Notes under the pieces: model-generated | What the model was told of the DNA's origin: nothing | The model's database searches: none | Seen by the model: the letters and a program-made list of their open reading frames with translations, nothing else | Shown here: piece by piece, positions 1 to 64,000 of the stretch | How positions within the stretch are numbered: the stretch's first letter is position 1 | Layout of the letters: each line of letters opens with the position of its first letter | Made by a program: the position numbers and the translations under genes | Source of the DNA: Candidatus Multivoradales bacterium | GTDB taxonomy: Bacteria > Acidobacteriota > Thermoanaerobaculia > Multivoradales > JAHEKO01 | DNA: 64,000 bases | Assembly: GCA_965223155.1 (NCBI GenBank) | Contig: CBDCVR010000014.1 | Span: 160,001-224,000 of the forward strand | Direction of reading: 5' to 3'

Positions 1-366
1 AAGGGGCGCGAGCCCGGGCTGCTTGCGTGGGTTACCCCAGAAGCAGTGCGGTTCCACAGTTTTTGGGGCGGGTTCGGCGAAATCACAGGTGACGAATGGG
101 CGGCTCAGATCCAGTACGCACAAGACAAACTTGGGGCACAGAACTGGCTGCTCGCAGCGCATGGGCACCCGAGCAAGCAAGCAGAATATAGTGCGGCGGA
201 TCAGAAGGTGGCGAACTACTTCTTCGAGCTCGGCATGTTTTTCTACTCGGCGGCTGAGGGTGGCGTCGGAGATGCGTTCGGCCGCACATTTTCCTGGGCG
301 AGCCTTAATGTTCACTCCTCCACTCCACGCAAGGCGTGCGTTGAGAACAAGATGATTCCCAAGTAG
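1..366 (+). CDS. C-terminal part of an Rhs toxin with JAB/MPN (JAMM) domain, cut by the window edge
   Basis: Frame open from base 1 (KGREPGLLAW...). Exact HxH-x7-S-x2-D motif HGHPSKQAEYSAAD at 160-201. Resembles the toxin at 5005-5658 (GKEP...AHGHPS). Confidence 0.7.
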   Translation, partial: KGREPGLLAWVTPEAVRFHSFWGGFGEITGDEWAAQIQYAQDKLGAQNWLLAAHGHPSKQAEYSAADQKVANYFFELGMFFYSAAEGGVGDAFGRTFSWASLNVHSSTPRKACVENKMIPK

Positions 367-384
367 ATCGAGAGCGCCTAGGGA

Positions 385-1476
385 ATGCCAAGACGAGCGA
401 GACTCTTTTTCGGAGCCGTGAGCCTGCTGTACTCAATCGCAGCGATCGGGGCTACGGAGGAGCCTTGTCTTGAGATTGGGTGGACCCTGAAGAGGGGCGA
501 ATCGAGTCCGGAGGTGTCGCCAGTCCCGGTCGCATCAGTCCTCCCGCGACTCAGTGAACTGAATCCTTACGGACCGCACCAGGTGCTGAGAGGCTATCTG
601 GCGAACAGGTCCCGGCTGTGCCCAGAGTTGCTTGCGCTTGATGATACCGGAGATTCGACGTGTCTCAAGCTCAAGACAGAGCACTTCGTAGGAGCCGCTT
701 TCGATCATGTGCTGGACCAATGGGACGGTGAGCTGGTCGATGTCACTGGAAGCGTCACAGTGGAGGGCGGCTATTTCCGACGGCAGGCATGGTCACTGAT
801 CGTTGGAACGATTCGGCCGGTGTCACGGAGTCCGTCCCTCGCCTTCTGTAGGGACTATGACGGCCCCCTGGAGGCCGCCCCGAGAGATCGTTTGTACGAG
901 AGTCGTTGGGATCGATACCGATACTTGGAAAGCGAGCTCGCAGATGGGTCGAAAGCCTTCTTGCATCCCCGAAAGTCGCTCGTGGGACGCTTCCCAAAGA
1001 ATCCGACTCGGCATTCCAAGTCTCTAGAGACGATTGACTTATCCCCTCCGGCACCGTTCACAGGACGGGATGTCGTAAAGATGGAGGCGTTAGTTTGGGG
1101 ACGATTTTTCTACCAACTAAGAGACGACAGAGCCTACATTTGGGACCAAGGTGCTATTCGCGCGTTGGAGCCATGGCCGATATCGGAAGTTTCTTTCGGC
1201 GAGCCCGAAGGCGTCTTCTACTACTACACGGAGCCGGCGACGGATTCCGGAGAACCGGCAACTCAGTACGTCAAACTTCTGGACCGTGAACTAAAAAAGC
1301 ACGTGTTATGGCAGTCGACCGAGTTCGCCGTGCACGAGTGGGAATTTTCTGATGGGCTCGAGTTGACGATCCGAAGGGTCCCCGACGAGCACAAGATCAA
1401 GATCGAGTTGCCAGAGACTCCGCGAATTCTGGAAGCAATTCCTGCTTGCCAAGCCACCGACCGTGATCCTGGCTAG
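385..1476 (+). CDS. Putative exported immunity protein (OB-fold-like domain + beta-rich C-terminus)
   Basis: N-terminal signal-peptide-like segment; directly after toxin stop; paralog of 5668-6825 (LDQWDGELVDVTG/LGQWEGELLDVGG, AFCxDYxGPLEA). Confidence 0.7.
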   Translation: MPRRARLFFGAVSLLYSIAAIGATEEPCLEIGWTLKRGESSPEVSPVPVASVLPRLSELNPYGPHQVLRGYLANRSRLCPELLALDDTGDSTCLKLKTEHFVGAAFDHVLDQWDGELVDVTGSVTVEGGYFRRQAWSLIVGTIRPVSRSPSLAFCRDYDGPLEAAPRDRLYESRWDRYRYLESELADGSKAFLHPRKSLVGRFPKNPTRHSKSLETIDLSPPAPFTGRDVVKMEALVWGRFFYQLRDDRAYIWDQGAIRALEPWPISEVSFGEPEGVFYYYTEPATDSGEPATQYVKLLDRELKKHVLWQSTEFAVHEWEFSDGLELTIRRVPDEHKIKIELPETPRILEAIPACQATDRDPG

Positions 1477-1480
1477 GGTT

Positions 1481-3450
1481 CCAAGACCACGAGCTTCGCC
1501 CGGGGTCCCTACCAATACACCTCGGCCTACGCCTACACCGACGGCGGCGCCATCGGCTCTGTCACCTATCCGACCTGTGACGCGGGCTTTGCCTGCCCCG
1601 CCACCCCCGAGCCCGCCCGCACCGTCTCCTACACCTACGAGCAGGGGCTGCTCCGCCAGGTCCCGGGCTGGACCAATACCATCACCTACCATCCGACGGG
1701 CGCCTGGAGCCAGATGCCCCGGGTCAACACCGTTACCGACGGCCGCGACTCCGACCCGGCCTCACCCGACCGTCTCAACCGCTTCCACGCCTCCTCGCCT
1801 TCCACCGGAGCCTCCTGGGACTCCGGAACCATGGCCTACGATGGCTCGGGCAACTTGAAGTCCATCGGCGCCGACACCTACACCTACGATCAATCCTCGC
1901 GCCTCCTCTCCGGCACCGCCGGCGGCGAGCGCCAGGACTACACCTACGACGCCTTCGGCAACATCACCCAGATCGCCCATACCGATGCCGGTGGCACCCT
2001 GACCACCCGCTCCATCGGGGTCGTGCCCTCGACCAACCGGTTGTCCGTCGCCACCTACGACGCGGCCGGCAACCTCACCTCCTGGGCCGGCAACACCTAC
2101 ACCTGGGACGCCCTGGGATCGCTGGTCCAGTTCAACGGCGGCCAGAACGGCGGCGGCACCTACCTCTACGACGTCGAAGACCGGCGGGTCGCCGTCTTGA
2201 AAAGCCCTGACAACTCCGCGGCCGCCAAAGACGAGACCTACATCCTCCGGAGCCTGGCGGGCCAGACCCTGCGCGAGTTCACCGTCACCGGGATCGACAG
2301 CCCCGCCACCCGGGCCTGGCAGAAGGACTACTTATACGCCGCCGGCAACCTCCTTGCATCCGTCAAGACCGATGGCGCAGGAGGCGAAGACATCCGGCAC
2401 TACCACCGCGACCACCTGGGGAGCCCGCGCTTGATTACCGACGCGTCAGGCTCCGAGGTCGGACGGCGAACCTATCTCCCCTACGGCGAAATGGTCACCG
2501 ACACCGCCTCCGACGAGACCCACAAATACACCCTCCACGAGCGCGACGAAAACTTCGCCGGCACCGACGACGACCTCGACTACATGCTGGCCAGGTACTA
2601 CTCCCCGCACTTGGGAAGGTTCCTAAGCTGCGATCCCGAGAGGGGACGGGCGGAGCGGTTACAGACGCTGAACCGGTACGCCTACGCGTGGGGGAACCCG
2701 GTGAAGCATGTGGATCCGGATGGGAAGGATCCGTGTAATGTGATCTACACCAAGGACGGCGGTGTGTATTTTGAATGCGGAGGCTCCACTACTGCAAGCT
2801 CCGGGGAAGAAGAGAAGAAGGGCAACCCGGGACTACCCGGCGAGCCCTGCAATTTCTCGGTGGACGGGGTGGAGATGGGCACCTGCGGTGACGACCCTGT
2901 CGAGCTCTCGCTGATGGACCGTCTGCAGCAGATGCAGGAACATGGACAGCCATGTAAGACGTTTGAGGGCAAGGGACAGTGGGCTGGTTCCTGGAACTGG
3001 GTGATCGGTTCACAATCGGAGCACGCACTAAACGCCATGCAGCACCTCCTTCAGGTTTCCTATGATTCCGGAGGCAATTTCGCAGAATATGGGATGTACG
3101 CCTATTTGGATCCGAGTGGCCAAATCCGATTCTCTCAGCCGGTGACCCAGGGTGATCCAGAGCGAGTGTTCATCGATGTTGCGCCAGAGCACCAAGGCAC
3201 GCTTTTGTTTGCTGTTCACACGCATCCCAAAGGGCGGACTACGAGCGGGAGCCTGTTCGGTCGTGCAGGCGACGCTGCGTGGGCCGACTTTTGGACGGCG
3301 CCCATCTTCTCCGCATCCTCAGCAGGCGGCATCGCCATGGTCACTCAGAAGCTCACGGGCGGACGGGGCGAGGCTTCGGCCGCGTGGGCGTATTTTGGCC
3401 GAGGGCCGAACGGTGAACCCGTAGCCTTCCCAGCGTGTAATGGACGTTGA
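1481..3450 (+). CDS. Orphan Rhs cassette A: 5'-truncated Rhs core + JAB-like C-terminal toxin (2725-3450)
   Basis: YD repeats, HRDHLGSPR, ARYYSPHLGRFLS, NPVKHVDPDG. CT has AEYG...VHTHP...AGD. Core homology begins at 1481 with no genuine start; first in-frame ATG at 1714. Confidence 0.85.
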
Positions 3451-3524
3451 TGCAATCCGAGAGCACGCCCTCAGGCGACTGTCAATCCGACCGAGAGGAA
3501 ACTCGGGTGCATAGGAGCAGTGGC

Positions 3525-4304
3525 ATGTCGCACCTTCGTCAGGTCGCGCTCGAGCACGTTGTCCTCTTTAGCCTCATGCTTCTGAGTAGCATGCTGATCG
3601 TTCCCTTGGGTTTGCGAGCGGTCCCGGTCGCCGTTGCGGCTTGGGTGGGGATCTTCGTACTACTCGTTCGCCCCGCTTGGGCGTATCTCTTCTTGCTTGC
3701 ATGGTGCCTCTTGACGTTCGGTGTTCGGTATGACGACTATCTGTTTAAGTTCTCATCGCCAATCTTGGCTACCGTTCCGTTGGTGATCCATCTAGTCCTT
3801 TCCTGGATTTGGTGGCAGACCGGCCGAGCCGAGGGCTCGCTCGCCAGCCGTAGGCGCTTATGGCAATACTTGGGTATCGGGCTCCTCGGTACATTCACGT
3901 TCTCCAGCCAGTACTGGTTAGGCGAACCTCGGGAGCCAATCGCTGTTGCGGCGCTCATGGCGTTCTTTCTCCTCATCTTTCAGATCGTGTTGCTGGCAAG
4001 TTTCTGGGCACGGGATCCCTGGCCCGCGATGACTCCGTTACGACTCACGACATGGCTTGTCGGATGGTACTTGTCGTACTTCTTGGTCGAAATGCAAGAC
4101 GGGTTCATTGTGAAGTTGCCTGCGGCTGTCACCGTCGCCTTCTTTGTTGGAAGCTTTCTGGTCCAGGCTTCCGCCTACCGAACGCTTGCTCGCGAGTTCC
4201 ATGAAAGACGCGGCTGGCGGGCGCTCTATGTCGCAACGGTAACCATCGCTGTACAGATGTCGTTTGCCGTCTTCGTTTTCTGGCGCGTCTACCTGGTCTA
4301 CTAG
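3525..4304 (+). CDS. Multi-pass membrane protein, putative immunity protein
   Basis: Several hydrophobic helices. AGGAG before the ATG at 3525 gives 259 aa, the same length as paralog 27921-28700 (WLVGWYLSYFLV shared). Confidence 0.7.
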   Translation: MSHLRQVALEHVVLFSLMLLSSMLIVPLGLRAVPVAVAAWVGIFVLLVRPAWAYLFLLAWCLLTFGVRYDDYLFKFSSPILATVPLVIHLVLSWIWWQTGRAEGSLASRRRLWQYLGIGLLGTFTFSSQYWLGEPREPIAVAALMAFFLLIFQIVLLASFWARDPWPAMTPLRLTTWLVGWYLSYFLVEMQDGFIVKLPAAVTVAFFVGSFLVQASAYRTLAREFHERRGWRALYVATVTIAVQMSFAVFVFWRVYLVY

Positions 4305-4365
4305 CCTGACGGACACCTCCTCGACTGCGACGAAAACTTTACCGGCGAGGCCGTTGCCGGGGGCT

Positions 4366-5658
4366 GCCGGCAACACCTCCACCTGGGACGCCCTGGGGTC
4401 GCTGGTCCAGTTCAACGGCGGCCAGAACGGCGGCGGCACCTACCTCTACGACGTCGAAGACCGGCGGGTCGCCGTCTTGAAAAGCCCTGACAACACCGCG
4501 GCCGCGAAAGACGAGACCTACATCGTCCGGAGCCTGGCGGGCCAGACCCTGCGCGAGTTCACCGTCACCGGCCCCACCAGCCCCGCAACCCGGGCCTGGT
4601 CCAAGGACTACTTATACGCCGCCGGCAACCTCCTTGCATCCGTCAAGACCGATGGCGCAGGAGGCGAAGACATCCGGCACTACCACCGCGACCACCTGGG
4701 GAGCCCGCGCTTGATTACCGACGCATCAGGCTCCGAGGTGGGCCGGCGGACCTATCTCCCCTACGGCGAAATGGTCACCGACACCGCCTCCGACGAGACC
4801 CACAAATACACCCTCCACGAACGGGACGAGAACTTCGCCGGCACCGACGACGACTTGGACTACATGCTGGCCAGGTACTACTCCCCGCACCTGGGAAGAT
4901 TCCTAAGCTGTGATCCGGAGAGGGGACGGGCGGAGCGGTTGCAGACGCTGAATCGGTATGCGTATGCGTGGGGGAATCCGGTGAAGAATGTGGATCCGGA
5001 TGGGAGGGATCCGTGTACAACGACCACCCAGGTAACAGTAATCTTCCCCGACGGTTCGACACAGGAATATACGGAAACCAAGGTCGACGAAGAATGTCGA
5101 GTTCAACAGGACTGGGACAACCGTTGTAATGACCCAGTCCTCCGCCGGGCTGACCCAACTTGTACGAGCGATTCGTTTACTGAAAATGAAGAATTGCACG
5201 GCGACTTGGAACTTGAAGACTTCGAGAACCGCACTCGCGAGCAGGCAACCGCGGTAGTTGGCCTACTCGACTGCCTCCGACAGGCAACCGCAATCGCCGG
5301 GGGAAAGGAGCCGTTCTTTGCACTTTTCCGCCACAACGGAAGGCTTAACATCGCCCACAACCCCGGTGTCCAAGTCGGCGCGGCGGACATCAAAGGTTTC
5401 CTAACAAACCTTTTCGATCAGTATCCTGGTGCGGAGGTCGCGCTCGTCGCTCACGGTCACCCGTCGGGGGACGGTACTCTTTCTCAGGACGACCTAGAGA
5501 TTGCCTTCGCGGCCTGGGGTGGATGGGAGTTCCTCGGAGTCGGGGAGAACGGGGTGGGAACATTGTGGGGAGGCCTAATGGGTTGGCAAGGGCTTGGACG
5601 GACCCAAGCTAGTTCCCTTGAGGACTGCGAGAGCATGGGATTCAAAATGCGGTGGTAG
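4366..5658 (+). CDS. Orphan Rhs cassette B: short core + JAMM toxin (5005-5658)
   Basis: Core homology from ~4366; NPVKNVDPDG; CT GKEP...HGHPSGDGTLSQDD = HxH-x7-S-x2-D. Confidence 0.85.
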   Translation, partial: AGNTSTWDALGSLVQFNGGQNGGGTYLYDVEDRRVAVLKSPDNTAAAKDETYIVRSLAGQTLREFTVTGPTSPATRAWSKDYLYAAGNLLASVKTDGAGGEDIRHYHRDHLGSPRLITDASGSEVGRRTYLPYGEMVTDTASDETHKYTLHERDENFAGTDDDLDYMLARYYSPHLGRFLSCDPERGRAERLQTLNRYAYAWGNPVKNVDPDGRDPCTTTTQVTVIFPDGSTQEYTETKVDEECRVQQDWDNRCNDPVLRRADPTCTSDSFTENEELHGDLELEDFENRTREQATAVVGLLDCLRQATAIAGGKEPFFALFRHNGRLNIAHNPGVQVGAADIKGFLTNLFDQYPGAEVALVAHGHPSGDGTLSQDDLEIAFAAWGGWEFLGVGENGVGTLWGGLMGWQGLGRTQASSLEDCESMGFKMRW

Positions 5659-5667
5659 GAGATCGGT

Positions 5668-6825
5668 TTGAACTTAAGAAAACTCATTTGGGCCGCGGTT
5701 CTTCTGCTCGCTCCGAGCGGTTTGTTTGCAGATGAAAAGTGCGTCGCTTCCGAGCAGGGGCTTGTCTGCACCTTTCCGGTGGATAAGGACTCGCCACTAG
5801 TGGACGTTCAAGCTCTGCGGTGGGGCTCGATTGAGTCGATAGAACATTCGTTCCCCGACAAGGCCGAGGCTTGCGGACGATTGGAATCGTCCCAATTGCC
5901 CGGTGAGCGATTCCCATTCGTCAGTGACCAAGACTCGCAAGTGGCGGTGCTCGAAGCCCTACAACGGCGTTTCGTGTTGCAGGGCGTTGGCCTTGTGGTC
6001 CGAGGTACCCTAGTGAAGACGTCAGGCGACTGGCTGTGCGCAGATGGAGTTGGTCCAGGCAAGGCGGCCGAAGGGCTTTGTATTCGGATCGACGTTGAAC
6101 CTATCAACTCAGGTCCCCATGTCGCCGAGACACTTGGCCAATGGGAAGGCGAGCTCTTGGATGTAGGTGGGTGGATTACGATGCCGACGCGGGGGCACTT
6201 GGCGGCCGGATCGTGGGTCCTCGAGGCGTGGTCGATCGTTCCGGTGACACGGCCTCCTTCACCAGCTTTCTGTGAGGACTACATAGGCCCTCTGGAGGCC
6301 TCGCCGGTAGAGGCTAGCTACGATTGGGCAAGGAAAACGTACCGACCTGCCTTTCGGCTGGGGGATGGCCCTCGTGTCCACCTTCACCCTAGGCGGGCAG
6401 AAGTCGGTCTGTTCGGAACGCCTGGGTCTGAGCGCCCTGGCGAGACGATTAGGTTCTCGGTGCCCGAACCCTATTCAGGACGCGATGTCCGGTCTCTCGC
6501 TCTCATCGATAGGTCACGACTCGTGTTTCTGCTCCGCAACGAGGAGTTGTGGCTGTGGGACGGAGGCCGTCTTGAACAGTTGTCCGGCCGGCAGGTCCGC
6601 TCGCTCTGGACAGCGGGCGAGGCCGCATTCTATTTGATGCAACAAAGCGTCGAGGGCGGCTTTTTTTCCCGCGTTGTTCGGCTGAGTCGCGACCTTGAGC
6701 AGACGACGATTTGGGAAGGAACGCTGAACGGAGAGATTGAGGACTGGTCTGGGGCGCCTGACTCGAGCGCCCTTTACTTGATGATCGATCCCGGCCCGCG
6801 GGTGGTAAAGGTCGCGCTGCCCTAG
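5668..6825 (+). CDS. Putative exported immunity protein
   Basis: Signal peptide (MNLRKLIWAAVLLLAPSGLFA); paralog of 385-1476; follows toxin B. Confidence 0.7.
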   Translation: MNLRKLIWAAVLLLAPSGLFADEKCVASEQGLVCTFPVDKDSPLVDVQALRWGSIESIEHSFPDKAEACGRLESSQLPGERFPFVSDQDSQVAVLEALQRRFVLQGVGLVVRGTLVKTSGDWLCADGVGPGKAAEGLCIRIDVEPINSGPHVAETLGQWEGELLDVGGWITMPTRGHLAAGSWVLEAWSIVPVTRPPSPAFCEDYIGPLEASPVEASYDWARKTYRPAFRLGDGPRVHLHPRRAEVGLFGTPGSERPGETIRFSVPEPYSGRDVRSLALIDRSRLVFLLRNEELWLWDGGRLEQLSGRQVRSLWTAGEAAFYLMQQSVEGGFFSRVVRLSRDLEQTTIWEGTLNGEIEDWSGAPDSSALYLMIDPGPRVVKVALP

Positions 6826-6894
6826 CGGCGGCACCTATCTCTACGAGGTCGACGACCGGCGCGTGGCGGTCTCTGAGGAGCCCGACAACATCGC

Positions 6895-9195
6895 GGCTTC
6901 CTGCTGCGCGAGAAGCATCCCGAGAAGGGCGCGTCCGGCAATGGCTCGGTCTTCTATTACGACTACGATCCCTCGGGCAAACCCGGCCGGATGGTCGATG
7001 GCCCGAATCACCTGGGCTATAGCTACGACTCCCTGGGACGCGTTCTCGCCGTCGTCGACAAGAACAACGCCGACCGGCCACTGAAGGAGTACGTCTACGA
7101 CACCGCCCCGGGCCGCGGCGCCGGCAAGCTCGCCCAAGCCACCCGGCACAACTACGTCACCCTCCCCTGGGACGCGACCGAGACCGACGCCTGGGTGACC
7201 GACCTCTACGACTACTCCGGCACCGCCGGAGCGCCCTCGGCCAAGACCACGAGCTTCGCCCGGGGTCCCTACCAATACACCTCGGCCTACGCCTACACCG
7301 ACGGCGGCGCCATCGGCTCTGTCACCTATCCGACCTGTGACGCGGGCTTTGCCTGCCCCGCCACCCCCGAGCCCGCCCGCACCGTCTCCTACACCTACGA
7401 GCAGGGGCTGCTCCGCCAGGTCCCGGGCTGGACCAATACCATCACCTACCATCCGACGGGCGCCTGGAGCCAGATGCCCCGGGTCAACACCGTTACCGAC
7501 GGCCGCGACTCCGACCCGGCCTCACCCGACCGTCTCAACCGCTTCCACGCCTCCTCGCCTTCCACCGGAGCCTCCTGGGACTCCGGAACCATGGCCTACG
7601 ATGGCTCGGGCAACTTGAAGTCCATCGGCGCCGACACCTACACCTACGATCAATCCTCGCGCCTCCTCTCCGGCACCGCCGGCGGCGAGCGCCAGGACTA
7701 CACCTACGACGCCTTCGGCAACATCACCCAGATCGCCCATACCGATGCCGGTGGCGCAACGACCACCCGCTCCATCGGGGTCGTGCCCTCGACCAACCGG
7801 TTGTCCGTCGCCACCTACGACGCAGCCGGCAACCTCACCTCCTGGGCCGGTAACACCTACACCTGGGACGCCCTGGGATCGCTGGTCCAGTTCAACGGCG
7901 GCCAGAACGGCGGCGGCACCTACCTCTACGACGTCGAAGACCGCCGCGTGGCGGTCTTGAAGAGCCCCGACAACTCCGCGGCCGCCAAAGACGAGACCTA
8001 CATCCTCCGGAGCCTGGCGGGCCAGACCCTGCGCGAGTTCACCGTCACCGGGATCGACAGCCCCGCCACCCGGGCCTGGCAGAAGGACTACCTATACGCT
8101 GCCGGCAACCTCCTTGCATCCGTCAAGACCGATGGCGCAGGAGGCGAAGACATCCGGCACTACCACCGCGACCACCTGGGGAGCCCGCGCTTGATTACCG
8201 ACGCGTCAGGCTCCGAGGTGGGCCGGCGGACCTACCTGCCCTACGGCGAGATGGTGACCGACACCGCCTCCGACGAGTCCCACAAATACACCCTCCACGA
8301 ACGGGACGAGAACTTCGCCGGCACCGACGACGACCTCGACTACATGCTGGCCCGCTACTACTCCCCGCACCTCGGGCGCTTCCTAAGCTGCGATCCCGAG
8401 AGGGGACGGGCGGAGCGGTTACAGACGCTGAATCGGTATGCGTATGCGTGGGGGAATCCGGTGAAGCATGTGGATCCGGATGGGAGGAAACCAAAGAAGG
8501 GCGATGCGAAAGGGAAGACTGCTGAGCCTGATGATCGCGTAGAGAATGGTGATTCAGGGGGCAGCGGTGGTGACGATCCAATCGATATCTTTTCTGGCTA
8601 TATCGACGTAGTCGGGAAATTCCACCCACTTCATTTCTCGGGATTCTTCGGAGGAAGCGGTGGCTTAGACAGAGAGCTGAGAAAACGCAATGAACAGGTA
8701 GGGGGCGGTAACAAGATCGCACTTCTCACTTCTATTGCACTGCGAGTGATAGATCGGGAGGCAAATCTTTTCGGCTGCGTCGCTCACAAGGATCTGAACG
8801 ACGGAGCAAGGGTGGAATGGGGTGGACTGCTCCGTGACGACAAGCGCACAACCGACAACCAGCCAATAGGACACTACGTTGGAACAAGTGGTGATTTCCA
8901 AGGCGTCACTTTCGACGCGCCTCCCACCGGGAACCTGCTGTATGTACATACTCACCACACCGGATCCGGAGTAACGGCGGGTGATCGAGAACTCTCGAGG
9001 CGTCTGGGAGGCATTCCCGTGTTCAATATTTCGATTAGCGGAAACCAAGTGGGTGACGTCACCGTCTTCCTAGCAGGGGACGGACTACCGAAGTCCGGTA
9101 TCAACCTCGGCGGCGTGCCATTGCCGGTCGATCAGGGCGCCTGCGATAGTCTGACTGGAGGCACTGGCCCCGGTGATCTCCTAGGAGATCTCTAG
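6895..9195 (+). CDS. Orphan Rhs cassette C: truncated core + JAB toxin (8485-9195)
   Basis: Core from GFLLREKHPE (~6895; ATG at 6991); DPDG; CT VEWGG...HTHHTGSGVTAGD. Confidence 0.85.
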   Translation, partial: GFLLREKHPEKGASGNGSVFYYDYDPSGKPGRMVDGPNHLGYSYDSLGRVLAVVDKNNADRPLKEYVYDTAPGRGAGKLAQATRHNYVTLPWDATETDAWVTDLYDYSGTAGAPSAKTTSFARGPYQYTSAYAYTDGGAIGSVTYPTCDAGFACPATPEPARTVSYTYEQGLLRQVPGWTNTITYHPTGAWSQMPRVNTVTDGRDSDPASPDRLNRFHASSPSTGASWDSGTMAYDGSGNLKSIGADTYTYDQSSRLLSGTAGGERQDYTYDAFGNITQIAHTDAGGATTTRSIGVVPSTNRLSVATYDAAGNLTSWAGNTYTWDALGSLVQFNGGQNGGGTYLYDVEDRRVAVLKSPDNSAAAKDETYILRSLAGQTLREFTVTGIDSPATRAWQKDYLYAAGNLLASVKTDGAGGEDIRHYHRDHLGSPRLITDASGSEVGRRTYLPYGEMVTDTASDESHKYTLHERDENFAGTDDDLDYMLARYYSPHLGRFLSCDPERGRAERLQTLNRYAYAWGNPVKHVDPDGRKPKKGDAKGKTAEPDDRVENGDSGGSGGDDPIDIFSGYIDVVGKFHPLHFSGFFGGSGGLDRELRKRNEQVGGGNKIALLTSIALRVIDREANLFGCVAHKDLNDGARVEWGGLLRDDKRTTDNQPIGHYVGTSGDFQGVTFDAPPTGNLLYVHTHHTGSGVTAGDRELSRRLGGIPVFNISISGNQVGDVTVFLAGDGLPKSGINLGGVPLPVDQGACDSLTGGTGPGDLLGDL

Positions 9196-9197
9196 TC

Positions 9198-10082
9198 ATG
9201 CATCTCTTCTTGTTCTTAGCTCTTCTCTCCGGCTCCCCGCTCCTGAGAGGTGGTGAGCACTTGAAGACACCGGGCTTAGTGCAGTTGCTCGTAGAACCTC
9301 AGAAATTCGAAGGACAGCGAGTCCTGCTTACCGGTGTCCTGGTTCTCGAAGGCGGGACCAATCGCCTGTGTCTAACCCGTGAACACGCGCACCTTGCGCT
9401 CGGGGACTACTGTTTGGACTTGGAGATTCACCAGCGTGCTTCGCCGAAAGGAGCGGCGCAATTCGGCGAAGAGGCAGTTTCCGTGTCGCAGGCCAACCTT
9501 GAGTACGTGGAAATCCTGGGAATGTTCGTAGCCAAACCAGCGTCACGGGGACATCGCCTCGAGAGGATCGAGAAAGTCCGTCTGCTTGAGGCGGAGGGTC
9601 CTCTTCAACAGGAATGGAATTCCCAGAAACCAGACCTGAACTTGGATCACGCCTCAGATCCTGGTCGGCTCGCCCGCACCTCCAAGCGAGCCAACGGTCA
9701 TCGCTTGCTGGAAATCTTGGTGGCTCCTGAAGCCTTTGACAGGAAACGAGTTCGACTCACAGGGACTCTGATGATCGAGAGTGGCGCGAACAGGCTCTGC
9801 GTTTCTCGAGAGCATGCAGAGTTGATCCTGCCCGATTTTTGTATTGGTCTCTCCTTAGGAAAATCCGAAGAATGGCACGGCGACCTCGAGGCTTTCTTGG
9901 CGGAGATGGACGGTCTGGCTGAATCCAATTTGGAGTACGTAGAGATCGAGGGTCGATTTTCGACAGAAGGCCCGGTCGGACTCTCTGGTCACCTTGAGGA
10001 TGTCGCAACAATCATGTTCCTCGAGGTCCGCGACGGGCGGCACAAGCCGACCTGGCGGGGTCCACACCTAAGGCCTCAGTGA
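9198..10082 (+). CDS. Putative immunity protein with two tandem OB-fold-like domains
   Basis: Signal peptide; internal repeat LLVEPQKFEGQRVLLTG..NRLC..REHA / ILVAPEAFDRKRVRLTG..NRLC..REHA, and NLEYVEI occurs twice. Confidence 0.7.
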   Translation: MHLFLFLALLSGSPLLRGGEHLKTPGLVQLLVEPQKFEGQRVLLTGVLVLEGGTNRLCLTREHAHLALGDYCLDLEIHQRASPKGAAQFGEEAVSVSQANLEYVEILGMFVAKPASRGHRLERIEKVRLLEAEGPLQQEWNSQKPDLNLDHASDPGRLARTSKRANGHRLLEILVAPEAFDRKRVRLTGTLMIESGANRLCVSREHAELILPDFCIGLSLGKSEEWHGDLEAFLAEMDGLAESNLEYVEIEGRFSTEGPVGLSGHLEDVATIMFLEVRDGRHKPTWRGPHLRPQ

Positions 10083-10100
10083 TTCGTTATCACATCGGTA

Positions 10101-10952
10101 CCGGCTCGGGCGTGCCGGGCCTTGCAACTGTCGGAGTCGACGTACCGGTACCAGTCGTGCCGGCAGGAGCCCGAGGGGCTACGGAGCCGGCTCGTGAAGC
10201 TCGCAGCCGAGCGTCCACGGTTTGGTTACCGGCGTCTCCATGTGCTCCTGGTGCGCGAGGGCTTCCGGGTCAACCACAAGCGGATCCAGCGGATGTACCG
10301 GGAGGAGAGGCTCTCTGTGCGGCGCAAGAAGCGCAAGCGCGTAGCGCAGACGGCTCGTCTGCCGAAGGTCGTGCCCGAGCGGGTGAACGAGCGCTGGTCG
10401 ATGGATTTCATGGCGGACAGCCTGGGTGCGGGTCGCACCTTTCGGACCCTCAACGTGGTCGATGACTTCAGTCGCGAGTGCGTGGCGATCGAGGTCGACA
10501 CGTCTCTGTCGCGCGAGCGAGTGGCGTGTGTGCTCGACAGCGTGATTGCGGATCGCGGCAAGCCACAGAGCTTGGTGATGGACAATGGGCCCGAGTTTGC
10601 CGGCCGCGCTCTCGACGTCTGGGCCTATGAACGAGGCATCCAACTCGATTTCATTCGGCCGGGGAAACCGATCGAGAACTGTTTCGTCGAGAGCTTCAAC
10701 GGCAAGTTTCGTGACGAGTGCCTGAACCAGTGCTGGTTTACGAGCTTGCGCGACGCGCGCCGGGAGATCGAGCTCTGGCGACGAGACTACAACCAGGTGC
10801 GGCCCCACTCGTCGCTCGGGAACCTACCGCCCAGGGAGTTTGTACAAAGGGCGGCGCTTCGGTCACTTCCAGCGACCTCAGCGCCGCGTCAAGAACGACT
10901 ATGAACCGCCGGAAACTCTCACAAACACTGCGCGGAAACGGGGGTCAGGTCA
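10101..10952 (+). mobile_element. Truncated IS3-family insertion sequence (OrfB and right end only)
   Basis: OrfB motifs present; the end ...GGAAACGGGGGTCAGGTCA (10952) looks like an IS3 right end; no OrfA or left end visible. Confidence 0.8.
10122..10904 (+). CDS. IS3-family transposase OrfB (DDE/rve domain), partial
   Basis: RFGYRRL, NHKRIQRMY, WSMDF, DNGPEF, PGKPIENCFVESFNGKFRDECLN, YNQVRPHSSLG. Confidence 0.92.
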   Translation: MQLSESTYRYQSCRQEPEGLRSRLVKLAAERPRFGYRRLHVLLVREGFRVNHKRIQRMYREERLSVRRKKRKRVAQTARLPKVVPERVNERWSMDFMADSLGAGRTFRTLNVVDDFSRECVAIEVDTSLSRERVACVLDSVIADRGKPQSLVMDNGPEFAGRALDVWAYERGIQLDFIRPGKPIENCFVESFNGKFRDECLNQCWFTSLRDARREIELWRRDYNQVRPHSSLGNLPPREFVQRAALRSLPATSAPRQERL

Positions 10953-11553
10953 AATGCTAGAAACTACTGACATCCCGAACAGTGCTCTTGGCGACCGGGA
11001 ATAATTTCGACTTCGGTGGCGTTCCGATATAAAGACCGCCAGACGAGGACGGCCTAGTATTGGGTTAGTCTGGGTGCTGGTCAGGAGGATATTCAAAGTG
11101 TCCGAAGTCATCGGTGCAAGCACCGGCGTTTTCGTCACCCTCCTCGTGAGGTCAAGGGGGTAAAAACGGGAAGGAGATTCCGGATCGCCAGTGCGCGAAA
11201 GGCGCAGTGGAGTTCGAAACCAAGCGCCCGAACACGACTCGTACCTCCTGTGCAGCAAATAGGGCTGGACATGAGCCCGACAAATTGAGGAAGTCCCCAC
11301 CTTGGAAGGCATGAGGCGAAACAAAGCGCCGCAGTTCTTTCGTAAAGGCCAAGAGGCCTAGGGGAATCGTGTTGAGGCCCTGAAGGACTCCCGCTAACAT
11401 GTTCAAGGCGGACCCTTCAGGGCCGATTGCTTTTCGTCGTAATTGTCGGTTCCTGATGAAACTGAATCGGCAGGCATCCTCTGTCCCCGCTCCTCGGAAG
11501 ATTGAAGGTGCGAATATGGGTCGCCCTCGTGACGGACTTGAGAGAGCCCCTCT

Positions 11554-12033
11554 TTAGAGATCCACATCAAAGCCCCACACCACCCGATTCCCGGGTGTGA
11601 GCCGTCGGCTGCGTGATGGCAGCCTAATGTTGGTGACCACCGTAGGGTTCACCGCAGTGACCTGCACCGTGCCTATGAGTTCCCAGTTCGAGATAGGTCC
11701 GCTCTGAGCAACCAAGTCAACGCGGACGCGGTGCTTGCCTGACCGCACTCCACGGATGCTTCCACCTACAAAGCATCGGCCGAAGAACGTTCCCTTGCAG
11801 TCGGTGGTTGTTTGGCGATAGTCGATTCGTCCGACGAACTGACCGTCGATGAAGAGGTCGAATCGAGGCTTGGTAGCTTTGCTGGATCGCATATCAACGA
11901 TGACGGCCAGTTGGTTCTGTGAGGTGGGCGTTCCGGTGGGCGGGTCAACCCTCGGCGCAGTGGGACTGTCGCTTCCCGAGCCGCATGCGCCGACCAGGAC
12001 AGCCACAACAGCGAGTAGAGCGGCTCGTGTCAT
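11554..12033 (-). CDS. Hypothetical lipoprotein
   Basis: MTRAALLAVVAVLVGAC lipobox followed by GSGSDSPTAP; GGAGG RBS upstream of the ATG at 12033. Confidence 0.7.
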   Translation of the reverse strand: MTRAALLAVVAVLVGACGSGSDSPTAPRVDPPTGTPTSQNQLAVIVDMRSSKATKPRFDLFIDGQFVGRIDYRQTTTDCKGTFFGRCFVGGSIRGVRSGKHRVRVDLVAQSGPISNWELIGTVQVTAVNPTVVTNIRLPSRSRRLTPGNRVVWGFDVDL

Positions 12034-12052
12034 GGGAGTTCCCCTCCAGAGA

Positions 12053-12120
12053 GAGGTTCCATCCTTTTCGCAAGAACTAATCAGTAGTTGACGTTTTCGA
12101 AAGGGGTGGGACCTACTTGG
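12053..12120. repeat. ~68-bp imperfect hairpin element, copy 1
   Basis: AGGTTCCATCCTTTTCG (12054-12070) pairs with CGAAAGGGGTGGGACCT (12098-12114); near-identical to 25509-25576. Confidence 0.85.
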
Positions 12121-12206
12121 CGTGGATTCTGTCGCCCGAAGTACTCGGATGTTCAATACGCGCCGGCGAACCGCGGTAAGGAAATCGGTTTCGATTGGAC
12201 TGATGG

Positions 12207-13806
12207 CGATGGCTCGGGCAACTTGAAATCCATCAGCGCCGACACCTACACCTACGATCAGTCCTCGCGCCTCCTCTCCGGCACCGCCGGCGGCGAGCGC
12301 CAGGACTACACCTACGACGCCTTCGGCAACATCACCCAGATCGCCCATACCGATGCCGGCGACACCCTGACCACCCGCTCCATCGGGGTCGTGCCCTCGA
12401 CCAACCGGTTGTCCGTCGCCACCTACGACGCGGCCGGCAACCTCACCTCCTGGGCCGGCAACACCTACACCTGGGACGCCCTGGGATCGCTGGTCCAGTT
12501 CAACGGCGGCCAGAACGGCGGCGGCACCTACCTCTACGACGTCGAAGACCGGCGGGTCGCCGTCTTGAAAAGCCCTGACAACACCGCGGCCGCGAAAGAC
12601 GAGACCTACATCGTCCGGAGCCCCGGTGGCCGGAACTTACGTGAGTTCCTCGTTACCGGGATCGATTCGCCTGCCACAAGATCGTGGTCGAAGGACTATG
12701 TCTTTGACGGCACCGTGTTAATCGGTTCAGTGCGCGCGGATGGCACAATCCGCCACTACCACAAGGACCATCTAGAGAGTCCTCGACTGATCACCGATGG
12801 AAGCGGCGCAGTCCTTGGAGCGCATCAGTATCTGCCCTACGGCGAGGAAGTCACGGATCCCAGTCAGAACGACGAGATCATGAAGTACACGATGCACCAG
12901 AGGGACGAGAACGGGCCGGGCACCGACGACGATCTCGACTACATGCTGGCGAGGTACTACTCCCCGCATCTGGGGCGGTTTCATTCTGTTGATCCAGAGA
13001 GGGGAGACTCGACGCGTTTGCAGACATTGAATCGCTATACTTATTCGATCTCAAACCCAATCGCATACGCTGACCCAGACGGACGTCTCGCGCTATACCT
13101 TGCGGGCGGCGTGGTAAGCAGCGACGCAAAAAGCGTCGGCCTCGACGAGCTTGAGAAATGCGGAACGATGAAGGGACTCGGACCGAGCAAGAAGCTCGCT
13201 CACGGTGATTGGGTAAACGGCGGGGCCTGGGTTGAGCAGGAGCTACAGGCCGACCCAAATCAGCCGGTAGTTATCGTTGGGCACAGTGAAGGAGCTCGCA
13301 AAGGCCTCGAACTCGTGCGGCAGCTTCACCAGAACGGTACGCGTGTCGATCTCTTCGTGTCCATTGACCCTCCGAACTTCGGTCAGGACAACCACGTGCC
13401 AGGGGGCATCCAGACTTGGAACTTCTATACAGGCGACTCGATCATGGGAATTCCGTTCGATGTCCAACTGCAAGGCAGCAACGTTCATAACATCGCTGTC
13501 GATGACATGGCCCATACCGATATCGATAGCGAAATTGTAGCTTTCGTCAACACCGCTGTGCGTCTCTCAGGCCTTGGGAATGGCGGCTCTAAGCAGGATC
13601 ACGAGGCGGAGCCTGACGCCTGTAAGACCGGAAATGGCTGGGGGTGGGGCGGTGCTGATCGATCGGGGCCCGGCGGCGGCAACGGTTCTCCCTTTGGTTA
13701 CGACTGGGAAAGCGCCTTTTGGTATCTCAGAGAGCTGGGCGGGTATGCAGGCTATTCCTATAGCGTTAGCGTCACGTCGCCGACCCACATCACATACGCG
13801 TTCTAG
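12207..13806 (+). CDS. Orphan Rhs cassette D: chimeric core + alpha/beta-hydrolase (lipase-like) toxin (13084-13806)
   Basis: Core from ~12207 (frame open from TTG 12088); NPIAYADPDG; CT VVIVGHSEGA nucleophile elbow, SIDP, MAHTDID. Confidence 0.85.
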
Positions 13807-13820
13807 GCTTTCGCTCCGGA

Positions 13821-14186
13821 ATGAGCCGTACCTCCCCTTTCCAACGACTACTCGGCAACCCGCTGGTCCTTGGACCACTTGCGGTGCATGTTCTCTGGTG
13901 GCTGATTGGAGGTTGGTGGTTCTGGCCACTACAGTTTGTTTTCTGTTTTCAGGGCTTCAGGCCGGGCAACGAAGTCAGCAACCTAATCGCATGGGGGTCG
14001 CTGGGGGTAGCCGCACTCACTTCGGTCATCCTTGGGTGGTTCATTGAAGAGCGTGCTCGGACCGCCGGAAGGGACTCGGCTGACTTGGTGATCTGGATTC
14101 TTCCGGTTTGGGCAGCTCCTCCACTCGTGATGGCGCTAGTCGTGTGCGGCTTTGCGTCCCTCATGGGCTGGGAGTGCGGCGTTTGA
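13821..14186 (+). CDS. Small membrane protein, putative immunity to toxin D
   Basis: About three hydrophobic segments; 14 bp after the toxin stop. Confidence 0.6.
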   Translation: MSRTSPFQRLLGNPLVLGPLAVHVLWWLIGGWWFWPLQFVFCFQGFRPGNEVSNLIAWGSLGVAALTSVILGWFIEERARTAGRDSADLVIWILPVWAAPPLVMALVVCGFASLMGWECGV

Positions 14187-14220
14187 CCCTTGGCGATCGC
14201 CAGGAAGCTCACGAACGTCT

Positions 14221-15284
14221 GCCGCCGGCAACCTCCTTGCATCCGTCAAGACCGATGGCGCAGGAGGGGAAGACATCCGGCACTACCACCGCGACCACCT
14301 GGGGAGCCCGCGCTTGATTACCGACGCATCAGGCTCCGAAGTGGGCCGGCGGACCTACCTCCCCTACGGCGAGATGGTCACCGACACCGCCTCCGACGAG
14401 ACCCACAAATACACCCTTCACGAGCGCGACGAAAACTTCGCCGGCACCGACGACGACTTGGACTACATGCTGGCCAGGTACTACTCCCCGCACCTGGGAA
14501 GATTCCTAAGCTGCGATCCGGAGAGGGGACGGGCGGAGCGGTTGCAGACGCTGAACCGGTATGCGTACGCGTGGGGAACCCGGTGAAGCATGTGGATCCG
14601 GATGGCCGAAAACCAAAGAAGGGCGATGCGAAAGGGAAGACTGCTGAGCCTGATGATCGCGTAGAGAATGGTGATTCGGGAAGCGTGGGGAACGACGGCC
14701 CGATCGATATCTTCTCCGACCATCTCGATGTAGTCGCAAGATACCATCCGCTCCATTTTTCAGGTTTCTGGGGCAACGATGGGCTGGATCAGGCCCTAGC
14801 CAAGATCCGTGATGCATTGGGGTTGCGACGAGGATCAGCGCCGAGGCTGGATCAACATAGACCTTTTGAGACCCTGGACGACCCGGAGGCGCTCAAGCAC
14901 GTAAAGTGTGCCGTAGGGCTGACGAATGAGGCGACCGCTAAAGGAGAGAGAAGAGAACATGGTTTCTACGTTGGACATCGGGGAGATTTTTCGAGCATAT
15001 TTGTCGCGCCAAACGGTGAAGTCCTGAACATGGGCAGCCGTTTCAGGCAAAGCTGGTCGTTCCATGTTCATCCCACGGACCCCAACCCCTCCAGGGAGGA
15101 TTACTACAACGGGGTCCCGAAGTTGATCGCGACCCCCGACGGGGTAGTTTTTGTGCCTGGCAATCGCGAAGGCAGCGACGGAAAACAAGATAGCAAGTCC
15201 TGGTCGGAATTGGGACTTTCCCCTGGCGATTTCTCGCAAGCTGACTGCGATGGCCTGGCAAGGGATAGCGCGTCAGGCTCATGA
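14221..15284 (+). pseudogene. Orphan Rhs cassette E, frameshifted core + JAB toxin (14607-15284)
   Basis: Core from 14221; G4 instead of G5 at 14573-14576 shifts the frame before NPVKHVDPDG; CT REHGFY...HVHPTDPNPSRED. Confidence 0.8.
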
Positions 15285-16354
15285 TGAAGGCTTACCTAGC
15301 TGCAGCTGTCATTGCAGGTTCCGTTCCGCTTTTCGCGAACGAACTCTGCAGTTCCCTGGGAGCGACGGAAGGTGCGACTTGGCTCGAGTTTTCTAGCCTG
15401 GAGACCGAAGACCGGAATCTGATAGTACGAACGTCCGGCGAGCTATTCTTGGGTCCGAGCTTTACGGCCTTGTGCCCTCCTGGCTATGGTCTCAGTCGGA
15501 GTCGACCTCCGCTGTTGTCTGATTGCTTCCAACTCAACATAGATTGGAGGAACATTGGGATTCCGGCTTCGGAGGGGGATCGGATCTTGCGGCAGTGGGC
15601 AGGGCACGAGGTGGAGGTCGCCGGTACCCTAGCAGTGACGCCGCTGTCCTGGATGGAGCGGATTCTGGGCCGGGAATACGTTGGCTCCATCCGGGATGTG
15701 TTTGGAATTCAGCTTCTTTCTGCTCCCCCGGCTGCTGCGTACTGCATTGGGGTCTCGGTACCAAGCGTCTCAAGCGCGTGGGAGGAGCGATCGCTGCCGA
15801 TTGGAAGCGATAGACCATTGTGCTCTCTAGCCCGAGCAAATCGCGGCCCTGAAGAAGGCTACTGCATAGACCTGGCAAGGCCAATCGTCTGGCGAATCGA
15901 CAGTCTACTGGGGTTCGAGAACCAGGCGACGGACAGTCCCTCGACAAAGCTCCCCTTCGCTGTGCCAAGGCCGTTCTCGCCTCGAGATGTCGTCGAGCTA
16001 TCAGTAGCCGACGAGAACTACTTTTTCTTTACGCTTCACACGGGCGATCTGTTCTCCTTTGACGGTTCGTCTGTCCAGTTCGTTCGGAGTAGGTTTGTGG
16101 ACCTGCTGACCTACGACCGTGACGAGTGGATATACTACCGGGTCCGCGACATGAGCCCGATGCGGACCGTGGTGAGTAACTCGATCGAACGAGTTAATGC
16201 CACGGGTCTCGCGGAAACGGTATGGTCTTCCGATACCGATGAAGTGATCTTTTTTCGACTTCGAGAATCGAAAGAGTTGGAGTTGTCTTTGATAACAAGT
16301 TCTGGGCGCTGGATCGGCCCAATTTCAGAACGAGGTCGGAGACAAGAACGGTAG
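15281..16354 (+). CDS. Putative exported immunity protein
   Basis: ATGA overlap with the toxin stop; signal peptide; LC...C..L, RQWAGHEVEVAG and PRPFSPRDV are shared with 385/5668. Confidence 0.7.
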   Translation: MMKAYLAAAVIAGSVPLFANELCSSLGATEGATWLEFSSLETEDRNLIVRTSGELFLGPSFTALCPPGYGLSRSRPPLLSDCFQLNIDWRNIGIPASEGDRILRQWAGHEVEVAGTLAVTPLSWMERILGREYVGSIRDVFGIQLLSAPPAAAYCIGVSVPSVSSAWEERSLPIGSDRPLCSLARANRGPEEGYCIDLARPIVWRIDSLLGFENQATDSPSTKLPFAVPRPFSPRDVVELSVADENYFFFTLHTGDLFSFDGSSVQFVRSRFVDLLTYDRDEWIYYRVRDMSPMRTVVSNSIERVNATGLAETVWSSDTDEVIFFRLRESKELELSLITSSGRWIGPISERGRRQER

Positions 16355-16370
16355 GTCATCACTCGCATCC

Positions 16371-19236
16371 CTACACCAACGCCGCCGCGGGCTCACCGGC
16401 GACCCAGACCACGGTCCAGTACGCCGCGGACGGCACCACCGAGCTCAAGCGCTCCGAGGGCTGGTTCGACGACTTCGGCCGCGCCTGGCGAGAGCGCAAG
16501 ATGGTGCCCGACCACGGCTGGGTGGAGCGCGAGACCCTGTACGACGCCTCGGGAGCGGTGTTTTCGGTCTCGGCCTGGGGAGACTTCACCAAAGTCACCC
16601 AGACCCTCGCCCGGGACGCCTTCGGCCGACCGACCCATGTCCGGCCGCCCGAGGGCTCGGCGCATGACGTCTTCTACACCTACATGGGTGACCGCCGCCA
16701 AGAGGCGACGACCTACGTGGCGACCTCGGAGACGGCGGAAAGCCAGGTCGGACGCAGGGTCATCCGGGACTCGTTCGGACGGCTGGACAACGTTCGAGAC
16801 CTGGGCCTCATTAGCGGCTTGAACCAGATCACGTACTACCGGTACAACGGCAGCGGCACGCTGGGCAAGCTTCATTCGAAGGCAGCCGATACGAACGTCC
16901 TCCAGGCGCGGGAGTTCATCTATGACCACCGGGGCTTCTTGCTGCGCGAGAAACATCCCGAGAAAGGCCCGTCTGGCAACGGCTCGGTCTTCTACTACGA
17001 CTACGATCCCTCGGGCAAACCCGGCCGTATGGTCGATGGCCCGAATCATCTCGGCTATAGCTACGACTCTCTGGGGCGGGTACTCGCCGTCGTCGACAAG
17101 AACAACGCCGACCGGCCCTTGAAAGAGTACGTCTACGACACGGCCCCGGGCCGCGGCGCCGGCAAGCTCGCCCAAGCCACCCGGCACAACTACGTCACCC
17201 TCCCCTGGGACGCGGCCGAGACCGACGCCTGGGTTACCGACCTCTACGACTACTCCGGCACCGCCGGAGCGCCGTCGGCCAAGACCACGAGCTTCGCCCG
17301 AGGTCCCTATCAATACACCTCGGCCTTCACCTACACCGACGGCGGCGCCATTGCTTCCGTGACCTACCCCACCTGTGACGCGGGCTTTGCCTGCCCGGGC
17401 ACTCCCGAGCCCGCCCGCACCGTCTCCTACACCTACGAACAGGGCCTTCTGCGCCAGGTTCCAGGCTGGACCAACACCATCACCTACCATCCCTCGGGCG
17501 CCTGGAACCAGATGCCCCGGGTCAACACCGTCACCGACGGCCGCGACTCCGACCCGGCTTCACCCGATCGCTTGAACCGCTTCCACGCCTCCTCGCCCTC
17601 CACCGGAGCCTCCTGGGACTCCGGGCCCATGGCCTACGACGGCTCCGGTAACTTGAAATCCATCGGCGCCGACAAGTACACCTACGATCAATCCTCGCGG
17701 CTCCTCTCCGGCACCGCCGGCGGCGAGCGCCAGGACTACACCTACGACGCCTTCGGCAACATCACCCAGATCGCCCACACCGATGGTGGTGGTGGAGTCA
17801 CCACCCGCTCCATCGGGGTCGTGCCCTCGACCAACCGGTTGTCCGTCGCCACCTACGACGCGGCCGGCAACCTCACCTCCTGGGCCGGCAACACCTACAC
17901 CTGGGACGCCCTGGGGTCGCTGGTCCAGTTCAACGGCGGCCAGAACGGCGGCGGCACCTACCTCTACGACGTCGAAGACCGGCGGGTGGCGGTCTTGAAA
18001 AGCCCTGACAACACCGAGGCCGCCAAAGACGAGACCTACATCGTCCGGAGCCTGGCCGGCCAGACCCTGCGCGAGTTCACCGTGACCGGACTCGACAGCC
18101 CGGCCACCCGGGCCTGGCAGAAGGACTACCTCTACGCCGCCGGCAACCTCCTTGCATCCGTCAAGACCGATGGCGCAGGAGGCGAAGACATCCGGCACTA
18201 CCACCGCGACCACCTGGGGAGCCCGCGCTTGATCACCGACGCATCAGGCTCCGAAGTGGGCCGGCGGACCTACCTCCCCTACGGCGAGATGGTCACCGAC
18301 ACCGCCTCCGACGAGACCCACAAATACACCCTCCACGAGCGCGACGAGAACTTCGCCGGCACCGACGACGACCTCGACTACATGCTCGCTCGCTACTACT
18401 CCCCGCATCTCGGGCGGTTCCTAAGCTGCGACCCGGAAAGGGGACGGGCGGAGCGGTTGCAGACGCTGAACCGGTATGCCTATGTTTCCGGCAATCCTCT
18501 TTCACGAATAGATCCGACGGGAAGTTGCGAGGTGATTCTAGACGATCGTGGGGATTTCGTCGGCCTAGAAGGTAAGGACTGTCCGCAGATTGATGGATCA
18601 ATCAAAGTGACAGACGAACCCGATCTGCTTCCGGAATTACCCAGGGGCGGGACTACACTGCCCGGAAGTGATGGTAGATCGGTTGACTCCTGTTCCGATC
18701 CATTCAGATACGACTACCTTCGGTGCCGTGAGGCTGGGGATTATCGCGATTTTCGCGTAAGAGACGAGGAGTTCGACAATGAACAGAAGAACTGGGGTGC
18801 GATGACTCAAAAGCAAGCTGCTCACATCTTGGATCGAGACCAGAAAGCGCTGTGCAAGTTTCAGACGATGGCCAACAGCTCCAGTACTGAAGTGGCTCTT
18901 GCAATGGAACATCGTGGCTTCATAAACGGTGTAGCCGCAACGTCTCCTCACTTTTTTGACAGCAATAATGCGAGGGCTACCAGAGGATCCATCGAGTACG
19001 ATCTGCCCGCCGGCAGACGTTGGGCGTATGAGATCCATTCCCACCTAACTGGGAGTAACTCACCATCCGACGCCGACTGGGAAGGCTCTTGGGACATGCA
19101 GGCAGTAGGGTTCCTCTATGATGTATCAGAACGAGAGTGGTTCGCATACCAGGCGATTCGACCGAACCCGAGTGGTCGCTCGTCCCTGCCTGCCGGTTTT
19201 CAAGCGTCGCTGGGTGCTTTCGATCCGTGCGGGTGA
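16371..19236 (+). CDS. Orphan Rhs cassette F: longest core fragment + JAMM toxin (18523-19236)
   Basis: YD-repeat frame open from ~16372 (ATG at 16501); NPLSRIDPTG; CT TEVAL...HSHLTGSNSPSDAD = HxH-x7-S-x2-D. Confidence 0.88.
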
Positions 19237-20738
19237 GCCAAGTGCATCGAACCGTGGCTCGGGATGGCCTCGACATCACTGCGGCATCCTCAGCCGTTGT
19301 ACTGTGTGTTCTTGTCTGCCTGATCGAAATAGCGATTTCTCAATCGGTCGCAGGGCAGCAGCTCGAGTGGCCGGGCTCGTGTCGGTCCGACGAAGATCCC
19401 TGCAGCGCCATGGCGCTGTCGGCTTCCTTCCAGGCCAAGGAGGGGCGGCTGTCGGTGTGCGTCGATGGTCAGGGTCGACCCATTCTCTGGAAGGAACGCA
19501 AACCCAGACGGTATGGCTGCCAGGAGCTAGGGTGGCACGGGACGAAGCTCCCAATGCCACCAGGGCGATCGTCCGACGACCTCATTCAAATCGAAGCACT
19601 TGCTTCCGAGAATGCCGGCCTGGTGCTCTTGCTTTTCCGCGATGGAAGCCTGTTCTCTTGGGACTGGAGTGCTCCGGATTTGTCTCTGCTGGAATCGACA
19701 GGTGTCCGTGAGTTGTTTCGGCGTCCCGGTCTCGTCTTCTATTCTCAGAGCAGCGTCGAAGAGAGTGTTTCGGCGGAGTCTCTCTACTCCATATCCGGAG
19801 CCGGTCAAAAGCGGCAGGTCTGGAGCTTCGAAGGGCGGCATCTCGCGCATGTCTTCTTGAATCCAAATGGAGAAGGAATCGGGGTGCTTACCGAGTTCAA
19901 GGAGCACGAAGAAGAGTGGCTGGTCGATGACTCCGGCGCCAGGTTGGTGCAAGCACGCCGCCGAAACTGGGAGCTTCCCTTGGAAGCCTGGGAGCCGGTC
20001 GAACGACCTACCCTTGATCCAGGGGAAGTCCCAGGCTGGCTCCTCGGTCAGTGGTCGCTCCGGGAAGAGAACGATCACATCGTAGCCGCAAGCCCAAAGC
20101 CGGAGAGGCGTGGAGACGAAGTGCCCTTCTGGGTACCGCTGCGGCGAGGCCGGGAGGGTGAACGAATCGCCCTCAGGGTCGACAACGGATTCCTCCTCGG
20201 CTTCGATATGGGCGAATGGGGAGGAGGACTGTGGTTCTTCGACCCTGCCGGAAAGCAGTCCTACCCACTCTTTGCCGACAGCGATCCTGTGAACGATCTT
20301 CTGGATCTAGGTCACGAAGTTGTTGCGGTCTCCAGAGGTGCAAGCCGAGTTCGCTTTGAAGGTCAGGTACGGCTCGCTCCGTGTCTCTGGCGCCTTCACA
20401 AGGCCGGCGATCGTTGGGAGGTTCGGGAAACCCTGAAATGCGACGGCGTCTACGCGTCTTCCGTCCAGAACGATGGATCCCTTCTATTCGCCTCGCCGAC
20501 TGCGTTACATCGCTATCGGGACGGTGGGATCGAACGCCTGCATGAATTCAGAGGCTCGATTGCGCCGATTTCGATGCTGGCGAGGTCTGAAACCGAGATC
20601 TGGCTGGGGCTTGTCAACGCTGTCGTTCGACTCGACAGGAGCGGTACCGACTGGTCAGAGCAGTGGTTTGCCCCACCACGTGATCCTGATCCGGACTCTG
20701 AGCGTTGTCGAGAGCCCCGAGAAACTTACGAGGACTAG
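19233..20738 (+). CDS. Putative exported immunity protein (beta-propeller-like)
   Basis: GTGA overlap with the toxin stop; hydrophobic leader; paralog of 26219-27724 (GFLxGF..G..GGGLW, WxGLVNxVVRL, WSEQW). Confidence 0.7.
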   Translation: MSQVHRTVARDGLDITAASSAVVLCVLVCLIEIAISQSVAGQQLEWPGSCRSDEDPCSAMALSASFQAKEGRLSVCVDGQGRPILWKERKPRRYGCQELGWHGTKLPMPPGRSSDDLIQIEALASENAGLVLLLFRDGSLFSWDWSAPDLSLLESTGVRELFRRPGLVFYSQSSVEESVSAESLYSISGAGQKRQVWSFEGRHLAHVFLNPNGEGIGVLTEFKEHEEEWLVDDSGARLVQARRRNWELPLEAWEPVERPTLDPGEVPGWLLGQWSLREENDHIVAASPKPERRGDEVPFWVPLRRGREGERIALRVDNGFLLGFDMGEWGGGLWFFDPAGKQSYPLFADSDPVNDLLDLGHEVVAVSRGASRVRFEGQVRLAPCLWRLHKAGDRWEVRETLKCDGVYASSVQNDGSLLFASPTALHRYRDGGIERLHEFRGSIAPISMLARSETEIWLGLVNAVVRLDRSGTDWSEQWFAPPRDPDPDSERCREPRETYED

Positions 20739-20873
20739 AAGGCGTCGAAGGGCAGGCGCGACCATGCGGACGACCCCCGTGTTCGTCAACAGCGCGATGC
20801 ATCTGGGTAGCGGTTTGGAGCCTTGACCATTGATGCCCAAGCCTTCGAATTTCACACCACGAGCACCGCGACC

Positions 20874-22736
20874 TCGTCGACAAGAACAACGCCGACCGGC
20901 CCTTGAAGGAGTACGTCTACGACACCGCTTCGGGCCGCGGCGCGGGCAAGCTCGCCCAAGCCACCCGGCACAACTACGTCACCCTCCCCTGGAACGCGAC
21001 CGAGACGGACGCCTGGGTGACCGACCTCTACGACTACTCCGGCACCGCCGGAGCGCCCTCGGCCAAGACCACGAGCTTCGCCCGAGGTCCCTATCAATAC
21101 ACCTCGGCGTACGCCTACACCGACGGCGGCGCCATCGGCTCGGTGACCTACCCCACTTGTGACGCAGGCTTTGCCTGCCCGGGCACTCCCGAGCCCGCCC
21201 GCACCGTCTCCTACACCTACGAACAGGGCCTTCTGCGCCAGGTTCCAGGCTGGACCAACACCATCACCTACCATCCCTCGGGCGCCTGGAACCAGATGCC
21301 CCGGGTCAACACCGTCACCGACGGCCGCGACTCCGACCCGGCCTCGCCCGACCGTCTCAACCGTTTCCACGCCTCCTCCCCCTCCACCGGAGCCTCCTGG
21401 GACTCCGGGACCATGGCCTACGACGGCTCCGGCAACTTGAAATCCATCGGCGCCGACAAGTACACCTACGACCAGTCCTCGCGGCTTCTGTCCGGCACCG
21501 CCGGCGGCGAGCGCCAGGACTACACCTACGACGCCTTCGGCAACATCACCCAGATCGCCCACACCGATGGTGGCGGTGGAGTAACCACCCGTTCGATCGG
21601 AGTCGTGCCCTCGACCAACCGGCTGTCCGTCGCCACCTACGACGCCGCCGGCAACCTCACCTCCTGGGCCGGCAACACCTACACCTGGGACGCCCTGGGG
21701 TCGCTGGTCCAGTTCAACGGCGGCCAGAACGGCGGCGGCACCTACCTCTACGACGTCGAAGACCGGCGGGTGGCGGTCTTGAAGAGCCCTGACAACACCG
21801 AGGCCGCCAAAAGACGAGACCCACAAATACACCCTCCACGAGCGCAACGAGAACTTCGCCGGCTCCGACGACGACTTGGACTACATGCTGGCCAGGTACT
21901 ACTCCCCGCACCTGGGGAGGTTCCTCAGCTGCGACCCGGAAAGGGGACGGGCGGAGCGGTTGCAGACGCTGAACCGGTACGCCTACGCGTGGGGGAACCC
22001 GGTGCGGTACAACGATCCCGATGGGAGGGATCCGGACGATCCCGAGGACGACTCCGGGGATGATTCCGGAGACGGTGACCTTCCCGATGCGGACGACTGC
22101 GCGGACAACCCCAAGCTGTGCGCGACCATTAAGGACAAGACAGACGCTACCGATGATTCACCGATACCGGCCTACTGCTCGATTGCTCAGAATAGAAATA
22201 CTCTCTTCTGCCGGTACCTAAGTCAGAACTTTCAGACAACCCCACCTCACGGCCCTGCGGCTTACAAGCCGACTTTTGCGAACGGCCTACGGACGGCATT
22301 CGACAGTCTGACCGGTCCTGACACCGTCAGCTACCTAAGGTGCGGCCTCACCAAGGCCACCAGCACTGGACTCGAATTCGGTGGCCACCTTGTCCGCAAT
22401 TCGTTTGGTGATCTAGCTCGTCGGATGACAGGCAACCAGGGTTCAAGACACGTGTCTATTGGCCCTGCCCCACCCGGAGCCGTCTTTGGATGGCATACGC
22501 AACCCGATGGTACTCACCTGGGCCCAGGAGATACAGCTGCCTTGTCAAGCGGTGATCAGCGCGGTATCCCACATATCATCCTCGACTCAAGACGGGGATC
22601 TGGTGGCCAGTTCACCGTCTATGTGCCAATAGAGGGAAGCAAGCCTCGAGCGGTCTTCTCGTCTCGTCTAAACAAGCTGCCCGGCTGGACAGGTAGCAAC
22701 GGAAACTGTGATTACGAGGGAGCGGCCAACTATTGA
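20874..22736 (+). pseudogene. Orphan Rhs cassette G with internal core deletion/frameshift + JAB-like toxin (22026-22736)
   Basis: Core 20874-21812 joined at GACGAGACC to the HKYTLHER part, plus an extra A; NPVRYNDPDG; CT LEFGG...WHTQP...GPGD. Confidence 0.8.
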
Positions 22737-24073
22737 GAAACAACCTTTCAGTCGTCACGCTGACGGCCACTCTGATCTGGGGGTCTGGTGCGCCAGCGAA
22801 TAGTACACCTTGCCTAGGAATAGGCCTGCCGACGCCGTCCGTCCCGCAGATAAGAGTCGGCAAGATCACTCGCGCAGGAAACGATTTCGATCGAAGCATT
22901 GTTTCGATCGAAGGGTTCCTCGGTGAGGTCGGATACGGTCGTCGAGTATCTTTGTGCCCTGACGCAACTACAGTTGCGATAGCAAACGAGTGCATCCTGC
23001 TTTCCTTTGACGTTGACGCGCTCGGACGTTGGCCCGAAGCCCTCCGGGCCCTGAGGGCGATGGAGGGAAGAGTCGTCAGGGTCGTCGGAAGATTTGAGCA
23101 CGGCTCAGGAAAGGAGCGGGCGCCTGGGACACTCGATGTCTACGCGGGCTATCTGGATTTCGTCTCGAGCGTCCATGTTGTCGATCAGGGCAGCGAGGCC
23201 TTCTGCCTGGAGCACCAGAGAGAAGTTCTGTCTGAGAAGCGTCTGAGGGACTGTCTCCTGGACACAACGATTCCGTTTGCTTGCTTCGATCCGTGGGGCC
23301 CGGTCATTTGGATCGACGAAGACTGGGACTCCGCAACGAATCCGACGCCGATTCGTTACGGTATCCCTAGCGGTTTCGACCTTGAGGACCTAACTGATGC
23401 GGCCGTCCTCTCGAAAACAAGCGTCTTCCTACAGTACGGAGATACTCTATATCGGTGGAACGGCACTGGTCCGGAACTCCTGGAGACCTCGGCCGGCAGG
23501 TTACTTCCCGAACCGGTTGGCGCTGATTCTGCTCAGAGTGTGTTCGTTGAGATCCGACGAGAAGCTCAGGCTAACAATCGGACGTGCCCGGCGAAGAGGG
23601 TGGACTCGCATTCCGCGCCGCAATGCTCTACTGAAGCCGCGCTCATGTTCCTTTGCGAACTAGGTCAAGTGTCTCACGAGTTCGCTCCTGGCCAGATTGC
23701 CTGTCTGGGCCAGGACGATGGCTCGATTTGGGTTCGAAGTCCGGGCGAGCGCTACGCACGACTCGAGTTCACCGAACCGACATCCGGTGGCAGGAGTGCG
23801 ATCGTTCAAGACTTCGAAGCGGAGTCGGCTCGCGAGTTCTTGTTCTCGACCAGCCTAGGACTCTTTCGCTGGGACCAAACTTCGTGGTCGCTCATCGACG
23901 ACTCTCCAACGTCGGCACTCCTCGTTGTCGAGGGAAGCATCTACTACAGGACAGCAAAGGGTGAGGTGCGAAGGGTTGTCGGCGAGAGCTGGTCAACGGT
24001 CGATAAGCCTTGGGAGCAGCTTCGGCGCATCCGGACTCCTCGAGGTTTGGTCGGGGCGACTCTCAAGGACTAG
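22733..24073 (+). CDS. Putative exported immunity protein
   Basis: TTGA overlap with the toxin stop; signal peptide; OB-like domain + Cys-rich segment; paralog of 24089-25450. Confidence 0.7.
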   Translation: MRNNLSVVTLTATLIWGSGAPANSTPCLGIGLPTPSVPQIRVGKITRAGNDFDRSIVSIEGFLGEVGYGRRVSLCPDATTVAIANECILLSFDVDALGRWPEALRALRAMEGRVVRVVGRFEHGSGKERAPGTLDVYAGYLDFVSSVHVVDQGSEAFCLEHQREVLSEKRLRDCLLDTTIPFACFDPWGPVIWIDEDWDSATNPTPIRYGIPSGFDLEDLTDAAVLSKTSVFLQYGDTLYRWNGTGPELLETSAGRLLPEPVGADSAQSVFVEIRREAQANNRTCPAKRVDSHSAPQCSTEAALMFLCELGQVSHEFAPGQIACLGQDDGSIWVRSPGERYARLEFTEPTSGGRSAIVQDFEAESAREFLFSTSLGLFRWDQTSWSLIDDSPTSALLVVEGSIYYRTAKGEVRRVVGESWSTVDKPWEQLRRIRTPRGLVGATLKD

Positions 24074-24088
24074 CCGGCACGGGCATCT

Positions 24089-25450
24089 ATGACCGGGCAT
24101 CGCTTGAGAAGGCTCCTGGCCGGAACGGCCCTCATCACTGCTCTCGGAGGCCTGGGAGCCGGGCCGGCATCGGCTGCCGAACAGAGCTGCCGAGGCGTCG
24201 GAAGTCTTCGGGATGGCGCTCCTGTCGTCTCAATGGACGAATTCGACGCGGATCCGACCCGTTGGTCCGATGTACGAGTGCAGGTATCCGGCCACCTCTC
24301 GAATCGGTCCTGGGCCGAAGCAGGAGTTGGCTTGCTTTGCTCGGAGGGGGAAGCGAGGCGCGAGCCCGGCGGCAGCTCCGGGAGGAACTGCGTCACGATC
24401 AATCTCCCGCTTGCGGATTCCAAGTCTCGATTTTCCCGGCGGCAAGTCATTCGCCGGCTTCTGGGCCGGCGGGTAGTGACCGAAGGAGTGTTCCTTCCGG
24501 CTGAGAAGCAACCGAACACGATCGCTACGGACTTCGGCCACACTCTGGGATCGCTGACAGAGGTCACTGCGCTCCTGAGCCTCGAAAGTGACTCGGCGGC
24601 CCTCTGCGTGTCGGAACAGCGGAACCTCCTGGTCCGCGAGAGGTTTGCGAGTTGTCGTATTCGAAGTCGTTCCGGAGCCGAAGAGCTTTGTCTCGACCCA
24701 CTTGGGCCCGTCGTTTGGCTACGAACGGCGAGCGGGGACGTTCGATCCGTCGCGTTTTCTCTCCCGCCGGGACGGAGGCTGCGAGAGGTCGAAGACCTGG
24801 TCCTTCATCCGCGTGGAGAGCTTGTACTACACATCGGCGGCGACGTTTTCGCTGAGGTGGAAGGAAATCTGGTCAAGCGCAACGAGCGCCCGATTGCGAG
24901 GCTGGTTCAAGACGTTGATGGCCAGGTCTTCGTTCTCAACAGGATCGACGAAGCCGCAACCGAGATTCTCTGCCCCGCGATGGAGCTGGGAAACGACTTC
25001 GAGCTCCGCTGTTCTCAGGAAGCCACGGACTTCTTGATCTGCCCCGATCAAGTAGCAACGAGTGCCCCCTGGACGACGGCCTGCCTGCGCTGGTGGAAGC
25101 GAGAGGTCTGGCTCTCGGACGATGGCAGCCACTGGCGTCGCGTGACCTACGGCCCCCTAGCCGGGGACAAGCCTCTTGTCATTCGTGATGGGTATGTCGA
25201 ATCGGCGAGTCGCTTCTATCTTGCTACTGAGAAGGGACTGTTTCTTGTCGAGCAAGGAAAGGGCCGGCTTGTGGACGAGGCAAGCGTCGAGGCTTTTCGG
25301 GTTGTCGGCGGTCGAACCTTCTATTTGACGAGTACTTGCGAGGTCCGGGAGGTGGTCGGTGACGCCTGGGCGTCCGCGGCGGCCGACTTCGAGGACTTGC
25401 GGCAAGAAGCCGAGGCTTGTCGGAAGTCGCGAAACCTCCGGGAAGACTAG
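24089..25450 (+). CDS. Tandem paralogous immunity protein
   Basis: Signal peptide; shares CxDPxGPVxW, CPA...CSxEAxxxxxC, GLF and EVRxVVG with 22733-24073. Confidence 0.7.
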   Translation: MTGHRLRRLLAGTALITALGGLGAGPASAAEQSCRGVGSLRDGAPVVSMDEFDADPTRWSDVRVQVSGHLSNRSWAEAGVGLLCSEGEARREPGGSSGRNCVTINLPLADSKSRFSRRQVIRRLLGRRVVTEGVFLPAEKQPNTIATDFGHTLGSLTEVTALLSLESDSAALCVSEQRNLLVRERFASCRIRSRSGAEELCLDPLGPVVWLRTASGDVRSVAFSLPPGRRLREVEDLVLHPRGELVLHIGGDVFAEVEGNLVKRNERPIARLVQDVDGQVFVLNRIDEAATEILCPAMELGNDFELRCSQEATDFLICPDQVATSAPWTTACLRWWKREVWLSDDGSHWRRVTYGPLAGDKPLVIRDGYVESASRFYLATEKGLFLVEQGKGRLVDEASVEAFRVVGGRTFYLTSTCEVREVVGDAWASAAADFEDLRQEAEACRKSRNLRED

Positions 25451-25508
25451 GAGATAGGAAGCTCGAGTTGGCCGACACTTCGCAGCTCGCTGGAAGCTTC
25501 GGGAGAGC

Positions 25509-25576
25509 GAGGTTCCACCCTTTTCGCAAGGACTAATCAGTAGTTGACGTTCTCGAAAGGGGTGGAACCTACTTGG
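25509..25576. repeat. ~68-bp imperfect hairpin element, copy 2
   Basis: AGGTTCCACCCTTTTCG ... CGAAAGGGGTGGAACCT ACTTGG; abuts the Rhs core-end motif. Confidence 0.85.
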
Positions 25577-26228
25577 GGAGGGTATGGATATGCGTGGGGG
25601 AATCCGGTGCGGTACCGAGATCCGGATGGGAAGAAGCTGCGGCGGTTCGAGACTAGCGACGAAGACGACGAGCAAGAAGGAGAGGGAGAGGAGGAGGAAG
25701 ATCCGACTTTCTCCGACGCGATAGTCGTCAGTGGCACCGGTGTCCCAGCGGTTTTCGATGCGTGCTCCAGTGACCTCTGGAGAGCATACCCAGAATGCAC
25801 TGGGCAAGATTCGATGACCGAGCTCATTGAGCTTCACCACGACATCGAGTTCGACACGCTGGAGTCTCAGTGGCAGCAGGACAATCGACGGTGCCACGCA
25901 ATACGCATTTGATTCTTGGGACGCTCGGAACACTACGGCGACAAGGAGCTACATCGATCTTCCGTTGATCCGGGGTGCCAAGTACCTATGGGGCATTCAC
26001 ACTCACAACGGTGATGGCAATTCGCATGGAGACGCAAAAACTTCCTGGCTGCTGGGGGCTTGCCTGCGCGAGTCGGGCGAACATTCCTGGGGCGTTCCGT
26101 ATATGGCTGTAGACTCAGACGGGGACTGGTCCGCGGTGCTCGCCCTGCGGAACCCTGATGCCGGACGCACGAGCCGTAAGAGCTTTTTGTCGGTCGACTT
26201 AGGCCAATTTGGGAATCCATGCGGGTAG
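25577..26228 (+). pseudogene. Minimal Rhs cassette H: core-end motif + internally deleted, frameshifted JAB toxin
   Basis: YGYAWGNPVRYRDPDG, then a CT split over ORFs 25544-25912 and 25827-26228; GIHTHNGDGNSHGD; ends LGQFGNPCG like toxin F (LGAFDPCG). Confidence 0.75.
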
Positions 26229-27724
26229 CTGACCTTCCGAACCTCAGGGGACTACCTAGTCTGAAGATCAAGCACGGCGGCCGAGGCTCGGCTGCCGCAG
26301 CCTGGCCAGTGCTTTCCTTAGGAGTCTTCTTGGCTGTGGCTGCTCCGGCCCGGTCCTCTGACCTTGACCGCGGAGGGCGGTCTAGTGATCTTGTGACGGT
26401 TCGCTACCCATGTAGGTCGCTACAGTTGACCACCAGAGTGCGCTGGGATGGTTCCAGACACCGAGCTCTATGTGTTGATCGTCACGACAAAGGGATTCTC
26501 TGGGTCTCCGGGACGGACGACCTGCAAGGGTCAAAGAGGGGTGAATGGCACGGCTACGAGTATCCAACACTTGACGATCATCCGCCAAGCGAGCTTGTCT
26601 CGATAGTGGCAAACGGCAAGGGCAACAGCCGGACCGTCTACTTGTTGTACCGGTGTGGCGATCTCTTCTCCTGGCCGTGGGAATCGCAGGCCTCGCAAGA
26701 ACTCGTGACCCGGGGCGTTCGGCTCCTCGATTCCGATCCGCGCGGCGTGTACTACGTCAAGGGCCCCCACGCGGCGCCGGCTGACGAAGGAGACCTACTC
26801 GTTGTTCTCGATCACCACGACCGAATTCGTTTCTCGTGGCAAAGAGAGGCGAGAAGAATCGAGCACTACAGCAGTGAGAAGAGCTCAGGCGAAGGAGGTT
26901 TGATTTCCGCCGCCACAGAGGCCGCGAGCGAGCTCTGGGAGCATGATGGAAGCGCATGGCAGCAACAGCGAGTTGATCCCTTGTTTGATTGCTTCTCGCT
27001 ATCTCATTGGCTCGAGATCCCGGCTCCAGAGTTTGACTACAGCAAGCCACCTCCGGTGGACATCTTGGGGCACTGGCGAGTGCGACTTGATGAGCGCCGT
27101 AGGGTTCTTGCGAGCAATCGAAAGCCCGTGAGCGCGGGTGGCGCGGTCTTGCCGTTCTTTGTCCCACTTGCTGAGTGGAGAGAGGGAGATCGTTTTGCGA
27201 CCGAAGTAGATGATGGATTTCTTGTGGGTTTCAGCGGCAGGGGTTCGCATGGTGGTGGCCTGTGGTCCTTCTCCATGAGAGGTGACGACGCTTACCTCGT
27301 GTACAGGGGAGATTCGATCGATTCCGTGATTGATCTTGGCCGGGAGGTCATCGCAACGAGTACAGGCAACCGGATGAGTGGCGATGTGGATTGCATCGTC
27401 CGGCTGGGTCGAGATTTCAGAGGTAGGTGGGTAGTTTACGAAACCCTTAGATGTCCCGGCGTTGCCGGCTACACGGTTGAAGGCCCTGGCTCGCTACTCT
27501 TCGTGTCCGATGACGGCGTCTACCGTTACTTCGCTGGGAGTATCGAAGAGGTTCACAAGTTCGGGACGGGGCGAGGTGTCCCGATATCTCTGGCCCAGGA
27601 ATCTGACGCCGTACTCTGGGTTGGCTTGGTCAACTATGTGGTCCGTCTGACTCGAGAGGGAGACGGCTGGAGTGAACAGTGGTATGAGCCGCCGCCTGAA
27701 GCAGCACGAAGCGGACCAAAATAG
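26219..27724 (+). CDS. Putative exported immunity protein (beta-propeller-like)
   Basis: Paralog of 19233-20738; overlaps the toxin H stop. Confidence 0.7.
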   Translation: MRVADLPNLRGLPSLKIKHGGRGSAAAAWPVLSLGVFLAVAAPARSSDLDRGGRSSDLVTVRYPCRSLQLTTRVRWDGSRHRALCVDRHDKGILWVSGTDDLQGSKRGEWHGYEYPTLDDHPPSELVSIVANGKGNSRTVYLLYRCGDLFSWPWESQASQELVTRGVRLLDSDPRGVYYVKGPHAAPADEGDLLVVLDHHDRIRFSWQREARRIEHYSSEKSSGEGGLISAATEAASELWEHDGSAWQQQRVDPLFDCFSLSHWLEIPAPEFDYSKPPPVDILGHWRVRLDERRRVLASNRKPVSAGGAVLPFFVPLAEWREGDRFATEVDDGFLVGFSGRGSHGGGLWSFSMRGDDAYLVYRGDSIDSVIDLGREVIATSTGNRMSGDVDCIVRLGRDFRGRWVVYETLRCPGVAGYTVEGPGSLLFVSDDGVYRYFAGSIEEVHKFGTGRGVPISLAQESDAVLWVGLVNYVVRLTREGDGWSEQWYEPPPEAARSGPK

Positions 27725-27761
27725 CGAGCAAGACAACGGCGTAGCGGGGAGGTAACCAAGA

Positions 27762-27784
27762 CGAAAGGGGTGGAACCTACTTGG
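27762..27784. repeat. Right arm only of the hairpin element, copy 3
   Basis: CGAAAGGGGTGGAACCTACTTGG is identical to 25554-25576. Confidence 0.8.
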
Positions 27785-27920
27785 TCGTCGAGGCCCTGGC
27801 GGCGCGCCGGCAGCGTCCCCTCCCTGTGAAGGGCCCTAGCGCGGGTGGTTTCGTGCCTCTCTGACGAACTAGGCTTCTGGGCAGCACTTGCCTCGCAGCG
27901 CGACCTGAACGACAAGAACG

Positions 27921-28700
27921 ATGCAGAAGATCCGACAGCTCGCCCTAGAGCACATCATCCTCTACGGACTGATGTTTCTTAGCGCCGCTTTGGTGGTGCC
28001 AATCGGTGCGAGGGCAGTTCCGCTGGCGATTCTGGCGCTTGCAGGTCCGATCCTTCTAAGTAGACAACCGCGGTGGGCTGGCCTGGTCTTGGTGTCGTGG
28101 TGTCTGCTTACGTTTGCCACCCAGTTCAGTGCGTATTTCTTCGACTTCGGGACCGGAATCCTCGTGGTCCTCCCAGTCCTCGCCCAGTTGGTGATCAGTT
28201 GGGTTTGGTGGCGCACAGGTCGCATCGCTCCGACGAGTCTCGAGGGGACGATGTCCTGGGACAACGTGGTGCTCGGTTCCGCAGCCATTGCCGCCTTCAG
28301 TTTCGAGGCCTGGCTTCGATTCCCTCAAGATCCCATGAACGCCGCGTTCTTGATGCTCCTCTTCATGACACTGCTTCAGGTGATCTTGCTGCTTGCTTTC
28401 TGGCGGGCCAGCCTTCGGTCCGCGATGAGCCCTGGAGCGGGCGGCAGTTGGCTCGTGGGCTGGTACTTGAGCTATTTCCTCGTTGCCGTGCAGGACGAGC
28501 CTCATGGCGTCGTGCGTTTCGCCCTCTTGCTGTGTTTCTTTACTGGTTGCGTACTCCTGCAGCGCTCGCTATACAAGACTCTGGCAGCGGCCTTCGCAGC
28601 CCGGCGACGGAGGGCAGCCTGGTTCAGCGCAATCGTTGCCATGACAGGACAAACACTCCTCGCAGTGATCGTCTTTTGGGAGATGTATGCGTTCTACTAG
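27921..28700 (+). CDS. Multi-pass membrane protein, orphan immunity paralog
   Basis: RQLALEHIILYGLM vs RQVALEHVVLFSLM; WLVGWYLSYFLV identical to 3525-4304. Confidence 0.72.
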   Translation: MQKIRQLALEHIILYGLMFLSAALVVPIGARAVPLAILALAGPILLSRQPRWAGLVLVSWCLLTFATQFSAYFFDFGTGILVVLPVLAQLVISWVWWRTGRIAPTSLEGTMSWDNVVLGSAAIAAFSFEAWLRFPQDPMNAAFLMLLFMTLLQVILLLAFWRASLRSAMSPGAGGSWLVGWYLSYFLVAVQDEPHGVVRFALLLCFFTGCVLLQRSLYKTLAAAFAARRRRAAWFSAIVAMTGQTLLAVIVFWEMYAFY

Positions 28701-28820
28701 CTTCGACGTCGGCTCGCCTGGTTTCCGTAGATGTCCCAGGCTTTTCCCGTAGCCTTTCTTGGAGCGGAGTGTGAGTGCGGAAGAAGACGCGGCTTTTCAC
28801 TTAGAAAGGCAGCTAGGTAG

Positions 28821-29429
28821 ATGATGTTGGCACTCTTGGTACTGGGATTGTCGCTACTCGGATCTTCGACGACAGCGATGGAGGAGGCGCACTTTCTTGT
28901 CGAAATGGATCGCTTCCAGGAGCAGGGGATGGCCCAAGAGCACGCAATTTCCAGAGGTGGATGGGTGCTAGGAGCCAATCTCTATTCGGATCTCGAGTCG
29001 GACGGCACCACTCAAGGTGGATCCTTTCTCTCGGTTAGGGGACCGTTCCCGACGCGCGAGGAAGCTGAGCGCCTGGCAAGCGAACTGCGGCGCCTGGCCG
29101 TCGCGCCAAACGCAACAGTCCGAGCCCTCGGGGAGCCCTCACAAGCTCTTGCCGAGCTGGCAGGCGACCTGCCACCGCCTGTCTTCGCTGCGGTTCTGGG
29201 GCAGATGCGCATCGATCTCTCGCCCAGCGGAGGAGGCAATCATCCCTGTGAGCCGCAGGAGTCCAATCAGGCGATTGGCGTGTCTTTTGTCAGCGGCGAA
29301 CGGGCCTGGGGAGGAGAAGATGGGACGGAGATCACTATTAGGAGTGTGAAGTCTCAGGTCGAGTTGGGCGGCCTCTGGTACTTGCCGGGAACGGACTCGA
29401 TTGTGCGGATGGCAGTCTGCAGCGAGTAA
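28821..29429 (+). CDS. Exported hypothetical protein with SPOR-like segment
   Basis: Signal peptide; VRGPFPTREEAERLASELRR resembles the SPOR motif. Confidence 0.5.
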   Translation: MMLALLVLGLSLLGSSTTAMEEAHFLVEMDRFQEQGMAQEHAISRGGWVLGANLYSDLESDGTTQGGSFLSVRGPFPTREEAERLASELRRLAVAPNATVRALGEPSQALAELAGDLPPPVFAAVLGQMRIDLSPSGGGNHPCEPQESNQAIGVSFVSGERAWGGEDGTEITIRSVKSQVELGGLWYLPGTDSIVRMAVCSE

Positions 29430-29490
29430 CCCAGTGAAGAAGCACTCACTCCTTCCCTAGAGCTAGAAAGAATCGATACAGGAGGACCGG

Positions 29491-29576
29491 CGCCTGGGTG
29501 ACCGACCTCCACGACTACTCCGGCGCCGCCGTCGCTCCCTCGGCCAAGACCACGAGCTTCGCCCGAGGTCCCTACC
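29491..29576 (+). repeat. Degenerate Rhs core remnant marking the end of the array
   Basis: CGCCTGGGTGACCGACCTC...GCCAAGACCACGAGCTTCGCCCGAGGTCCCTACC matches the core at ~7188-7273. Confidence 0.85.
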
Positions 29577-29617
29577 GAACGGTCGAGCTCGCCGCCGACG
29601 ATCCCGCCCGACGGCCG

Positions 29618-31873
29618 CTACGAGAAGACGATGCGCAGCTCGCGCTCGTGCGGCTCGACCGATAGGACCGCGACCGCCGGGCCCGCCAGGTCGGCAACGA
29701 CGTGGAGGGCGCTGCCCGAGTCGGACTGGTGGAGTCCGGTACGGAGCTGGCGCACCTGGTCGGTGCCCACCGGAACGACTCCGGCCGAATAGGGGCGCTC
29801 GATGCCCCGAATCTTGATGACTTCGCGCGGCGCTCCCTGGCGGATGCGCTCGACCTCGAAGTAGGCGGTCGAGATCGGCGCATTCAGGCGAATGGTCACC
29901 ACCGTCGATCGGCCCTCGCGAGACCAGCGGATGCTCTCGACGACGGTGGCCTGGAGGCCGCCGGCCCGGTCTTGAGCCGGCGGGGCCGCGGCAACGTCGT
30001 CCTCTGCCGCAACCGAAGCCGCCGGCTCGGTGGCCGACTCTTCGGACCCGCTCACTGTCTCGGCGGCGGCCACGCTGTCCTCGGATCCGTCTACCGGCTC
30101 GGCCCCCTCCGATTCGGCGGCGATTCCGGTCCCAGTGCCGTCAGAACTCCCGGCCCCGGTCGAGCCCGCGCCTCGACCCTCGTCGCCCGTCTCCGTGGCA
30201 GCCATCACCTCGCCTTCCGGCGGCGCACCCTCGGGGAGGGCCGCCGGAGCCGCCGCCACCGTCTCGCCTCCCAGTCCAAGCCGTGCCCGAATGACGTCTC
30301 CGTAGACGTAGTAGAGCGCTCCCAGAGCGAGACCGAACAGGGCCAGGAGCGCGATTCGAGTACCCCAGCCGCGTTCGCCCGAGGCGCTGGCGCTTCCGGC
30401 CAGATCGACGCCCGTCAAGTCGTCTTCGTCCGGCATCTCGACGTCGGGCACCGTGGAGAGCTCGGTGGCCATCCGCGCGACGTCGTGAGGCACCACGGGC
30501 TTGGGCAGCCCGATCGAGCTGGACGAGCCAGATGCGTCGGCGGCCATGGGGTCGGTCCCCCCCGGACGATCCAGTGCGGGCGGCGGGTCGAGCGGATCGA
30601 CCGCCGGGGGGATGTCCAGAGACGCCGGCTCGCCGGCCGAAACCAGGTCTTCCGTGCCGGCCGGGGCGAGGTCCGGCTTCGCTCCGGCCGCCTCTTGCCG
30701 GTCGAACCGTGCCGCTTCGGCGGCAAGCATTGCCGCGAGGGGATCGGTGGACGAGCTGGCCCCCGGATCTGTCCCGGGTTCCTCGAGCTCCAGAGCGGGC
30801 GAATCCCCCAGGTCCGAGACCTCCAGAGCCGGGGGGGCCGGCTCGAGCGGCGCAAGCAGATCCGGCGGATCGAGTTGAGGGGAGGGCTCGGACGCCGCGG
30901 TATCGAGGCCGGCGGCCGCGGTACCGGGCGCCGGGTCGAGAGGCAATTCCTCCTGGTCGGGGCGGGCAAGAACCTCGAACTCCTCGCCCTCGCCCGCGTC
31001 CAGGAGTTCGAGAGCGTCCAGGGTCTGCCCCGGTGCCTCCTCGACTGCCGGTTCCAGCGAATCGCCGGCAACCTGCGCCGAGGCGGATTCCCAAGGCGTC
31101 GACCGGTCCTGCTCCTCCGGCTCGGTGGCGGAATTCCGGTGGCCGGAATCCGCTTCGCTCGCCAGCTCCGCTTCCTGGTCCGCCGCCTCGGCCTCGATCA
31201 GCTCGAAGGAACCGGGCTCGGCGGCATCCGACTCGAGGACCTCGCGATCCCCCGACTCGGCGACGGTGTCTGATGCATCCGGCGCCTCCGCCATCCAGCC
31301 GATCCCGGTCGGGATGGCGATCGTCTCCAGGCCCACGGGCTGGTCGAAGACGGTTTCCGAGTCGGCGGCCGATTCGACAGCCGGCTGGATCTCGGCTTCG
31401 GCTTCTGGAGCGAGCCGAAAGAGATCGTCGGCCGAGCCCGAGCCGAAGGGCTCGGGTGTGGCCGGCTCGGCGGCCGCGCTCGCGCCGATCAGGGCCCGCA
31501 GACTGAAAACCTGCCCGCCTTCCTTGGTGTGATTCTCGATCAACCGTGTGATCAGGCGGCGGCTCGGGTCGTCCAACTCGAGGAACTCGAGCGCGGTGCC
31601 TGCGTCGTCTCCGGTGGTGTCCCCGGCGCCTAGCCAAACCACCTTGCCCTTACCCTGCATAAGGCGGAAGTCGTCCTTCAGCCGCACCTCGAAGTCGACG
31701 CGGTCGCCGACCGCGAAGGCCTGGCTCCGCGCCACGTCGGCGTTCTTGACGAACATGCCGCGCTCCGAGATCGAGCCCGAATACGACTGCACGAAGTCGC
31801 GGAAGCTGGGGAACTCGAGAACGATCGACGCCGTTCCGCCCCCGGTCGAAAACACTCGATCGCCCTCGTCCAT
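29618..31873 (-). CDS. PilZ-like (TIGR02266-type) domain protein with acidic linker, TM helix and C-terminal AMIN-like domain
   Basis: FPSFRDFVQSYSGSISERGMFV...GKVVW...ALEF; long D/E/P/A linker; TM IALLALFGLALGALYYV; C-terminal PREVIKIRGI...QLRTGLH...LHVVADL. Confidence 0.7.
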   Translation of the reverse strand: MDEGDRVFSTGGGTASIVLEFPSFRDFVQSYSGSISERGMFVKNADVARSQAFAVGDRVDFEVRLKDDFRLMQGKGKVVWLGAGDTTGDDAGTALEFLELDDPSRRLITRLIENHTKEGGQVFSLRALIGASAAAEPATPEPFGSGSADDLFRLAPEAEAEIQPAVESAADSETVFDQPVGLETIAIPTGIGWMAEAPDASDTVAESGDREVLESDAAEPGSFELIEAEAADQEAELASEADSGHRNSATEPEEQDRSTPWESASAQVAGDSLEPAVEEAPGQTLDALELLDAGEGEEFEVLARPDQEELPLDPAPGTAAAGLDTAASEPSPQLDPPDLLAPLEPAPPALEVSDLGDSPALELEEPGTDPGASSSTDPLAAMLAAEAARFDRQEAAGAKPDLAPAGTEDLVSAGEPASLDIPPAVDPLDPPPALDRPGGTDPMAADASGSSSSIGLPKPVVPHDVARMATELSTVPDVEMPDEDDLTGVDLAGSASASGERGWGTRIALLALFGLALGALYYVYGDVIRARLGLGGETVAAAPAALPEGAPPEGEVMAATETGDEGRGAGSTGAGSSDGTGTGIAAESEGAEPVDGSEDSVAAAETVSGSEESATEPAASVAAEDDVAAAPPAQDRAGGLQATVVESIRWSREGRSTVVTIRLNAPISTAYFEVERIRQGAPREVIKIRGIERPYSAGVVPVGTDQVRQLRTGLHQSDSGSALHVVADLAGPAVAVLSVEPHERELRIVFS

Positions 31874-31950
31874 TGAAGATTCCTCGTCTGATGCCAGGCT
31901 CTATGGGTGGTTCGCGCACCGGCACCAGGACGGTCCGCTGCTCGACGGCA

Positions 31951-32574
31951 TTATAGATCGGCCGGTCCTGGCTTCGACCGCGGGTGCCGTCCGGGCTCGC
32001 AAACACGCTGTCCCGGCGCCGGCATCCCCGGCTCGAGGTCGATGCCGACGCCGTCGGCGAGCCGGTTGTAGTACGAAAACAAGCCCACGACCTGGATGAT
32101 GTCGAGGATGGCACCGTCGTCGAATCCCGCCCCGCGCAGCTCTTCGACGTCGGTCTCCTCCACTGTCGCCGGCCTCAGCGTCAGCTTCTCGACAAAGGCC
32201 AGCATGGAGCGGTCCGCAGACGTCAGCGCGGCTGAGTCGCCGCCGTACTTGGCCGCGTCCACTAGCTCGCTCGCGCCTGCCTGATCCTGAACCTCGGCCC
32301 GGAGGTCCTCGCCGTGCGCCTCGGTTCAGTAGTGGCAATGGTTATGCCGCGAGACCACGGTGGCGATCAACTCGCGCCGCGCCCGAGACAGAGCGCTGTC
32401 CTTCGAATGCATGACTTCCAGATAGAGCTGAGTCGATACCTTCAAGGCCCGCGGACGCAGGCTTTGCACCCGGATAATCTGGAACACCTTGCCGGCTCTG
32501 CGCACCGCCGCGCCGTACAGACGGCCGAGCAGTCCGGTGGCCTCTTCGGGAGCCACGGTCCGTATCCACGCCAT
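31951..32574 (-). CDS. AhpD/CMD-family peroxidase-related selenoprotein (CxxU, UGA at 32326-32328)
   Basis: ORFs 32326-32574 and 31951-32262 are in one frame across a single TGA: RELIATVVSRHNHCHY-U-TEAHGEDL...FVEKLTLRP...NRLADGVG. Confidence 0.85.
32290..32328 (-). promoter_or_regulatory. Candidate bacterial SECIS hairpin
   Basis: UGA ACCGAGGCGCACGGCGAG GACCTC-CGGGCC-GAGGTT: stem-loop whose loop starts 24 nt after the UGA, with G at loop position 2. Confidence 0.6.
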
Positions 32575-32695
32575 GGTACCGGCATCGAACTACAACAGGT
32601 CGAACCTGTCAAGGACGGGCTCCGCCATGCCAAGGATTGGCCGAGACACGACACCCGCTTGGCGCCGGAGCCGCGACGAGAGACAATCCGCGGCA

Positions 32696-34000
32696 ATGCG
32701 CGAAGTCTTGGACGGGTACTTCGGCATCAGCCGAAGCGGCTCGACGTTCGGCACCGAGGTCCGGGCCGGCATCGTCACCTTCCTGACGATGGCCTACATC
32801 CTTTTCGTCAATCCCCAGATCCTGTCCGAAGCGGGCATGCCCGCGACCGACGTGGCAGCAGCCACGGCACTGGCCGCCGCCTGCGCCTGCCTGGTCATGG
32901 GGCTCGTTGCCCGCTACCCGTTCGCTCTGGCTCCGGGCATGGGCCTCAACGCCTACTTCACCTACGGCGTCGTCCACGGGCTGGGCGTCTCTTGGCAACT
33001 GGCTCTGACGGCCGTGTTCGTCGAGGGCCTGCTGTTTCTGGCCTTGGCGGTCACAGGCGCGCGTACCGCTCTCATGAACGCCGTGCCCCGAGCGATCCGA
33101 ATCGCCGCGATGGCCGGCATCGGTCTCTTCCTGGCCACCATCGGCCTGAGCGGCGCGGGCATCGTGGTCGATGACCCGGCGACTCTGGTCGCCTTGGGCG
33201 ACGTCTCACAGCCGGAGGTCTGGTTGGCGCTGGCGGGACTGGTGCTAATGACGGCGCTTCTGGCCTCGGGCTTCCGGGGCGCGCTCCTGGTGGGCATCGC
33301 CGCGGTGACCATCGCCTCCTGGCTCGGCGGGTGGGCGCCGGCGCCGGAGGCCCTTCTGAGCTGGCCCCGACTCCCGACCGAGACCTTCGCCGCCTTCGAT
33401 TGGTCCCATCTGCTGACCGGCAAGCTGGCACTCGTGGTCCTCGCGTTCCTTTTCGTCGATATCTTCGACACCGCCGGCACCCTGTTGGGCCTGGGCCGCT
33501 TGGGCGGCTTCCTGGACTCGGCCGGCGAGCTGCCCCGAGCCAATCGGGCCTTCGCCGCCGACGCCACGGGCACGGCGGTCGGAGCGCTCTTCGGTACCAG
33601 CACGGTGACGAGCTACGTTGAAAGCGCCAGTGGCATCGAGGAAGGCGGTAGGACCGGTCTCACCGCGGTGGTCGTGGGCCTTGCCTTCCTGGCCTCGATG
33701 TTCGCCACGCCGCTGGCGACGGCGGTGCCGGTGGCGGCCACCGCCCCGGCCCTGATCCTGGTCGGCGCGATGATGATGCGCGGTACCAACGCGATCGACT
33801 GGGACCGCTACGACGAAGCGATCCCGGCCTTCATTACCATGATCGTGATGCCGCTGACCTACTCGATCGCCAACGGCATTTGCTTTGGAATCGTCACGTA
33901 TGTGGTTCTCAAGATCCTGCGCGGCCGCTTCGGCGAACTTCGGCCGATGCTGGTGCTTCTCGCTCTCGCCATCGCCGCCTACTACGGACTCAGGGCGTAA
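32696..34000 (+). CDS. NCS2/AzgA-family adenine/guanine permease
   Basis: TEVRAGIVTFLTMAYILFVNP, APGMGLNAYF, FDTAGT, YVESASGIEEGGRTGLTA. Confidence 0.92.
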   Translation: MREVLDGYFGISRSGSTFGTEVRAGIVTFLTMAYILFVNPQILSEAGMPATDVAAATALAAACACLVMGLVARYPFALAPGMGLNAYFTYGVVHGLGVSWQLALTAVFVEGLLFLALAVTGARTALMNAVPRAIRIAAMAGIGLFLATIGLSGAGIVVDDPATLVALGDVSQPEVWLALAGLVLMTALLASGFRGALLVGIAAVTIASWLGGWAPAPEALLSWPRLPTETFAAFDWSHLLTGKLALVVLAFLFVDIFDTAGTLLGLGRLGGFLDSAGELPRANRAFAADATGTAVGALFGTSTVTSYVESASGIEEGGRTGLTAVVVGLAFLASMFATPLATAVPVAATAPALILVGAMMMRGTNAIDWDRYDEAIPAFITMIVMPLTYSIANGICFGIVTYVVLKILRGRFGELRPMLVLLALAIAAYYGLRA

Positions 34001-34062
34001 GACTCGGGCAGATAGAATGCGCTGCAATATGCGTCTCCTGACCCGAACCCGAAGAAGCGATC

Positions 34063-35766
34063 GTGGACGTCCCTGAGCTCATCCGGCACGCCCGCGGCGA
34101 CGAGCCCGCCGACCTCCTCTTGGCCAACGGCCGGGTGGTCAACGTCCTGAGCGGCGAGGTCCACGAGACGGACATCGCCGTCGTCCGTACCCGCATCGTG
34201 GGCTTGGGAGGCTACCGCGCCAAGCGCACCGTAGATCTCGACGGCGCCTACGTCGCGCCCGGACTGATCGACGCCCACGTCCACGTCGAGAGCAGCCTCG
34301 TGCCGCCGGCCGAATTCGCCCGGGCGGTCGTGCCCAGCGGCACCACGACCGTGGTCACGGACCCGCACGAAATCGCCAACGTGCTGGGCCTCGACGGCAT
34401 TCGGTTCATGTTCGAGAGTGCCAAGCGGGGCCCCCTCAGCATGTACGTCATGGCCTCGTCCTGCGTGCCCGCCACCGACATGGAAACCAACGGCGCGACT
34501 CTCCGCTCCTACGATCTCGCATCCTTCCGAGCCGATCCCTGGGTGCTGGGCCTGGCCGAGGTGATGAACTTCCCGGGCGTCATCCACGGCGATCCGGAGG
34601 TCATGGAAAAGATTCGGGGGTTTTCGGATCTCGTCATCGACGGCCACTGCCCCGGACTCTCGGGCAAGGAGCTCGCCGCCTACGTCACGGCCGGTTGCGA
34701 GTCGGACCACGAGTGCACCTCCGTCGAAGAAGCCCTCGAAAAGCTCCGCTTGGGGTTGACCATCTTCATTCGGGAGGCCACCAACGCCCGCAACTTGAAG
34801 ACCCTGCTGCCGATGGTCACGGCCGAGAATCACCATCGCATCTGCTTCTGCACGGACGACCGGCAACCTGCCGATCTCCTCGACGAAGGCCACATCGACT
34901 TCATGGTGCGGACCGCCATCCAGGAGGGCATCGATCCGATCCAAGCCCTACGCATGGCGACCTGGAACACGGCGCAGTACTTCCGGCTTCGAGACCGGGG
35001 CGCCATCACCCCCGGACGGCGGGCCGACCTCATCGTCTTCGACGACTTGGAGGCGCCGCGGGCGAAGGCCGTCTATCGGGGCGGCCAGCTCGTGGCCGAG
35101 AACGGGGCGATGGCGGTGCCGACGCCCGAACGGCCGCCCTATCCGCTCCGCAACACCATGAACGTCAACTGGGAACGGGTCGATTTCGCGATCCCGGCCG
35201 AGGGCGAGGAAGTCCGGGTGATCGGCGTCGTCCCGGACCAACTGGTGACCAAGGCGTTGTCGGCGCGGCCGCCGATCCACGACGGCTGGGCGCTGGCCGA
35301 CCCGGAGCGGAATCTTCTCAAGATCGCGGTCATCGAACGCCACCGGTCCACTGGCGGCGTCGGCAAGGGTTTCGTCCAGGGCTTGGGTCTCCGCCGCGGC
35401 GCTCTGGCCACCTCGGTTGCGCACGACCACCACAATCTGATCGTGGTCGGCGCCGACGACTCTTCGATGTGGACGGCGGCGCGACGTACCGCTGATCTGG
35501 GTGGCGGCATGGTGGTCGCGGAGGGCGGCGAGGTACTGGCCGAGGTACCACTGCCTTATGCCGGCCTGATGAGCGACGAGCCCATCCAGGTCGTGCGGGA
35601 CCAACTGGACCGGGCCATCTCGGCAGCCCGCGGCCTGGGGTCGGAGCTTCACGATCCCTTCATGGCCCTGAGCTTCCTGGGCCTCGAAGTGATCCCGTCG
35701 CTCAAGCTGACCGATCACGGCCTGGTCGACGTCGACCGGTTCGAGATCGTGCCGCTTTGGGCATGA
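34063..35766 (+). CDS. ade: Adenine deaminase
   Basis: PGLIDAHVHVESS, DPHEIANV, LAEVMNFPG, DGHCP, SDHEC, CTDD, SVAHDHHN. Confidence 0.95.
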   Translation: MDVPELIRHARGDEPADLLLANGRVVNVLSGEVHETDIAVVRTRIVGLGGYRAKRTVDLDGAYVAPGLIDAHVHVESSLVPPAEFARAVVPSGTTTVVTDPHEIANVLGLDGIRFMFESAKRGPLSMYVMASSCVPATDMETNGATLRSYDLASFRADPWVLGLAEVMNFPGVIHGDPEVMEKIRGFSDLVIDGHCPGLSGKELAAYVTAGCESDHECTSVEEALEKLRLGLTIFIREATNARNLKTLLPMVTAENHHRICFCTDDRQPADLLDEGHIDFMVRTAIQEGIDPIQALRMATWNTAQYFRLRDRGAITPGRRADLIVFDDLEAPRAKAVYRGGQLVAENGAMAVPTPERPPYPLRNTMNVNWERVDFAIPAEGEEVRVIGVVPDQLVTKALSARPPIHDGWALADPERNLLKIAVIERHRSTGGVGKGFVQGLGLRRGALATSVAHDHHNLIVVGADDSSMWTAARRTADLGGGMVVAEGGEVLAEVPLPYAGLMSDEPIQVVRDQLDRAISAARGLGSELHDPFMALSFLGLEVIPSLKLTDHGLVDVDRFEIVPLWA

Positions 35767-35833
35767 CCGACGAGCACGCGGTCTCAACGCCCGTGCCGCC
35801 CGCGCGCGGACCCGCACCCCGGCCCGGGCAGAC

Positions 35834-37852
35834 ATGACCAACCCGCCGCGCCTGATCGTGCGGGGCGAGCGCGTCCTGGTCGAGGACCGACTCCAGCCGG
35901 CCGCGATCGTCATCCAGGACGGCCGGATCGTCGGCGTCGAAGCCGGCAGCGAGAGCGCCGGGAGCTCAGGGAAGACCGAGGGACCGACCTGGCTCGACGC
36001 CGGGGATCTGGTCGTCTTCCCGGGCTTGGTCGATGCCCACGTCCACTGCAACGAACCGGGACGTACCGACTGGGAAGGGTTCGCCACCGCCACCCGAGCC
36101 GCGGCCGCCGGCGGCATCACGGCCCTGGTGGACATGCCTCTTAACGCCGTCCCCGCCACCACGACGGCAGCCGCGCTCCGCGCCAAGCTGGAAGCGGCGG
36201 CGAGTTCGGGCCTAACCGTCGACGTCGGGTTCTGGGGCGGCATCGTGCCCGGCAACCTCGAGCACCTCGGTCCCCTGGCCGCGGGCGGCGTCTTGGGGTT
36301 CAAGGCCTTCCTGGTGGACTCCGGCGTGCCCGAGTTTCCGGCCACCGGCTGGAGGGAGCTCGAGCGGGCCGCTCGGCGGCTTGCCGAGTTGGATCTGCCG
36401 CTCCTGGTCCACGCCGAGGATCCAGACGAGCTCCTGGATCCGCCGGCGGCCGTCGCCGACAGCACGGGCCGGGCCGACTACCGCGCCTATCTCGACTCCC
36501 GGCCGGCCTTCTCCGAGATCTCGGCCATCCGCGGTCTCCTGGCCCTGGCCGAGCGCACCGGGGTGAGGCTTCACGTCGTCCACCTGGCGGCACCCGAGGC
36601 CTTGAAGGAAGTTCAGGCGGCACAGCGGCGCGACGTCGCGGTCACGGTCGAGACTTGTCCGCACTACCTCACCTTCGCTGCCGAGGACGTTCCGGACGGC
36701 GGGGTCGTCTGGAAATGCGCGCCGCCGATTCGAGAGCGCAGCCACCGCGATGCCCTGCGTCGCGGACTTCTTGCCGACGCCATCGGTCTCGTCGGCAGCG
36801 ACCACTCGCCCGCCCCACCTGGCCGCAAGCGCATTGAAGAAGGAGACTTTTTCGCCGCCTGGGGCGGCATCGCCTCTCTTCAGCTCCTCCTGCCGGCGAC
36901 CTGGACGGCGATGCGTCCTCTCGGCTGTCCGCCCGAAGCCCTCGGTCGATGGCTCGCGGCCCGACCCGCGAGTCTGGCCGGTCTCGCCGACCGAAAGGGA
37001 ACGATCGCCGAGGGCCGTGACGCCGATCTCGTTTTCTGGAATCCGGACCGCAGCTTCGTGGTCGATGGCCAGCGGCTGGAGCATCGCCATCCGGCGACGC
37101 CCTACGAAGGCACCACCCTGTACGGGGTGGTCGAGCGAACCCTGGTGCGGGGCCGTACCGTCTTCGGAGACGGATCGCCGCGGCCTGCGACGGAGCCCGG
37201 GATCGAACCCACCCGTCACGGACGCGTCCTCCTCGGCAGGACGGCGCTCGAAGACCCGGCTGGCCCCGCCGAGACCGCCACCGGAGCTCCCGGGCCGAGT
37301 CTCCAACGTGCCTCTGAACACGAGTCCGAGCCCCGAGACGCATCGAGTTCCGTGCCAGCCTGTATCGATCTCGCCGTCTTCAACCGGCTCGATCCGGAGA
37401 CGGCGAAAGCCGGCCTCCTATTCTGCTGCGGCAGCACCCGCTGGGCACAAGCAATGAGTGACCGCCGTCCCTATGCCGACCTTCAAGACCTGCGGGATGC
37501 GGCCGATACCGTGTGGCGATCGCTCGATCCAGCTGACTGGCTGGAGGCCTTCGCCGCCCACCCCCGCATCGGCGAGCGGCCGTCCGGCGGCGCCGGTTGG
37601 TCTCGGGCCGAGCAGGCCGGAGCGCTGACGGCGGGCGAAGTCGTCCGGCAGCGCCTGGAGAGCGTCAACCGCGAATACGAGGACCACTTCGGCCACGTCT
37701 TTCTCATCTGCGCGACCGGCCGGAGCGGCAAGGAAATGCTGGCAGAGGCCGAGCGCAGGCTGGCGAACCCACCCGAAGAAGAGCTTGCCGCCGCCGCTCG
37801 AGAACAAAGTAAGATCACGGCCCTGAGACTCGAGAAGTGGATTCGGAAATGA
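35834..37852 (+). CDS. allB: Allantoinase fused to OHCU decarboxylase (AllB-UraD)
   Basis: DAHVHCNEPGRTDWEGF, DMPLN, ETCPHYL, KCAPPIR, SDHSP, AWGGI; C-terminal CCGSTRW, AFAAHPRIG, SRAEQ, YEDHFGHVFLICATG. Confidence 0.92.
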   Translation: MTNPPRLIVRGERVLVEDRLQPAAIVIQDGRIVGVEAGSESAGSSGKTEGPTWLDAGDLVVFPGLVDAHVHCNEPGRTDWEGFATATRAAAAGGITALVDMPLNAVPATTTAAALRAKLEAAASSGLTVDVGFWGGIVPGNLEHLGPLAAGGVLGFKAFLVDSGVPEFPATGWRELERAARRLAELDLPLLVHAEDPDELLDPPAAVADSTGRADYRAYLDSRPAFSEISAIRGLLALAERTGVRLHVVHLAAPEALKEVQAAQRRDVAVTVETCPHYLTFAAEDVPDGGVVWKCAPPIRERSHRDALRRGLLADAIGLVGSDHSPAPPGRKRIEEGDFFAAWGGIASLQLLLPATWTAMRPLGCPPEALGRWLAARPASLAGLADRKGTIAEGRDADLVFWNPDRSFVVDGQRLEHRHPATPYEGTTLYGVVERTLVRGRTVFGDGSPRPATEPGIEPTRHGRVLLGRTALEDPAGPAETATGAPGPSLQRASEHESEPRDASSSVPACIDLAVFNRLDPETAKAGLLFCCGSTRWAQAMSDRRPYADLQDLRDAADTVWRSLDPADWLEAFAAHPRIGERPSGGAGWSRAEQAGALTAGEVVRQRLESVNREYEDHFGHVFLICATGRSGKEMLAEAERRLANPPEEELAAAAREQSKITALRLEKWIRK

Positions 37853-38193
37853 GCGCAATCACCACCCACGTTCTGGACACACAAGCGGGACGTCCCGCCG
37901 AGGGCATCGGCGTCGTTCTCGAGCTGCGCTCCAAGGATGAGCAGTGGCGCATCTTGGGGCGGGGCCGGACCGACGAGGACGGCCGCGTCGGCGATCTTCT
38001 GGCGCCGGACACTCCATTGCGTCCGGCCATCTACCGGCTGACCTTTGCCGTCTCCACGTACTTCGAGGAGCGGCAGGTTCCCGCCTTCTACCCTCAGATC
38101 GTCATCACCTTCCGGGTCCAGCAGCCGACCGAGCACTACCATGTGCCGGTCTTGCTGAGCCCGTTCGGCTACACGACCTATCGCGGTTCCTAG
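37849..38193 (+). CDS. uraH: 5-hydroxyisourate hydrolase
   Basis: ITTHVLD, TDEDGR, FYP, HYHVPVLLSPFGYTTYRGS; ATGA overlap with the upstream stop. Confidence 0.95.
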   Translation: MSAITTHVLDTQAGRPAEGIGVVLELRSKDEQWRILGRGRTDEDGRVGDLLAPDTPLRPAIYRLTFAVSTYFEERQVPAFYPQIVITFRVQQPTEHYHVPVLLSPFGYTTYRGS

Positions 38194-39065
38194 GAGCTTG
38201 GCGAAAGACCCGAGCCGGCGTCGGACGCGAACCCTTCTAAGGCCAGGCGCCGGACCACCCGTTCGAGCGCGAAGCGCCGGTACTCGGCCGTCGAGCGAAC
38301 GTCGTCGATGGGCGTCACCTGGGCCGCCGCTTGCCACCCCAGCCAGGTCGCGGTTTCCTTGGTAGCTGGGCGGCCTAGGGCTTCCTGACCGATCGCCCCG
38401 AACAGAACGGGCACCGGAGCCACGCTGCCCGCCGCCAGCCGAAGCTCGGCGACCCGGCCGTCCTCGACCCGGCTCACAAGCGCCACGACCACCTTGCTGA
38501 TGGCCTGGGCCAACCGTGTGCCGACCTTGCGGAAGAGCTGGCGCGAACCCTCGGCCTGGGCCGGCAAGTGGAAGGCTCGCACCAGCTCTCCCGGGCGCAA
38601 GGCGGTCTCTCGATACCCGACGTGAAAGTCGCTGTACTCGATCGCCCGCTCGCCGCCCGGGCCGGCAACCAGCACCCGCGCGCTCAGCGCCAGCAGTACC
38701 GGCAAGGAATCGCCCGCCGGCGAGGCGTTGACGACGTTGCCTCCCAGGGTCGCGCGGTTCTGGATCTGCCAGCCGCCAATCGAGGCCGCCGCTCGGGCCA
38801 AGGCCGGCGCGTGGCGCAGCACCGCTGCCGAGCCGCGAATCTCAGTGAACGTGGTGCCGGCCCCGATCTCGAGGCCCTCGCGGGACTCGGTGACGCCTCG
38901 CAGCTCGGCGATGCCGGAAAGATCCAACACCCCTCCCACGGTTCCGGAGCGGGCCGCCTCCTGCACCATCAGATCGGTGCAGCCGGCCAGCGGGGTCAGC
39001 TCGGGATCCGTGGCCAGCGCGCTCACGGCCTCGGCGAGCGTCCGCGGCGCAAGTGCGGTCCTCAA
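38190..39065 (-). CDS. Xanthine dehydrogenase-family FAD-binding subunit
   Basis: LAGCTDL, IGGWQIQNRATLGGNVVNASPAGD, KVGTRLAQAISK, TPIDDVRSTAEYR; probable TTG start at 39065 overlapping the upstream stop. Confidence 0.9.
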   Translation of the reverse strand: MRTALAPRTLAEAVSALATDPELTPLAGCTDLMVQEAARSGTVGGVLDLSGIAELRGVTESREGLEIGAGTTFTEIRGSAAVLRHAPALARAAASIGGWQIQNRATLGGNVVNASPAGDSLPVLLALSARVLVAGPGGERAIEYSDFHVGYRETALRPGELVRAFHLPAQAEGSRQLFRKVGTRLAQAISKVVVALVSRVEDGRVAELRLAAGSVAPVPVLFGAIGQEALGRPATKETATWLGWQAAAQVTPIDDVRSTAEYRRFALERVVRRLALEGFASDAGSGLSPSS

Positions 39066-39517
39066 ACCTCCTCTTCCTCCTTCACGACCAGACATCGGTA
39101 GATCCCTTCGTAGCCCGTGCACCGGCACAGGTTGCCAGCGAGCTTGTCCTGGACCTCTTCGCGGCTGAGCCGGGGCTGGTCTTGGAGAAGAGCGTGAGCG
39201 GTGACCACGATCCCCGGCGTGCAGGCGCCGCACTGCACTCCGCCTGTCTCGACGAAGCGGCGCAGGAACTCGTCGGCCTCGGGACCCAGGCCCTCGACCG
39301 TGGTGATGCGGCGCCCGGCGCACTGCATCAGCGGAATCAGACAGGCCAGCTCCGGCCGACCGTCGACGAGCACAGTGCAGGCTCCGCATTCGCCCTCGCC
39401 ACACCCTTCTTTGGTGCCGGTAAGGCCCAGCTCTTCGCGTAGCACGTCCAGCAAACGCGCCAGGGGCTCGCCTTCGACCGAATGCGAACGGCCATTGACG
39501 TCCAGGGTGAGCTCCAT
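39062..39517 (-). CDS. Xanthine dehydrogenase-family 2Fe-2S subunit
   Basis: GTKEGCGEGECGACTV, QCGACTPG, GNLCRCTGY. Confidence 0.95.
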   Translation of the reverse strand: MELTLDVNGRSHSVEGEPLARLLDVLREELGLTGTKEGCGEGECGACTVLVDGRPELACLIPLMQCAGRRITTVEGLGPEADEFLRRFVETGGVQCGACTPGIVVTAHALLQDQPRLSREEVQDKLAGNLCRCTGYEGIYRCLVVKEEEEV

Positions 39518-41785
39518 CTAGCCGCCTCCCCGCGCCGCCGTCCAGGCGCTTTGAATCCTCTCGGGTGTTGCCGGAATCTCGTCCACGGAGACGCCGACAG
39601 CGTTCTGAATCGCCGCCACGGCCGCCGGGGCACCGCCGTCCATGGGTAGCTCGCCGACTCCTTTGGCACCGAAGGGCCCGTCCGGGTAGCCCAGCTCGAG
39701 CAGCTCGACGTCGATTCTGGGGCTGTCCTTGAAGGTCGGGATGATGTAGGTGGTCAGGCGGTCGTTGAGGTAGCGGCCAGACTCGAGCTTCATCTCTTCC
39801 AGCAGGCCATAGCCGAGGGCTTGCAGAGTACCGCCCTCGATCTGGCCCCGGCACAGGACGGGATGAATCGCCTTCCCGACCTCGGCCACCACGGTCGCCC
39901 GCTCCGGACGCACCTCGAAGGTGTCCTCGTCGACCTCGACCTCGACCACCGCCGCGGCCCAGGAGTAGGTCGGGTACGCGTCCCCCCGGTAGCTCTCCTC
40001 GTCAAACTGCTGCCACTCCGGAGGCTCGTAGCGCACCGTCGTCTCGAGGTCTCCACGGTCGGCGAAGCATCGCCGGGCGATTTCCTGAAAACTGGCATCC
40101 CCGTCCTCTCCGACCCGCACCCTGCCGTCCTCGATCCTGGCCTCTCCCCCACCGGCGCGCTCGCCGTGCCAGGCCAAAACCTTGCCGACGAGCTCGGCCG
40201 CCGCCTTGGCAATCGTGCCGCCCACGACCATGGTCGCGCGCGATGCCACCGTGGGGCCGGAGTCGGGAACCACCCCGGTGTCGGGCTCCACGAACTCGAA
40301 CTCCGCCGATCCCAGACCGGTCGCTTCCTGCGCGATCTGCGGGAAGATGGCCGCGCAGCCCTGGCCCATCTCGGTCATCGAAGTCAGCACCTGGATGCGG
40401 CCATCGGAACCGAGCCGAGCGATCACCGGTGAGCGCATGCGGCGTTCGCCGTTGCCGGTAAATCCGGCGCCGTGGAAAGAGAGTGACAGGCCGAGGCCCG
40501 ATCTCAGCGGATCGTCCTCCCCAGCGGAAGATCCGTCCCGGGCCGCCTCGTTGGCCTGCCACCGGCGGCGGAAATCCGTGGTCTCGGCGACCCGCTCCAG
40601 GCAATCGAGCGCGGCGGTAGTGTCGTCCAAGACCTGCCCGGTGGGCAACCGGTCTCCGGGCCGGAGCGCATTGCGCCGCCGCAGAGTCAGGGGATCGACT
40701 TCCACCGCCCGTGCGATCCGGTCCATGTGGCGCTCCATGGCGAACTGCACTTGCGGAGCACCGAAGCCTCGGAAGGCGCCGTTGGGCGCGGTGTTGGTCC
40801 GCACCACCCGCCCCCGCACGCGGACGTTGGCGCAGCGATACGCGCCGGTGGCGTGCAGAACCGCCCGCGACAACACCACCGGCGACAGCGTCAGGAAAGC
40901 TCCCCCATCCAGCTCGACGTCCACGTCGAGGGCCAGCAGCGTGCCGTCGGCTGCGACTCCCGAGCGATGCCGGATCCGCGCCGGATGGCGCTTGGTCGTC
41001 GCCACGATGTCCTCGTGCCGGTCGTAGGCGATCCGCACCGGCCGGCCGGCGGCGCGCGCCAGCAAGGCGGCGTGGAGCGCGACCATGCTGGGATAGTCCT
41101 CCTTGCCGCCGAAGCCCCCGCCGACCGCGGTGGCCCGGACGCGGACGCGCTCGGCAGGCAGGCCCAGAGCGTGCTTGAGGGATTTCTCGACGTAGTAGGG
41201 ACACTGCATCGAGCCCGCTACGTACAGGCTCTCGTCCTCCATCCAGGCGGTGACCACGTTGGGCTCGATGTAGATGTGCTCCTGGTGGCCGCAGCCGTAC
41301 GAGCCCTCGACCCGGCGGGGCGCGGCGGCAAGCGCCGCGTCGACGTCACCGCTGTCCAGCGACAGCTCGGACAGAAGATCGCCGGGATCGGCCTCGGCGA
41401 GCGTCGTCGCCGCCGGCAGCTCGCGGTAGGAAACCTCGACCCGCTCCGCCAGCTCCCGCGCCTCGGCCCGGCTGGGCGCCGCCACCAGTGCCACCGCCTG
41501 CCCGACGTGCTCGACCCGGTCCCGCGCCAGAATCGGCCAACTGTCGTCTAGAAGCTGCACGCCATTGGGGCCAGGGAGGTCCGCCTCGGTGAGCAGGTAC
41601 CGACCGTCCTCCAGATCGGGTCCGGCGATGCCCAGGATCTCGGCCCGAGCGTGGGCACTGCGGACCGTCGCCCCGTAGAGCATCCCGGGAACCACGAAAT
41701 CGTCTCCGTACCGGGCCCGGCCACGGACTTTCGGGTCCCCGTCCGGACGAGGTGGGCTGGTTCCGACGACGTGGGTTTCGAGCAT
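39518..41785 (-). CDS. Xanthine dehydrogenase-family molybdopterin-binding subunit
   Basis: HQEHIYIEP, VGGGFGGKED, KRHP, AFRGFGAPQ, EMGQG, TVASR, GQIEGG, GAKGVGE; start 41785 or 41815. Confidence 0.93.
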   Translation of the reverse strand: MLETHVVGTSPPRPDGDPKVRGRARYGDDFVVPGMLYGATVRSAHARAEILGIAGPDLEDGRYLLTEADLPGPNGVQLLDDSWPILARDRVEHVGQAVALVAAPSRAEARELAERVEVSYRELPAATTLAEADPGDLLSELSLDSGDVDAALAAAPRRVEGSYGCGHQEHIYIEPNVVTAWMEDESLYVAGSMQCPYYVEKSLKHALGLPAERVRVRATAVGGGFGGKEDYPSMVALHAALLARAAGRPVRIAYDRHEDIVATTKRHPARIRHRSGVAADGTLLALDVDVELDGGAFLTLSPVVLSRAVLHATGAYRCANVRVRGRVVRTNTAPNGAFRGFGAPQVQFAMERHMDRIARAVEVDPLTLRRRNALRPGDRLPTGQVLDDTTAALDCLERVAETTDFRRRWQANEAARDGSSAGEDDPLRSGLGLSLSFHGAGFTGNGERRMRSPVIARLGSDGRIQVLTSMTEMGQGCAAIFPQIAQEATGLGSAEFEFVEPDTGVVPDSGPTVASRATMVVGGTIAKAAAELVGKVLAWHGERAGGGEARIEDGRVRVGEDGDASFQEIARRCFADRGDLETTVRYEPPEWQQFDEESYRGDAYPTYSWAAAVVEVEVDEDTFEVRPERATVVAEVGKAIHPVLCRGQIEGGTLQALGYGLLEEMKLESGRYLNDRLTTYIIPTFKDSPRIDVELLELGYPDGPFGAKGVGELPMDGGAPAAVAAIQNAVGVSVDEIPATPERIQSAWTAARGGG

Positions 41786-41845
41786 CGGGCGTTCGCCGGG
41801 GATGATAACGCGCAAGGGACCGCTTCGCGGTAGACTCCGAGAAAC

Positions 41846-42832
41846 GTGAGTTCTTCAAAGATCGGAATCCTCGGACTCGGGGCTTACGTCCCGGAGCACG
41901 TCATGACCAACGACGACTGGGCGCAGTACGTCGATACCTCGGACGAGTGGATCACCACCCGGACCGGGATCAAGACCCGCCGGATCGCCGATCCGGGAGA
42001 GTCCACCGCCGACATGGCCGAGCACGCGGCCCGGGCGGCGATGGCCGACGCCGGGATCCAAGCCGCCGACATCGACGAGTTGATCGTGGCCACCGATACG
42101 CCCGAGGTCTACTGCCCGGACACCGCCGCCTTCTTGCAACACCGGCTAGGACTGGGCGAGATTCCCGGCTACGACCTGGGGGGCAGCGGCTGCGCCGGCT
42201 GGGTTCTCGCCCTGGAGCTGGCGCGTAGCCGCATCGCGACCTCCGGCGCCACCGTCCTGGTCGTAGGAGTCGAGCTCCTGACCCGCTTGATGGACTGGAG
42301 CGACCGCTCGACCTGTGTGCTCTTCGGCGATGCCGCCGGAGCCGCCGTGGTGACCGCCGGCGATGGGGTCGCCGAGATCCTCGCGACCACCGCCGGCACC
42401 GACGGCTCGAAGACCGACATCCTGCAGCGAGAGGCCGGCGGCACGCGCGTGCCGTTTGGCTCGGCGGCCGGCGACCGCGACCACCTGCGCATCGACTTCA
42501 ATGGCCGCGAAGTTTTCAAGGAGGCGGTGCGGCGCATGTCGGCGGCTTCGCGCAAGGTCGTCGAAGAGGCCGGCTACACCCTGGACGACGTCGATCTCCT
42601 GGTGCCGCACCAGGCCAATCTGCGCATCCTCCAGGCGGTGGGCAAGAAGCTGGGCCTGCCACCCGAAAAGGCCTACTGCAACGTAGACGAGTTCGGGAAT
42701 ACCGGATCGGCTTCGATCCCTCTGGCACTGGCGGGCGCCAAGAACAGCGGAATGCTCCATAGCGGACAGCTTGTTCTCTTGACAGCCTTCGGTGCTGGCT
42801 TTCACTGGGCCGCCGCGCTGCTTCGCTTCTAA
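41846..42832 (+). CDS. fabH: 3-oxoacyl-ACP synthase III
   Basis: DTSDEWITTRTGI, GCAG catalytic Cys, LFGDAAGA, PHQAN, GNTGSAS, FGAGFHW. Confidence 0.9.
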   Translation: MSSSKIGILGLGAYVPEHVMTNDDWAQYVDTSDEWITTRTGIKTRRIADPGESTADMAEHAARAAMADAGIQAADIDELIVATDTPEVYCPDTAAFLQHRLGLGEIPGYDLGGSGCAGWVLALELARSRIATSGATVLVVGVELLTRLMDWSDRSTCVLFGDAAGAAVVTAGDGVAEILATTAGTDGSKTDILQREAGGTRVPFGSAAGDRDHLRIDFNGREVFKEAVRRMSAASRKVVEEAGYTLDDVDLLVPHQANLRILQAVGKKLGLPPEKAYCNVDEFGNTGSASIPLALAGAKNSGMLHSGQLVLLTAFGAGFHWAAALLRF

Positions 42833-42862
42833 CGTGCCTCCGACGCCAAGAGAGCTCCTCGT

Positions 42863-44986
42863 TTGTCTGATCACGACCTGCCACCGCATCCGACCATCCG
42901 GCACGAGCTCTTAGAGCGCCAGATCCGGGAAACACTGGGTAGCCCGGCCGGTCTGGCGCCGGAGGTCCAGCGGCTCCTGGACCAGGTGAGCGAGGCGTAC
43001 GACAAGCTGGACGCGGAGCGCGCCCGAGCCGAGCGCGTGCTGCGGGACGAGCTCGAGCGCCTCAGCGAGCTCTTGAAGACCAGCTCCGAGACGCGGGGCG
43101 CACTGTACGAGAGTCGTCAACGCTACCAGGCACTGACCGACAACTCGCCCATCGGCATCTTCCATTCGGACACCGAGGGCAAGACGGTGTACGTCAACCG
43201 AGCCTGGTGCGAGCTGACGGGCCTGACCGAGGAGGAAGCCCTCGCCGATTCCTGGCGAACGGTACTGCATCCCGAAGACCGGGCGCGGAAGCTCTCCGAG
43301 TGGAGCGTGCTCATCGACCACCATCAGCCCATCGGCGGCGACCAGTACCGGCTGCTGCGCAGGGACGGGCGTACGGTCTGGGTCGAGGGCTACGCCGTGC
43401 CCTTGCGGGGCGACGACGGCAGGGTCGTCGGCTACATCGGATCCATCTACGACATCAGCGGTCACAAGGAGGCCGAGAGAATCCGCCGGACCTCCGAAGA
43501 GCGCTACCGCGCCCTCTTCGAGCAGTCCCATGACGTCATCTACACCAGCACCATCGAGGGCCGCTTCCTGGACGTCAACCAGGCGGGCGTCGAGCTTTTC
43601 GGCTACGGTTCCAAGGAGGAGCTCCTGGAAGCCGACCTGGGCACGACCATCTACCGGGATCCCGCAGACCGGGAGCTCCTCGTCCAGGAGCTGCTGGACT
43701 CCGGCATGGTTCGGGCTCACGAGCTACGCCTCAAGACCCGGGATAGCCGCCCCCTGACGGTGCTGGCGTCGATTCAGGCGGTCACCGACGACACCGGCAA
43801 TCCGGTCGAATTTCGCGGCATTCTCCACGACGTCACCGAGACCAAGCACCTCGAGCGGCAGCTCGGCCATAGCCAGAAAATGGAGGCCATCGGCCGCCTC
43901 GCCGGAGGCGTCGCCCACGACTTCAACAACCTGCTGACCGCGATCCTGGGCTACTCGGATCTCATCCGCCAGGATCATGCCGACGAGTCGGTCACCGCCC
44001 TTCATGCCGGCGAGATTCGGAGCGTGGCGAAGCGGGGCGCGGCCCTGACGCAGCAGCTGCTGGCCTTCAGCAAGCGCCAGCGCACCGAGCCGCGGGTGCT
44101 CGAGGTCAACCGCACCGTCGAAGACCTCCGAGAGCTCTTGGCGCGGCTCATTGGCGAAGACGTCGATCTCCGCACCGAGCTCGACTCGGAAGCTGGCACC
44201 ATCGAAGCCGATCCCAGCCAGATCGAGCAGATCCTGGTGAATCTGGCTGTCAACGCCCGCGACGCCATGCCCGGCGGCGGAATCCTGACCTTGACCAGCC
44301 AGCGGATCGAGCGGCTCGACGATCCCAAGTACGGCGACCTCGCCGGCGGACCCTGGGTTCGGCTGGCCGTGCGGGACACCGGCAGCGGCATTCCGGACGA
44401 GGCGCTCGACAAGATCTTCGAGCCGTTCTACACCACCAAGCCGGACGGCAGGGGCACCGGCTTGGGTCTGGCCACCGTCTACGGCGCGGTCCAGCAGAAC
44501 GGCGGTCGCATTCTGGTGGACAGCAGTCGCGGACAGGGCACGACCTTCGAGATCCTGTTGCCGGCCAGCAACGCGAGTGCCACCGACGAGGAGCCGGAAG
44601 TCCAGGAAGAGGCCCCGACCGCAGGGCACGAAACCGTGTTGCTCGCCGAGGACGAACCGGCCGTGCGCTCGCTCTTGAAGAACGCCCTGGTGCGCAACGG
44701 CTACCGGGTGCTTACCGCCGCCAACGGCGCCGAGGCGCTCGAGATCGCGCGGGCCGAGAACGGCAGTCTCAGGTTGCTGGTCTCGGACGTCGTCATGCCC
44801 AAGCTGAACGGCATCGACCTGGCCCGAGCCGTCCGCGCCGAGAACGGCGCCATCCGCATCGTGCTCTTGACCGGCTACGCCGAAGACCAGACCGCCCTCG
44901 AAGAAGTCTCCGACTCGCTGCTGATCAAGCCCTTTGCCCCGCAGGAGCTGGCGCGCAAGGCGCGCGAGCTCCTCGACGCCAGCTAG
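42863..44986 (+). CDS. Hybrid sensor kinase (2 PAS, HisKA, HATPase, receiver)
   Basis: GRLAGGVAHDFNNLL, NLAVNARDAM, DTGSG, FEPFYTTK, GTGLGL, LAEDE, SDVVMP, KPF. Confidence 0.93.
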   Translation: MSDHDLPPHPTIRHELLERQIRETLGSPAGLAPEVQRLLDQVSEAYDKLDAERARAERVLRDELERLSELLKTSSETRGALYESRQRYQALTDNSPIGIFHSDTEGKTVYVNRAWCELTGLTEEEALADSWRTVLHPEDRARKLSEWSVLIDHHQPIGGDQYRLLRRDGRTVWVEGYAVPLRGDDGRVVGYIGSIYDISGHKEAERIRRTSEERYRALFEQSHDVIYTSTIEGRFLDVNQAGVELFGYGSKEELLEADLGTTIYRDPADRELLVQELLDSGMVRAHELRLKTRDSRPLTVLASIQAVTDDTGNPVEFRGILHDVTETKHLERQLGHSQKMEAIGRLAGGVAHDFNNLLTAILGYSDLIRQDHADESVTALHAGEIRSVAKRGAALTQQLLAFSKRQRTEPRVLEVNRTVEDLRELLARLIGEDVDLRTELDSEAGTIEADPSQIEQILVNLAVNARDAMPGGGILTLTSQRIERLDDPKYGDLAGGPWVRLAVRDTGSGIPDEALDKIFEPFYTTKPDGRGTGLGLATVYGAVQQNGGRILVDSSRGQGTTFEILLPASNASATDEEPEVQEEAPTAGHETVLLAEDEPAVRSLLKNALVRNGYRVLTAANGAEALEIARAENGSLRLLVSDVVMPKLNGIDLARAVRAENGAIRIVLLTGYAEDQTALEEVSDSLLIKPFAPQELARKARELLDAS

Positions 44987-45041
44987 GATCCGTCCCGAAT
45001 TTCAGGTGCCGCGGAGGTCCGCGCCGGCTTCCGGCGCGAGA

Positions 45042-47111
45042 TCAGGCCAGCCGGGTCGCCAGGAGCTCGGCCACGGCCCGCAGCGTCGAGTGCTCCAGGA
45101 GATCGGTGATGTCTAGCACGTCCGGATAGCGTTCGTCGATACTCGCCACGATCTGCACCAGATCGAGGGAACTGATCCCGATCTCGAAGAAGCTCTGGTC
45201 CACGCCCAGCTCGCGATCCTCCAGAACCTCGGCGCAGATCGTCTTGAGCTCGGCCAGGAGCGCCGCGGCGTCCGGCGAGCCGGATGCCGGCGGCCCGGCC
45301 GCCGACCCGGTCTCCGCGGCCGCCACCAAAGCGGGCGCTTCGGAGCTCTCGGCACTGGTTTCGGGCGTCTCCAGCTCGCCCGCTAGCAGATCGGCCACCA
45401 AGCGATGGCGCTGAATCTTGCCGCTCGTGGTGCGCGGGATCCGGCGCACCGGGACGACTTGGTGGACCTCGATACCGATGCCTCGGTTGATGCGCCGCCG
45501 CACGGCCCGATCCGATTCTTCGAATCCCTCGATACTGCCCCGGTACTGGACGAACACGGTGACGTCGTCCCGTTCGGCGCCGGGCCGGCGCACGCCGGCG
45601 GCGACCACCTTGCCCAACTGCAGCCGGCCGCCGTCGATGGCCGCGGCCTCCAGGTCCTCGGGATAGTAATTCTGGCCGTGGACGAAGACCACGTCCTTGG
45701 CGCGGCCGGTCACGATCATCTGCCCATCCAGCAACAGCCCCAGGTCACCGGTGTCTACCCAGCCGTCACCGACCAGGGCTTCGCGGTTGGCTTCCGGGTC
45801 CTCCAGATACCCCCGGGTCACGTTCTCGCCCCGGATCTGGAGCCGGCCCACGACGCCTTCGCCCACCGGCTTGTCCCTGGCATCCACGGCGCGTAGCTGG
45901 ATCTGATCGAACGGCTCTCCGCACATCGCCAGGATCACGCCATCGGGATCGTCGTCGCCAACCTCGACCACATGGTCGCCGAGGCTCAGCCGGTCTCGGC
46001 GCAGGCTCACCCAGCGCAGGGGCTCGTCCGGCGCCTTGTAGCCGACACCGACGCTCGCCTCAGCCAGACCGTACGCCGGACAGACCGCGGTCGGCCGCAA
46101 GCCGAACGGCGCCAGGGCCTCGTTGAACTCTTGGCAGAGCGGAATCGACACCGGCTCGGCTCCGTCCAGCATGAGCTTGACGTGCGCCAGGTCGAGGTCC
46201 TCGGAAGCACCTCGCGAGCGCAGGGCGCGTAAGTAGTGCCGGTAGCCGAAATTGGGAGAGCCGAGCACGTTGGCTCCGACCTCGGCGGCCTTCTCCAGCC
46301 ACAGGCGCGGCCTGCGGGTGAAGAGATCGGTGGGCATGACGTAGTGATCCATGCCGTAGACCACCGGGCAGCAGTGGAAGCCGATGAGCCCCATGTCGTG
46401 GGTTAGCGGCATCCAGTTGAGCGCGACGTCGCCCTCGCCGTAGCCGCCGCGCGCTCCGATGTCGATCGAATTGACGACCACGTTGCGATGGCTGAGCTGA
46501 ATGCCCTTGGGCTCGCGGGTCGAGCCCGACGAGAACTGGAGAAACGCGAGGTCGTCGGGCTCGACGCTCGCGGGCTCGGCGGGCGCGGCCGCCGCGGCAA
46601 GATCGCCAAGCTCCTCCAGCGGCAGCATGCGCTCCCGCATCGCCCCCCACTCGGGCAACGACGCCTTGCCGGCGAACTTCTCCAGCCGCTCGGACCCGAC
46701 CGCGTCAACCAGCAGCCAGGGCTGGTCCAACTTTTCGAAGATGCGGCCGACCTTGGCCCGGTGCTCATCGGTGGCCCCGATCGAGATCGGCGCCACGACG
46801 ATGCCTCCATACTGGCAAGCCCAGAACGCCTCCAGAAAACGGCGATTGTCGGCGCTGGCCATGACCAGAAACTGGCCGCTCTCGACCCCGCGGTCGCGCA
46901 GCACGGACAGCAGCGCCAGAGCCTTCGCCCGGAGCTCGGCAAAGCCGAGCCTGGTCGTCGTTTCGGCGCTCTCGATGAAGTGCACGGCGCCCTCAGCGCG
47001 ATCGCTCAGAGCGAGCGCGTCTAGCGCGGCGGTCAAAGTCCTACCGGATACCTGCTGCATCGAAGTTCTGGATCGGCGGCGCCGTTCGGCGTCAACGGCG
47101 CTCGGCCGCAA
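45042..47111 (-). CDS. Fatty acyl-AMP ligase-type adenylation domain fused to a carrier protein
   Basis: FLQFSSGSTREPKG, WMPLTHDMGLIG, AYGLAEA, DTGDLG, GRAKD, RTTSGKIQR; C-terminal FFEIGISSLDL carrier domain; start may be the ATG at ~47060. Confidence 0.85.
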   Translation of the reverse strand: MRPSAVDAERRRRSRTSMQQVSGRTLTAALDALALSDRAEGAVHFIESAETTTRLGFAELRAKALALLSVLRDRGVESGQFLVMASADNRRFLEAFWACQYGGIVVAPISIGATDEHRAKVGRIFEKLDQPWLLVDAVGSERLEKFAGKASLPEWGAMRERMLPLEELGDLAAAAAPAEPASVEPDDLAFLQFSSGSTREPKGIQLSHRNVVVNSIDIGARGGYGEGDVALNWMPLTHDMGLIGFHCCPVVYGMDHYVMPTDLFTRRPRLWLEKAAEVGANVLGSPNFGYRHYLRALRSRGASEDLDLAHVKLMLDGAEPVSIPLCQEFNEALAPFGLRPTAVCPAYGLAEASVGVGYKAPDEPLRWVSLRRDRLSLGDHVVEVGDDDPDGVILAMCGEPFDQIQLRAVDARDKPVGEGVVGRLQIRGENVTRGYLEDPEANREALVGDGWVDTGDLGLLLDGQMIVTGRAKDVVFVHGQNYYPEDLEAAAIDGGRLQLGKVVAAGVRRPGAERDDVTVFVQYRGSIEGFEESDRAVRRRINRGIGIEVHQVVPVRRIPRTTSGKIQRHRLVADLLAGELETPETSAESSEAPALVAAAETGSAAGPPASGSPDAAALLAELKTICAEVLEDRELGVDQSFFEIGISSLDLVQIVASIDERYPDVLDITDLLEHSTLRAVAELLATRLA

Positions 47112-48402
47112 AGTGGAGATGCTCCCGACTGCGTAAGTTTATCGCCGGAGTGATGGCCGGAGGAACCGGCCCCAAGTAGCGCAGCCGCAATTTGCGGGCC
47201 ACCCAGCCCACCACCAATTGCATCTCGATCAGCGACATCTCGTCGCCGATGCAACGACGGGGTCCCGCCGAGAACGGGATGTAGGCGAACCGATGGCGCT
47301 CGGCCTCGGCCTCTGGCTCGAAGCGCGAAGGATCGAAACACTCGGAGTCGCGCCACTCTTCGAGCCGCCGGTGAAGAAAATACGGGGACAGGAAGATGTG
47401 GGTACCGGGATCCACCTCCACCTCGCCCAACCGGTCGGAACCGATCGCCGTCCGGGTAAAGAGCCACACCGGAGGATAGAGGCGTAGGGTCTCGCGCGCC
47501 GCGCGCCGGGCCAGGCCGAGCCCGGACAGGGCCGAAAAGCCCGGCCGCTCCTCGGCAAGCGCGTCCACCTCCTCGTGCAGGCGCCGCTCGATTTCGGGGT
47601 TCTGCGACACGAGGTACCAGAGCCAGTTGAGGGCCGAGGCCGTGGTCTCGTGGCCGGCCACGATCAGGGTCGTGATCTCGTCGATCAGCTCCCGGTCCGG
47701 CATGGGCTCGCCGGTCCGGGGATGGCGGGAAGCCATCATCAACGAGATCATGTCCAGCCTTTCGGCACCCTCCCGCCGGCCGTCGATGACCCTTTGGATC
47801 AGCTTGGTCAGGGCCCGGAACCGCACCACGGTACTGAGATCGCGAGCACGCTCCTCGCTCAGGAAGGCGAATGGGTTCTCACCGGTCTCCTCGACCATCC
47901 AGTCCAGGTCGGCGCCGAAGAGGGTTCGGGAGATCACCTCGAGCGACAGGTCGGAAACATCCTGGGTGAGGTTGACCGGGCGCCCCGCGTCGGCCGCCTC
48001 TTCCCACTCGGCCAGCAGGCGGCCGATGGACGCCGCGAAGACCGGTTCCAGGCCGCGCAGCACGTCCTTGTGAAAGGCGGGCTGGATCATGCGCCGGTGG
48101 TCCAGCCAGAAGTCCCCGTCGCTGACGATAATGCCGTTGCCCAGGAGCATCCTGACCTGGTCCACGCCCGGGCCCTTGCGATAGTTCTTGTAGTTCTTGG
48201 CGAGCACGTGCCCGACCAGGTCCGGATGGTTGACCACCAGCGACGGGTGCCGCCGGCGCACCGGCCGTACCCGAGCGAGGTCGGGGAAGGTGCCGAGCAG
48301 GCTACTCAGGTACTCGAACGAGTCCGGGGCGATGTGAATGTCGAACGGCTCTTCGGGACCCGGCACCTCGGCGGCAGCGTCGGCTGGTTTGGGATCAGGC
48401 AT
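47092..48402 (-). CDS. Cytochrome P450
   Basis: AGHETT, ETLRLYPP, FDPSRF, PFSAGPRRCIG. Confidence 0.95.
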   Translation of the reverse strand: MPDPKPADAAAEVPGPEEPFDIHIAPDSFEYLSSLLGTFPDLARVRPVRRRHPSLVVNHPDLVGHVLAKNYKNYRKGPGVDQVRMLLGNGIIVSDGDFWLDHRRMIQPAFHKDVLRGLEPVFAASIGRLLAEWEEAADAGRPVNLTQDVSDLSLEVISRTLFGADLDWMVEETGENPFAFLSEERARDLSTVVRFRALTKLIQRVIDGRREGAERLDMISLMMASRHPRTGEPMPDRELIDEITTLIVAGHETTASALNWLWYLVSQNPEIERRLHEEVDALAEERPGFSALSGLGLARRAARETLRLYPPVWLFTRTAIGSDRLGEVEVDPGTHIFLSPYFLHRRLEEWRDSECFDPSRFEPEAEAERHRFAYIPFSAGPRRCIGDEMSLIEMQLVVGWVARKLRLRYLGPVPPAITPAINLRSREHLHFAAERR

Positions 48403-48446
48403 GTAAGGAAGCTCGGCCAGCGGCCGAGCCTGGCTATCATAGCGCC

Positions 48447-49163
48447 GTGACCAAGCACCGCTTCGGCCGGCGCGCGGCCATCGTATTGCTGCCCGTCTCC
48501 CGGCTCCTGCTCCGCCTCTACTGGCGCACGCTCCGGCCGGCGGGCACCGCCGGCGCGGAGCACCTGGACGCCGTCGTCACCAGCGGCCAACCTTTCATCC
48601 TGTGCTCCTGGCACGAGATGCAACTGCTCTCCCTCCCCTACCTGGCCCGGATCCGGGACCGGGGCGTGGCCCTCGCCTCCCTGGTCAGCCCGTCGGAGGA
48701 TGGGGACATCGCCGCCCGCTTCGGCCGCGGCCTGGGCATCGGCATCGTGCGCGGATCGAGCTCCCGGACCGGTGCTCAAGCCCTGCGCAACCTCTATCTC
48801 GAGATCGCCCATCGGAAGACCTCGCTCGCCCTGACCGTGGACGGCCCGCGCGGCCCCCGGCGGCGTTTCAAGCCCGGAGCGGTGCTCCTGGCGCAGACCA
48901 CCGGCGCTCCCATTCTGCCCTTCGTCTTCGAAGCGACGAGCGCCTGGCGCCTGCGCTCCTGGGACCGCTTCGTCATCCCCAAGCCCGGCGCGCGGATCGC
49001 GTATGCCTTTGGCGAGCCGGTGCCGGTAGGCCGCGACATCGCAAGTACCAGCGGCGACGGCCTCGAAGAGACCGGCCGCCGGCTGGAGGCGGCGATGGCA
49101 GAGCTCTCGGAACAAGCCAGACGCCGGCTCGGCGAGGCGTCTTCAGACGCCGTTCAGGTTTGA
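48447..49163 (+). CDS. DUF374 / lysophospholipid acyltransferase-family protein
   Basis: WH, SPSEDGD, VRGSSSR, TVDGPRGP, KPG, LRSWDRFVIPKP. Confidence 0.85.
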   Translation: MTKHRFGRRAAIVLLPVSRLLLRLYWRTLRPAGTAGAEHLDAVVTSGQPFILCSWHEMQLLSLPYLARIRDRGVALASLVSPSEDGDIAARFGRGLGIGIVRGSSSRTGAQALRNLYLEIAHRKTSLALTVDGPRGPRRRFKPGAVLLAQTTGAPILPFVFEATSAWRLRSWDRFVIPKPGARIAYAFGEPVPVGRDIASTSGDGLEETGRRLEAAMAELSEQARRRLGEASSDAVQV

Positions 49164-49277
49164 CTTCGACCCTCGGTCCGGTCGATGATGGGCGGCCGGC
49201 GAGCCCGCCCCAGGGCGCGGCGGTTCTCCGCCGAGCCTCCCGAAGCCCAACTCTCGAACGACTCCCGAACGAACCGC

Positions 49278-49733
49278 ATGATTGCCCGACCGCAGGACCT
49301 CGCGACTCTCTGGCTGGGAACCGGCTTCCGGTGCCTGGCCGCGGTCGTGCTCGTTCTGGCGGTTGCCGCCTGTGATTCGGGCAGTTCCACCGATCCGGGC
49401 AGCCAGACCGTGATTCTGCAAGGGGAGGTCGTCTCCGAGGGCTCCGAGTGGCATCCGCTCGTGGTCACCGATCCGGGCGTGTTTCACATCGAGGTCGTCA
49501 ACCTGCGCGCCAAACTCCTGGACGTCACCGGCGGCAACACCACCCTGCGCATTGGCGTCGGCCTGGGCCGTCCCGAGGGCGGGGAATGCAACGCCACCTT
49601 CCGTTCGGCCGCGACCATCGGCGACCGGTTTCCACTGGGCCTGGTCGAGGCCGAGTATTGCGTCTTGCTGTTCGATCCTGGGCTTCCCCCCGACAGCATC
49701 ATCGAGTACACCGTTTCGGCAGGGCCCGAATAG
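49278..49733 (+). CDS. Hypothetical lipoprotein
   Basis: VVLVLAVAAC lipobox; beta-rich domain similar to the next gene; start uncertain. Confidence 0.6.
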   Translation: MIARPQDLATLWLGTGFRCLAAVVLVLAVAACDSGSSTDPGSQTVILQGEVVSEGSEWHPLVVTDPGVFHIEVVNLRAKLLDVTGGNTTLRIGVGLGRPEGGECNATFRSAATIGDRFPLGLVEAEYCVLLFDPGLPPDSIIEYTVSAGPE

Positions 49734-49759
49734 AGGCCCCGTCCGCTCCGAGGGTTTTC

Positions 49760-50209
49760 ATGCACAAGCTCCTATCCAGATTCGGTCTCGTGTTTCTGAT
49801 CGCCATCCTGGCGATGGCCGGGTGCGATGACGACGACAGTCCCACCGCCCCGATCGTGGATCCAGTGGAACCGCCGACCGTCACCATCACCTTTGCCGGA
49901 TCCATCGCTCAGGGGACGACAGGCTGCCACGACTTCAACGTCCCGGCAGTCGGTGCCGTCCAGCTTTCGATCACCGAACTCCAACCGCTGGAGACGCTGA
50001 CGGTGGGCATGGGCGCCGGCTTCGTCGACGATACGGTCGAGACCGGCTGCGCGCTATTTGCCACCGACCGGAGCGTCAAGCTCAACGACGTGCTCCAGAC
50101 CACCGTGGGCGCGCCCGACAACTTCTGCGTCTGCGTCTTCGACGTGGGCAACATCTTCCCGGACCAGACGGTGACCTACACCGTCAGCGTCACCCATCCC
50201 ACGCTCTAG
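49760..50209 (+). CDS. Hypothetical lipoprotein
   Basis: MHKLLSRFGLVFLIAILAMAGC lipobox, DSPTAP; FCVCVFDVG..YTVSVTHP. Confidence 0.7.
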   Translation: MHKLLSRFGLVFLIAILAMAGCDDDDSPTAPIVDPVEPPTVTITFAGSIAQGTTGCHDFNVPAVGAVQLSITELQPLETLTVGMGAGFVDDTVETGCALFATDRSVKLNDVLQTTVGAPDNFCVCVFDVGNIFPDQTVTYTVSVTHPTL

Positions 50210-50241
50210 CAGTCCAGAGCGGCGAGGGCGGCCGGCCGGCT

Positions 50242-52596
50242 TCAGTGAGAGCCGGCTTCGGTCCCGTGCCCGTCTCCCAACCGGAAGGTCGGGAGCTCGA
50301 GCGTCTCGAACGCGTCGGCGCCCTCGACCACCCGCAAGAACCGGTCGAGCGGCACCCGATCGAAGCTCTGCGTCGTGTCCGAGGTGGGCCAGTAGATCTC
50401 CAGCCGCTCGATCTTCGAGGCGGCACCCAGGCCGAGGTGCTGGCGCAGGGGGTTGGCGCCGAAGCTGCCGCCGCTGTTGACGAACTTGTAGATCGAGCGC
50501 GGCTCGCCATCCTCCCGCACGCGGACGTGGATGCGCGCGCCGATCGCTGAGCGGTTCGACGTCGTGCCGACCAGATCCAGCGCCAGCCACCGGTTGCCGA
50601 AGCCGGGGTTCTCGAAGAGGGCGTCGTTGAAGCGATCGCCCGGATAGATCCCCCCCATCTGCTCGAAGACGTCCTGGTCGCCGTCGTTGTCGAGATCGCC
50701 GAAGGCGATGGCATGCCCCTTCTGGAGGTGTCCGAAGCCGCCGTCGTAGGTGACGTCGCGAAAAGCGTCACCACGCCGGTTCGCCAGCATGACGTTCGGC
50801 GCCAGGGCCTCGTAGTCGGGATACCCGGTACCCAGATAGACGTCCGGAAAGCCGTCATTCTCCAGGTCACCAAAGTTGGCTCCCATCGGCAAGTGCAGCT
50901 TGGTCAAGCCGCGGCTCGAAGCCACGTCCTCGAAGCCGCCGGTTCCGTCGCCCCGGTAGAGCCTGGGCGGCTCGGCATTGTGCTCGAGGCCCAGATAGCT
51001 CGCCACCGTGGAGGCCAGAGCGTCCTTGTCGCCACGGTAGCTCGGCACGTAGAGATCCAGGGCGCCGTCGTTGTCGAAGTCCCAGAACCAGACCGGGAAC
51101 GAATAGACCGGCCCCTCGACCCCGGCCTCCCGGGCGACGTCGGTGAACGTGCCGTCCCGGTCGTTGCGATAGAGGCGATTCTCACCGCCGTTGACCGAGG
51201 TGTAGAGGTCCGGGTACCGGTCGCCGTCGAAGTCGCCCCAGACGACTCCCTTGACGAAGCGGAGATTCTGGACGCCGGCTTGGCGGGCGACGTCCTCGAA
51301 GGTGCCGTCGCCGTTGTTGCGAAAGAGCTGGCTCGGCGCCCACACATCCGGGGCGTGCTCGTTGCCGACGTAGAGATCCAGATCGCCGTCGTTGTCGTAG
51401 TCCGCCCAGGCCGCGGTCTGGGTCGGATAGTGCGCTTCGCCCAGGCCCGCTTGAAACGTCACGTCCGTGAAGGTGCCGTCCCCGTTGTTGCGGACCAGCG
51501 AGTTGGGGTGCCGGCCGGCGTTGCCCATCCAGGCTCCGCGCAGAATGTAGAGGTCCACGTCGCCGTCGTTGTCGTAGTCCGCTTGGACGGTGTTGATGCC
51601 GCCGTAGAGATCGCCCAGCCCGGCCGGCTCTGCCCGCTCCTCGAACGTGCCGTCGCCCCGGTTGGCGAACAAGTGAATCCGGCTCTCGGGGTCGAAGGTC
51701 GTGGTCAAGACGTCCAGCAAGCCATCGCCGTCGAGATCGTCCATCACGGCGCTGCCGTACAGGCTGTGGGTATCCATCCCCAGCTTGCCGGCGACGTTCG
51801 GGAACCGCGGGAAGGGCTCCTCCGAGCGGAAGGCCTCGACCGGGATCCGCCACGGCGCCGGTACCCCTTGCGGGTACTCGCCCACGGTCATGGCCGCCAG
51901 GTTGAGCAGCCAGTGAGCCTTGAGGTAAAGCGTTCGGTCCCGCCGGTCCTCGGGATCCAGGCGCCGCAGCGCCTCCTGGAAGTACTCCATCGCCCGGCGC
52001 GAGCCGGACTCGTCCACGTGCCGGCCGCCGCCGCGAATCGGCAAGATGCAGCTCTCGGGCGAGTGCCGGAGCCGGCAGTTCTGGGTCTCGGCCACGCGCA
52101 GATGGGCAACGCCCAGCTCGAAGAGGGACATGACCGCGAGTCCCGGCTCGAGGCCGGGCTCGACCTCTGCCAACATCTTCCGGGCCCGGGTCATCTGGCG
52201 AATGGCCTCGTCCTCCCGCCCCAGGCGCAGCTCGGCCACCCCCAGGGTCACGTGCAGGTACCAGCGCTCCCTGGGATCCGCCGCCGAGTCCAGGGCCTCC
52301 AAACGCCGGCGCCGGCGACGGGCGTCGAGATCCCCCAGCCAGACGTTCTCGTCCGCGGTGCGCTCCAGAATGGCCTGGAGCGCCCGGACCATCTCATGAT
52401 GGCTCGCGGCCGGTTCGAGACCGCGCTCGATGGCTGCCGGCGGCGACGGGCCGGCGGCGAGCGCGGCGGGTGGCCCAGCGGGGCCGCCGGCGGCCCCGCC
52501 GCCAGCCCCCCAGACACTCCAGGCAAGGATGAGGAGTCCGACCGCGATCCCCGCCTTGGCTCTTCCTGTCCGGGACGATCCGGCAGCTCCCGCCAT
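50242..52596 (-). CDS. CRTAC1 / ASPIC-UnbV family protein with FG-GAP repeats and TPR-like region
   Basis: Repeated DYDNDGDxDLY and NNGDGTFxDV; C-terminal SNRSAIGAR...HLGLG...IYWP. Confidence 0.88.
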   Translation of the reverse strand: MAGAAGSSRTGRAKAGIAVGLLILAWSVWGAGGGAAGGPAGPPAALAAGPSPPAAIERGLEPAASHHEMVRALQAILERTADENVWLGDLDARRRRRRLEALDSAADPRERWYLHVTLGVAELRLGREDEAIRQMTRARKMLAEVEPGLEPGLAVMSLFELGVAHLRVAETQNCRLRHSPESCILPIRGGGRHVDESGSRRAMEYFQEALRRLDPEDRRDRTLYLKAHWLLNLAAMTVGEYPQGVPAPWRIPVEAFRSEEPFPRFPNVAGKLGMDTHSLYGSAVMDDLDGDGLLDVLTTTFDPESRIHLFANRGDGTFEERAEPAGLGDLYGGINTVQADYDNDGDVDLYILRGAWMGNAGRHPNSLVRNNGDGTFTDVTFQAGLGEAHYPTQTAAWADYDNDGDLDLYVGNEHAPDVWAPSQLFRNNGDGTFEDVARQAGVQNLRFVKGVVWGDFDGDRYPDLYTSVNGGENRLYRNDRDGTFTDVAREAGVEGPVYSFPVWFWDFDNDGALDLYVPSYRGDKDALASTVASYLGLEHNAEPPRLYRGDGTGGFEDVASSRGLTKLHLPMGANFGDLENDGFPDVYLGTGYPDYEALAPNVMLANRRGDAFRDVTYDGGFGHLQKGHAIAFGDLDNDGDQDVFEQMGGIYPGDRFNDALFENPGFGNRWLALDLVGTTSNRSAIGARIHVRVREDGEPRSIYKFVNSGGSFGANPLRQHLGLGAASKIERLEIYWPTSDTTQSFDRVPLDRFLRVVEGADAFETLELPTFRLGDGHGTEAGSH

Positions 52597-52636
52597 CGGA
52601 CAAGGCTAGCAGCCTGCGGCGGGCCCGGCGTCATCC

Positions 52637-52687
52637 CAGACGGGGCCAGACGGGCTCAGACGGGGCCAATCGGGGCCGGACGGGGCC
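52637..52687. repeat. Five imperfect 10-bp tandem repeats (CAGACGGGGC)
   Basis: Seen directly, in the intergenic region upstream of the CRTAC1 gene. Confidence 0.7.
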
Positions 52688-52823
52688 GCGGTCTCCAGCG
52701 TCCTCTGCATCCTCCAGCACGGGCGAGCGCGCCATCGAACGTCAGAAGGCACCAGAGACCGGGCCCACCCGATCGATTCGAACTCAGCCGGGTCGTCCGA
52801 TCCGGCCGACCTGGCCGATCGGG

Positions 52824-53579
52824 CTAGCGGTTGAGCTCCACCAGCTCCAGAATTTCGTCCAGAACGATGCCGACCCGAGGGCAGTAGAGCTTTAGGTCGC
52901 CACCCGCGTCCGGCTCGAAGGCGCTGCTGTCCAAGACGGCAACACAGTCTTCGAAGGTCCCGGCGTCGGTCTCGACCGTCAGTCCCATATCGACATTGCG
53001 GCCCCGGTCCAGGGCAACTCCAGGCGCGACTTCCTGGAAGTAGCGGGCTCCAAGGAGGAAGCGCCCCGGGAACAAGATCCCGGGCTGGGCGCCGTCCACG
53101 CCGGCCAGCCAGGCGCCCTCGTGGTCCACGATCTCGCCGTCCTCGTAGTCGTCAACGTCTTCACCGAAGTAGAAGACGTCGCCGGTCTCGCGGCAAATGG
53201 CGACGAAGTTCTTGGAGATCTCGACCAACTCGTCGTCCTCGAACTCGCGCTCCTCGAGAACCCGGGCCCGCAGTGTCACCGCGGCGCCATCCGGGCTCGT
53301 GAAACTGATCTTCCGGGTCTTGCGCAGGACCGTGATTTCGGCCCGGATCTCGATCAGCTCGCCGTCGTCTTCTTCCTCCCCAACCAGGATGTTCTGATGG
53401 CCGGGCTTCAGGGGAAAGTAGCGGTTCTGGTTGCCGCGCGAGCGCCAGGTGCAGTCCTCGGGCCGAAACTCGGTGGTGAACTGCGCGGGAGCCGGGCCCG
53501 CGAACAGTGCGAGGATCACGGCGGCTCCGAGGACTCCGACCAGCAGTCGGCGGGATTCAGGAATGGTTAGCGACTCCAT
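52824..53579 (-). CDS. Exported conserved hypothetical protein
   Basis: Signal peptide; YFPLKPG, GDVFYFGE, GAWLAGVDGAQPG, AGTFEDC. Confidence 0.75.
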   Translation of the reverse strand: MESLTIPESRRLLVGVLGAAVILALFAGPAPAQFTTEFRPEDCTWRSRGNQNRYFPLKPGHQNILVGEEEDDGELIEIRAEITVLRKTRKISFTSPDGAAVTLRARVLEEREFEDDELVEISKNFVAICRETGDVFYFGEDVDDYEDGEIVDHEGAWLAGVDGAQPGILFPGRFLLGARYFQEVAPGVALDRGRNVDMGLTVETDAGTFEDCVAVLDSSAFEPDAGGDLKLYCPRVGIVLDEILELVELNR

Positions 53580-53671
53580 AACGTCTCCTTTCGAGGGCGG
53601 CCGCGGCGTGCTTGCCGCGTGCCGTCTGCTCTCTTGGATGCCGTCGCCGCCGGAATCCTTCGCCTGATCTC

Positions 53672-55339
53672 TTACATGCTGAGCAAACCGACCGGCTCGC
53701 CGTCCACCAGATCCATCTCCAGCGCCTGGGGCGAGGGCGGCAGGCCGGGCATGCGCATGATGTCGCCCAGAAGCGGCACCACGAAGCCGGCACCGGCCGA
53801 GATCACGAAGCCCCGCACCGTGATCTCAAAGTCCCGCGGCCGGCCGGCGCGCCTGGGATCGTCGGTGAGCGAGGTCGGCGTCTTGGCGACGCACAGAGGC
53901 AGCTCCCCGAAGCCCAGCTCCTGAATGCGCTTCATGTCGGCCTTCGCCTGTTTGGTGTAGACGATCGACTTGGCCCCGTACATGGTGCCGGCGATCTTCT
54001 GCATCTTGTCCTGGATCGGCTCGGACCAGTCATAGAGCGGCTGGAAGGGGTTCGAGGTGCGTTCGGCGTGCTCGAGGAGAGTCTGCGCAAGCTCGGTGGC
54101 GCCGGCACCGCCCCGGGCGAAGCCGTCGCAGACCGCGAACGGCGCGCCGTCCTCGGCACAGGCCGCTCGCACGACCTCGATTTCTTCGTCGGTGTCGGTG
54201 GCGAAGCGGTTGAGGGCCACCACCGGCACCTCGCCGAAGGCGCGAATGCTCTCGATGTGCTTGTGCAGGTTGTCGAGGCCGCGCTTGACCCCCTTGGGGT
54301 TGGGCTTGGCGATGTCCTTTCGCTTGACCCGGCCGTGCCGCTTGAGGGCGCGCACGGTCGCCACCAGGACGACCGCGGCGGTGTCCAAACCCGCGGAGGT
54401 GCACTTGATGTCGAAGAATTTCTCGGCTCCCAGGTCGAAGCCGAAACCGGCCTCGGTGACGACCCAATCGGCATGGGCAAGGGCCATCTTCGTGGCCAGC
54501 ACCGAGTTGCAGCCGTGGGCGATGTTGGCGAACGGCCCCCCGTGAATGAAGGTCGGCACGCCCTCGACGGTCTGAACCAGGTTCGGCATCAGGGCGTCCT
54601 TGAGGAGCACCATCATCGCGCCTACCGCGCCGATGTCGCCGGCGGTCACGGGCTCGTCGCGGAAGGTGAAGGCAACCAGCAACCGCGAGAGCCGCTCGCG
54701 CAGATCGGCCTCGCCCTCGGCCAGGCACAAGACCGCCATGATTTCCGAGGCCGCGGTGATGTCGAAGCCGGTCTCGCGCGGAACGCCCTGGAGCTTGCCG
54801 CCCAGGCCGATGACGATGTCGCGCAGCGCCCGGTCGTTTAGGTCCACGACCCGGCGCCACAGCACCCGCCGCGAATCGATGCGCAAGGCGTTGCCCTGGT
54901 AGATGTGGTTGTCGACCATCGCCGCCAGCAGGTTGTTGGCCGCGGTGATGGCGTGAAAGTCGCCGGTGAAATGGAGGTTGATGTCGCCGGCCGGCACCAC
55001 GATCGCCTTGCCGCCGCCGGTAGCGCCCCCCTTCTTGCCGAAAGTCGGGCCCAGGGACGGCTCGCGCAGGGCCAGGCAGACGCGCTCTCCGACCGCCGCC
55101 AGCCCTTGGGCCAGGCCGATCGAGGTCGTGGTCTTGCCTTCGCCGGCACTGGTTGGGGTAATGGCCGAGACCAGCACCAGATGGCCGTTGCCGCCGCGGG
55201 CCTCCAGCCCGGCCGAACATGCCGCCAGCCGGACCTTGGCCTTGTCCTCGCCATACGGCACCAGGTGCTCGGCCGCGATCCCCAGATCGGCCGCTACGTC
55301 TTGGATCGGGCGCGGTCCGGATGTGCTTGTCTCAGGCAT
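53672..55339 (-). CDS. fhs: Formate--tetrahydrofolate ligase
   Basis: TPTSAGEGKTT, LREPSLGP, KGGATGGG, INLHFTGD, HGGPFANIAHGCNS, TEAGFG, IMRMPGLP. Confidence 0.97.
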   Translation of the reverse strand: MPETSTSGPRPIQDVAADLGIAAEHLVPYGEDKAKVRLAACSAGLEARGGNGHLVLVSAITPTSAGEGKTTTSIGLAQGLAAVGERVCLALREPSLGPTFGKKGGATGGGKAIVVPAGDINLHFTGDFHAITAANNLLAAMVDNHIYQGNALRIDSRRVLWRRVVDLNDRALRDIVIGLGGKLQGVPRETGFDITAASEIMAVLCLAEGEADLRERLSRLLVAFTFRDEPVTAGDIGAVGAMMVLLKDALMPNLVQTVEGVPTFIHGGPFANIAHGCNSVLATKMALAHADWVVTEAGFGFDLGAEKFFDIKCTSAGLDTAAVVLVATVRALKRHGRVKRKDIAKPNPKGVKRGLDNLHKHIESIRAFGEVPVVALNRFATDTDEEIEVVRAACAEDGAPFAVCDGFARGGAGATELAQTLLEHAERTSNPFQPLYDWSEPIQDKMQKIAGTMYGAKSIVYTKQAKADMKRIQELGFGELPLCVAKTPTSLTDDPRRAGRPRDFEITVRGFVISAGAGFVVPLLGDIMRMPGLPPSPQALEMDLVDGEPVGLLSM

Positions 55340-55490
55340 TCGACTCTCCCTTCGCGAAACCGGTCAACAGAGGTGCGTCGCGGCAAAGTCCCGGCCGCAA
55401 GACGCCAAGAGCGTCATTAGACGCCATTCGCGGCCGAGTTTTCAAGCAGGGAGCGCGGCCGCGCCGGTGGTAGCCTCGCGTGCCGCGACC

Positions 55491-56321
55491 ATGTGCCTGC
55501 TGATCGCCCTCCACCGTACTCATCCCGAGGCCGCGCTCATCATCGCCGCCAACCGTGACGAGTTGTTGGCTCGACCGGCGACTCCGATGACCGTCCTGCA
55601 GGAGAGCGGGCCCCGCATCCTGGGCGGTCGCGACCTCGTGGCCGGTGGAACCTGGCTGGCGGTCAACGAGCACGGCGTCGCGGCGGCCCTGACCAACCGC
55701 GCAGCGGCGGTCGGGAGGCAGGGCTTGCGCTCGCGGGGCGAATGGCCGATCTTTCTAGCCGGCCACTCGAGCGCGGCCAAAGCGGCGCGGGCGTTCTGCG
55801 CCACCTTCTCGCCGGCGGACTTCAGCCCCGGCTGGGTTCTGGTCGGCGACGGCACCGCCCTCTTCTACATCGCCATGGACCGGGAGCGAGAACCGGTCCC
55901 GGTCGAACTTGGAGCTGGCATGCACGTCCTCGAGAACCGTCCCTTGCACGTCCTCTCGCCCAAGGCCATGGCCGTACGCCGGCGGCTCCAGGGCATCCAG
56001 GACCTGGACGGCGCCGAGCTCGAGACGACCCTGATGACTCTTCTCGCCGGGCACGAAGCGCCGCGGGCCGCCCGCACCCTACGCTCGACCCGCCCGCCGG
56101 AAGCGCAGTGTCCCTGCGTCCACCTCGGCCCCTACGGCACCAGGTCCTCGGCCTTGGTCCGCATCGACGAAGGACGTTCGCCGCGGATCTCGTTTTCCGA
56201 GGGCCCCCCCTGCACTCACGACTTCCGCGACGCCACCGGCTTGTGGCGCCCGACGGACGGCGCCGGCCCGGACGGGGACCGAACCAGCAGCGTGTCTCGG
56301 GACGCCGCCGAAACACGATAG
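55491..56321 (+). CDS. NRDE family protein
   Basis: MCL...AANRDE, GRDLVAGGTWL, ALTN, SRG, YGTRSS. Confidence 0.9.
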   Translation: MCLLIALHRTHPEAALIIAANRDELLARPATPMTVLQESGPRILGGRDLVAGGTWLAVNEHGVAAALTNRAAAVGRQGLRSRGEWPIFLAGHSSAAKAARAFCATFSPADFSPGWVLVGDGTALFYIAMDREREPVPVELGAGMHVLENRPLHVLSPKAMAVRRRLQGIQDLDGAELETTLMTLLAGHEAPRAARTLRSTRPPEAQCPCVHLGPYGTRSSALVRIDEGRSPRISFSEGPPCTHDFRDATGLWRPTDGAGPDGDRTSSVSRDAAETR

Positions 56322-56354
56322 ATTCCCGTCCCGGCCCCACTTCCTTCAGAAGCC

Positions 56355-56837
56355 ATGAAAGACAAACACGTTCGCATCCGTATCGAGCAGTGCCTGGCGC
56401 TCGCCAAGGCGTCCAACTGCCCGCGCCGGAAGTTCGGCGCCCTGCTCCTGGATCCCGAGCGCAACGTGGTCTTGATGGATGGGTACAACGGCGGCCCCCG
56501 GGCCGGCGGCGAGCTCTGCGGCGGCGACGTGTGCGTGCGCGATGAGCGCGGCATCCCTTCGGGACAGCGCATGGAGCTGGGCTGCCATCACGCCGAGATG
56601 AACGTGATCTGCAACTGCGCCGCCGCCGGCGTCGCCGCCAAGGGCGCCTGGCTCTTCGTCACCGGCGAGCCCTGTGTCCTGTGCGCCAAGCTGATCCACC
56701 ACGCCGGCATCACCAAGGTCATCATCGTGGGCGGGGGCTACGCCGGCGAGAACGGCGTCGGCTATCTCCTCGAGCACGGCGTTCTGGTCCAGGCCGTTGC
56801 CGGGCCTCAGGACGAGCGCCTGTCCGGCCTGGCCTAG
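56355..56837 (+). CDS. dCMP deaminase-family (ComEB-like) protein
   Basis: SNCPRRKFGA, GYNG, HAEMN, PCVLCAK. Confidence 0.88.
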   Translation: MKDKHVRIRIEQCLALAKASNCPRRKFGALLLDPERNVVLMDGYNGGPRAGGELCGGDVCVRDERGIPSGQRMELGCHHAEMNVICNCAAAGVAAKGAWLFVTGEPCVLCAKLIHHAGITKVIIVGGGYAGENGVGYLLEHGVLVQAVAGPQDERLSGLA

Positions 56838-56986
56838 GCACCCGGCGCGGCCCGGTTCCCGGCCCAACCGGGCCTCAGCCAGGGCCGAGAAGCGCGCTTG
56901 GGTTCCAAGGGGCCGACGAGCAGACCAGGGTGGCACATTCCTGGCGGAACCCTTGCGCCGCCTTCCCGTAGTAGCTTGGAGCTCCG

Positions 56987-59035
56987 ATGAAGATCCGCAA
57001 CCAGCTCGTCGTCGCCTTTCTCCTGCTGGCGATCGTGCCCATGACCGCGATCGTGCTCTATAGCTACCTGGCGTCGGAACGAGCGGTGCGCGCCGCGGTC
57101 GAAGCCGAAGCGGCGGCCATGACCGAGGAGATGGAGCGCCAGGTAGGCAAGGTCCAGGGCGAGATTCGGAGACGGGTCGAGGGTATCTCCGCGTTCCGCT
57201 TCCGGCAGTTGACGGCAAGCGAGGAAGCCGAGCTGGAAGACACCGCTTCGGCCCGTACCCTGGTCTCCGAGCTGGGCGACAACGCGCCGCTGGTGCGTTC
57301 TTTCGAGTTCGTTCCCGCCCATCCCGAGCCCGCCGGTCCCGGCGGCAACGATGCCGCACTGGCTCCAACGGCTCCACTGGCTCCACTGGCTCAAGGGGCG
57401 CCACTGGTACCAGTGGTGATCGATTTTCAACAGCTCCGCGCCAGCGTCTCGGCCAGTTTCGAAGCCATCGCCGGCGCCAACCTGCCTGAGGGGGTGGACG
57501 GAGAGGCCTTGCGCTCGGCCGCCTTGGAGGGGCTGGAAGCGATCGAGATCGACCGTCGCGAGATCGAGACCCGCCTGGAAGAGATCGCCCGAGAGCGAGC
57601 CGCCAAGCACGAACGGAAGGCGCAGGCGCGAGAGCTTGCCACGGAGGCCGAAGCCGCCGCCGCGGAGGTCTCGGCGGAGACCGAATTCCTCGTGCATCTG
57701 GACTCGGAGCTCGAAGTGCCGGTCTTCGAAGGCACCGACCGCATCGGCGAGATCAAGACGCGGCTCCATAGCGAGGAGCTACTGCGCCGGATCTTCGCGA
57801 GCGCGGCGCGCCGGAAGGGCGAGATTCCCTTCGCCCTGGCCGAGGACGGCGGCGTGCTGACCTCCGGGGACGACGATCGCCAGGCACTCGCCTCGATCGG
57901 GCTGATCGAGCGCGCCGCGGCCGGCAGTCTGCCCCAGACCCTGGTCCTCGACAACTGGGTCGTGGTCACCAGCCGCGAGGGCGAGACCGGCGCTCGGCTG
58001 GGTATCGCCCGGCCCATTCGAGAGTCTCTGGCCCAGCTCCGCGTCACCGCGATGACCAACTTCGCCTTTGGTGCCGGCCTCATCGGCCTGGCGCTTCTGG
58101 GCGTCTTGCCCTTGGCGCACCGCCTCACCAAAGGCCTGCGCCGGGTTACCGCGGTCGCCGAGCGCCTGGCCACGGGCGACCTTGAAGCGCGCGTGGACGT
58201 CCGGTCGGGGAACGAGCTCGGCCAGCTCGCCCGCGCTTTCAACGACATGGCCTCCGATCTCCAGGACAACCAGGAACGCCTGGTGCATCAGGAGTTGCTC
58301 CAGGCCGAGTACGAGCGCAAGAGTCGCGAGCTCGAGGAGGCGCGGGCGTTCCAACTCTCCCTCCTGCCGCGCGAGCTGCCGTCCCATCCCTTCTTCGAGG
58401 TCGCCGCGGCGATGAAGACCGCCACCGAGGTCGGAGGCGACTACTACGACTTCCGGCTTTCCCCGGACGGCGAGCTCACCGCCGCGGTCGGAGACGCCAC
58501 CGGCCACGGCGCTCGAGCCGGCACCATGGTGACCGTGGTCAAGAGCCTCTTTACCACCTACCCTCCGGACCGCCGTCTGGCCGACTTCCATGCCCGCGCC
58601 GCCCGCGGCATCCGCCGCATGGAACTGGGCCGGATGTCGATGGCGCTGACCCTGGTACGGCTGACCCGTGAGCGCCTGACCGTCTCCTCCGCCGGCATGC
58701 CCCCGGTCCTGGTGCATCGGGCTCAGACCGGATCGATCGAGGAGATCGCGCTTCAGGGCATGCCCCTGGGCGGGCTGGATCTCGAGTACGACGAGGCCGG
58801 CGTCGAGCTGGCCGGCGGCGACACCGTGCTCCTGATGAGCGACGGTTTCCCGGAGCTGACCAACGCCGAAGACGAGGCCTTGGGCTACGACGGCGCCCGG
58901 GACCGGTTCGCCGCGGCCGCTTCGGCGGGCCCGGAAGGCGTCGTAGCCGAGCTCTTGCGCGAGGCGGACGCCTGGGCCGGCGGCCCGGACGCGCTCACCG
59001 ACGACATCACCTTCGTGGCGATTCGTCTGCGTTGA
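56987..59035 (+). CDS. Membrane HAMP + PP2C (SpoIIE/RsbU-type) phosphatase
   Basis: Two TM segments; ELGQLARAFNDM HAMP; VGGDYYD, GDATGHG, SDGFPE, DDIT. Confidence 0.9.
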   Translation: MKIRNQLVVAFLLLAIVPMTAIVLYSYLASERAVRAAVEAEAAAMTEEMERQVGKVQGEIRRRVEGISAFRFRQLTASEEAELEDTASARTLVSELGDNAPLVRSFEFVPAHPEPAGPGGNDAALAPTAPLAPLAQGAPLVPVVIDFQQLRASVSASFEAIAGANLPEGVDGEALRSAALEGLEAIEIDRREIETRLEEIARERAAKHERKAQARELATEAEAAAAEVSAETEFLVHLDSELEVPVFEGTDRIGEIKTRLHSEELLRRIFASAARRKGEIPFALAEDGGVLTSGDDDRQALASIGLIERAAAGSLPQTLVLDNWVVVTSREGETGARLGIARPIRESLAQLRVTAMTNFAFGAGLIGLALLGVLPLAHRLTKGLRRVTAVAERLATGDLEARVDVRSGNELGQLARAFNDMASDLQDNQERLVHQELLQAEYERKSRELEEARAFQLSLLPRELPSHPFFEVAAAMKTATEVGGDYYDFRLSPDGELTAAVGDATGHGARAGTMVTVVKSLFTTYPPDRRLADFHARAARGIRRMELGRMSMALTLVRLTRERLTVSSAGMPPVLVHRAQTGSIEEIALQGMPLGGLDLEYDEAGVELAGGDTVLLMSDGFPELTNAEDEALGYDGARDRFAAAASAGPEGVVAELLREADAWAGGPDALTDDITFVAIRLR

Positions 59036-59116
59036 ACCGCGGCCGGCTCGACCGATCCCCCGACAGGGATCGGAGAGAACAGCTCGAGTCTCGATACCTC
59101 GAAGTCGGCTGGCGGA

Positions 59117-60679
59117 TCACGGATACGTGTACGCCGCCTGCAAGCCCAGCGGGATTCCCAGCATCCAGTAGAGGACCAGGAAGATCGTCCAGAGCGCCAG
59201 GAGCGACACCGAGTACGGCAACATCAGCGAGGTCACCGTGCCGATGCCGGTCTTCTTGACCCAGCGCTGGCTGAAGGCCACCACCAGCGGGAAGTAGGGC
59301 ATGAGCGGCGTGATGATGTTGGTGGTCGAGTCCCCGACCCGGTAGGCCGCCTGGGTCAGCTCGGGCGAGAGCCCGACCTGCATCAGGATGGGCACGAAGA
59401 TCGGCGCCAGAAGCGCCCACTTACCCGAAGCCGAGCCCACCAGCAGATTGACCAGAGCGCTCAGCAGGATGATGCCTATGATGGTCACGGTGCCGGGCAG
59501 ACCCAGGGCCTTGAGTACGTCTGCTCCCTTCACCGCCAGAAGCGCACCCAGATTGGACCGTCCGAAGGCGGCCGTGAACTGGGCACAGAAGAAGATCATC
59601 GTCAGGTAGTAGCCCATGGTCGCCATGGTCTTGCTCATCCCCTGAATCAGGTCCCGGTGGCTCTTGACGGTGCCGGCGACGTAGCCGTACACCGCCCCGG
59701 GGATCAGAAAGAGCAAGAAGATCAGGGGCACGATGGATTGCATGATCGGAGCGCTGAACGAAGTGATCGAGCCATCGGCCGAGCGCAGCGGCGAGTTCTC
59801 CGGCCACACCCACCAGGCCAGCAACAGGACTCCGAGGACCATCGCCGCCATGCCTGCCCACAATCCCTTGCGCTCGCGCTTGGACAGGTCGTGCATCTTG
59901 GCGCTTTCGAGATCGTCGCCGTCGATCTCGGTGCCCTTGAGCCGGGGCTCGATGATCTTGTCCGTGATGTACCAGCCCACCAGGATCACCAGGATGCTGG
60001 ACGCGCTGGTGAAGAGCCAGTTGCAGAGCGGATTGACCTCGCGCACCGGATCCAGGATCTGTGCCGCCGACTGGGTGAAGCCCTGGAGCAGCGGATCGAT
60101 CCCCGACGGAATGAAGTTGGCGCTGAAGCCGCCGGAGACGCCGGCGAAGGCGCAGGCTATGCCGGCCAGCGGGTGGCGGCCGGCAGCGTAGAAGATCACT
60201 CCGCCCAGGGGGATGACCAGGACGTAGCCGGCGTCGGCGGCGGTGTGGCTCACGATCGCCACCAACAGCAGCATCGGCGACAGCAGCCAGCGCGGGGTCA
60301 GGTTGATGAGGCCCTTGAGGCCGGCGGTGATGAATCCCGCCTGCTCGGCAACGCCGACTCCGAGCAAGGCCACCAGCACCACCCCCAGGGGCGCGAACCC
60401 GGTGAAGGTCGTGACCATGCCCGACAGGAAGGCGGCCAGGGCGCCGCCGGTGAGCTGGTTCTGGACCGCGAGCTGCCGAACGCCGTCTTTGCCCGGCACG
60501 GAGAACTGATAGTCCGCCAGCAGCCAGGACAGGATCCAGACCGCGGCCAGCGCGATGACGAAGAGCATCGCCGGGTCCGGCAGCTTGTTGCCGACCCTTT
60601 CGACCCAAGCCAGCGCGCGCTCGACCCAACCTTTAGACGAGCTCTCCGGTGCCGGTACCGCCTTCTTGCCTTCACTCAT
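59117..60679 (-). CDS. AbgT-family transporter
   Basis: VERVGNKLPDP, FAPLG, GRHPLAG, GVSGGFSAN, YRVGDSTTNIITP, MLPYS. Confidence 0.93.
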   Translation of the reverse strand: MSEGKKAVPAPESSSKGWVERALAWVERVGNKLPDPAMLFVIALAAVWILSWLLADYQFSVPGKDGVRQLAVQNQLTGGALAAFLSGMVTTFTGFAPLGVVLVALLGVGVAEQAGFITAGLKGLINLTPRWLLSPMLLLVAIVSHTAADAGYVLVIPLGGVIFYAAGRHPLAGIACAFAGVSGGFSANFIPSGIDPLLQGFTQSAAQILDPVREVNPLCNWLFTSASSILVILVGWYITDKIIEPRLKGTEIDGDDLESAKMHDLSKRERKGLWAGMAAMVLGVLLLAWWVWPENSPLRSADGSITSFSAPIMQSIVPLIFLLFLIPGAVYGYVAGTVKSHRDLIQGMSKTMATMGYYLTMIFFCAQFTAAFGRSNLGALLAVKGADVLKALGLPGTVTIIGIILLSALVNLLVGSASGKWALLAPIFVPILMQVGLSPELTQAAYRVGDSTTNIITPLMPYFPLVVAFSQRWVKKTGIGTVTSLMLPYSVSLLALWTIFLVLYWMLGIPLGLQAAYTYP

Positions 60680-60797
60680 GACCTACTCCTCGAGGAAAGG
60701 CCGAGTCTAACCCGCCGGAGCGGCGGAACGGCGCACTCGCGGCCCGTGGTGGAAGTCGCGATGGTCGCGCGACAAGGGTCGATGGTGGAGGCGCTGA

Positions 60798-62759
60798 CTA
60801 GGGCAGGCGCAGGGCCACCATCTCGTGAGCGTTCCGGACCAGGAGCACGTCGTCGATCAGCACCGGATGATTCCAGGTCTTGCCCTGAAGGACGTCCACC
60901 CGCGCCACCTCTTCGAAACCGTCGGGCTCCGCCCGGACCAGGGCCAGGTCGCCCTGCTCGCCTAGCACCAGCAGCAGGTCCTGGTCGGCCAGGAGCAGGA
61001 GCTGGCCGTGACCGTACCGTCCCCCTTTCCAGTTGCGCTCACCGGACTCCAGATCGACCGAAGCCAGGATGCTGCCGTCGAAACCGTAGACGTGGCCGCC
61101 GTGGAGGACGAAGTCGTTGTGGTATGGCCTCAACCGGATCGAGCTCCAGCTCTCCTCGACCACGGCGGAGCCCGCGTCCCCTCGCACCGCCAGGCGCCGG
61201 AGCCCCTTGCCCTCGCCCTCGCTCAGCAAGACGGCGCCGTTCCCGGCCACCGCCGGCTGAACGATGCGCACTCCGCCGCGCCAGTCGTACTGCCATAGCC
61301 GGACGCCGTCTCCAGGCCGGACGCTCAGAAGCCCTTCGATTCCGGCGTAAAGGATCTGCTCGGCTCCGTTCAGCACCGCCAGGTGGGGCGAGCTGTAGCT
61401 CGCTCCCCGGCTCTCTCCCCGCCAGCGCTCGTCGCCGGTCTCCCGATCGTAGGCGACCAACCGGCCGCCGGCGGCAACGATCACGTTGCCCGCGACCACC
61501 AGCGGCGACGAGGCGAATCCGTAGTAGGGGACCTTGGCTTCGACGTCGGCGGCAACGTCTCGCGACCAGATGCGGAAACCAGTGACGGCGTCGAGCGCGT
61601 TCAGGATGCCCGTCGCACCGAAGACGAAGAGCCTCGAACCATGGAGCGTGGGCGTGGCCCGGGGACCGGCTCCCGCGGTCGCTTCCCAGAACCGGGCCGG
61701 ATCGCGATGGCGCCAGGCCGGCTCACCGGTCTCGAGGTTGTAGGCGGTCACGACCTCGTCCTCACCACGCTGCTCCTGGGTAAAGGCGAGTCCGCCTCCG
61801 ACCGCGAACGACGACCAGCCCGGCCCTACCGCTCGGCGCCAGAGCTCGACCGGCGGGTCCGAGTCCCAATCGGTGCCGACGGAGGTCCCTGGCACCGTGC
61901 CCTCGCGACGCGGACCCCGGAATCCCGGCCAAGCCGCGGCGATCACCGGCGCTTCGATGGGCTCGGTGGCAACGGCCCCGTCCTGATCGGCCTGATCGGA
62001 AACTCCGGCAGCCGCCGTCGTGGCGTCGACTTGCGCGGTGACCTGTACGACCTGGGCTTCGCCGGCATCAGCACCGCCATCGCCGGCGGGCGCCGCGGCG
62101 GTGGCCGCCCGTCCCGGCTCTGGATCAACGGCCTCGGAAGGCGACCCGCTCTCGACTGAGACGTCGCCTGAGACGGCCTCCTCGGTCGCGGCGACAACCG
62201 GTGCCGGAGTCGATGGCTCGGGATCGGCACCGGCCTCTTCCAGGAGGCGGTCCTCATGCGACTTCGCCCAGCGCCAGGCGAAGTCGTTGTCGGCCGACCC
62301 GGTCATGCCCTCAGTACGCACCAGGGTCCAAGCCCCGCAGGCAACTGCCAGCATCGCCGCCAGCGCCAGCCAGCGCCGGCCGGAGGGAAGACCCTGCGTG
62401 ATCCAAGCCCAAACCACGAGCGCCAAGCACAGCACCGGCACCACGTAGATGACGTACATCCCGCCCATCATGGAGTCGGCGACGGACTGATGCAGCAGAG
62501 ACTTGAAGAGCAGCACGGCCGCGATCACGGCGGCCAGGACTCCAAGCCGCTCACCCCAGCCGGCTCGGCTCAGAAACAGCCACCACAGGATGACCAGCAG
62601 ACCAATACCCATCGCGGACATCAGAGCGACCGCCGTGGCGCCCGGAAAGAGCTCGGGCACCCCGAAACGGGCAAGCCACTGAACCAGGACGAGGACGACA
62701 CCCGGCCAGAGGCGCAAGATACGCTGGCGGCCGGTTCCGGAATCGGACGATGAGCTCAT
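60798..62759 (-). CDS. Membrane-anchored PQQ-like beta-propeller repeat protein
   Basis: N-terminal TMs; WPGFRGP, GPGWSS, GPRATP, ASSP, KGGRYGHG, KTWNHP. Confidence 0.85.
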   Translation of the reverse strand: MSSSSDSGTGRQRILRLWPGVVLVLVQWLARFGVPELFPGATAVALMSAMGIGLLVILWWLFLSRAGWGERLGVLAAVIAAVLLFKSLLHQSVADSMMGGMYVIYVVPVLCLALVVWAWITQGLPSGRRWLALAAMLAVACGAWTLVRTEGMTGSADNDFAWRWAKSHEDRLLEEAGADPEPSTPAPVVAATEEAVSGDVSVESGSPSEAVDPEPGRAATAAAPAGDGGADAGEAQVVQVTAQVDATTAAAGVSDQADQDGAVATEPIEAPVIAAAWPGFRGPRREGTVPGTSVGTDWDSDPPVELWRRAVGPGWSSFAVGGGLAFTQEQRGEDEVVTAYNLETGEPAWRHRDPARFWEATAGAGPRATPTLHGSRLFVFGATGILNALDAVTGFRIWSRDVAADVEAKVPYYGFASSPLVVAGNVIVAAGGRLVAYDRETGDERWRGESRGASYSSPHLAVLNGAEQILYAGIEGLLSVRPGDGVRLWQYDWRGGVRIVQPAVAGNGAVLLSEGEGKGLRRLAVRGDAGSAVVEESWSSIRLRPYHNDFVLHGGHVYGFDGSILASVDLESGERNWKGGRYGHGQLLLLADQDLLLVLGEQGDLALVRAEPDGFEEVARVDVLQGKTWNHPVLIDDVLLVRNAHEMVALRLP

Positions 62760-62937
62760 GACACTCCTCCCTCGGTACCCGTGTCGCTAGGAGCCGAACG
62801 GGCGGTCCAATGTCGAAAACACCCTCGGGATACGGCCTCGCTCGGGCGATGTTTCATCCAAGGGGGCAGTCCGATGCCACCTGGCGTCCGCGCCTCGACG
62901 GGACCCACCCGCCCGGCTCGACGTCGCACCCGCCGCC

Positions 62938-64000
62938 CTACTCCGACGGCCCACTTGCCGGCTCGAGCCCTCCCGACCCTGCCCCGCGTCCCAACCGCTC
63001 GAGGTAGTGCCGGTCGAAGGCGGCGAGCTGGCTCTCGAGCTCGGAATAGGGACCGGGCGAGTACGCGCGCGAGGCGATTCCCTCCTGGGAGATCCGGCAA
63101 AGCTCCCAGTCCTGGCGGTTGGTCATGTCCCAGAACTCGACCGCTCCCGAGGGATCGAAGCCCTCGGTCTCGACGGCCTCCGGATGGAAGTACCAGTCGC
63201 AGACGATGCGGGTGGACGACGGTCCCTCCGGCTCGCTGCGATGCACGAGAACGTAGTCCGGGTGGAGGCTCACGAAGAGGTTGGGGAACACAGTGTAGTA
63301 GTAGACCAGCTCCAGATCTGGGCCGGCGACCCCGCCCAGAGGCGCCGCGCACGCACGGCCATTCATGGTCATGCTGGCGCCGGCACCCGCCGCCAGCCGC
63401 ATGGGTCCGCCCAGAAAGGGCCCCTCCTCGAGGTCGTTGGTGCTATCCCGATAGGGCGTCAGCCGGTTCAGAATCGGATGCACGTTGGGACAGTGGTAGC
63501 ACTCGCTGTAGTTCTGGAACAGGAGCTTCCAGTTGGCCTCCACTCGGTACTCGGTGCGATGCGCCGACGCCAGCTCCGGCACCCGCCAGGCGGCGAACTT
63601 GCCCGCTAGCGGCGCGAATACCTCGGAGAATGGCTCCGGGGCGGTAGCCAGCGACACGAACAGGAAGCCGTCCAGGCTCTCGAGCGCCGCCTGCCGGAGC
63701 GGCCACTCGGCGCGGTCGAAGCCGGCAACCTCGTCCATCGTCGGAGCCGCCCGAAGCCGACCATCCAGCTCGTAGGTCCAGGCGTGGTACGGACACTGAA
63801 TGCCGCCGCCAAAGCGGCCCGAGTCCTCGGTGCAGAGACGGCTGCCCCGGTGCCGGCAGACGTTGTAGAAGGCCCGGATGCGTCCGTCCCGAGCCCGGGT
63901 CACGAGCAGGCTCTCGCCATCCACTCGTGCCGCGAAGAAGTCTCCGGCTTCGGCTACCTGCGAAACGTGTCCGACGTAGGTCCAGGCGCGGGAGAAGATG
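62938..64000 (-). CDS. Rieske non-heme iron oxygenase alpha subunit (choline/glycine-betaine oxygenase-like), 5' end outside the window
   Basis: NVCRHRG, CPYHAWTY, ANWK...ECYHC..VHP, QD..LC; frame open to base 64000. Confidence 0.9.
   Translation of the reverse strand, partial: IFSRAWTYVGHVSQVAEAGDFFAARVDGESLLVTRARDGRIRAFYNVCRHRGSRLCTEDSGRFGGGIQCPYHAWTYELDGRLRAAPTMDEVAGFDRAEWPLRQAALESLDGFLFVSLATAPEPFSEVFAPLAGKFAAWRVPELASAHRTEYRVEANWKLLFQNYSECYHCPNVHPILNRLTPYRDSTNDLEEGPFLGGPMRLAAGAGASMTMNGRACAAPLGGVAGPDLELVYYYTVFPNLFVSLHPDYVLVHRSEPEGPSSTRIVCDWYFHPEAVETEGFDPSGAVEFWDMTNRQDWELCRISQEGIASRAYSPGPYSELESQLAAFDRHYLERLGRGAGSGGLEPASGPSE

Follow-up and report, generated by a model that had tools for sequence, protein, structure and literature searches.

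The window analysed here is a 64,000-nucleotide stretch of contig C14 of a Candidatus Multivoradales bacterium. Its positions 1–29576 contain the 3' end of one Rhs gene followed by eight orphan Rhs-core/C-terminal domain (CT) cassettes, each tightly coupled to the gene directly downstream, and all features of this island lie on the forward strand. A preliminary description had proposed that orphan Rhs-CT/immunity cassettes follow a full-length rhs gene, to be sought upstream of the window. This gene was found at positions 155282–160366 of contig C14. It encodes a protein of 1694 aa with a hydrophobic, Sec-type leader at the N-terminus and a match to the Rhs core model TIGR03696 at residues 1386–1469, and the first position of the window falls within its CT. 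The nine CTs, labelled A to I, start after DP[DT]G, the boundary motif of the Rhs core, and in the orphan cassettes they are preceded by Rhs core fragments that share 82–98% nucleotide identity with the core portion at the 3' end of the main gene.

The 3' end of the main gene (1–366) encodes CT-A with HGHPSKQAEYSAAD and is followed by its partner iA (385–1476; 363 aa), which has a signal-peptide-like N-terminus, belongs to no Pfam family and is a paralog of iC and iF. Cassette B (1714–3450) joins a core fragment in an intact frame to CT-B with its HTHP...AGD motif; iB (3447–4304) is a polytopic membrane protein with five predicted transmembrane (TM) segments and 42% identity to iJ. Cassette C (4264–5658), also intact, combines a core fragment with CT-C (HGHPSGDGTLSQDD) and precedes iC (5668–6825; 385 aa), which carries a signal-peptide-like N-terminus and is 31% identical to iA. 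The intact cassette D (6991–9195) consists of a 494-aa core fragment and CT-D (HTHHTGSGVTAGD), which is 37% identical to CT-F, and its partner iD (9198–10082; 294 aa) combines a signal-peptide-like N-terminus with two internal repeats of ~135 aa. Inserted behind it is an IS3-type transposase fragment (10122–10904; rve, rve_3, HTH_21). Cassette E (12088–13806) contains a core fragment and the motif-less CT-E, and is accompanied by iE (13821–14186), a membrane protein of 121 aa with at least two TM segments. In cassette F (14152–15284) a frameshift just before DPDG has placed CT-F (HVHPTDPNPSRED) in another frame than the core fragment; iF (15281–16354; 357 aa) again starts with a signal-peptide-like segment. 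Cassette G (16501–19236) is intact, with a 670-aa core fragment and CT-G (HSHLTGSNSPSDAD). The ORF of iG (19137–20738; 35% identity to iI) probably has its real start at a GTG within 19227–19254, which would give a signal peptide or membrane anchor. Cassette H (20903–22736), with a 94-codon deletion and a frameshift in its core and a degenerate motif in CT-H, is followed by the paralogs iH1 (22733–24073; 446 aa) and iH2 (24089–25450; 453 aa), both with signal-peptide-like N-termini, the latter being a second partner with no toxin of its own. Cassette I (25544–26228) comprises ~10 core codons, an A/C-type pre-toxin region, a frameshift and a G-type core with HTHNGDGNSHGD, in which the Glu is replaced by Arg, and precedes iI (26219–27724; 501 aa, signal-peptide-like N-terminus). 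The island ends with iJ (27921–28700; 259 aa), a polytopic paralog of iB without its own toxin, iK (28821–29429; 202 aa, signal-peptide-like N-terminus) and a 92-nt Rhs core relic at the right end (29485–29576; 91% identity to the main gene).

The orphans are promoter-less spare cassettes, and recombination between the main gene and the stretch of 3' core that each of them retains could exchange its tip. Promoter-like sites are not enriched in the array (4 versus 4.2 expected), and the core-CT frames of B, C, D, E and G are uninterrupted. Alternatively, the array could be mostly a graveyard in which only CT-A and iA are used, while the orphans are non-switching relics and the immunity genes are kept against neighbours. 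Such decay would agree with the number of promoter-like sites, with the IS fragment and a 73-nt repeat that interrupt the array, and with the state of F, H and I: all nine CTs named beforehand are present, but these three of the eight orphans are frameshift-broken, and H has in addition lost core codons and a catalytic His. Their partner genes are intact, which would fit a continuing benefit from orphan immunity, and iH2 and iJ lack a toxin. However, the five open frames with their highly identical recombination substrate argue against this explanation, as do a second copy of cassette B in a different core context on contig C1 and the chimeric structure of CT-I, whose A/C-type and G-type parts show that exchange between cassettes has taken place. 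We thus regard a graveyard as unlikely, and it would bear on the present activity of the locus rather than on the identity of its parts.

As had been noticed beforehand, eight of the nine CTs contain a Glu strand and an HxH...S/T..D motif. The exact JAMM spacing HxH-x7-S-x2-D is found in A, C and G, the loop is shorter by one to two residues in D, F and I, and CT-B has HTHP-x13-AGD. For CT-H the register 'HTQ' had been given, but alignment with MAFFT yields T-H-L-G-x7-S-S-G-D, with Gly in place of the second His. The strict pattern H.H.{5,7}[ST]..D matches six of the nine CTs, each time at CT residue 154–176, compared to a background of seven matches in the 575,341 residues of 1,092 genomic ORFs (0.0029 per 240 aa). 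The upstream Glu is aligned in all motif-bearing CTs except CT-I, and in seven of these eight the Glu strand lies 40–60 residues before the motif. When the CTs were aligned with DUF4329 and RadC (17 sequences), the Glu and both His were nearly invariant. The eight JAMM-type tips are small domains of ~130–150 aa, whereas CT-E has a GHSEG nucleophile elbow in place of the motif and looks like an alpha/beta-hydrolase, with weak thioesterase matches (E 0.09–0.8).

We infer that the eight motif-bearing tips are members of the JAB/MPN branch within the deaminase-like fold. The profile of these CTs aligned with six RadC JAB domains in hhalign at 94.5% probability (E 7.6e-8; 89% and E 2.2e-6 in an earlier version), and the subfamilies did so at E 6.8e-6 (A/C), 5.3e-5 (D/F), 1.8e-3 (G/I) and 3.7e-3 (B); CT-H alone was not significantly JAB-like (E 0.016). 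HxHPSG..S..D is common to CTs and RadC. The profile also aligned with DUF4329 (E 5.3e-4) and Toxin-JAB1 (E 3.8e-4), values similar to the distances among known JAB families themselves. In the language-model atlas, the neighbours of the whole CT-B domain are DUF4329, Toxin-JAB1 and Prok-JAB clusters (0.94), and PHROGs returned a RadC-type 'DNA repair protein' (E 0.0012). Outside the array, real matches to the CT profile were RadC genes only (in 4 of 300 same-class genomes, and the two ordinary RadC genes elsewhere in the host genome). No CT reached a curated Pfam or NCBIfam threshold (best RadC, E 0.11–0.12, 13 bits versus a cut-off of 22), and PF14220 and PF15659 had zero matches in the genome, the latter matching no CT even at E<=1.

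Two AF2 models had low confidence (pLDDT 40.6 and 47.2). The first, of CT-G, was built from an alignment of CTs and P0010 only; the alignment of the second included RadC and therefore biased it toward a JAB fold. Both predict strand, strand, HxH strand, helix and two strands, which is the JAB order. In a VIA comparison of the CT-G model with 48,161 chains, BRCC36 (Z 4.5) and AfJAMM (Z 3.9; rmsd 3.4, 67 aligned) ranked first and second and at least eight of the best 50 rows were JAMM, MPN or RadC by title, with every Z-score below 8, the tool's own noise guide. Foldseek searches with the models gave no match at E<=0.001.

The JAB fold proposed in the preliminary description is supported by profile comparison, but neither Pfam thresholds nor Foldseek and model confidence bear it out, and a relationship to JAB domains, at the superfamily level only, is supported but not proven. 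Its further claim that the locus diversifies a single toxin fold does not hold in this form: HMMs built with one subfamily left out recovered no left-out CT at E<=100, and subfamilies aligned with each other at E values of only 6e-4 to 0.7. Since the five subfamilies miss each other by HMMER, the tips appear to represent several very distant JAB-clan lineages, at least five by our inference (A/C, D/F, G/I, B and H), rather than one diversifying family. CTs and partners are essentially without relatives among billions of public proteins. This divergence, the low model confidence, the silence of Pfam and a default RadC alignment of 43 columns, mainly in the motif region, could also mean that the motif is convergent or merely a structural metal site, with unrelated CT folds and a JAB signal that stems from the short HxH...S..D alone. 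We consider this slightly less likely than a graveyard, because the motif position is constant in CTs of the same length, the Glu strand keeps its distance, the RadC alignment extends to 78 columns for D/F and to 110 for the relaxed eight-CT profile, the DUF4329 alignment takes in helix 1 and the Glu strand, the atlas query was a whole domain, the secondary-structure order is JAB-like in both models, and the weak but unbiased one still ranks JAMM proteins first and second.

All 12 downstream ORFs encode a hydrophobic N-terminal segment or 2–6 predicted membrane helices, compared to ~36% of 1,260 background ORFs, signal peptides being called by a crude hydropathy rule and not by SignalP; the earlier view of the partners as exported or membrane proteins is borne out to this extent. 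They contain no lipobox and match no Pfam family. In hhalign, iA/iC/iF aligned with iH1/iH2 at E 1e-5 to 1e-6 and this set with iG/iI at E 5.6e-5, and the majority of the soluble partners thus seem to constitute a separate, modular family.

In Enterobacteria, orphan Rhs-CT/immunity arrays likewise have core-keeping cassettes behind a main gene and an immunity gene directly behind each toxin, as does Bacillus WapA, a Sec-dependent, Rhs-like protein. Toxins of unrelated classes, most of them active in the cytoplasm, are usually combined in such arrays; here, in contrast, one catalytic motif occurs in eight of nine tips and all partners look extracytoplasmic. RadC (PF04002), which comes closest to the CT profile in sequence, differs from the CTs in being a housekeeping protein of the cytoplasm with a helix-hairpin-helix part at its N-terminus. 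The closest parallel is Tox-JAB-1 (PF15659) of Bacteroidetes, which is described as the tip of a Rhs carrier that has a signal peptide in place of a T6SS adaptor, has the Glu, HxH, S and D of a JAB-like domain and is paired with an exported immunity protein, Imm65, with signal peptide and lipobox (Zhang et al., 2012; PMC3482391). A precedent for the possible envelope-acting JAB toxin, called uncharacterised in the preliminary description, was therefore already in print. The system described here differs in its probable phylum, the Acidobacteriota, in the eight such tips in one array, in CTs that resemble PF15659 in profile-profile comparison only, and in partners without the lipobox of Imm65. 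Tox-JAB-2/DUF4329 (PF14220; Proteobacteria and others) also follows a Rhs core and shares Glu...H[ST]H...D and, with CT-B, a long spacer after HxH, but the PF14220 model matches no CT. Its described partner in E. coli is NTF2-2 (PMC3482391) and its Salmonella Rhs is described as delivered by T6SS/PAAR, whereas our partners appear exported and TssC, Hcp and PAAR were not found in the genome (98.66% complete).

The tips could instead be JAB-like enzymes that cleave DNA or RNA in the target cytoplasm, an activity proposed for Tox-JAB-1/-2 and RadC, with exported partners that guard the producer periplasm during Rhs transit or are not immunity proteins at all. Toxin JAB domains are indeed described as RadC-like, without the ubiquitin-tail tunnel, and thus as possible nucleases (Zhang et al., 2012; PMC3482391). 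Rhs-DUF4329 is named a putative RNase in later annotation papers, and RadC is the nearest sequence match of the CTs. We nevertheless judge this the least probable alternative, as all 12 partners appear exported or membrane-bound, the CTs have paired cysteines, a search of the genome found no translocation domain or injection machine, Imm65 of Tox-JAB-1 is a lipoprotein according to the 2012 study, the literature consulted contained no report of nuclease activity for any Tox-JAB, one preprint calls the activity and substrate of Tox-JAB 'still unknown', and the DUF4329 immunities named in these publications are NTF2-2 and CdiI, while ours look exported. NTF2-2 and CdiI immunity proteins are cytoplasmic.

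The interpretation in the preliminary description is, as a whole, partly supported. With a probability of about 0.6, we propose a polymorphic-toxin locus in which a Sec-type Rhs protein is provided with spare tips, mostly JAB-like, envelope-acting zinc hydrolases that would be neutralised in the periplasm by their putative immunity partners. The tips would work outside the cytoplasm because the partners appear exported or membrane-embedded, the carrier passes through Sec, and the Cys count is even in every contiguous tip (six in A, B, C, G and H, two in D, E and F), which is what one would expect of secreted proteins with disulfide bonds. The combination of JAB-like tips and exported protector proteins suggests an attack on the cell envelope rather than on DNA or RNA, and the likeliest substrate would be an envelope bond of the peptide or isopeptide type, for example in peptidoglycan stems or cross-links or in the lipoprotein-peptidoglycan link. 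In Thermoanaerobaculia and Holophagae MAGs, related Rhs genes likewise start with leaders. As for the polytopic iB and iJ, these would also be compatible with an activity directed at the membrane rather than at peptidoglycan.

The first 29.6 kb of the window form an island with the standard anatomy of an rhs gene followed by orphan CT/immunity cassettes, in which the toxicity of the C-terminal tips (CTs) and their neutralization by the downstream partners are putative. Its variable parts have a G+C content of ~57–62% vs. ~68% in the remainder of the window, and all its long ORFs lie on the plus strand. The full-length rhs gene, sought upstream of the window since the preliminary description, is present there on the plus strand of the same contig, C14 (positions 155282–160366), as an ORF of 1694 aa; the window opens in mid-gene, and the gene ends with tip CT-A at window position 366. 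Its product contains RHS repeats and a Rhs-associated core domain (residues 1386–1469; TIGR03696, 59 bits vs. a cut-off of 32.5), and PF05593 matches it as well as cassettes B, D, E, and G with E-values of 1e-7 to 1e-11. A tblastn search with the Rhs core retrieved eight more core fragments downstream and one on a small contig, C1, and by blastn the orphan cores share 82–98% identity with the main gene over 222–2137 nt in seven cassettes and over ~50 nt in cassette I. The island is closed by a 92-nt Rhs core relic (29485–29576, plus strand). In every cassette examined the core fragment ends in ...NP(V/L)xxxDP(D/T)G; beyond this DP[DT]G boundary lie a CT of 220–245 aa and a partner ORF, with gaps of −10 to +18 nt between the CT stop and the partner start. 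The initial interpretation as an orphan Rhs-CT/immunity array is upheld, as RHS repeats and core precede the tips and the core sequence is common to the orphans and the full-length gene.

All HxH-type motifs that had been listed for the tips could be located. Six of the nine CTs contain the strict pattern H.H.{5,7}[ST]..D, always at CT residues 154–176, against a background of seven matches in 575,341 residues (1,092 high-GC3 ORFs from two other contigs). CT-A, CT-C, and CT-G possess the exact HxH-x7-S-x2-D spacing, the HxH...S/T..D loop of CT-D, CT-F, and CT-I is one to two residues shorter, CT-B has a long spacer after HxH, and CT-H has lost the second His in the register of the alignment. 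Upstream of the motif, a Glu in a hydrophobic strand 40–60 residues before HxH is aligned in seven of the eight motif-bearing tips and replaced by Arg in CT-I. A Glu strand followed by HxH-x7-S-x2-D, the JAMM arrangement, is hence recognizable at the superfamily level, with variations in B, D, F, H, and I. Among other HxH families, M23/LytM and LAS-type peptidases were set aside, as they carry their Asp before HxH and their Pfam models gave no match to the CTs at E ≤ 1. The odd one out is cassette E (12088–14186), whose partner is a 121-aa membrane protein: its CT has a nucleophile-elbow sequence, GHSEG, instead of an HxH motif, together with weak matches to thioesterases and alpha/beta-hydrolases, and may be a lipase or esterase toxin.

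Among the sequence comparisons, those with RadC gave the best match to the CT profile. A scan with this profile of 300 further genomes from the organism's class gave five matches at E ≤ 1e-3, which on inspection proved to be four RadC proteins and one repetitive protein, and in the organism's own genome two RadC genes ranked next after the CTs; RadC thus provides the only real outside matches of the profile in these genomes. When the eight pooled CTs were compared with six RadC JAB domains by hhalign, the probability was 94.5% (E 7.6e-8), with an alignment of 43 columns under default settings that lengthens to 110 when they are relaxed; a nine-sequence version yielded 89% (E 2.2e-6). By subfamily, the signal resides in A/C (6.8e-6) and D/F (5.3e-5), with G/I, B, and H reaching only 2e-3 to 2e-2 (CT-H alone 0.016, not significant). 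The two RadC genes of the genome itself are of the ordinary type (contig C10, 1129–1914, and contig C13, 227920–228651; HTHPSGDPSPSAED and HNHPSGDPSPSAED), and one of them sits on a small 7-kb contig with an island-like G+C content (61%). Curated family models (Pfam and NCBIfam) were not reached by any CT: the best Pfam RadC match remained below the cut-off at E 0.11–0.12, and neither PF14220 (DUF4329, i.e., Tox-JAB-2), which has no match in the genome, nor PF15659 (Toxin-JAB1) matched a CT at E ≤ 1. The tips differ from both named toxin families at the level of the family models, and in the case of Tox-JAB-1 also in that no lipoprotein-type immunity protein like Imm65 was recognized among their partners. 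In profile–profile comparison the pooled CTs approach both (E 5.3e-4 for DUF4329, with members drawn from four of 401 genomes in the phylum to which the window belongs, and 3.8e-4 for Toxin-JAB1, with members from four of 301 genomes of the Bacteroidota, the phylum of a Dysgonomonas MAG; CT-B alone vs. DUF4329, 1.5e-3). The calibration values were 4.1e-4 for RadC vs. DUF4329, 1.7e-4 for RadC vs. Toxin-JAB1, and 0.077 for DUF4329 vs. Toxin-JAB1, so that the CTs are about as distant from each named JAB family as these families are from each other. In a protein-language-model search, the neighbors of CT-B were clusters of DUF4329, Toxin-JAB1, and Prok-JAB (score 0.94; 189 of 256 features), and PHROGs yielded for the nine members one RadC-type match (E 0.0012) and one to a minor tail protein (E 0.047). 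The divergence within the set weighs against the relationship or is neutral to it: profiles built with one subfamily left out missed that subfamily even at E ≤ 100, and hhalign E-values between subfamily pairs ranged from 6e-4 (D/F vs. B) to 0.74.

The JAB fold, for which the preliminary description had proposed a structure comparison, was not found by Foldseek: there was no PDB match at E ≤ 0.001 for two low-confidence models, CT-G and CT-D, and at such model confidence no meaning attaches to the best-ranked rows (DNA polymerase beta, transthyretin). AlphaFold2 reached a pLDDT of 40.6 for CT-G, from an alignment of the CTs and P0010 (a 122-aa JAB-like protein) only, and 47.2 for CT-D, from a 17-row alignment including DUF4329 and RadC; neither predicted structure is trustworthy. 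An exhaustive structure search (VIA) of the CT-G model against 48,161 chains ranked BRCC36 first (Z 4.5, rmsd 7.2) and the archaeal JAMM protein 1r5x second (Z 3.9, rmsd 3.4, 67 aligned residues), with Rpn11 homologs, BRISC, RadC, and Sst2 at lower ranks; at least eight of the 50 best rows were JAMM, MPN, or RadC proteins by title. The CT-D model, whose alignment contained RadC, unlike that of CT-G, retrieved cytosine deaminase (Z 5.0), tRNA deaminases, FdhD, RadC (Z 4.3), and the CSN6 MPN domain (Z 4.2). Because all Z-scores fall inside the range that the tool calls common, this outcome is consistent with JAB and not decisive. Both models have the element order helix, Glu strand, strand, HxH strand, helix with S..D, and two strands, which we take to be the JAB order. 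The PDB sequence search with the CT profile returned only GPX4 (E 1.6).

How the tips might leave the cell is indicated by the Rhs N-terminus, where a positively charged stretch is followed by APALVMTLLAALAAVSASA, read by eye as a putative Sec signal peptide. Related Rhs genes from MAGs of Thermoanaerobaculia and Holophagae, the two classes of Acidobacteriota to which the MAGs with the nearest Rhs cores (37–44% identity) are assigned, start with leaders as well. [quoted passage not shown] The closest foreign Rhs protein, from a Thermoanaerobaculia MAG (locus L002, 10790–11290), likewise has a signal peptide and bears a DUF5675 tip (E 9e-21). An ORF that lies just before the window (C14 154299–155285; 4299–5285 of L001, the stretch with the full-length gene) overlaps the rhs start by 4 nt and could encode up to 328 aa. 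Its product, with a hydrophobic segment in the interior, belongs to no Pfam or NCBIfam family and may be an accessory or export partner.

The signal peptides and membrane segments claimed for the partners are predicted in all 12 by a crude hydropathy rule, compared with 36% of 1,260 control ORFs. In nine partners (iA, iC, iD, iF, iG, iH1, iH2, iI, and iK) the N-terminus is short and charged and leads into a hydrophobic run, iB and iJ have five to six membrane segments each, and iE has at least two. By eye, no lipobox was seen in their N-termini, and no partner belongs to a Pfam family, the only match being iD to DUF5818 at 17.5 bits vs. a cut-off of 27. The OB-fold cluster proposed for iA by an atlas search (best score 0.82) is below the meaningful level. 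Blastp groups the partners as iA–iC–iF, iG–iI, iH1–iH2, and iB–iJ; at the profile level, iA/iC/iF are connected with iH1/iH2 (E 1e-5 to 1e-6), and this combined set with iG/iI (E 5.6e-5 over 118 columns) and, by a weak match (E 4.6e-3), with the two iD repeats, a two-Cys N-terminal module being shared. Toxin and partner similarity run parallel in A/C and G/I, the exception being D/F, where the CTs are 37% identical and the partners differ.

As a rule established in the field, an immunity protein occupies the same compartment in which its toxin is active. Several further observations bear on this compartment. Contiguous CTs contain six Cys in A (counted by hand), B, C, G, and H and two in D, E, and F, and the conserved ones, one after helix 1 and one near the CT C-terminus, follow what looks like the pattern of disulfide-bonded exported proteins. 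CT-E, hydrolase-like and paired with a membrane protein, would also be compatible with an envelope target. The same-compartment argument has been made for L,D-peptidase toxins, and Imm65, the immunity protein of Tox-JAB-1, is a lipoprotein (Zhang et al., 2012; PMC3482391). From the partner N-termini, the Cys pattern, the compartment rule, Imm65, CT-E, and the leaders of related Rhs proteins, we infer that the tips are probably delivered to, and act in, the envelope. Their chemistry, guessed from the known isopeptidase activity of JAMM proteins, could be the hydrolysis of peptide or isopeptide bonds in peptidoglycan or in the anchors of peptidoglycan. Tox-JAB domains were named in 2012 and are listed among polymorphic-toxin tips (PMC3482391), and Rhs tips of the DUF4329 type are reported in more than 150 Salmonella serotypes; in the parts of PMC3482391 and of later papers considered here, their activity is only guessed, as nuclease or RNase, and a 2024 preprint, in the part considered, states Tox-JAB activity and substrate to be unknown. 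Searches of the openly accessible article literature yielded no experimental work on Tox-JAB toxin activity. We would give about three chances in ten to the more far-reaching reading that JAB-fold polymorphic toxins are envelope-acting zinc (iso)peptidases and not nucleases, that one Sec-exported Rhs carrier presents any of several very distant JAB tips which cut a peptidoglycan or protein-anchor bond from the periplasmic side, and that each tip is checked by a modular secreted immunity family, unseen before, which diversified alongside the tips.

In five tips (CTs A, B, C, G, and H), the DPDG boundary is separated from the JAB-like core by a region of 70–110 aa with four Cys (for example at 4993–5270, 2713–2960, 18511–18850, and 22014–22340), which could be a separate small disulfide module; the corresponding linker of D and F is Lys/Gly/Asp-rich and nearly identical between the two.

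Rhs orphan arrays, Tox-JAB-1 and Tox-JAB-2 tips, and an exported immunity protein for a JAB tip are already in print, as far as the part of PMC3482391 considered here extends. What appears to differ in the present locus are the CT and partner families, the dominance of one predicted catalytic motif, the extracytoplasmic appearance of all partners, and a genome without a detected T6SS. A word-indexed, length-limited search of 5.8 billion clusters found only the window's own proteins for CT-G, iA/iC/iF, and iG/iI, and 51 related Rhs loci of other species contained no relative of a CT or partner. Among 1.84 billion representatives the CT profile had 10 matches, namely five of the window's own proteins, four repeat proteins (two were inspected and judged spurious), and P0010 (E 5.6e-4), the sole outside relative in the CT and partner searches that were run. 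Judged by these comparisons, both families are new, in that billions of public sequences yielded no relative other than P0010, and two protein sets, CTs and partners, are added. The locus offers a natural set of eight JAB-like tips, all partners of which point to the periplasm and three of which have a textbook JAMM site, so that first the compartment and then the substrate can be tested by ordinary expression in E. coli. To our knowledge, no interbacterial weapons have been characterized from Acidobacteriota; here, a putatively Sec-dependent Rhs system resides in a member of this phylum without a detected T6SS.

Decay is evident in part of the array. The core–CT frame is uninterrupted in A (within the main gene), B, C, D, E, and G; cassette F has a frameshift immediately before DPDG, cassette H a deletion of 94 core codons plus a frameshift, and cassette I retains ~10 core codons and is frameshifted within its CT, the first part of which resembles the A/C pre-toxin region and the second the G core. 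The partner genes of the broken cassettes are intact, and iH2 and the iB paralog iJ have no toxin of their own. A fragment of an IS3-type transposase was identified by domain search (10122–10904, plus strand), and cassettes E and I are each immediately preceded by a copy of a 73-nt repeat (93% identical; 12048–12120 and 25504–25576), which may represent one end of a mobile element by which both cassettes were truncated. The ORFs of these two cassettes both start with MTFSKGV..., and shorter copies of the repeat are present on contigs C13 and C4. A promoter scan of the locus gave four sites vs. 4.2 expected, and a tRNA scan found none.

The locus is present in four sequencing runs, all from one study, with no RNA run among the listed holders. 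Contigs aligned to window positions 1–20000 break at the Rhs repeats, and the joint 5015->1 corresponds to the main gene running into CT-A. Cassette switching through the joint 2703->4993, which would fuse the B core to CT-C, was rejected as too weak (depth 2, a 21-nt side, nine unmatched letters). Outside the window, the 3800-nt contig C1 carries a second cassette B, the CT-B and iB proteins of which are 100% identical to those of the island; it is joined to a longer, different Rhs core (93–97% nucleotide identity), and behind it lies a core fragment resembling the one in cassette E. This copy, a second locus or a population variant, hints at cassette movement. Between the IS fragment and cassette E, a 159-aa ORF with a lipoprotein-type leader (LVGAC) lies on the minus strand (11554–12033), opposite to the whole array. 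Directly past the island, also on the minus strand (29618–31873), a 751-aa protein has an N-terminal PilZ domain (E 4.4e-8), a long central part that is acidic and of low complexity, and a single membrane segment.
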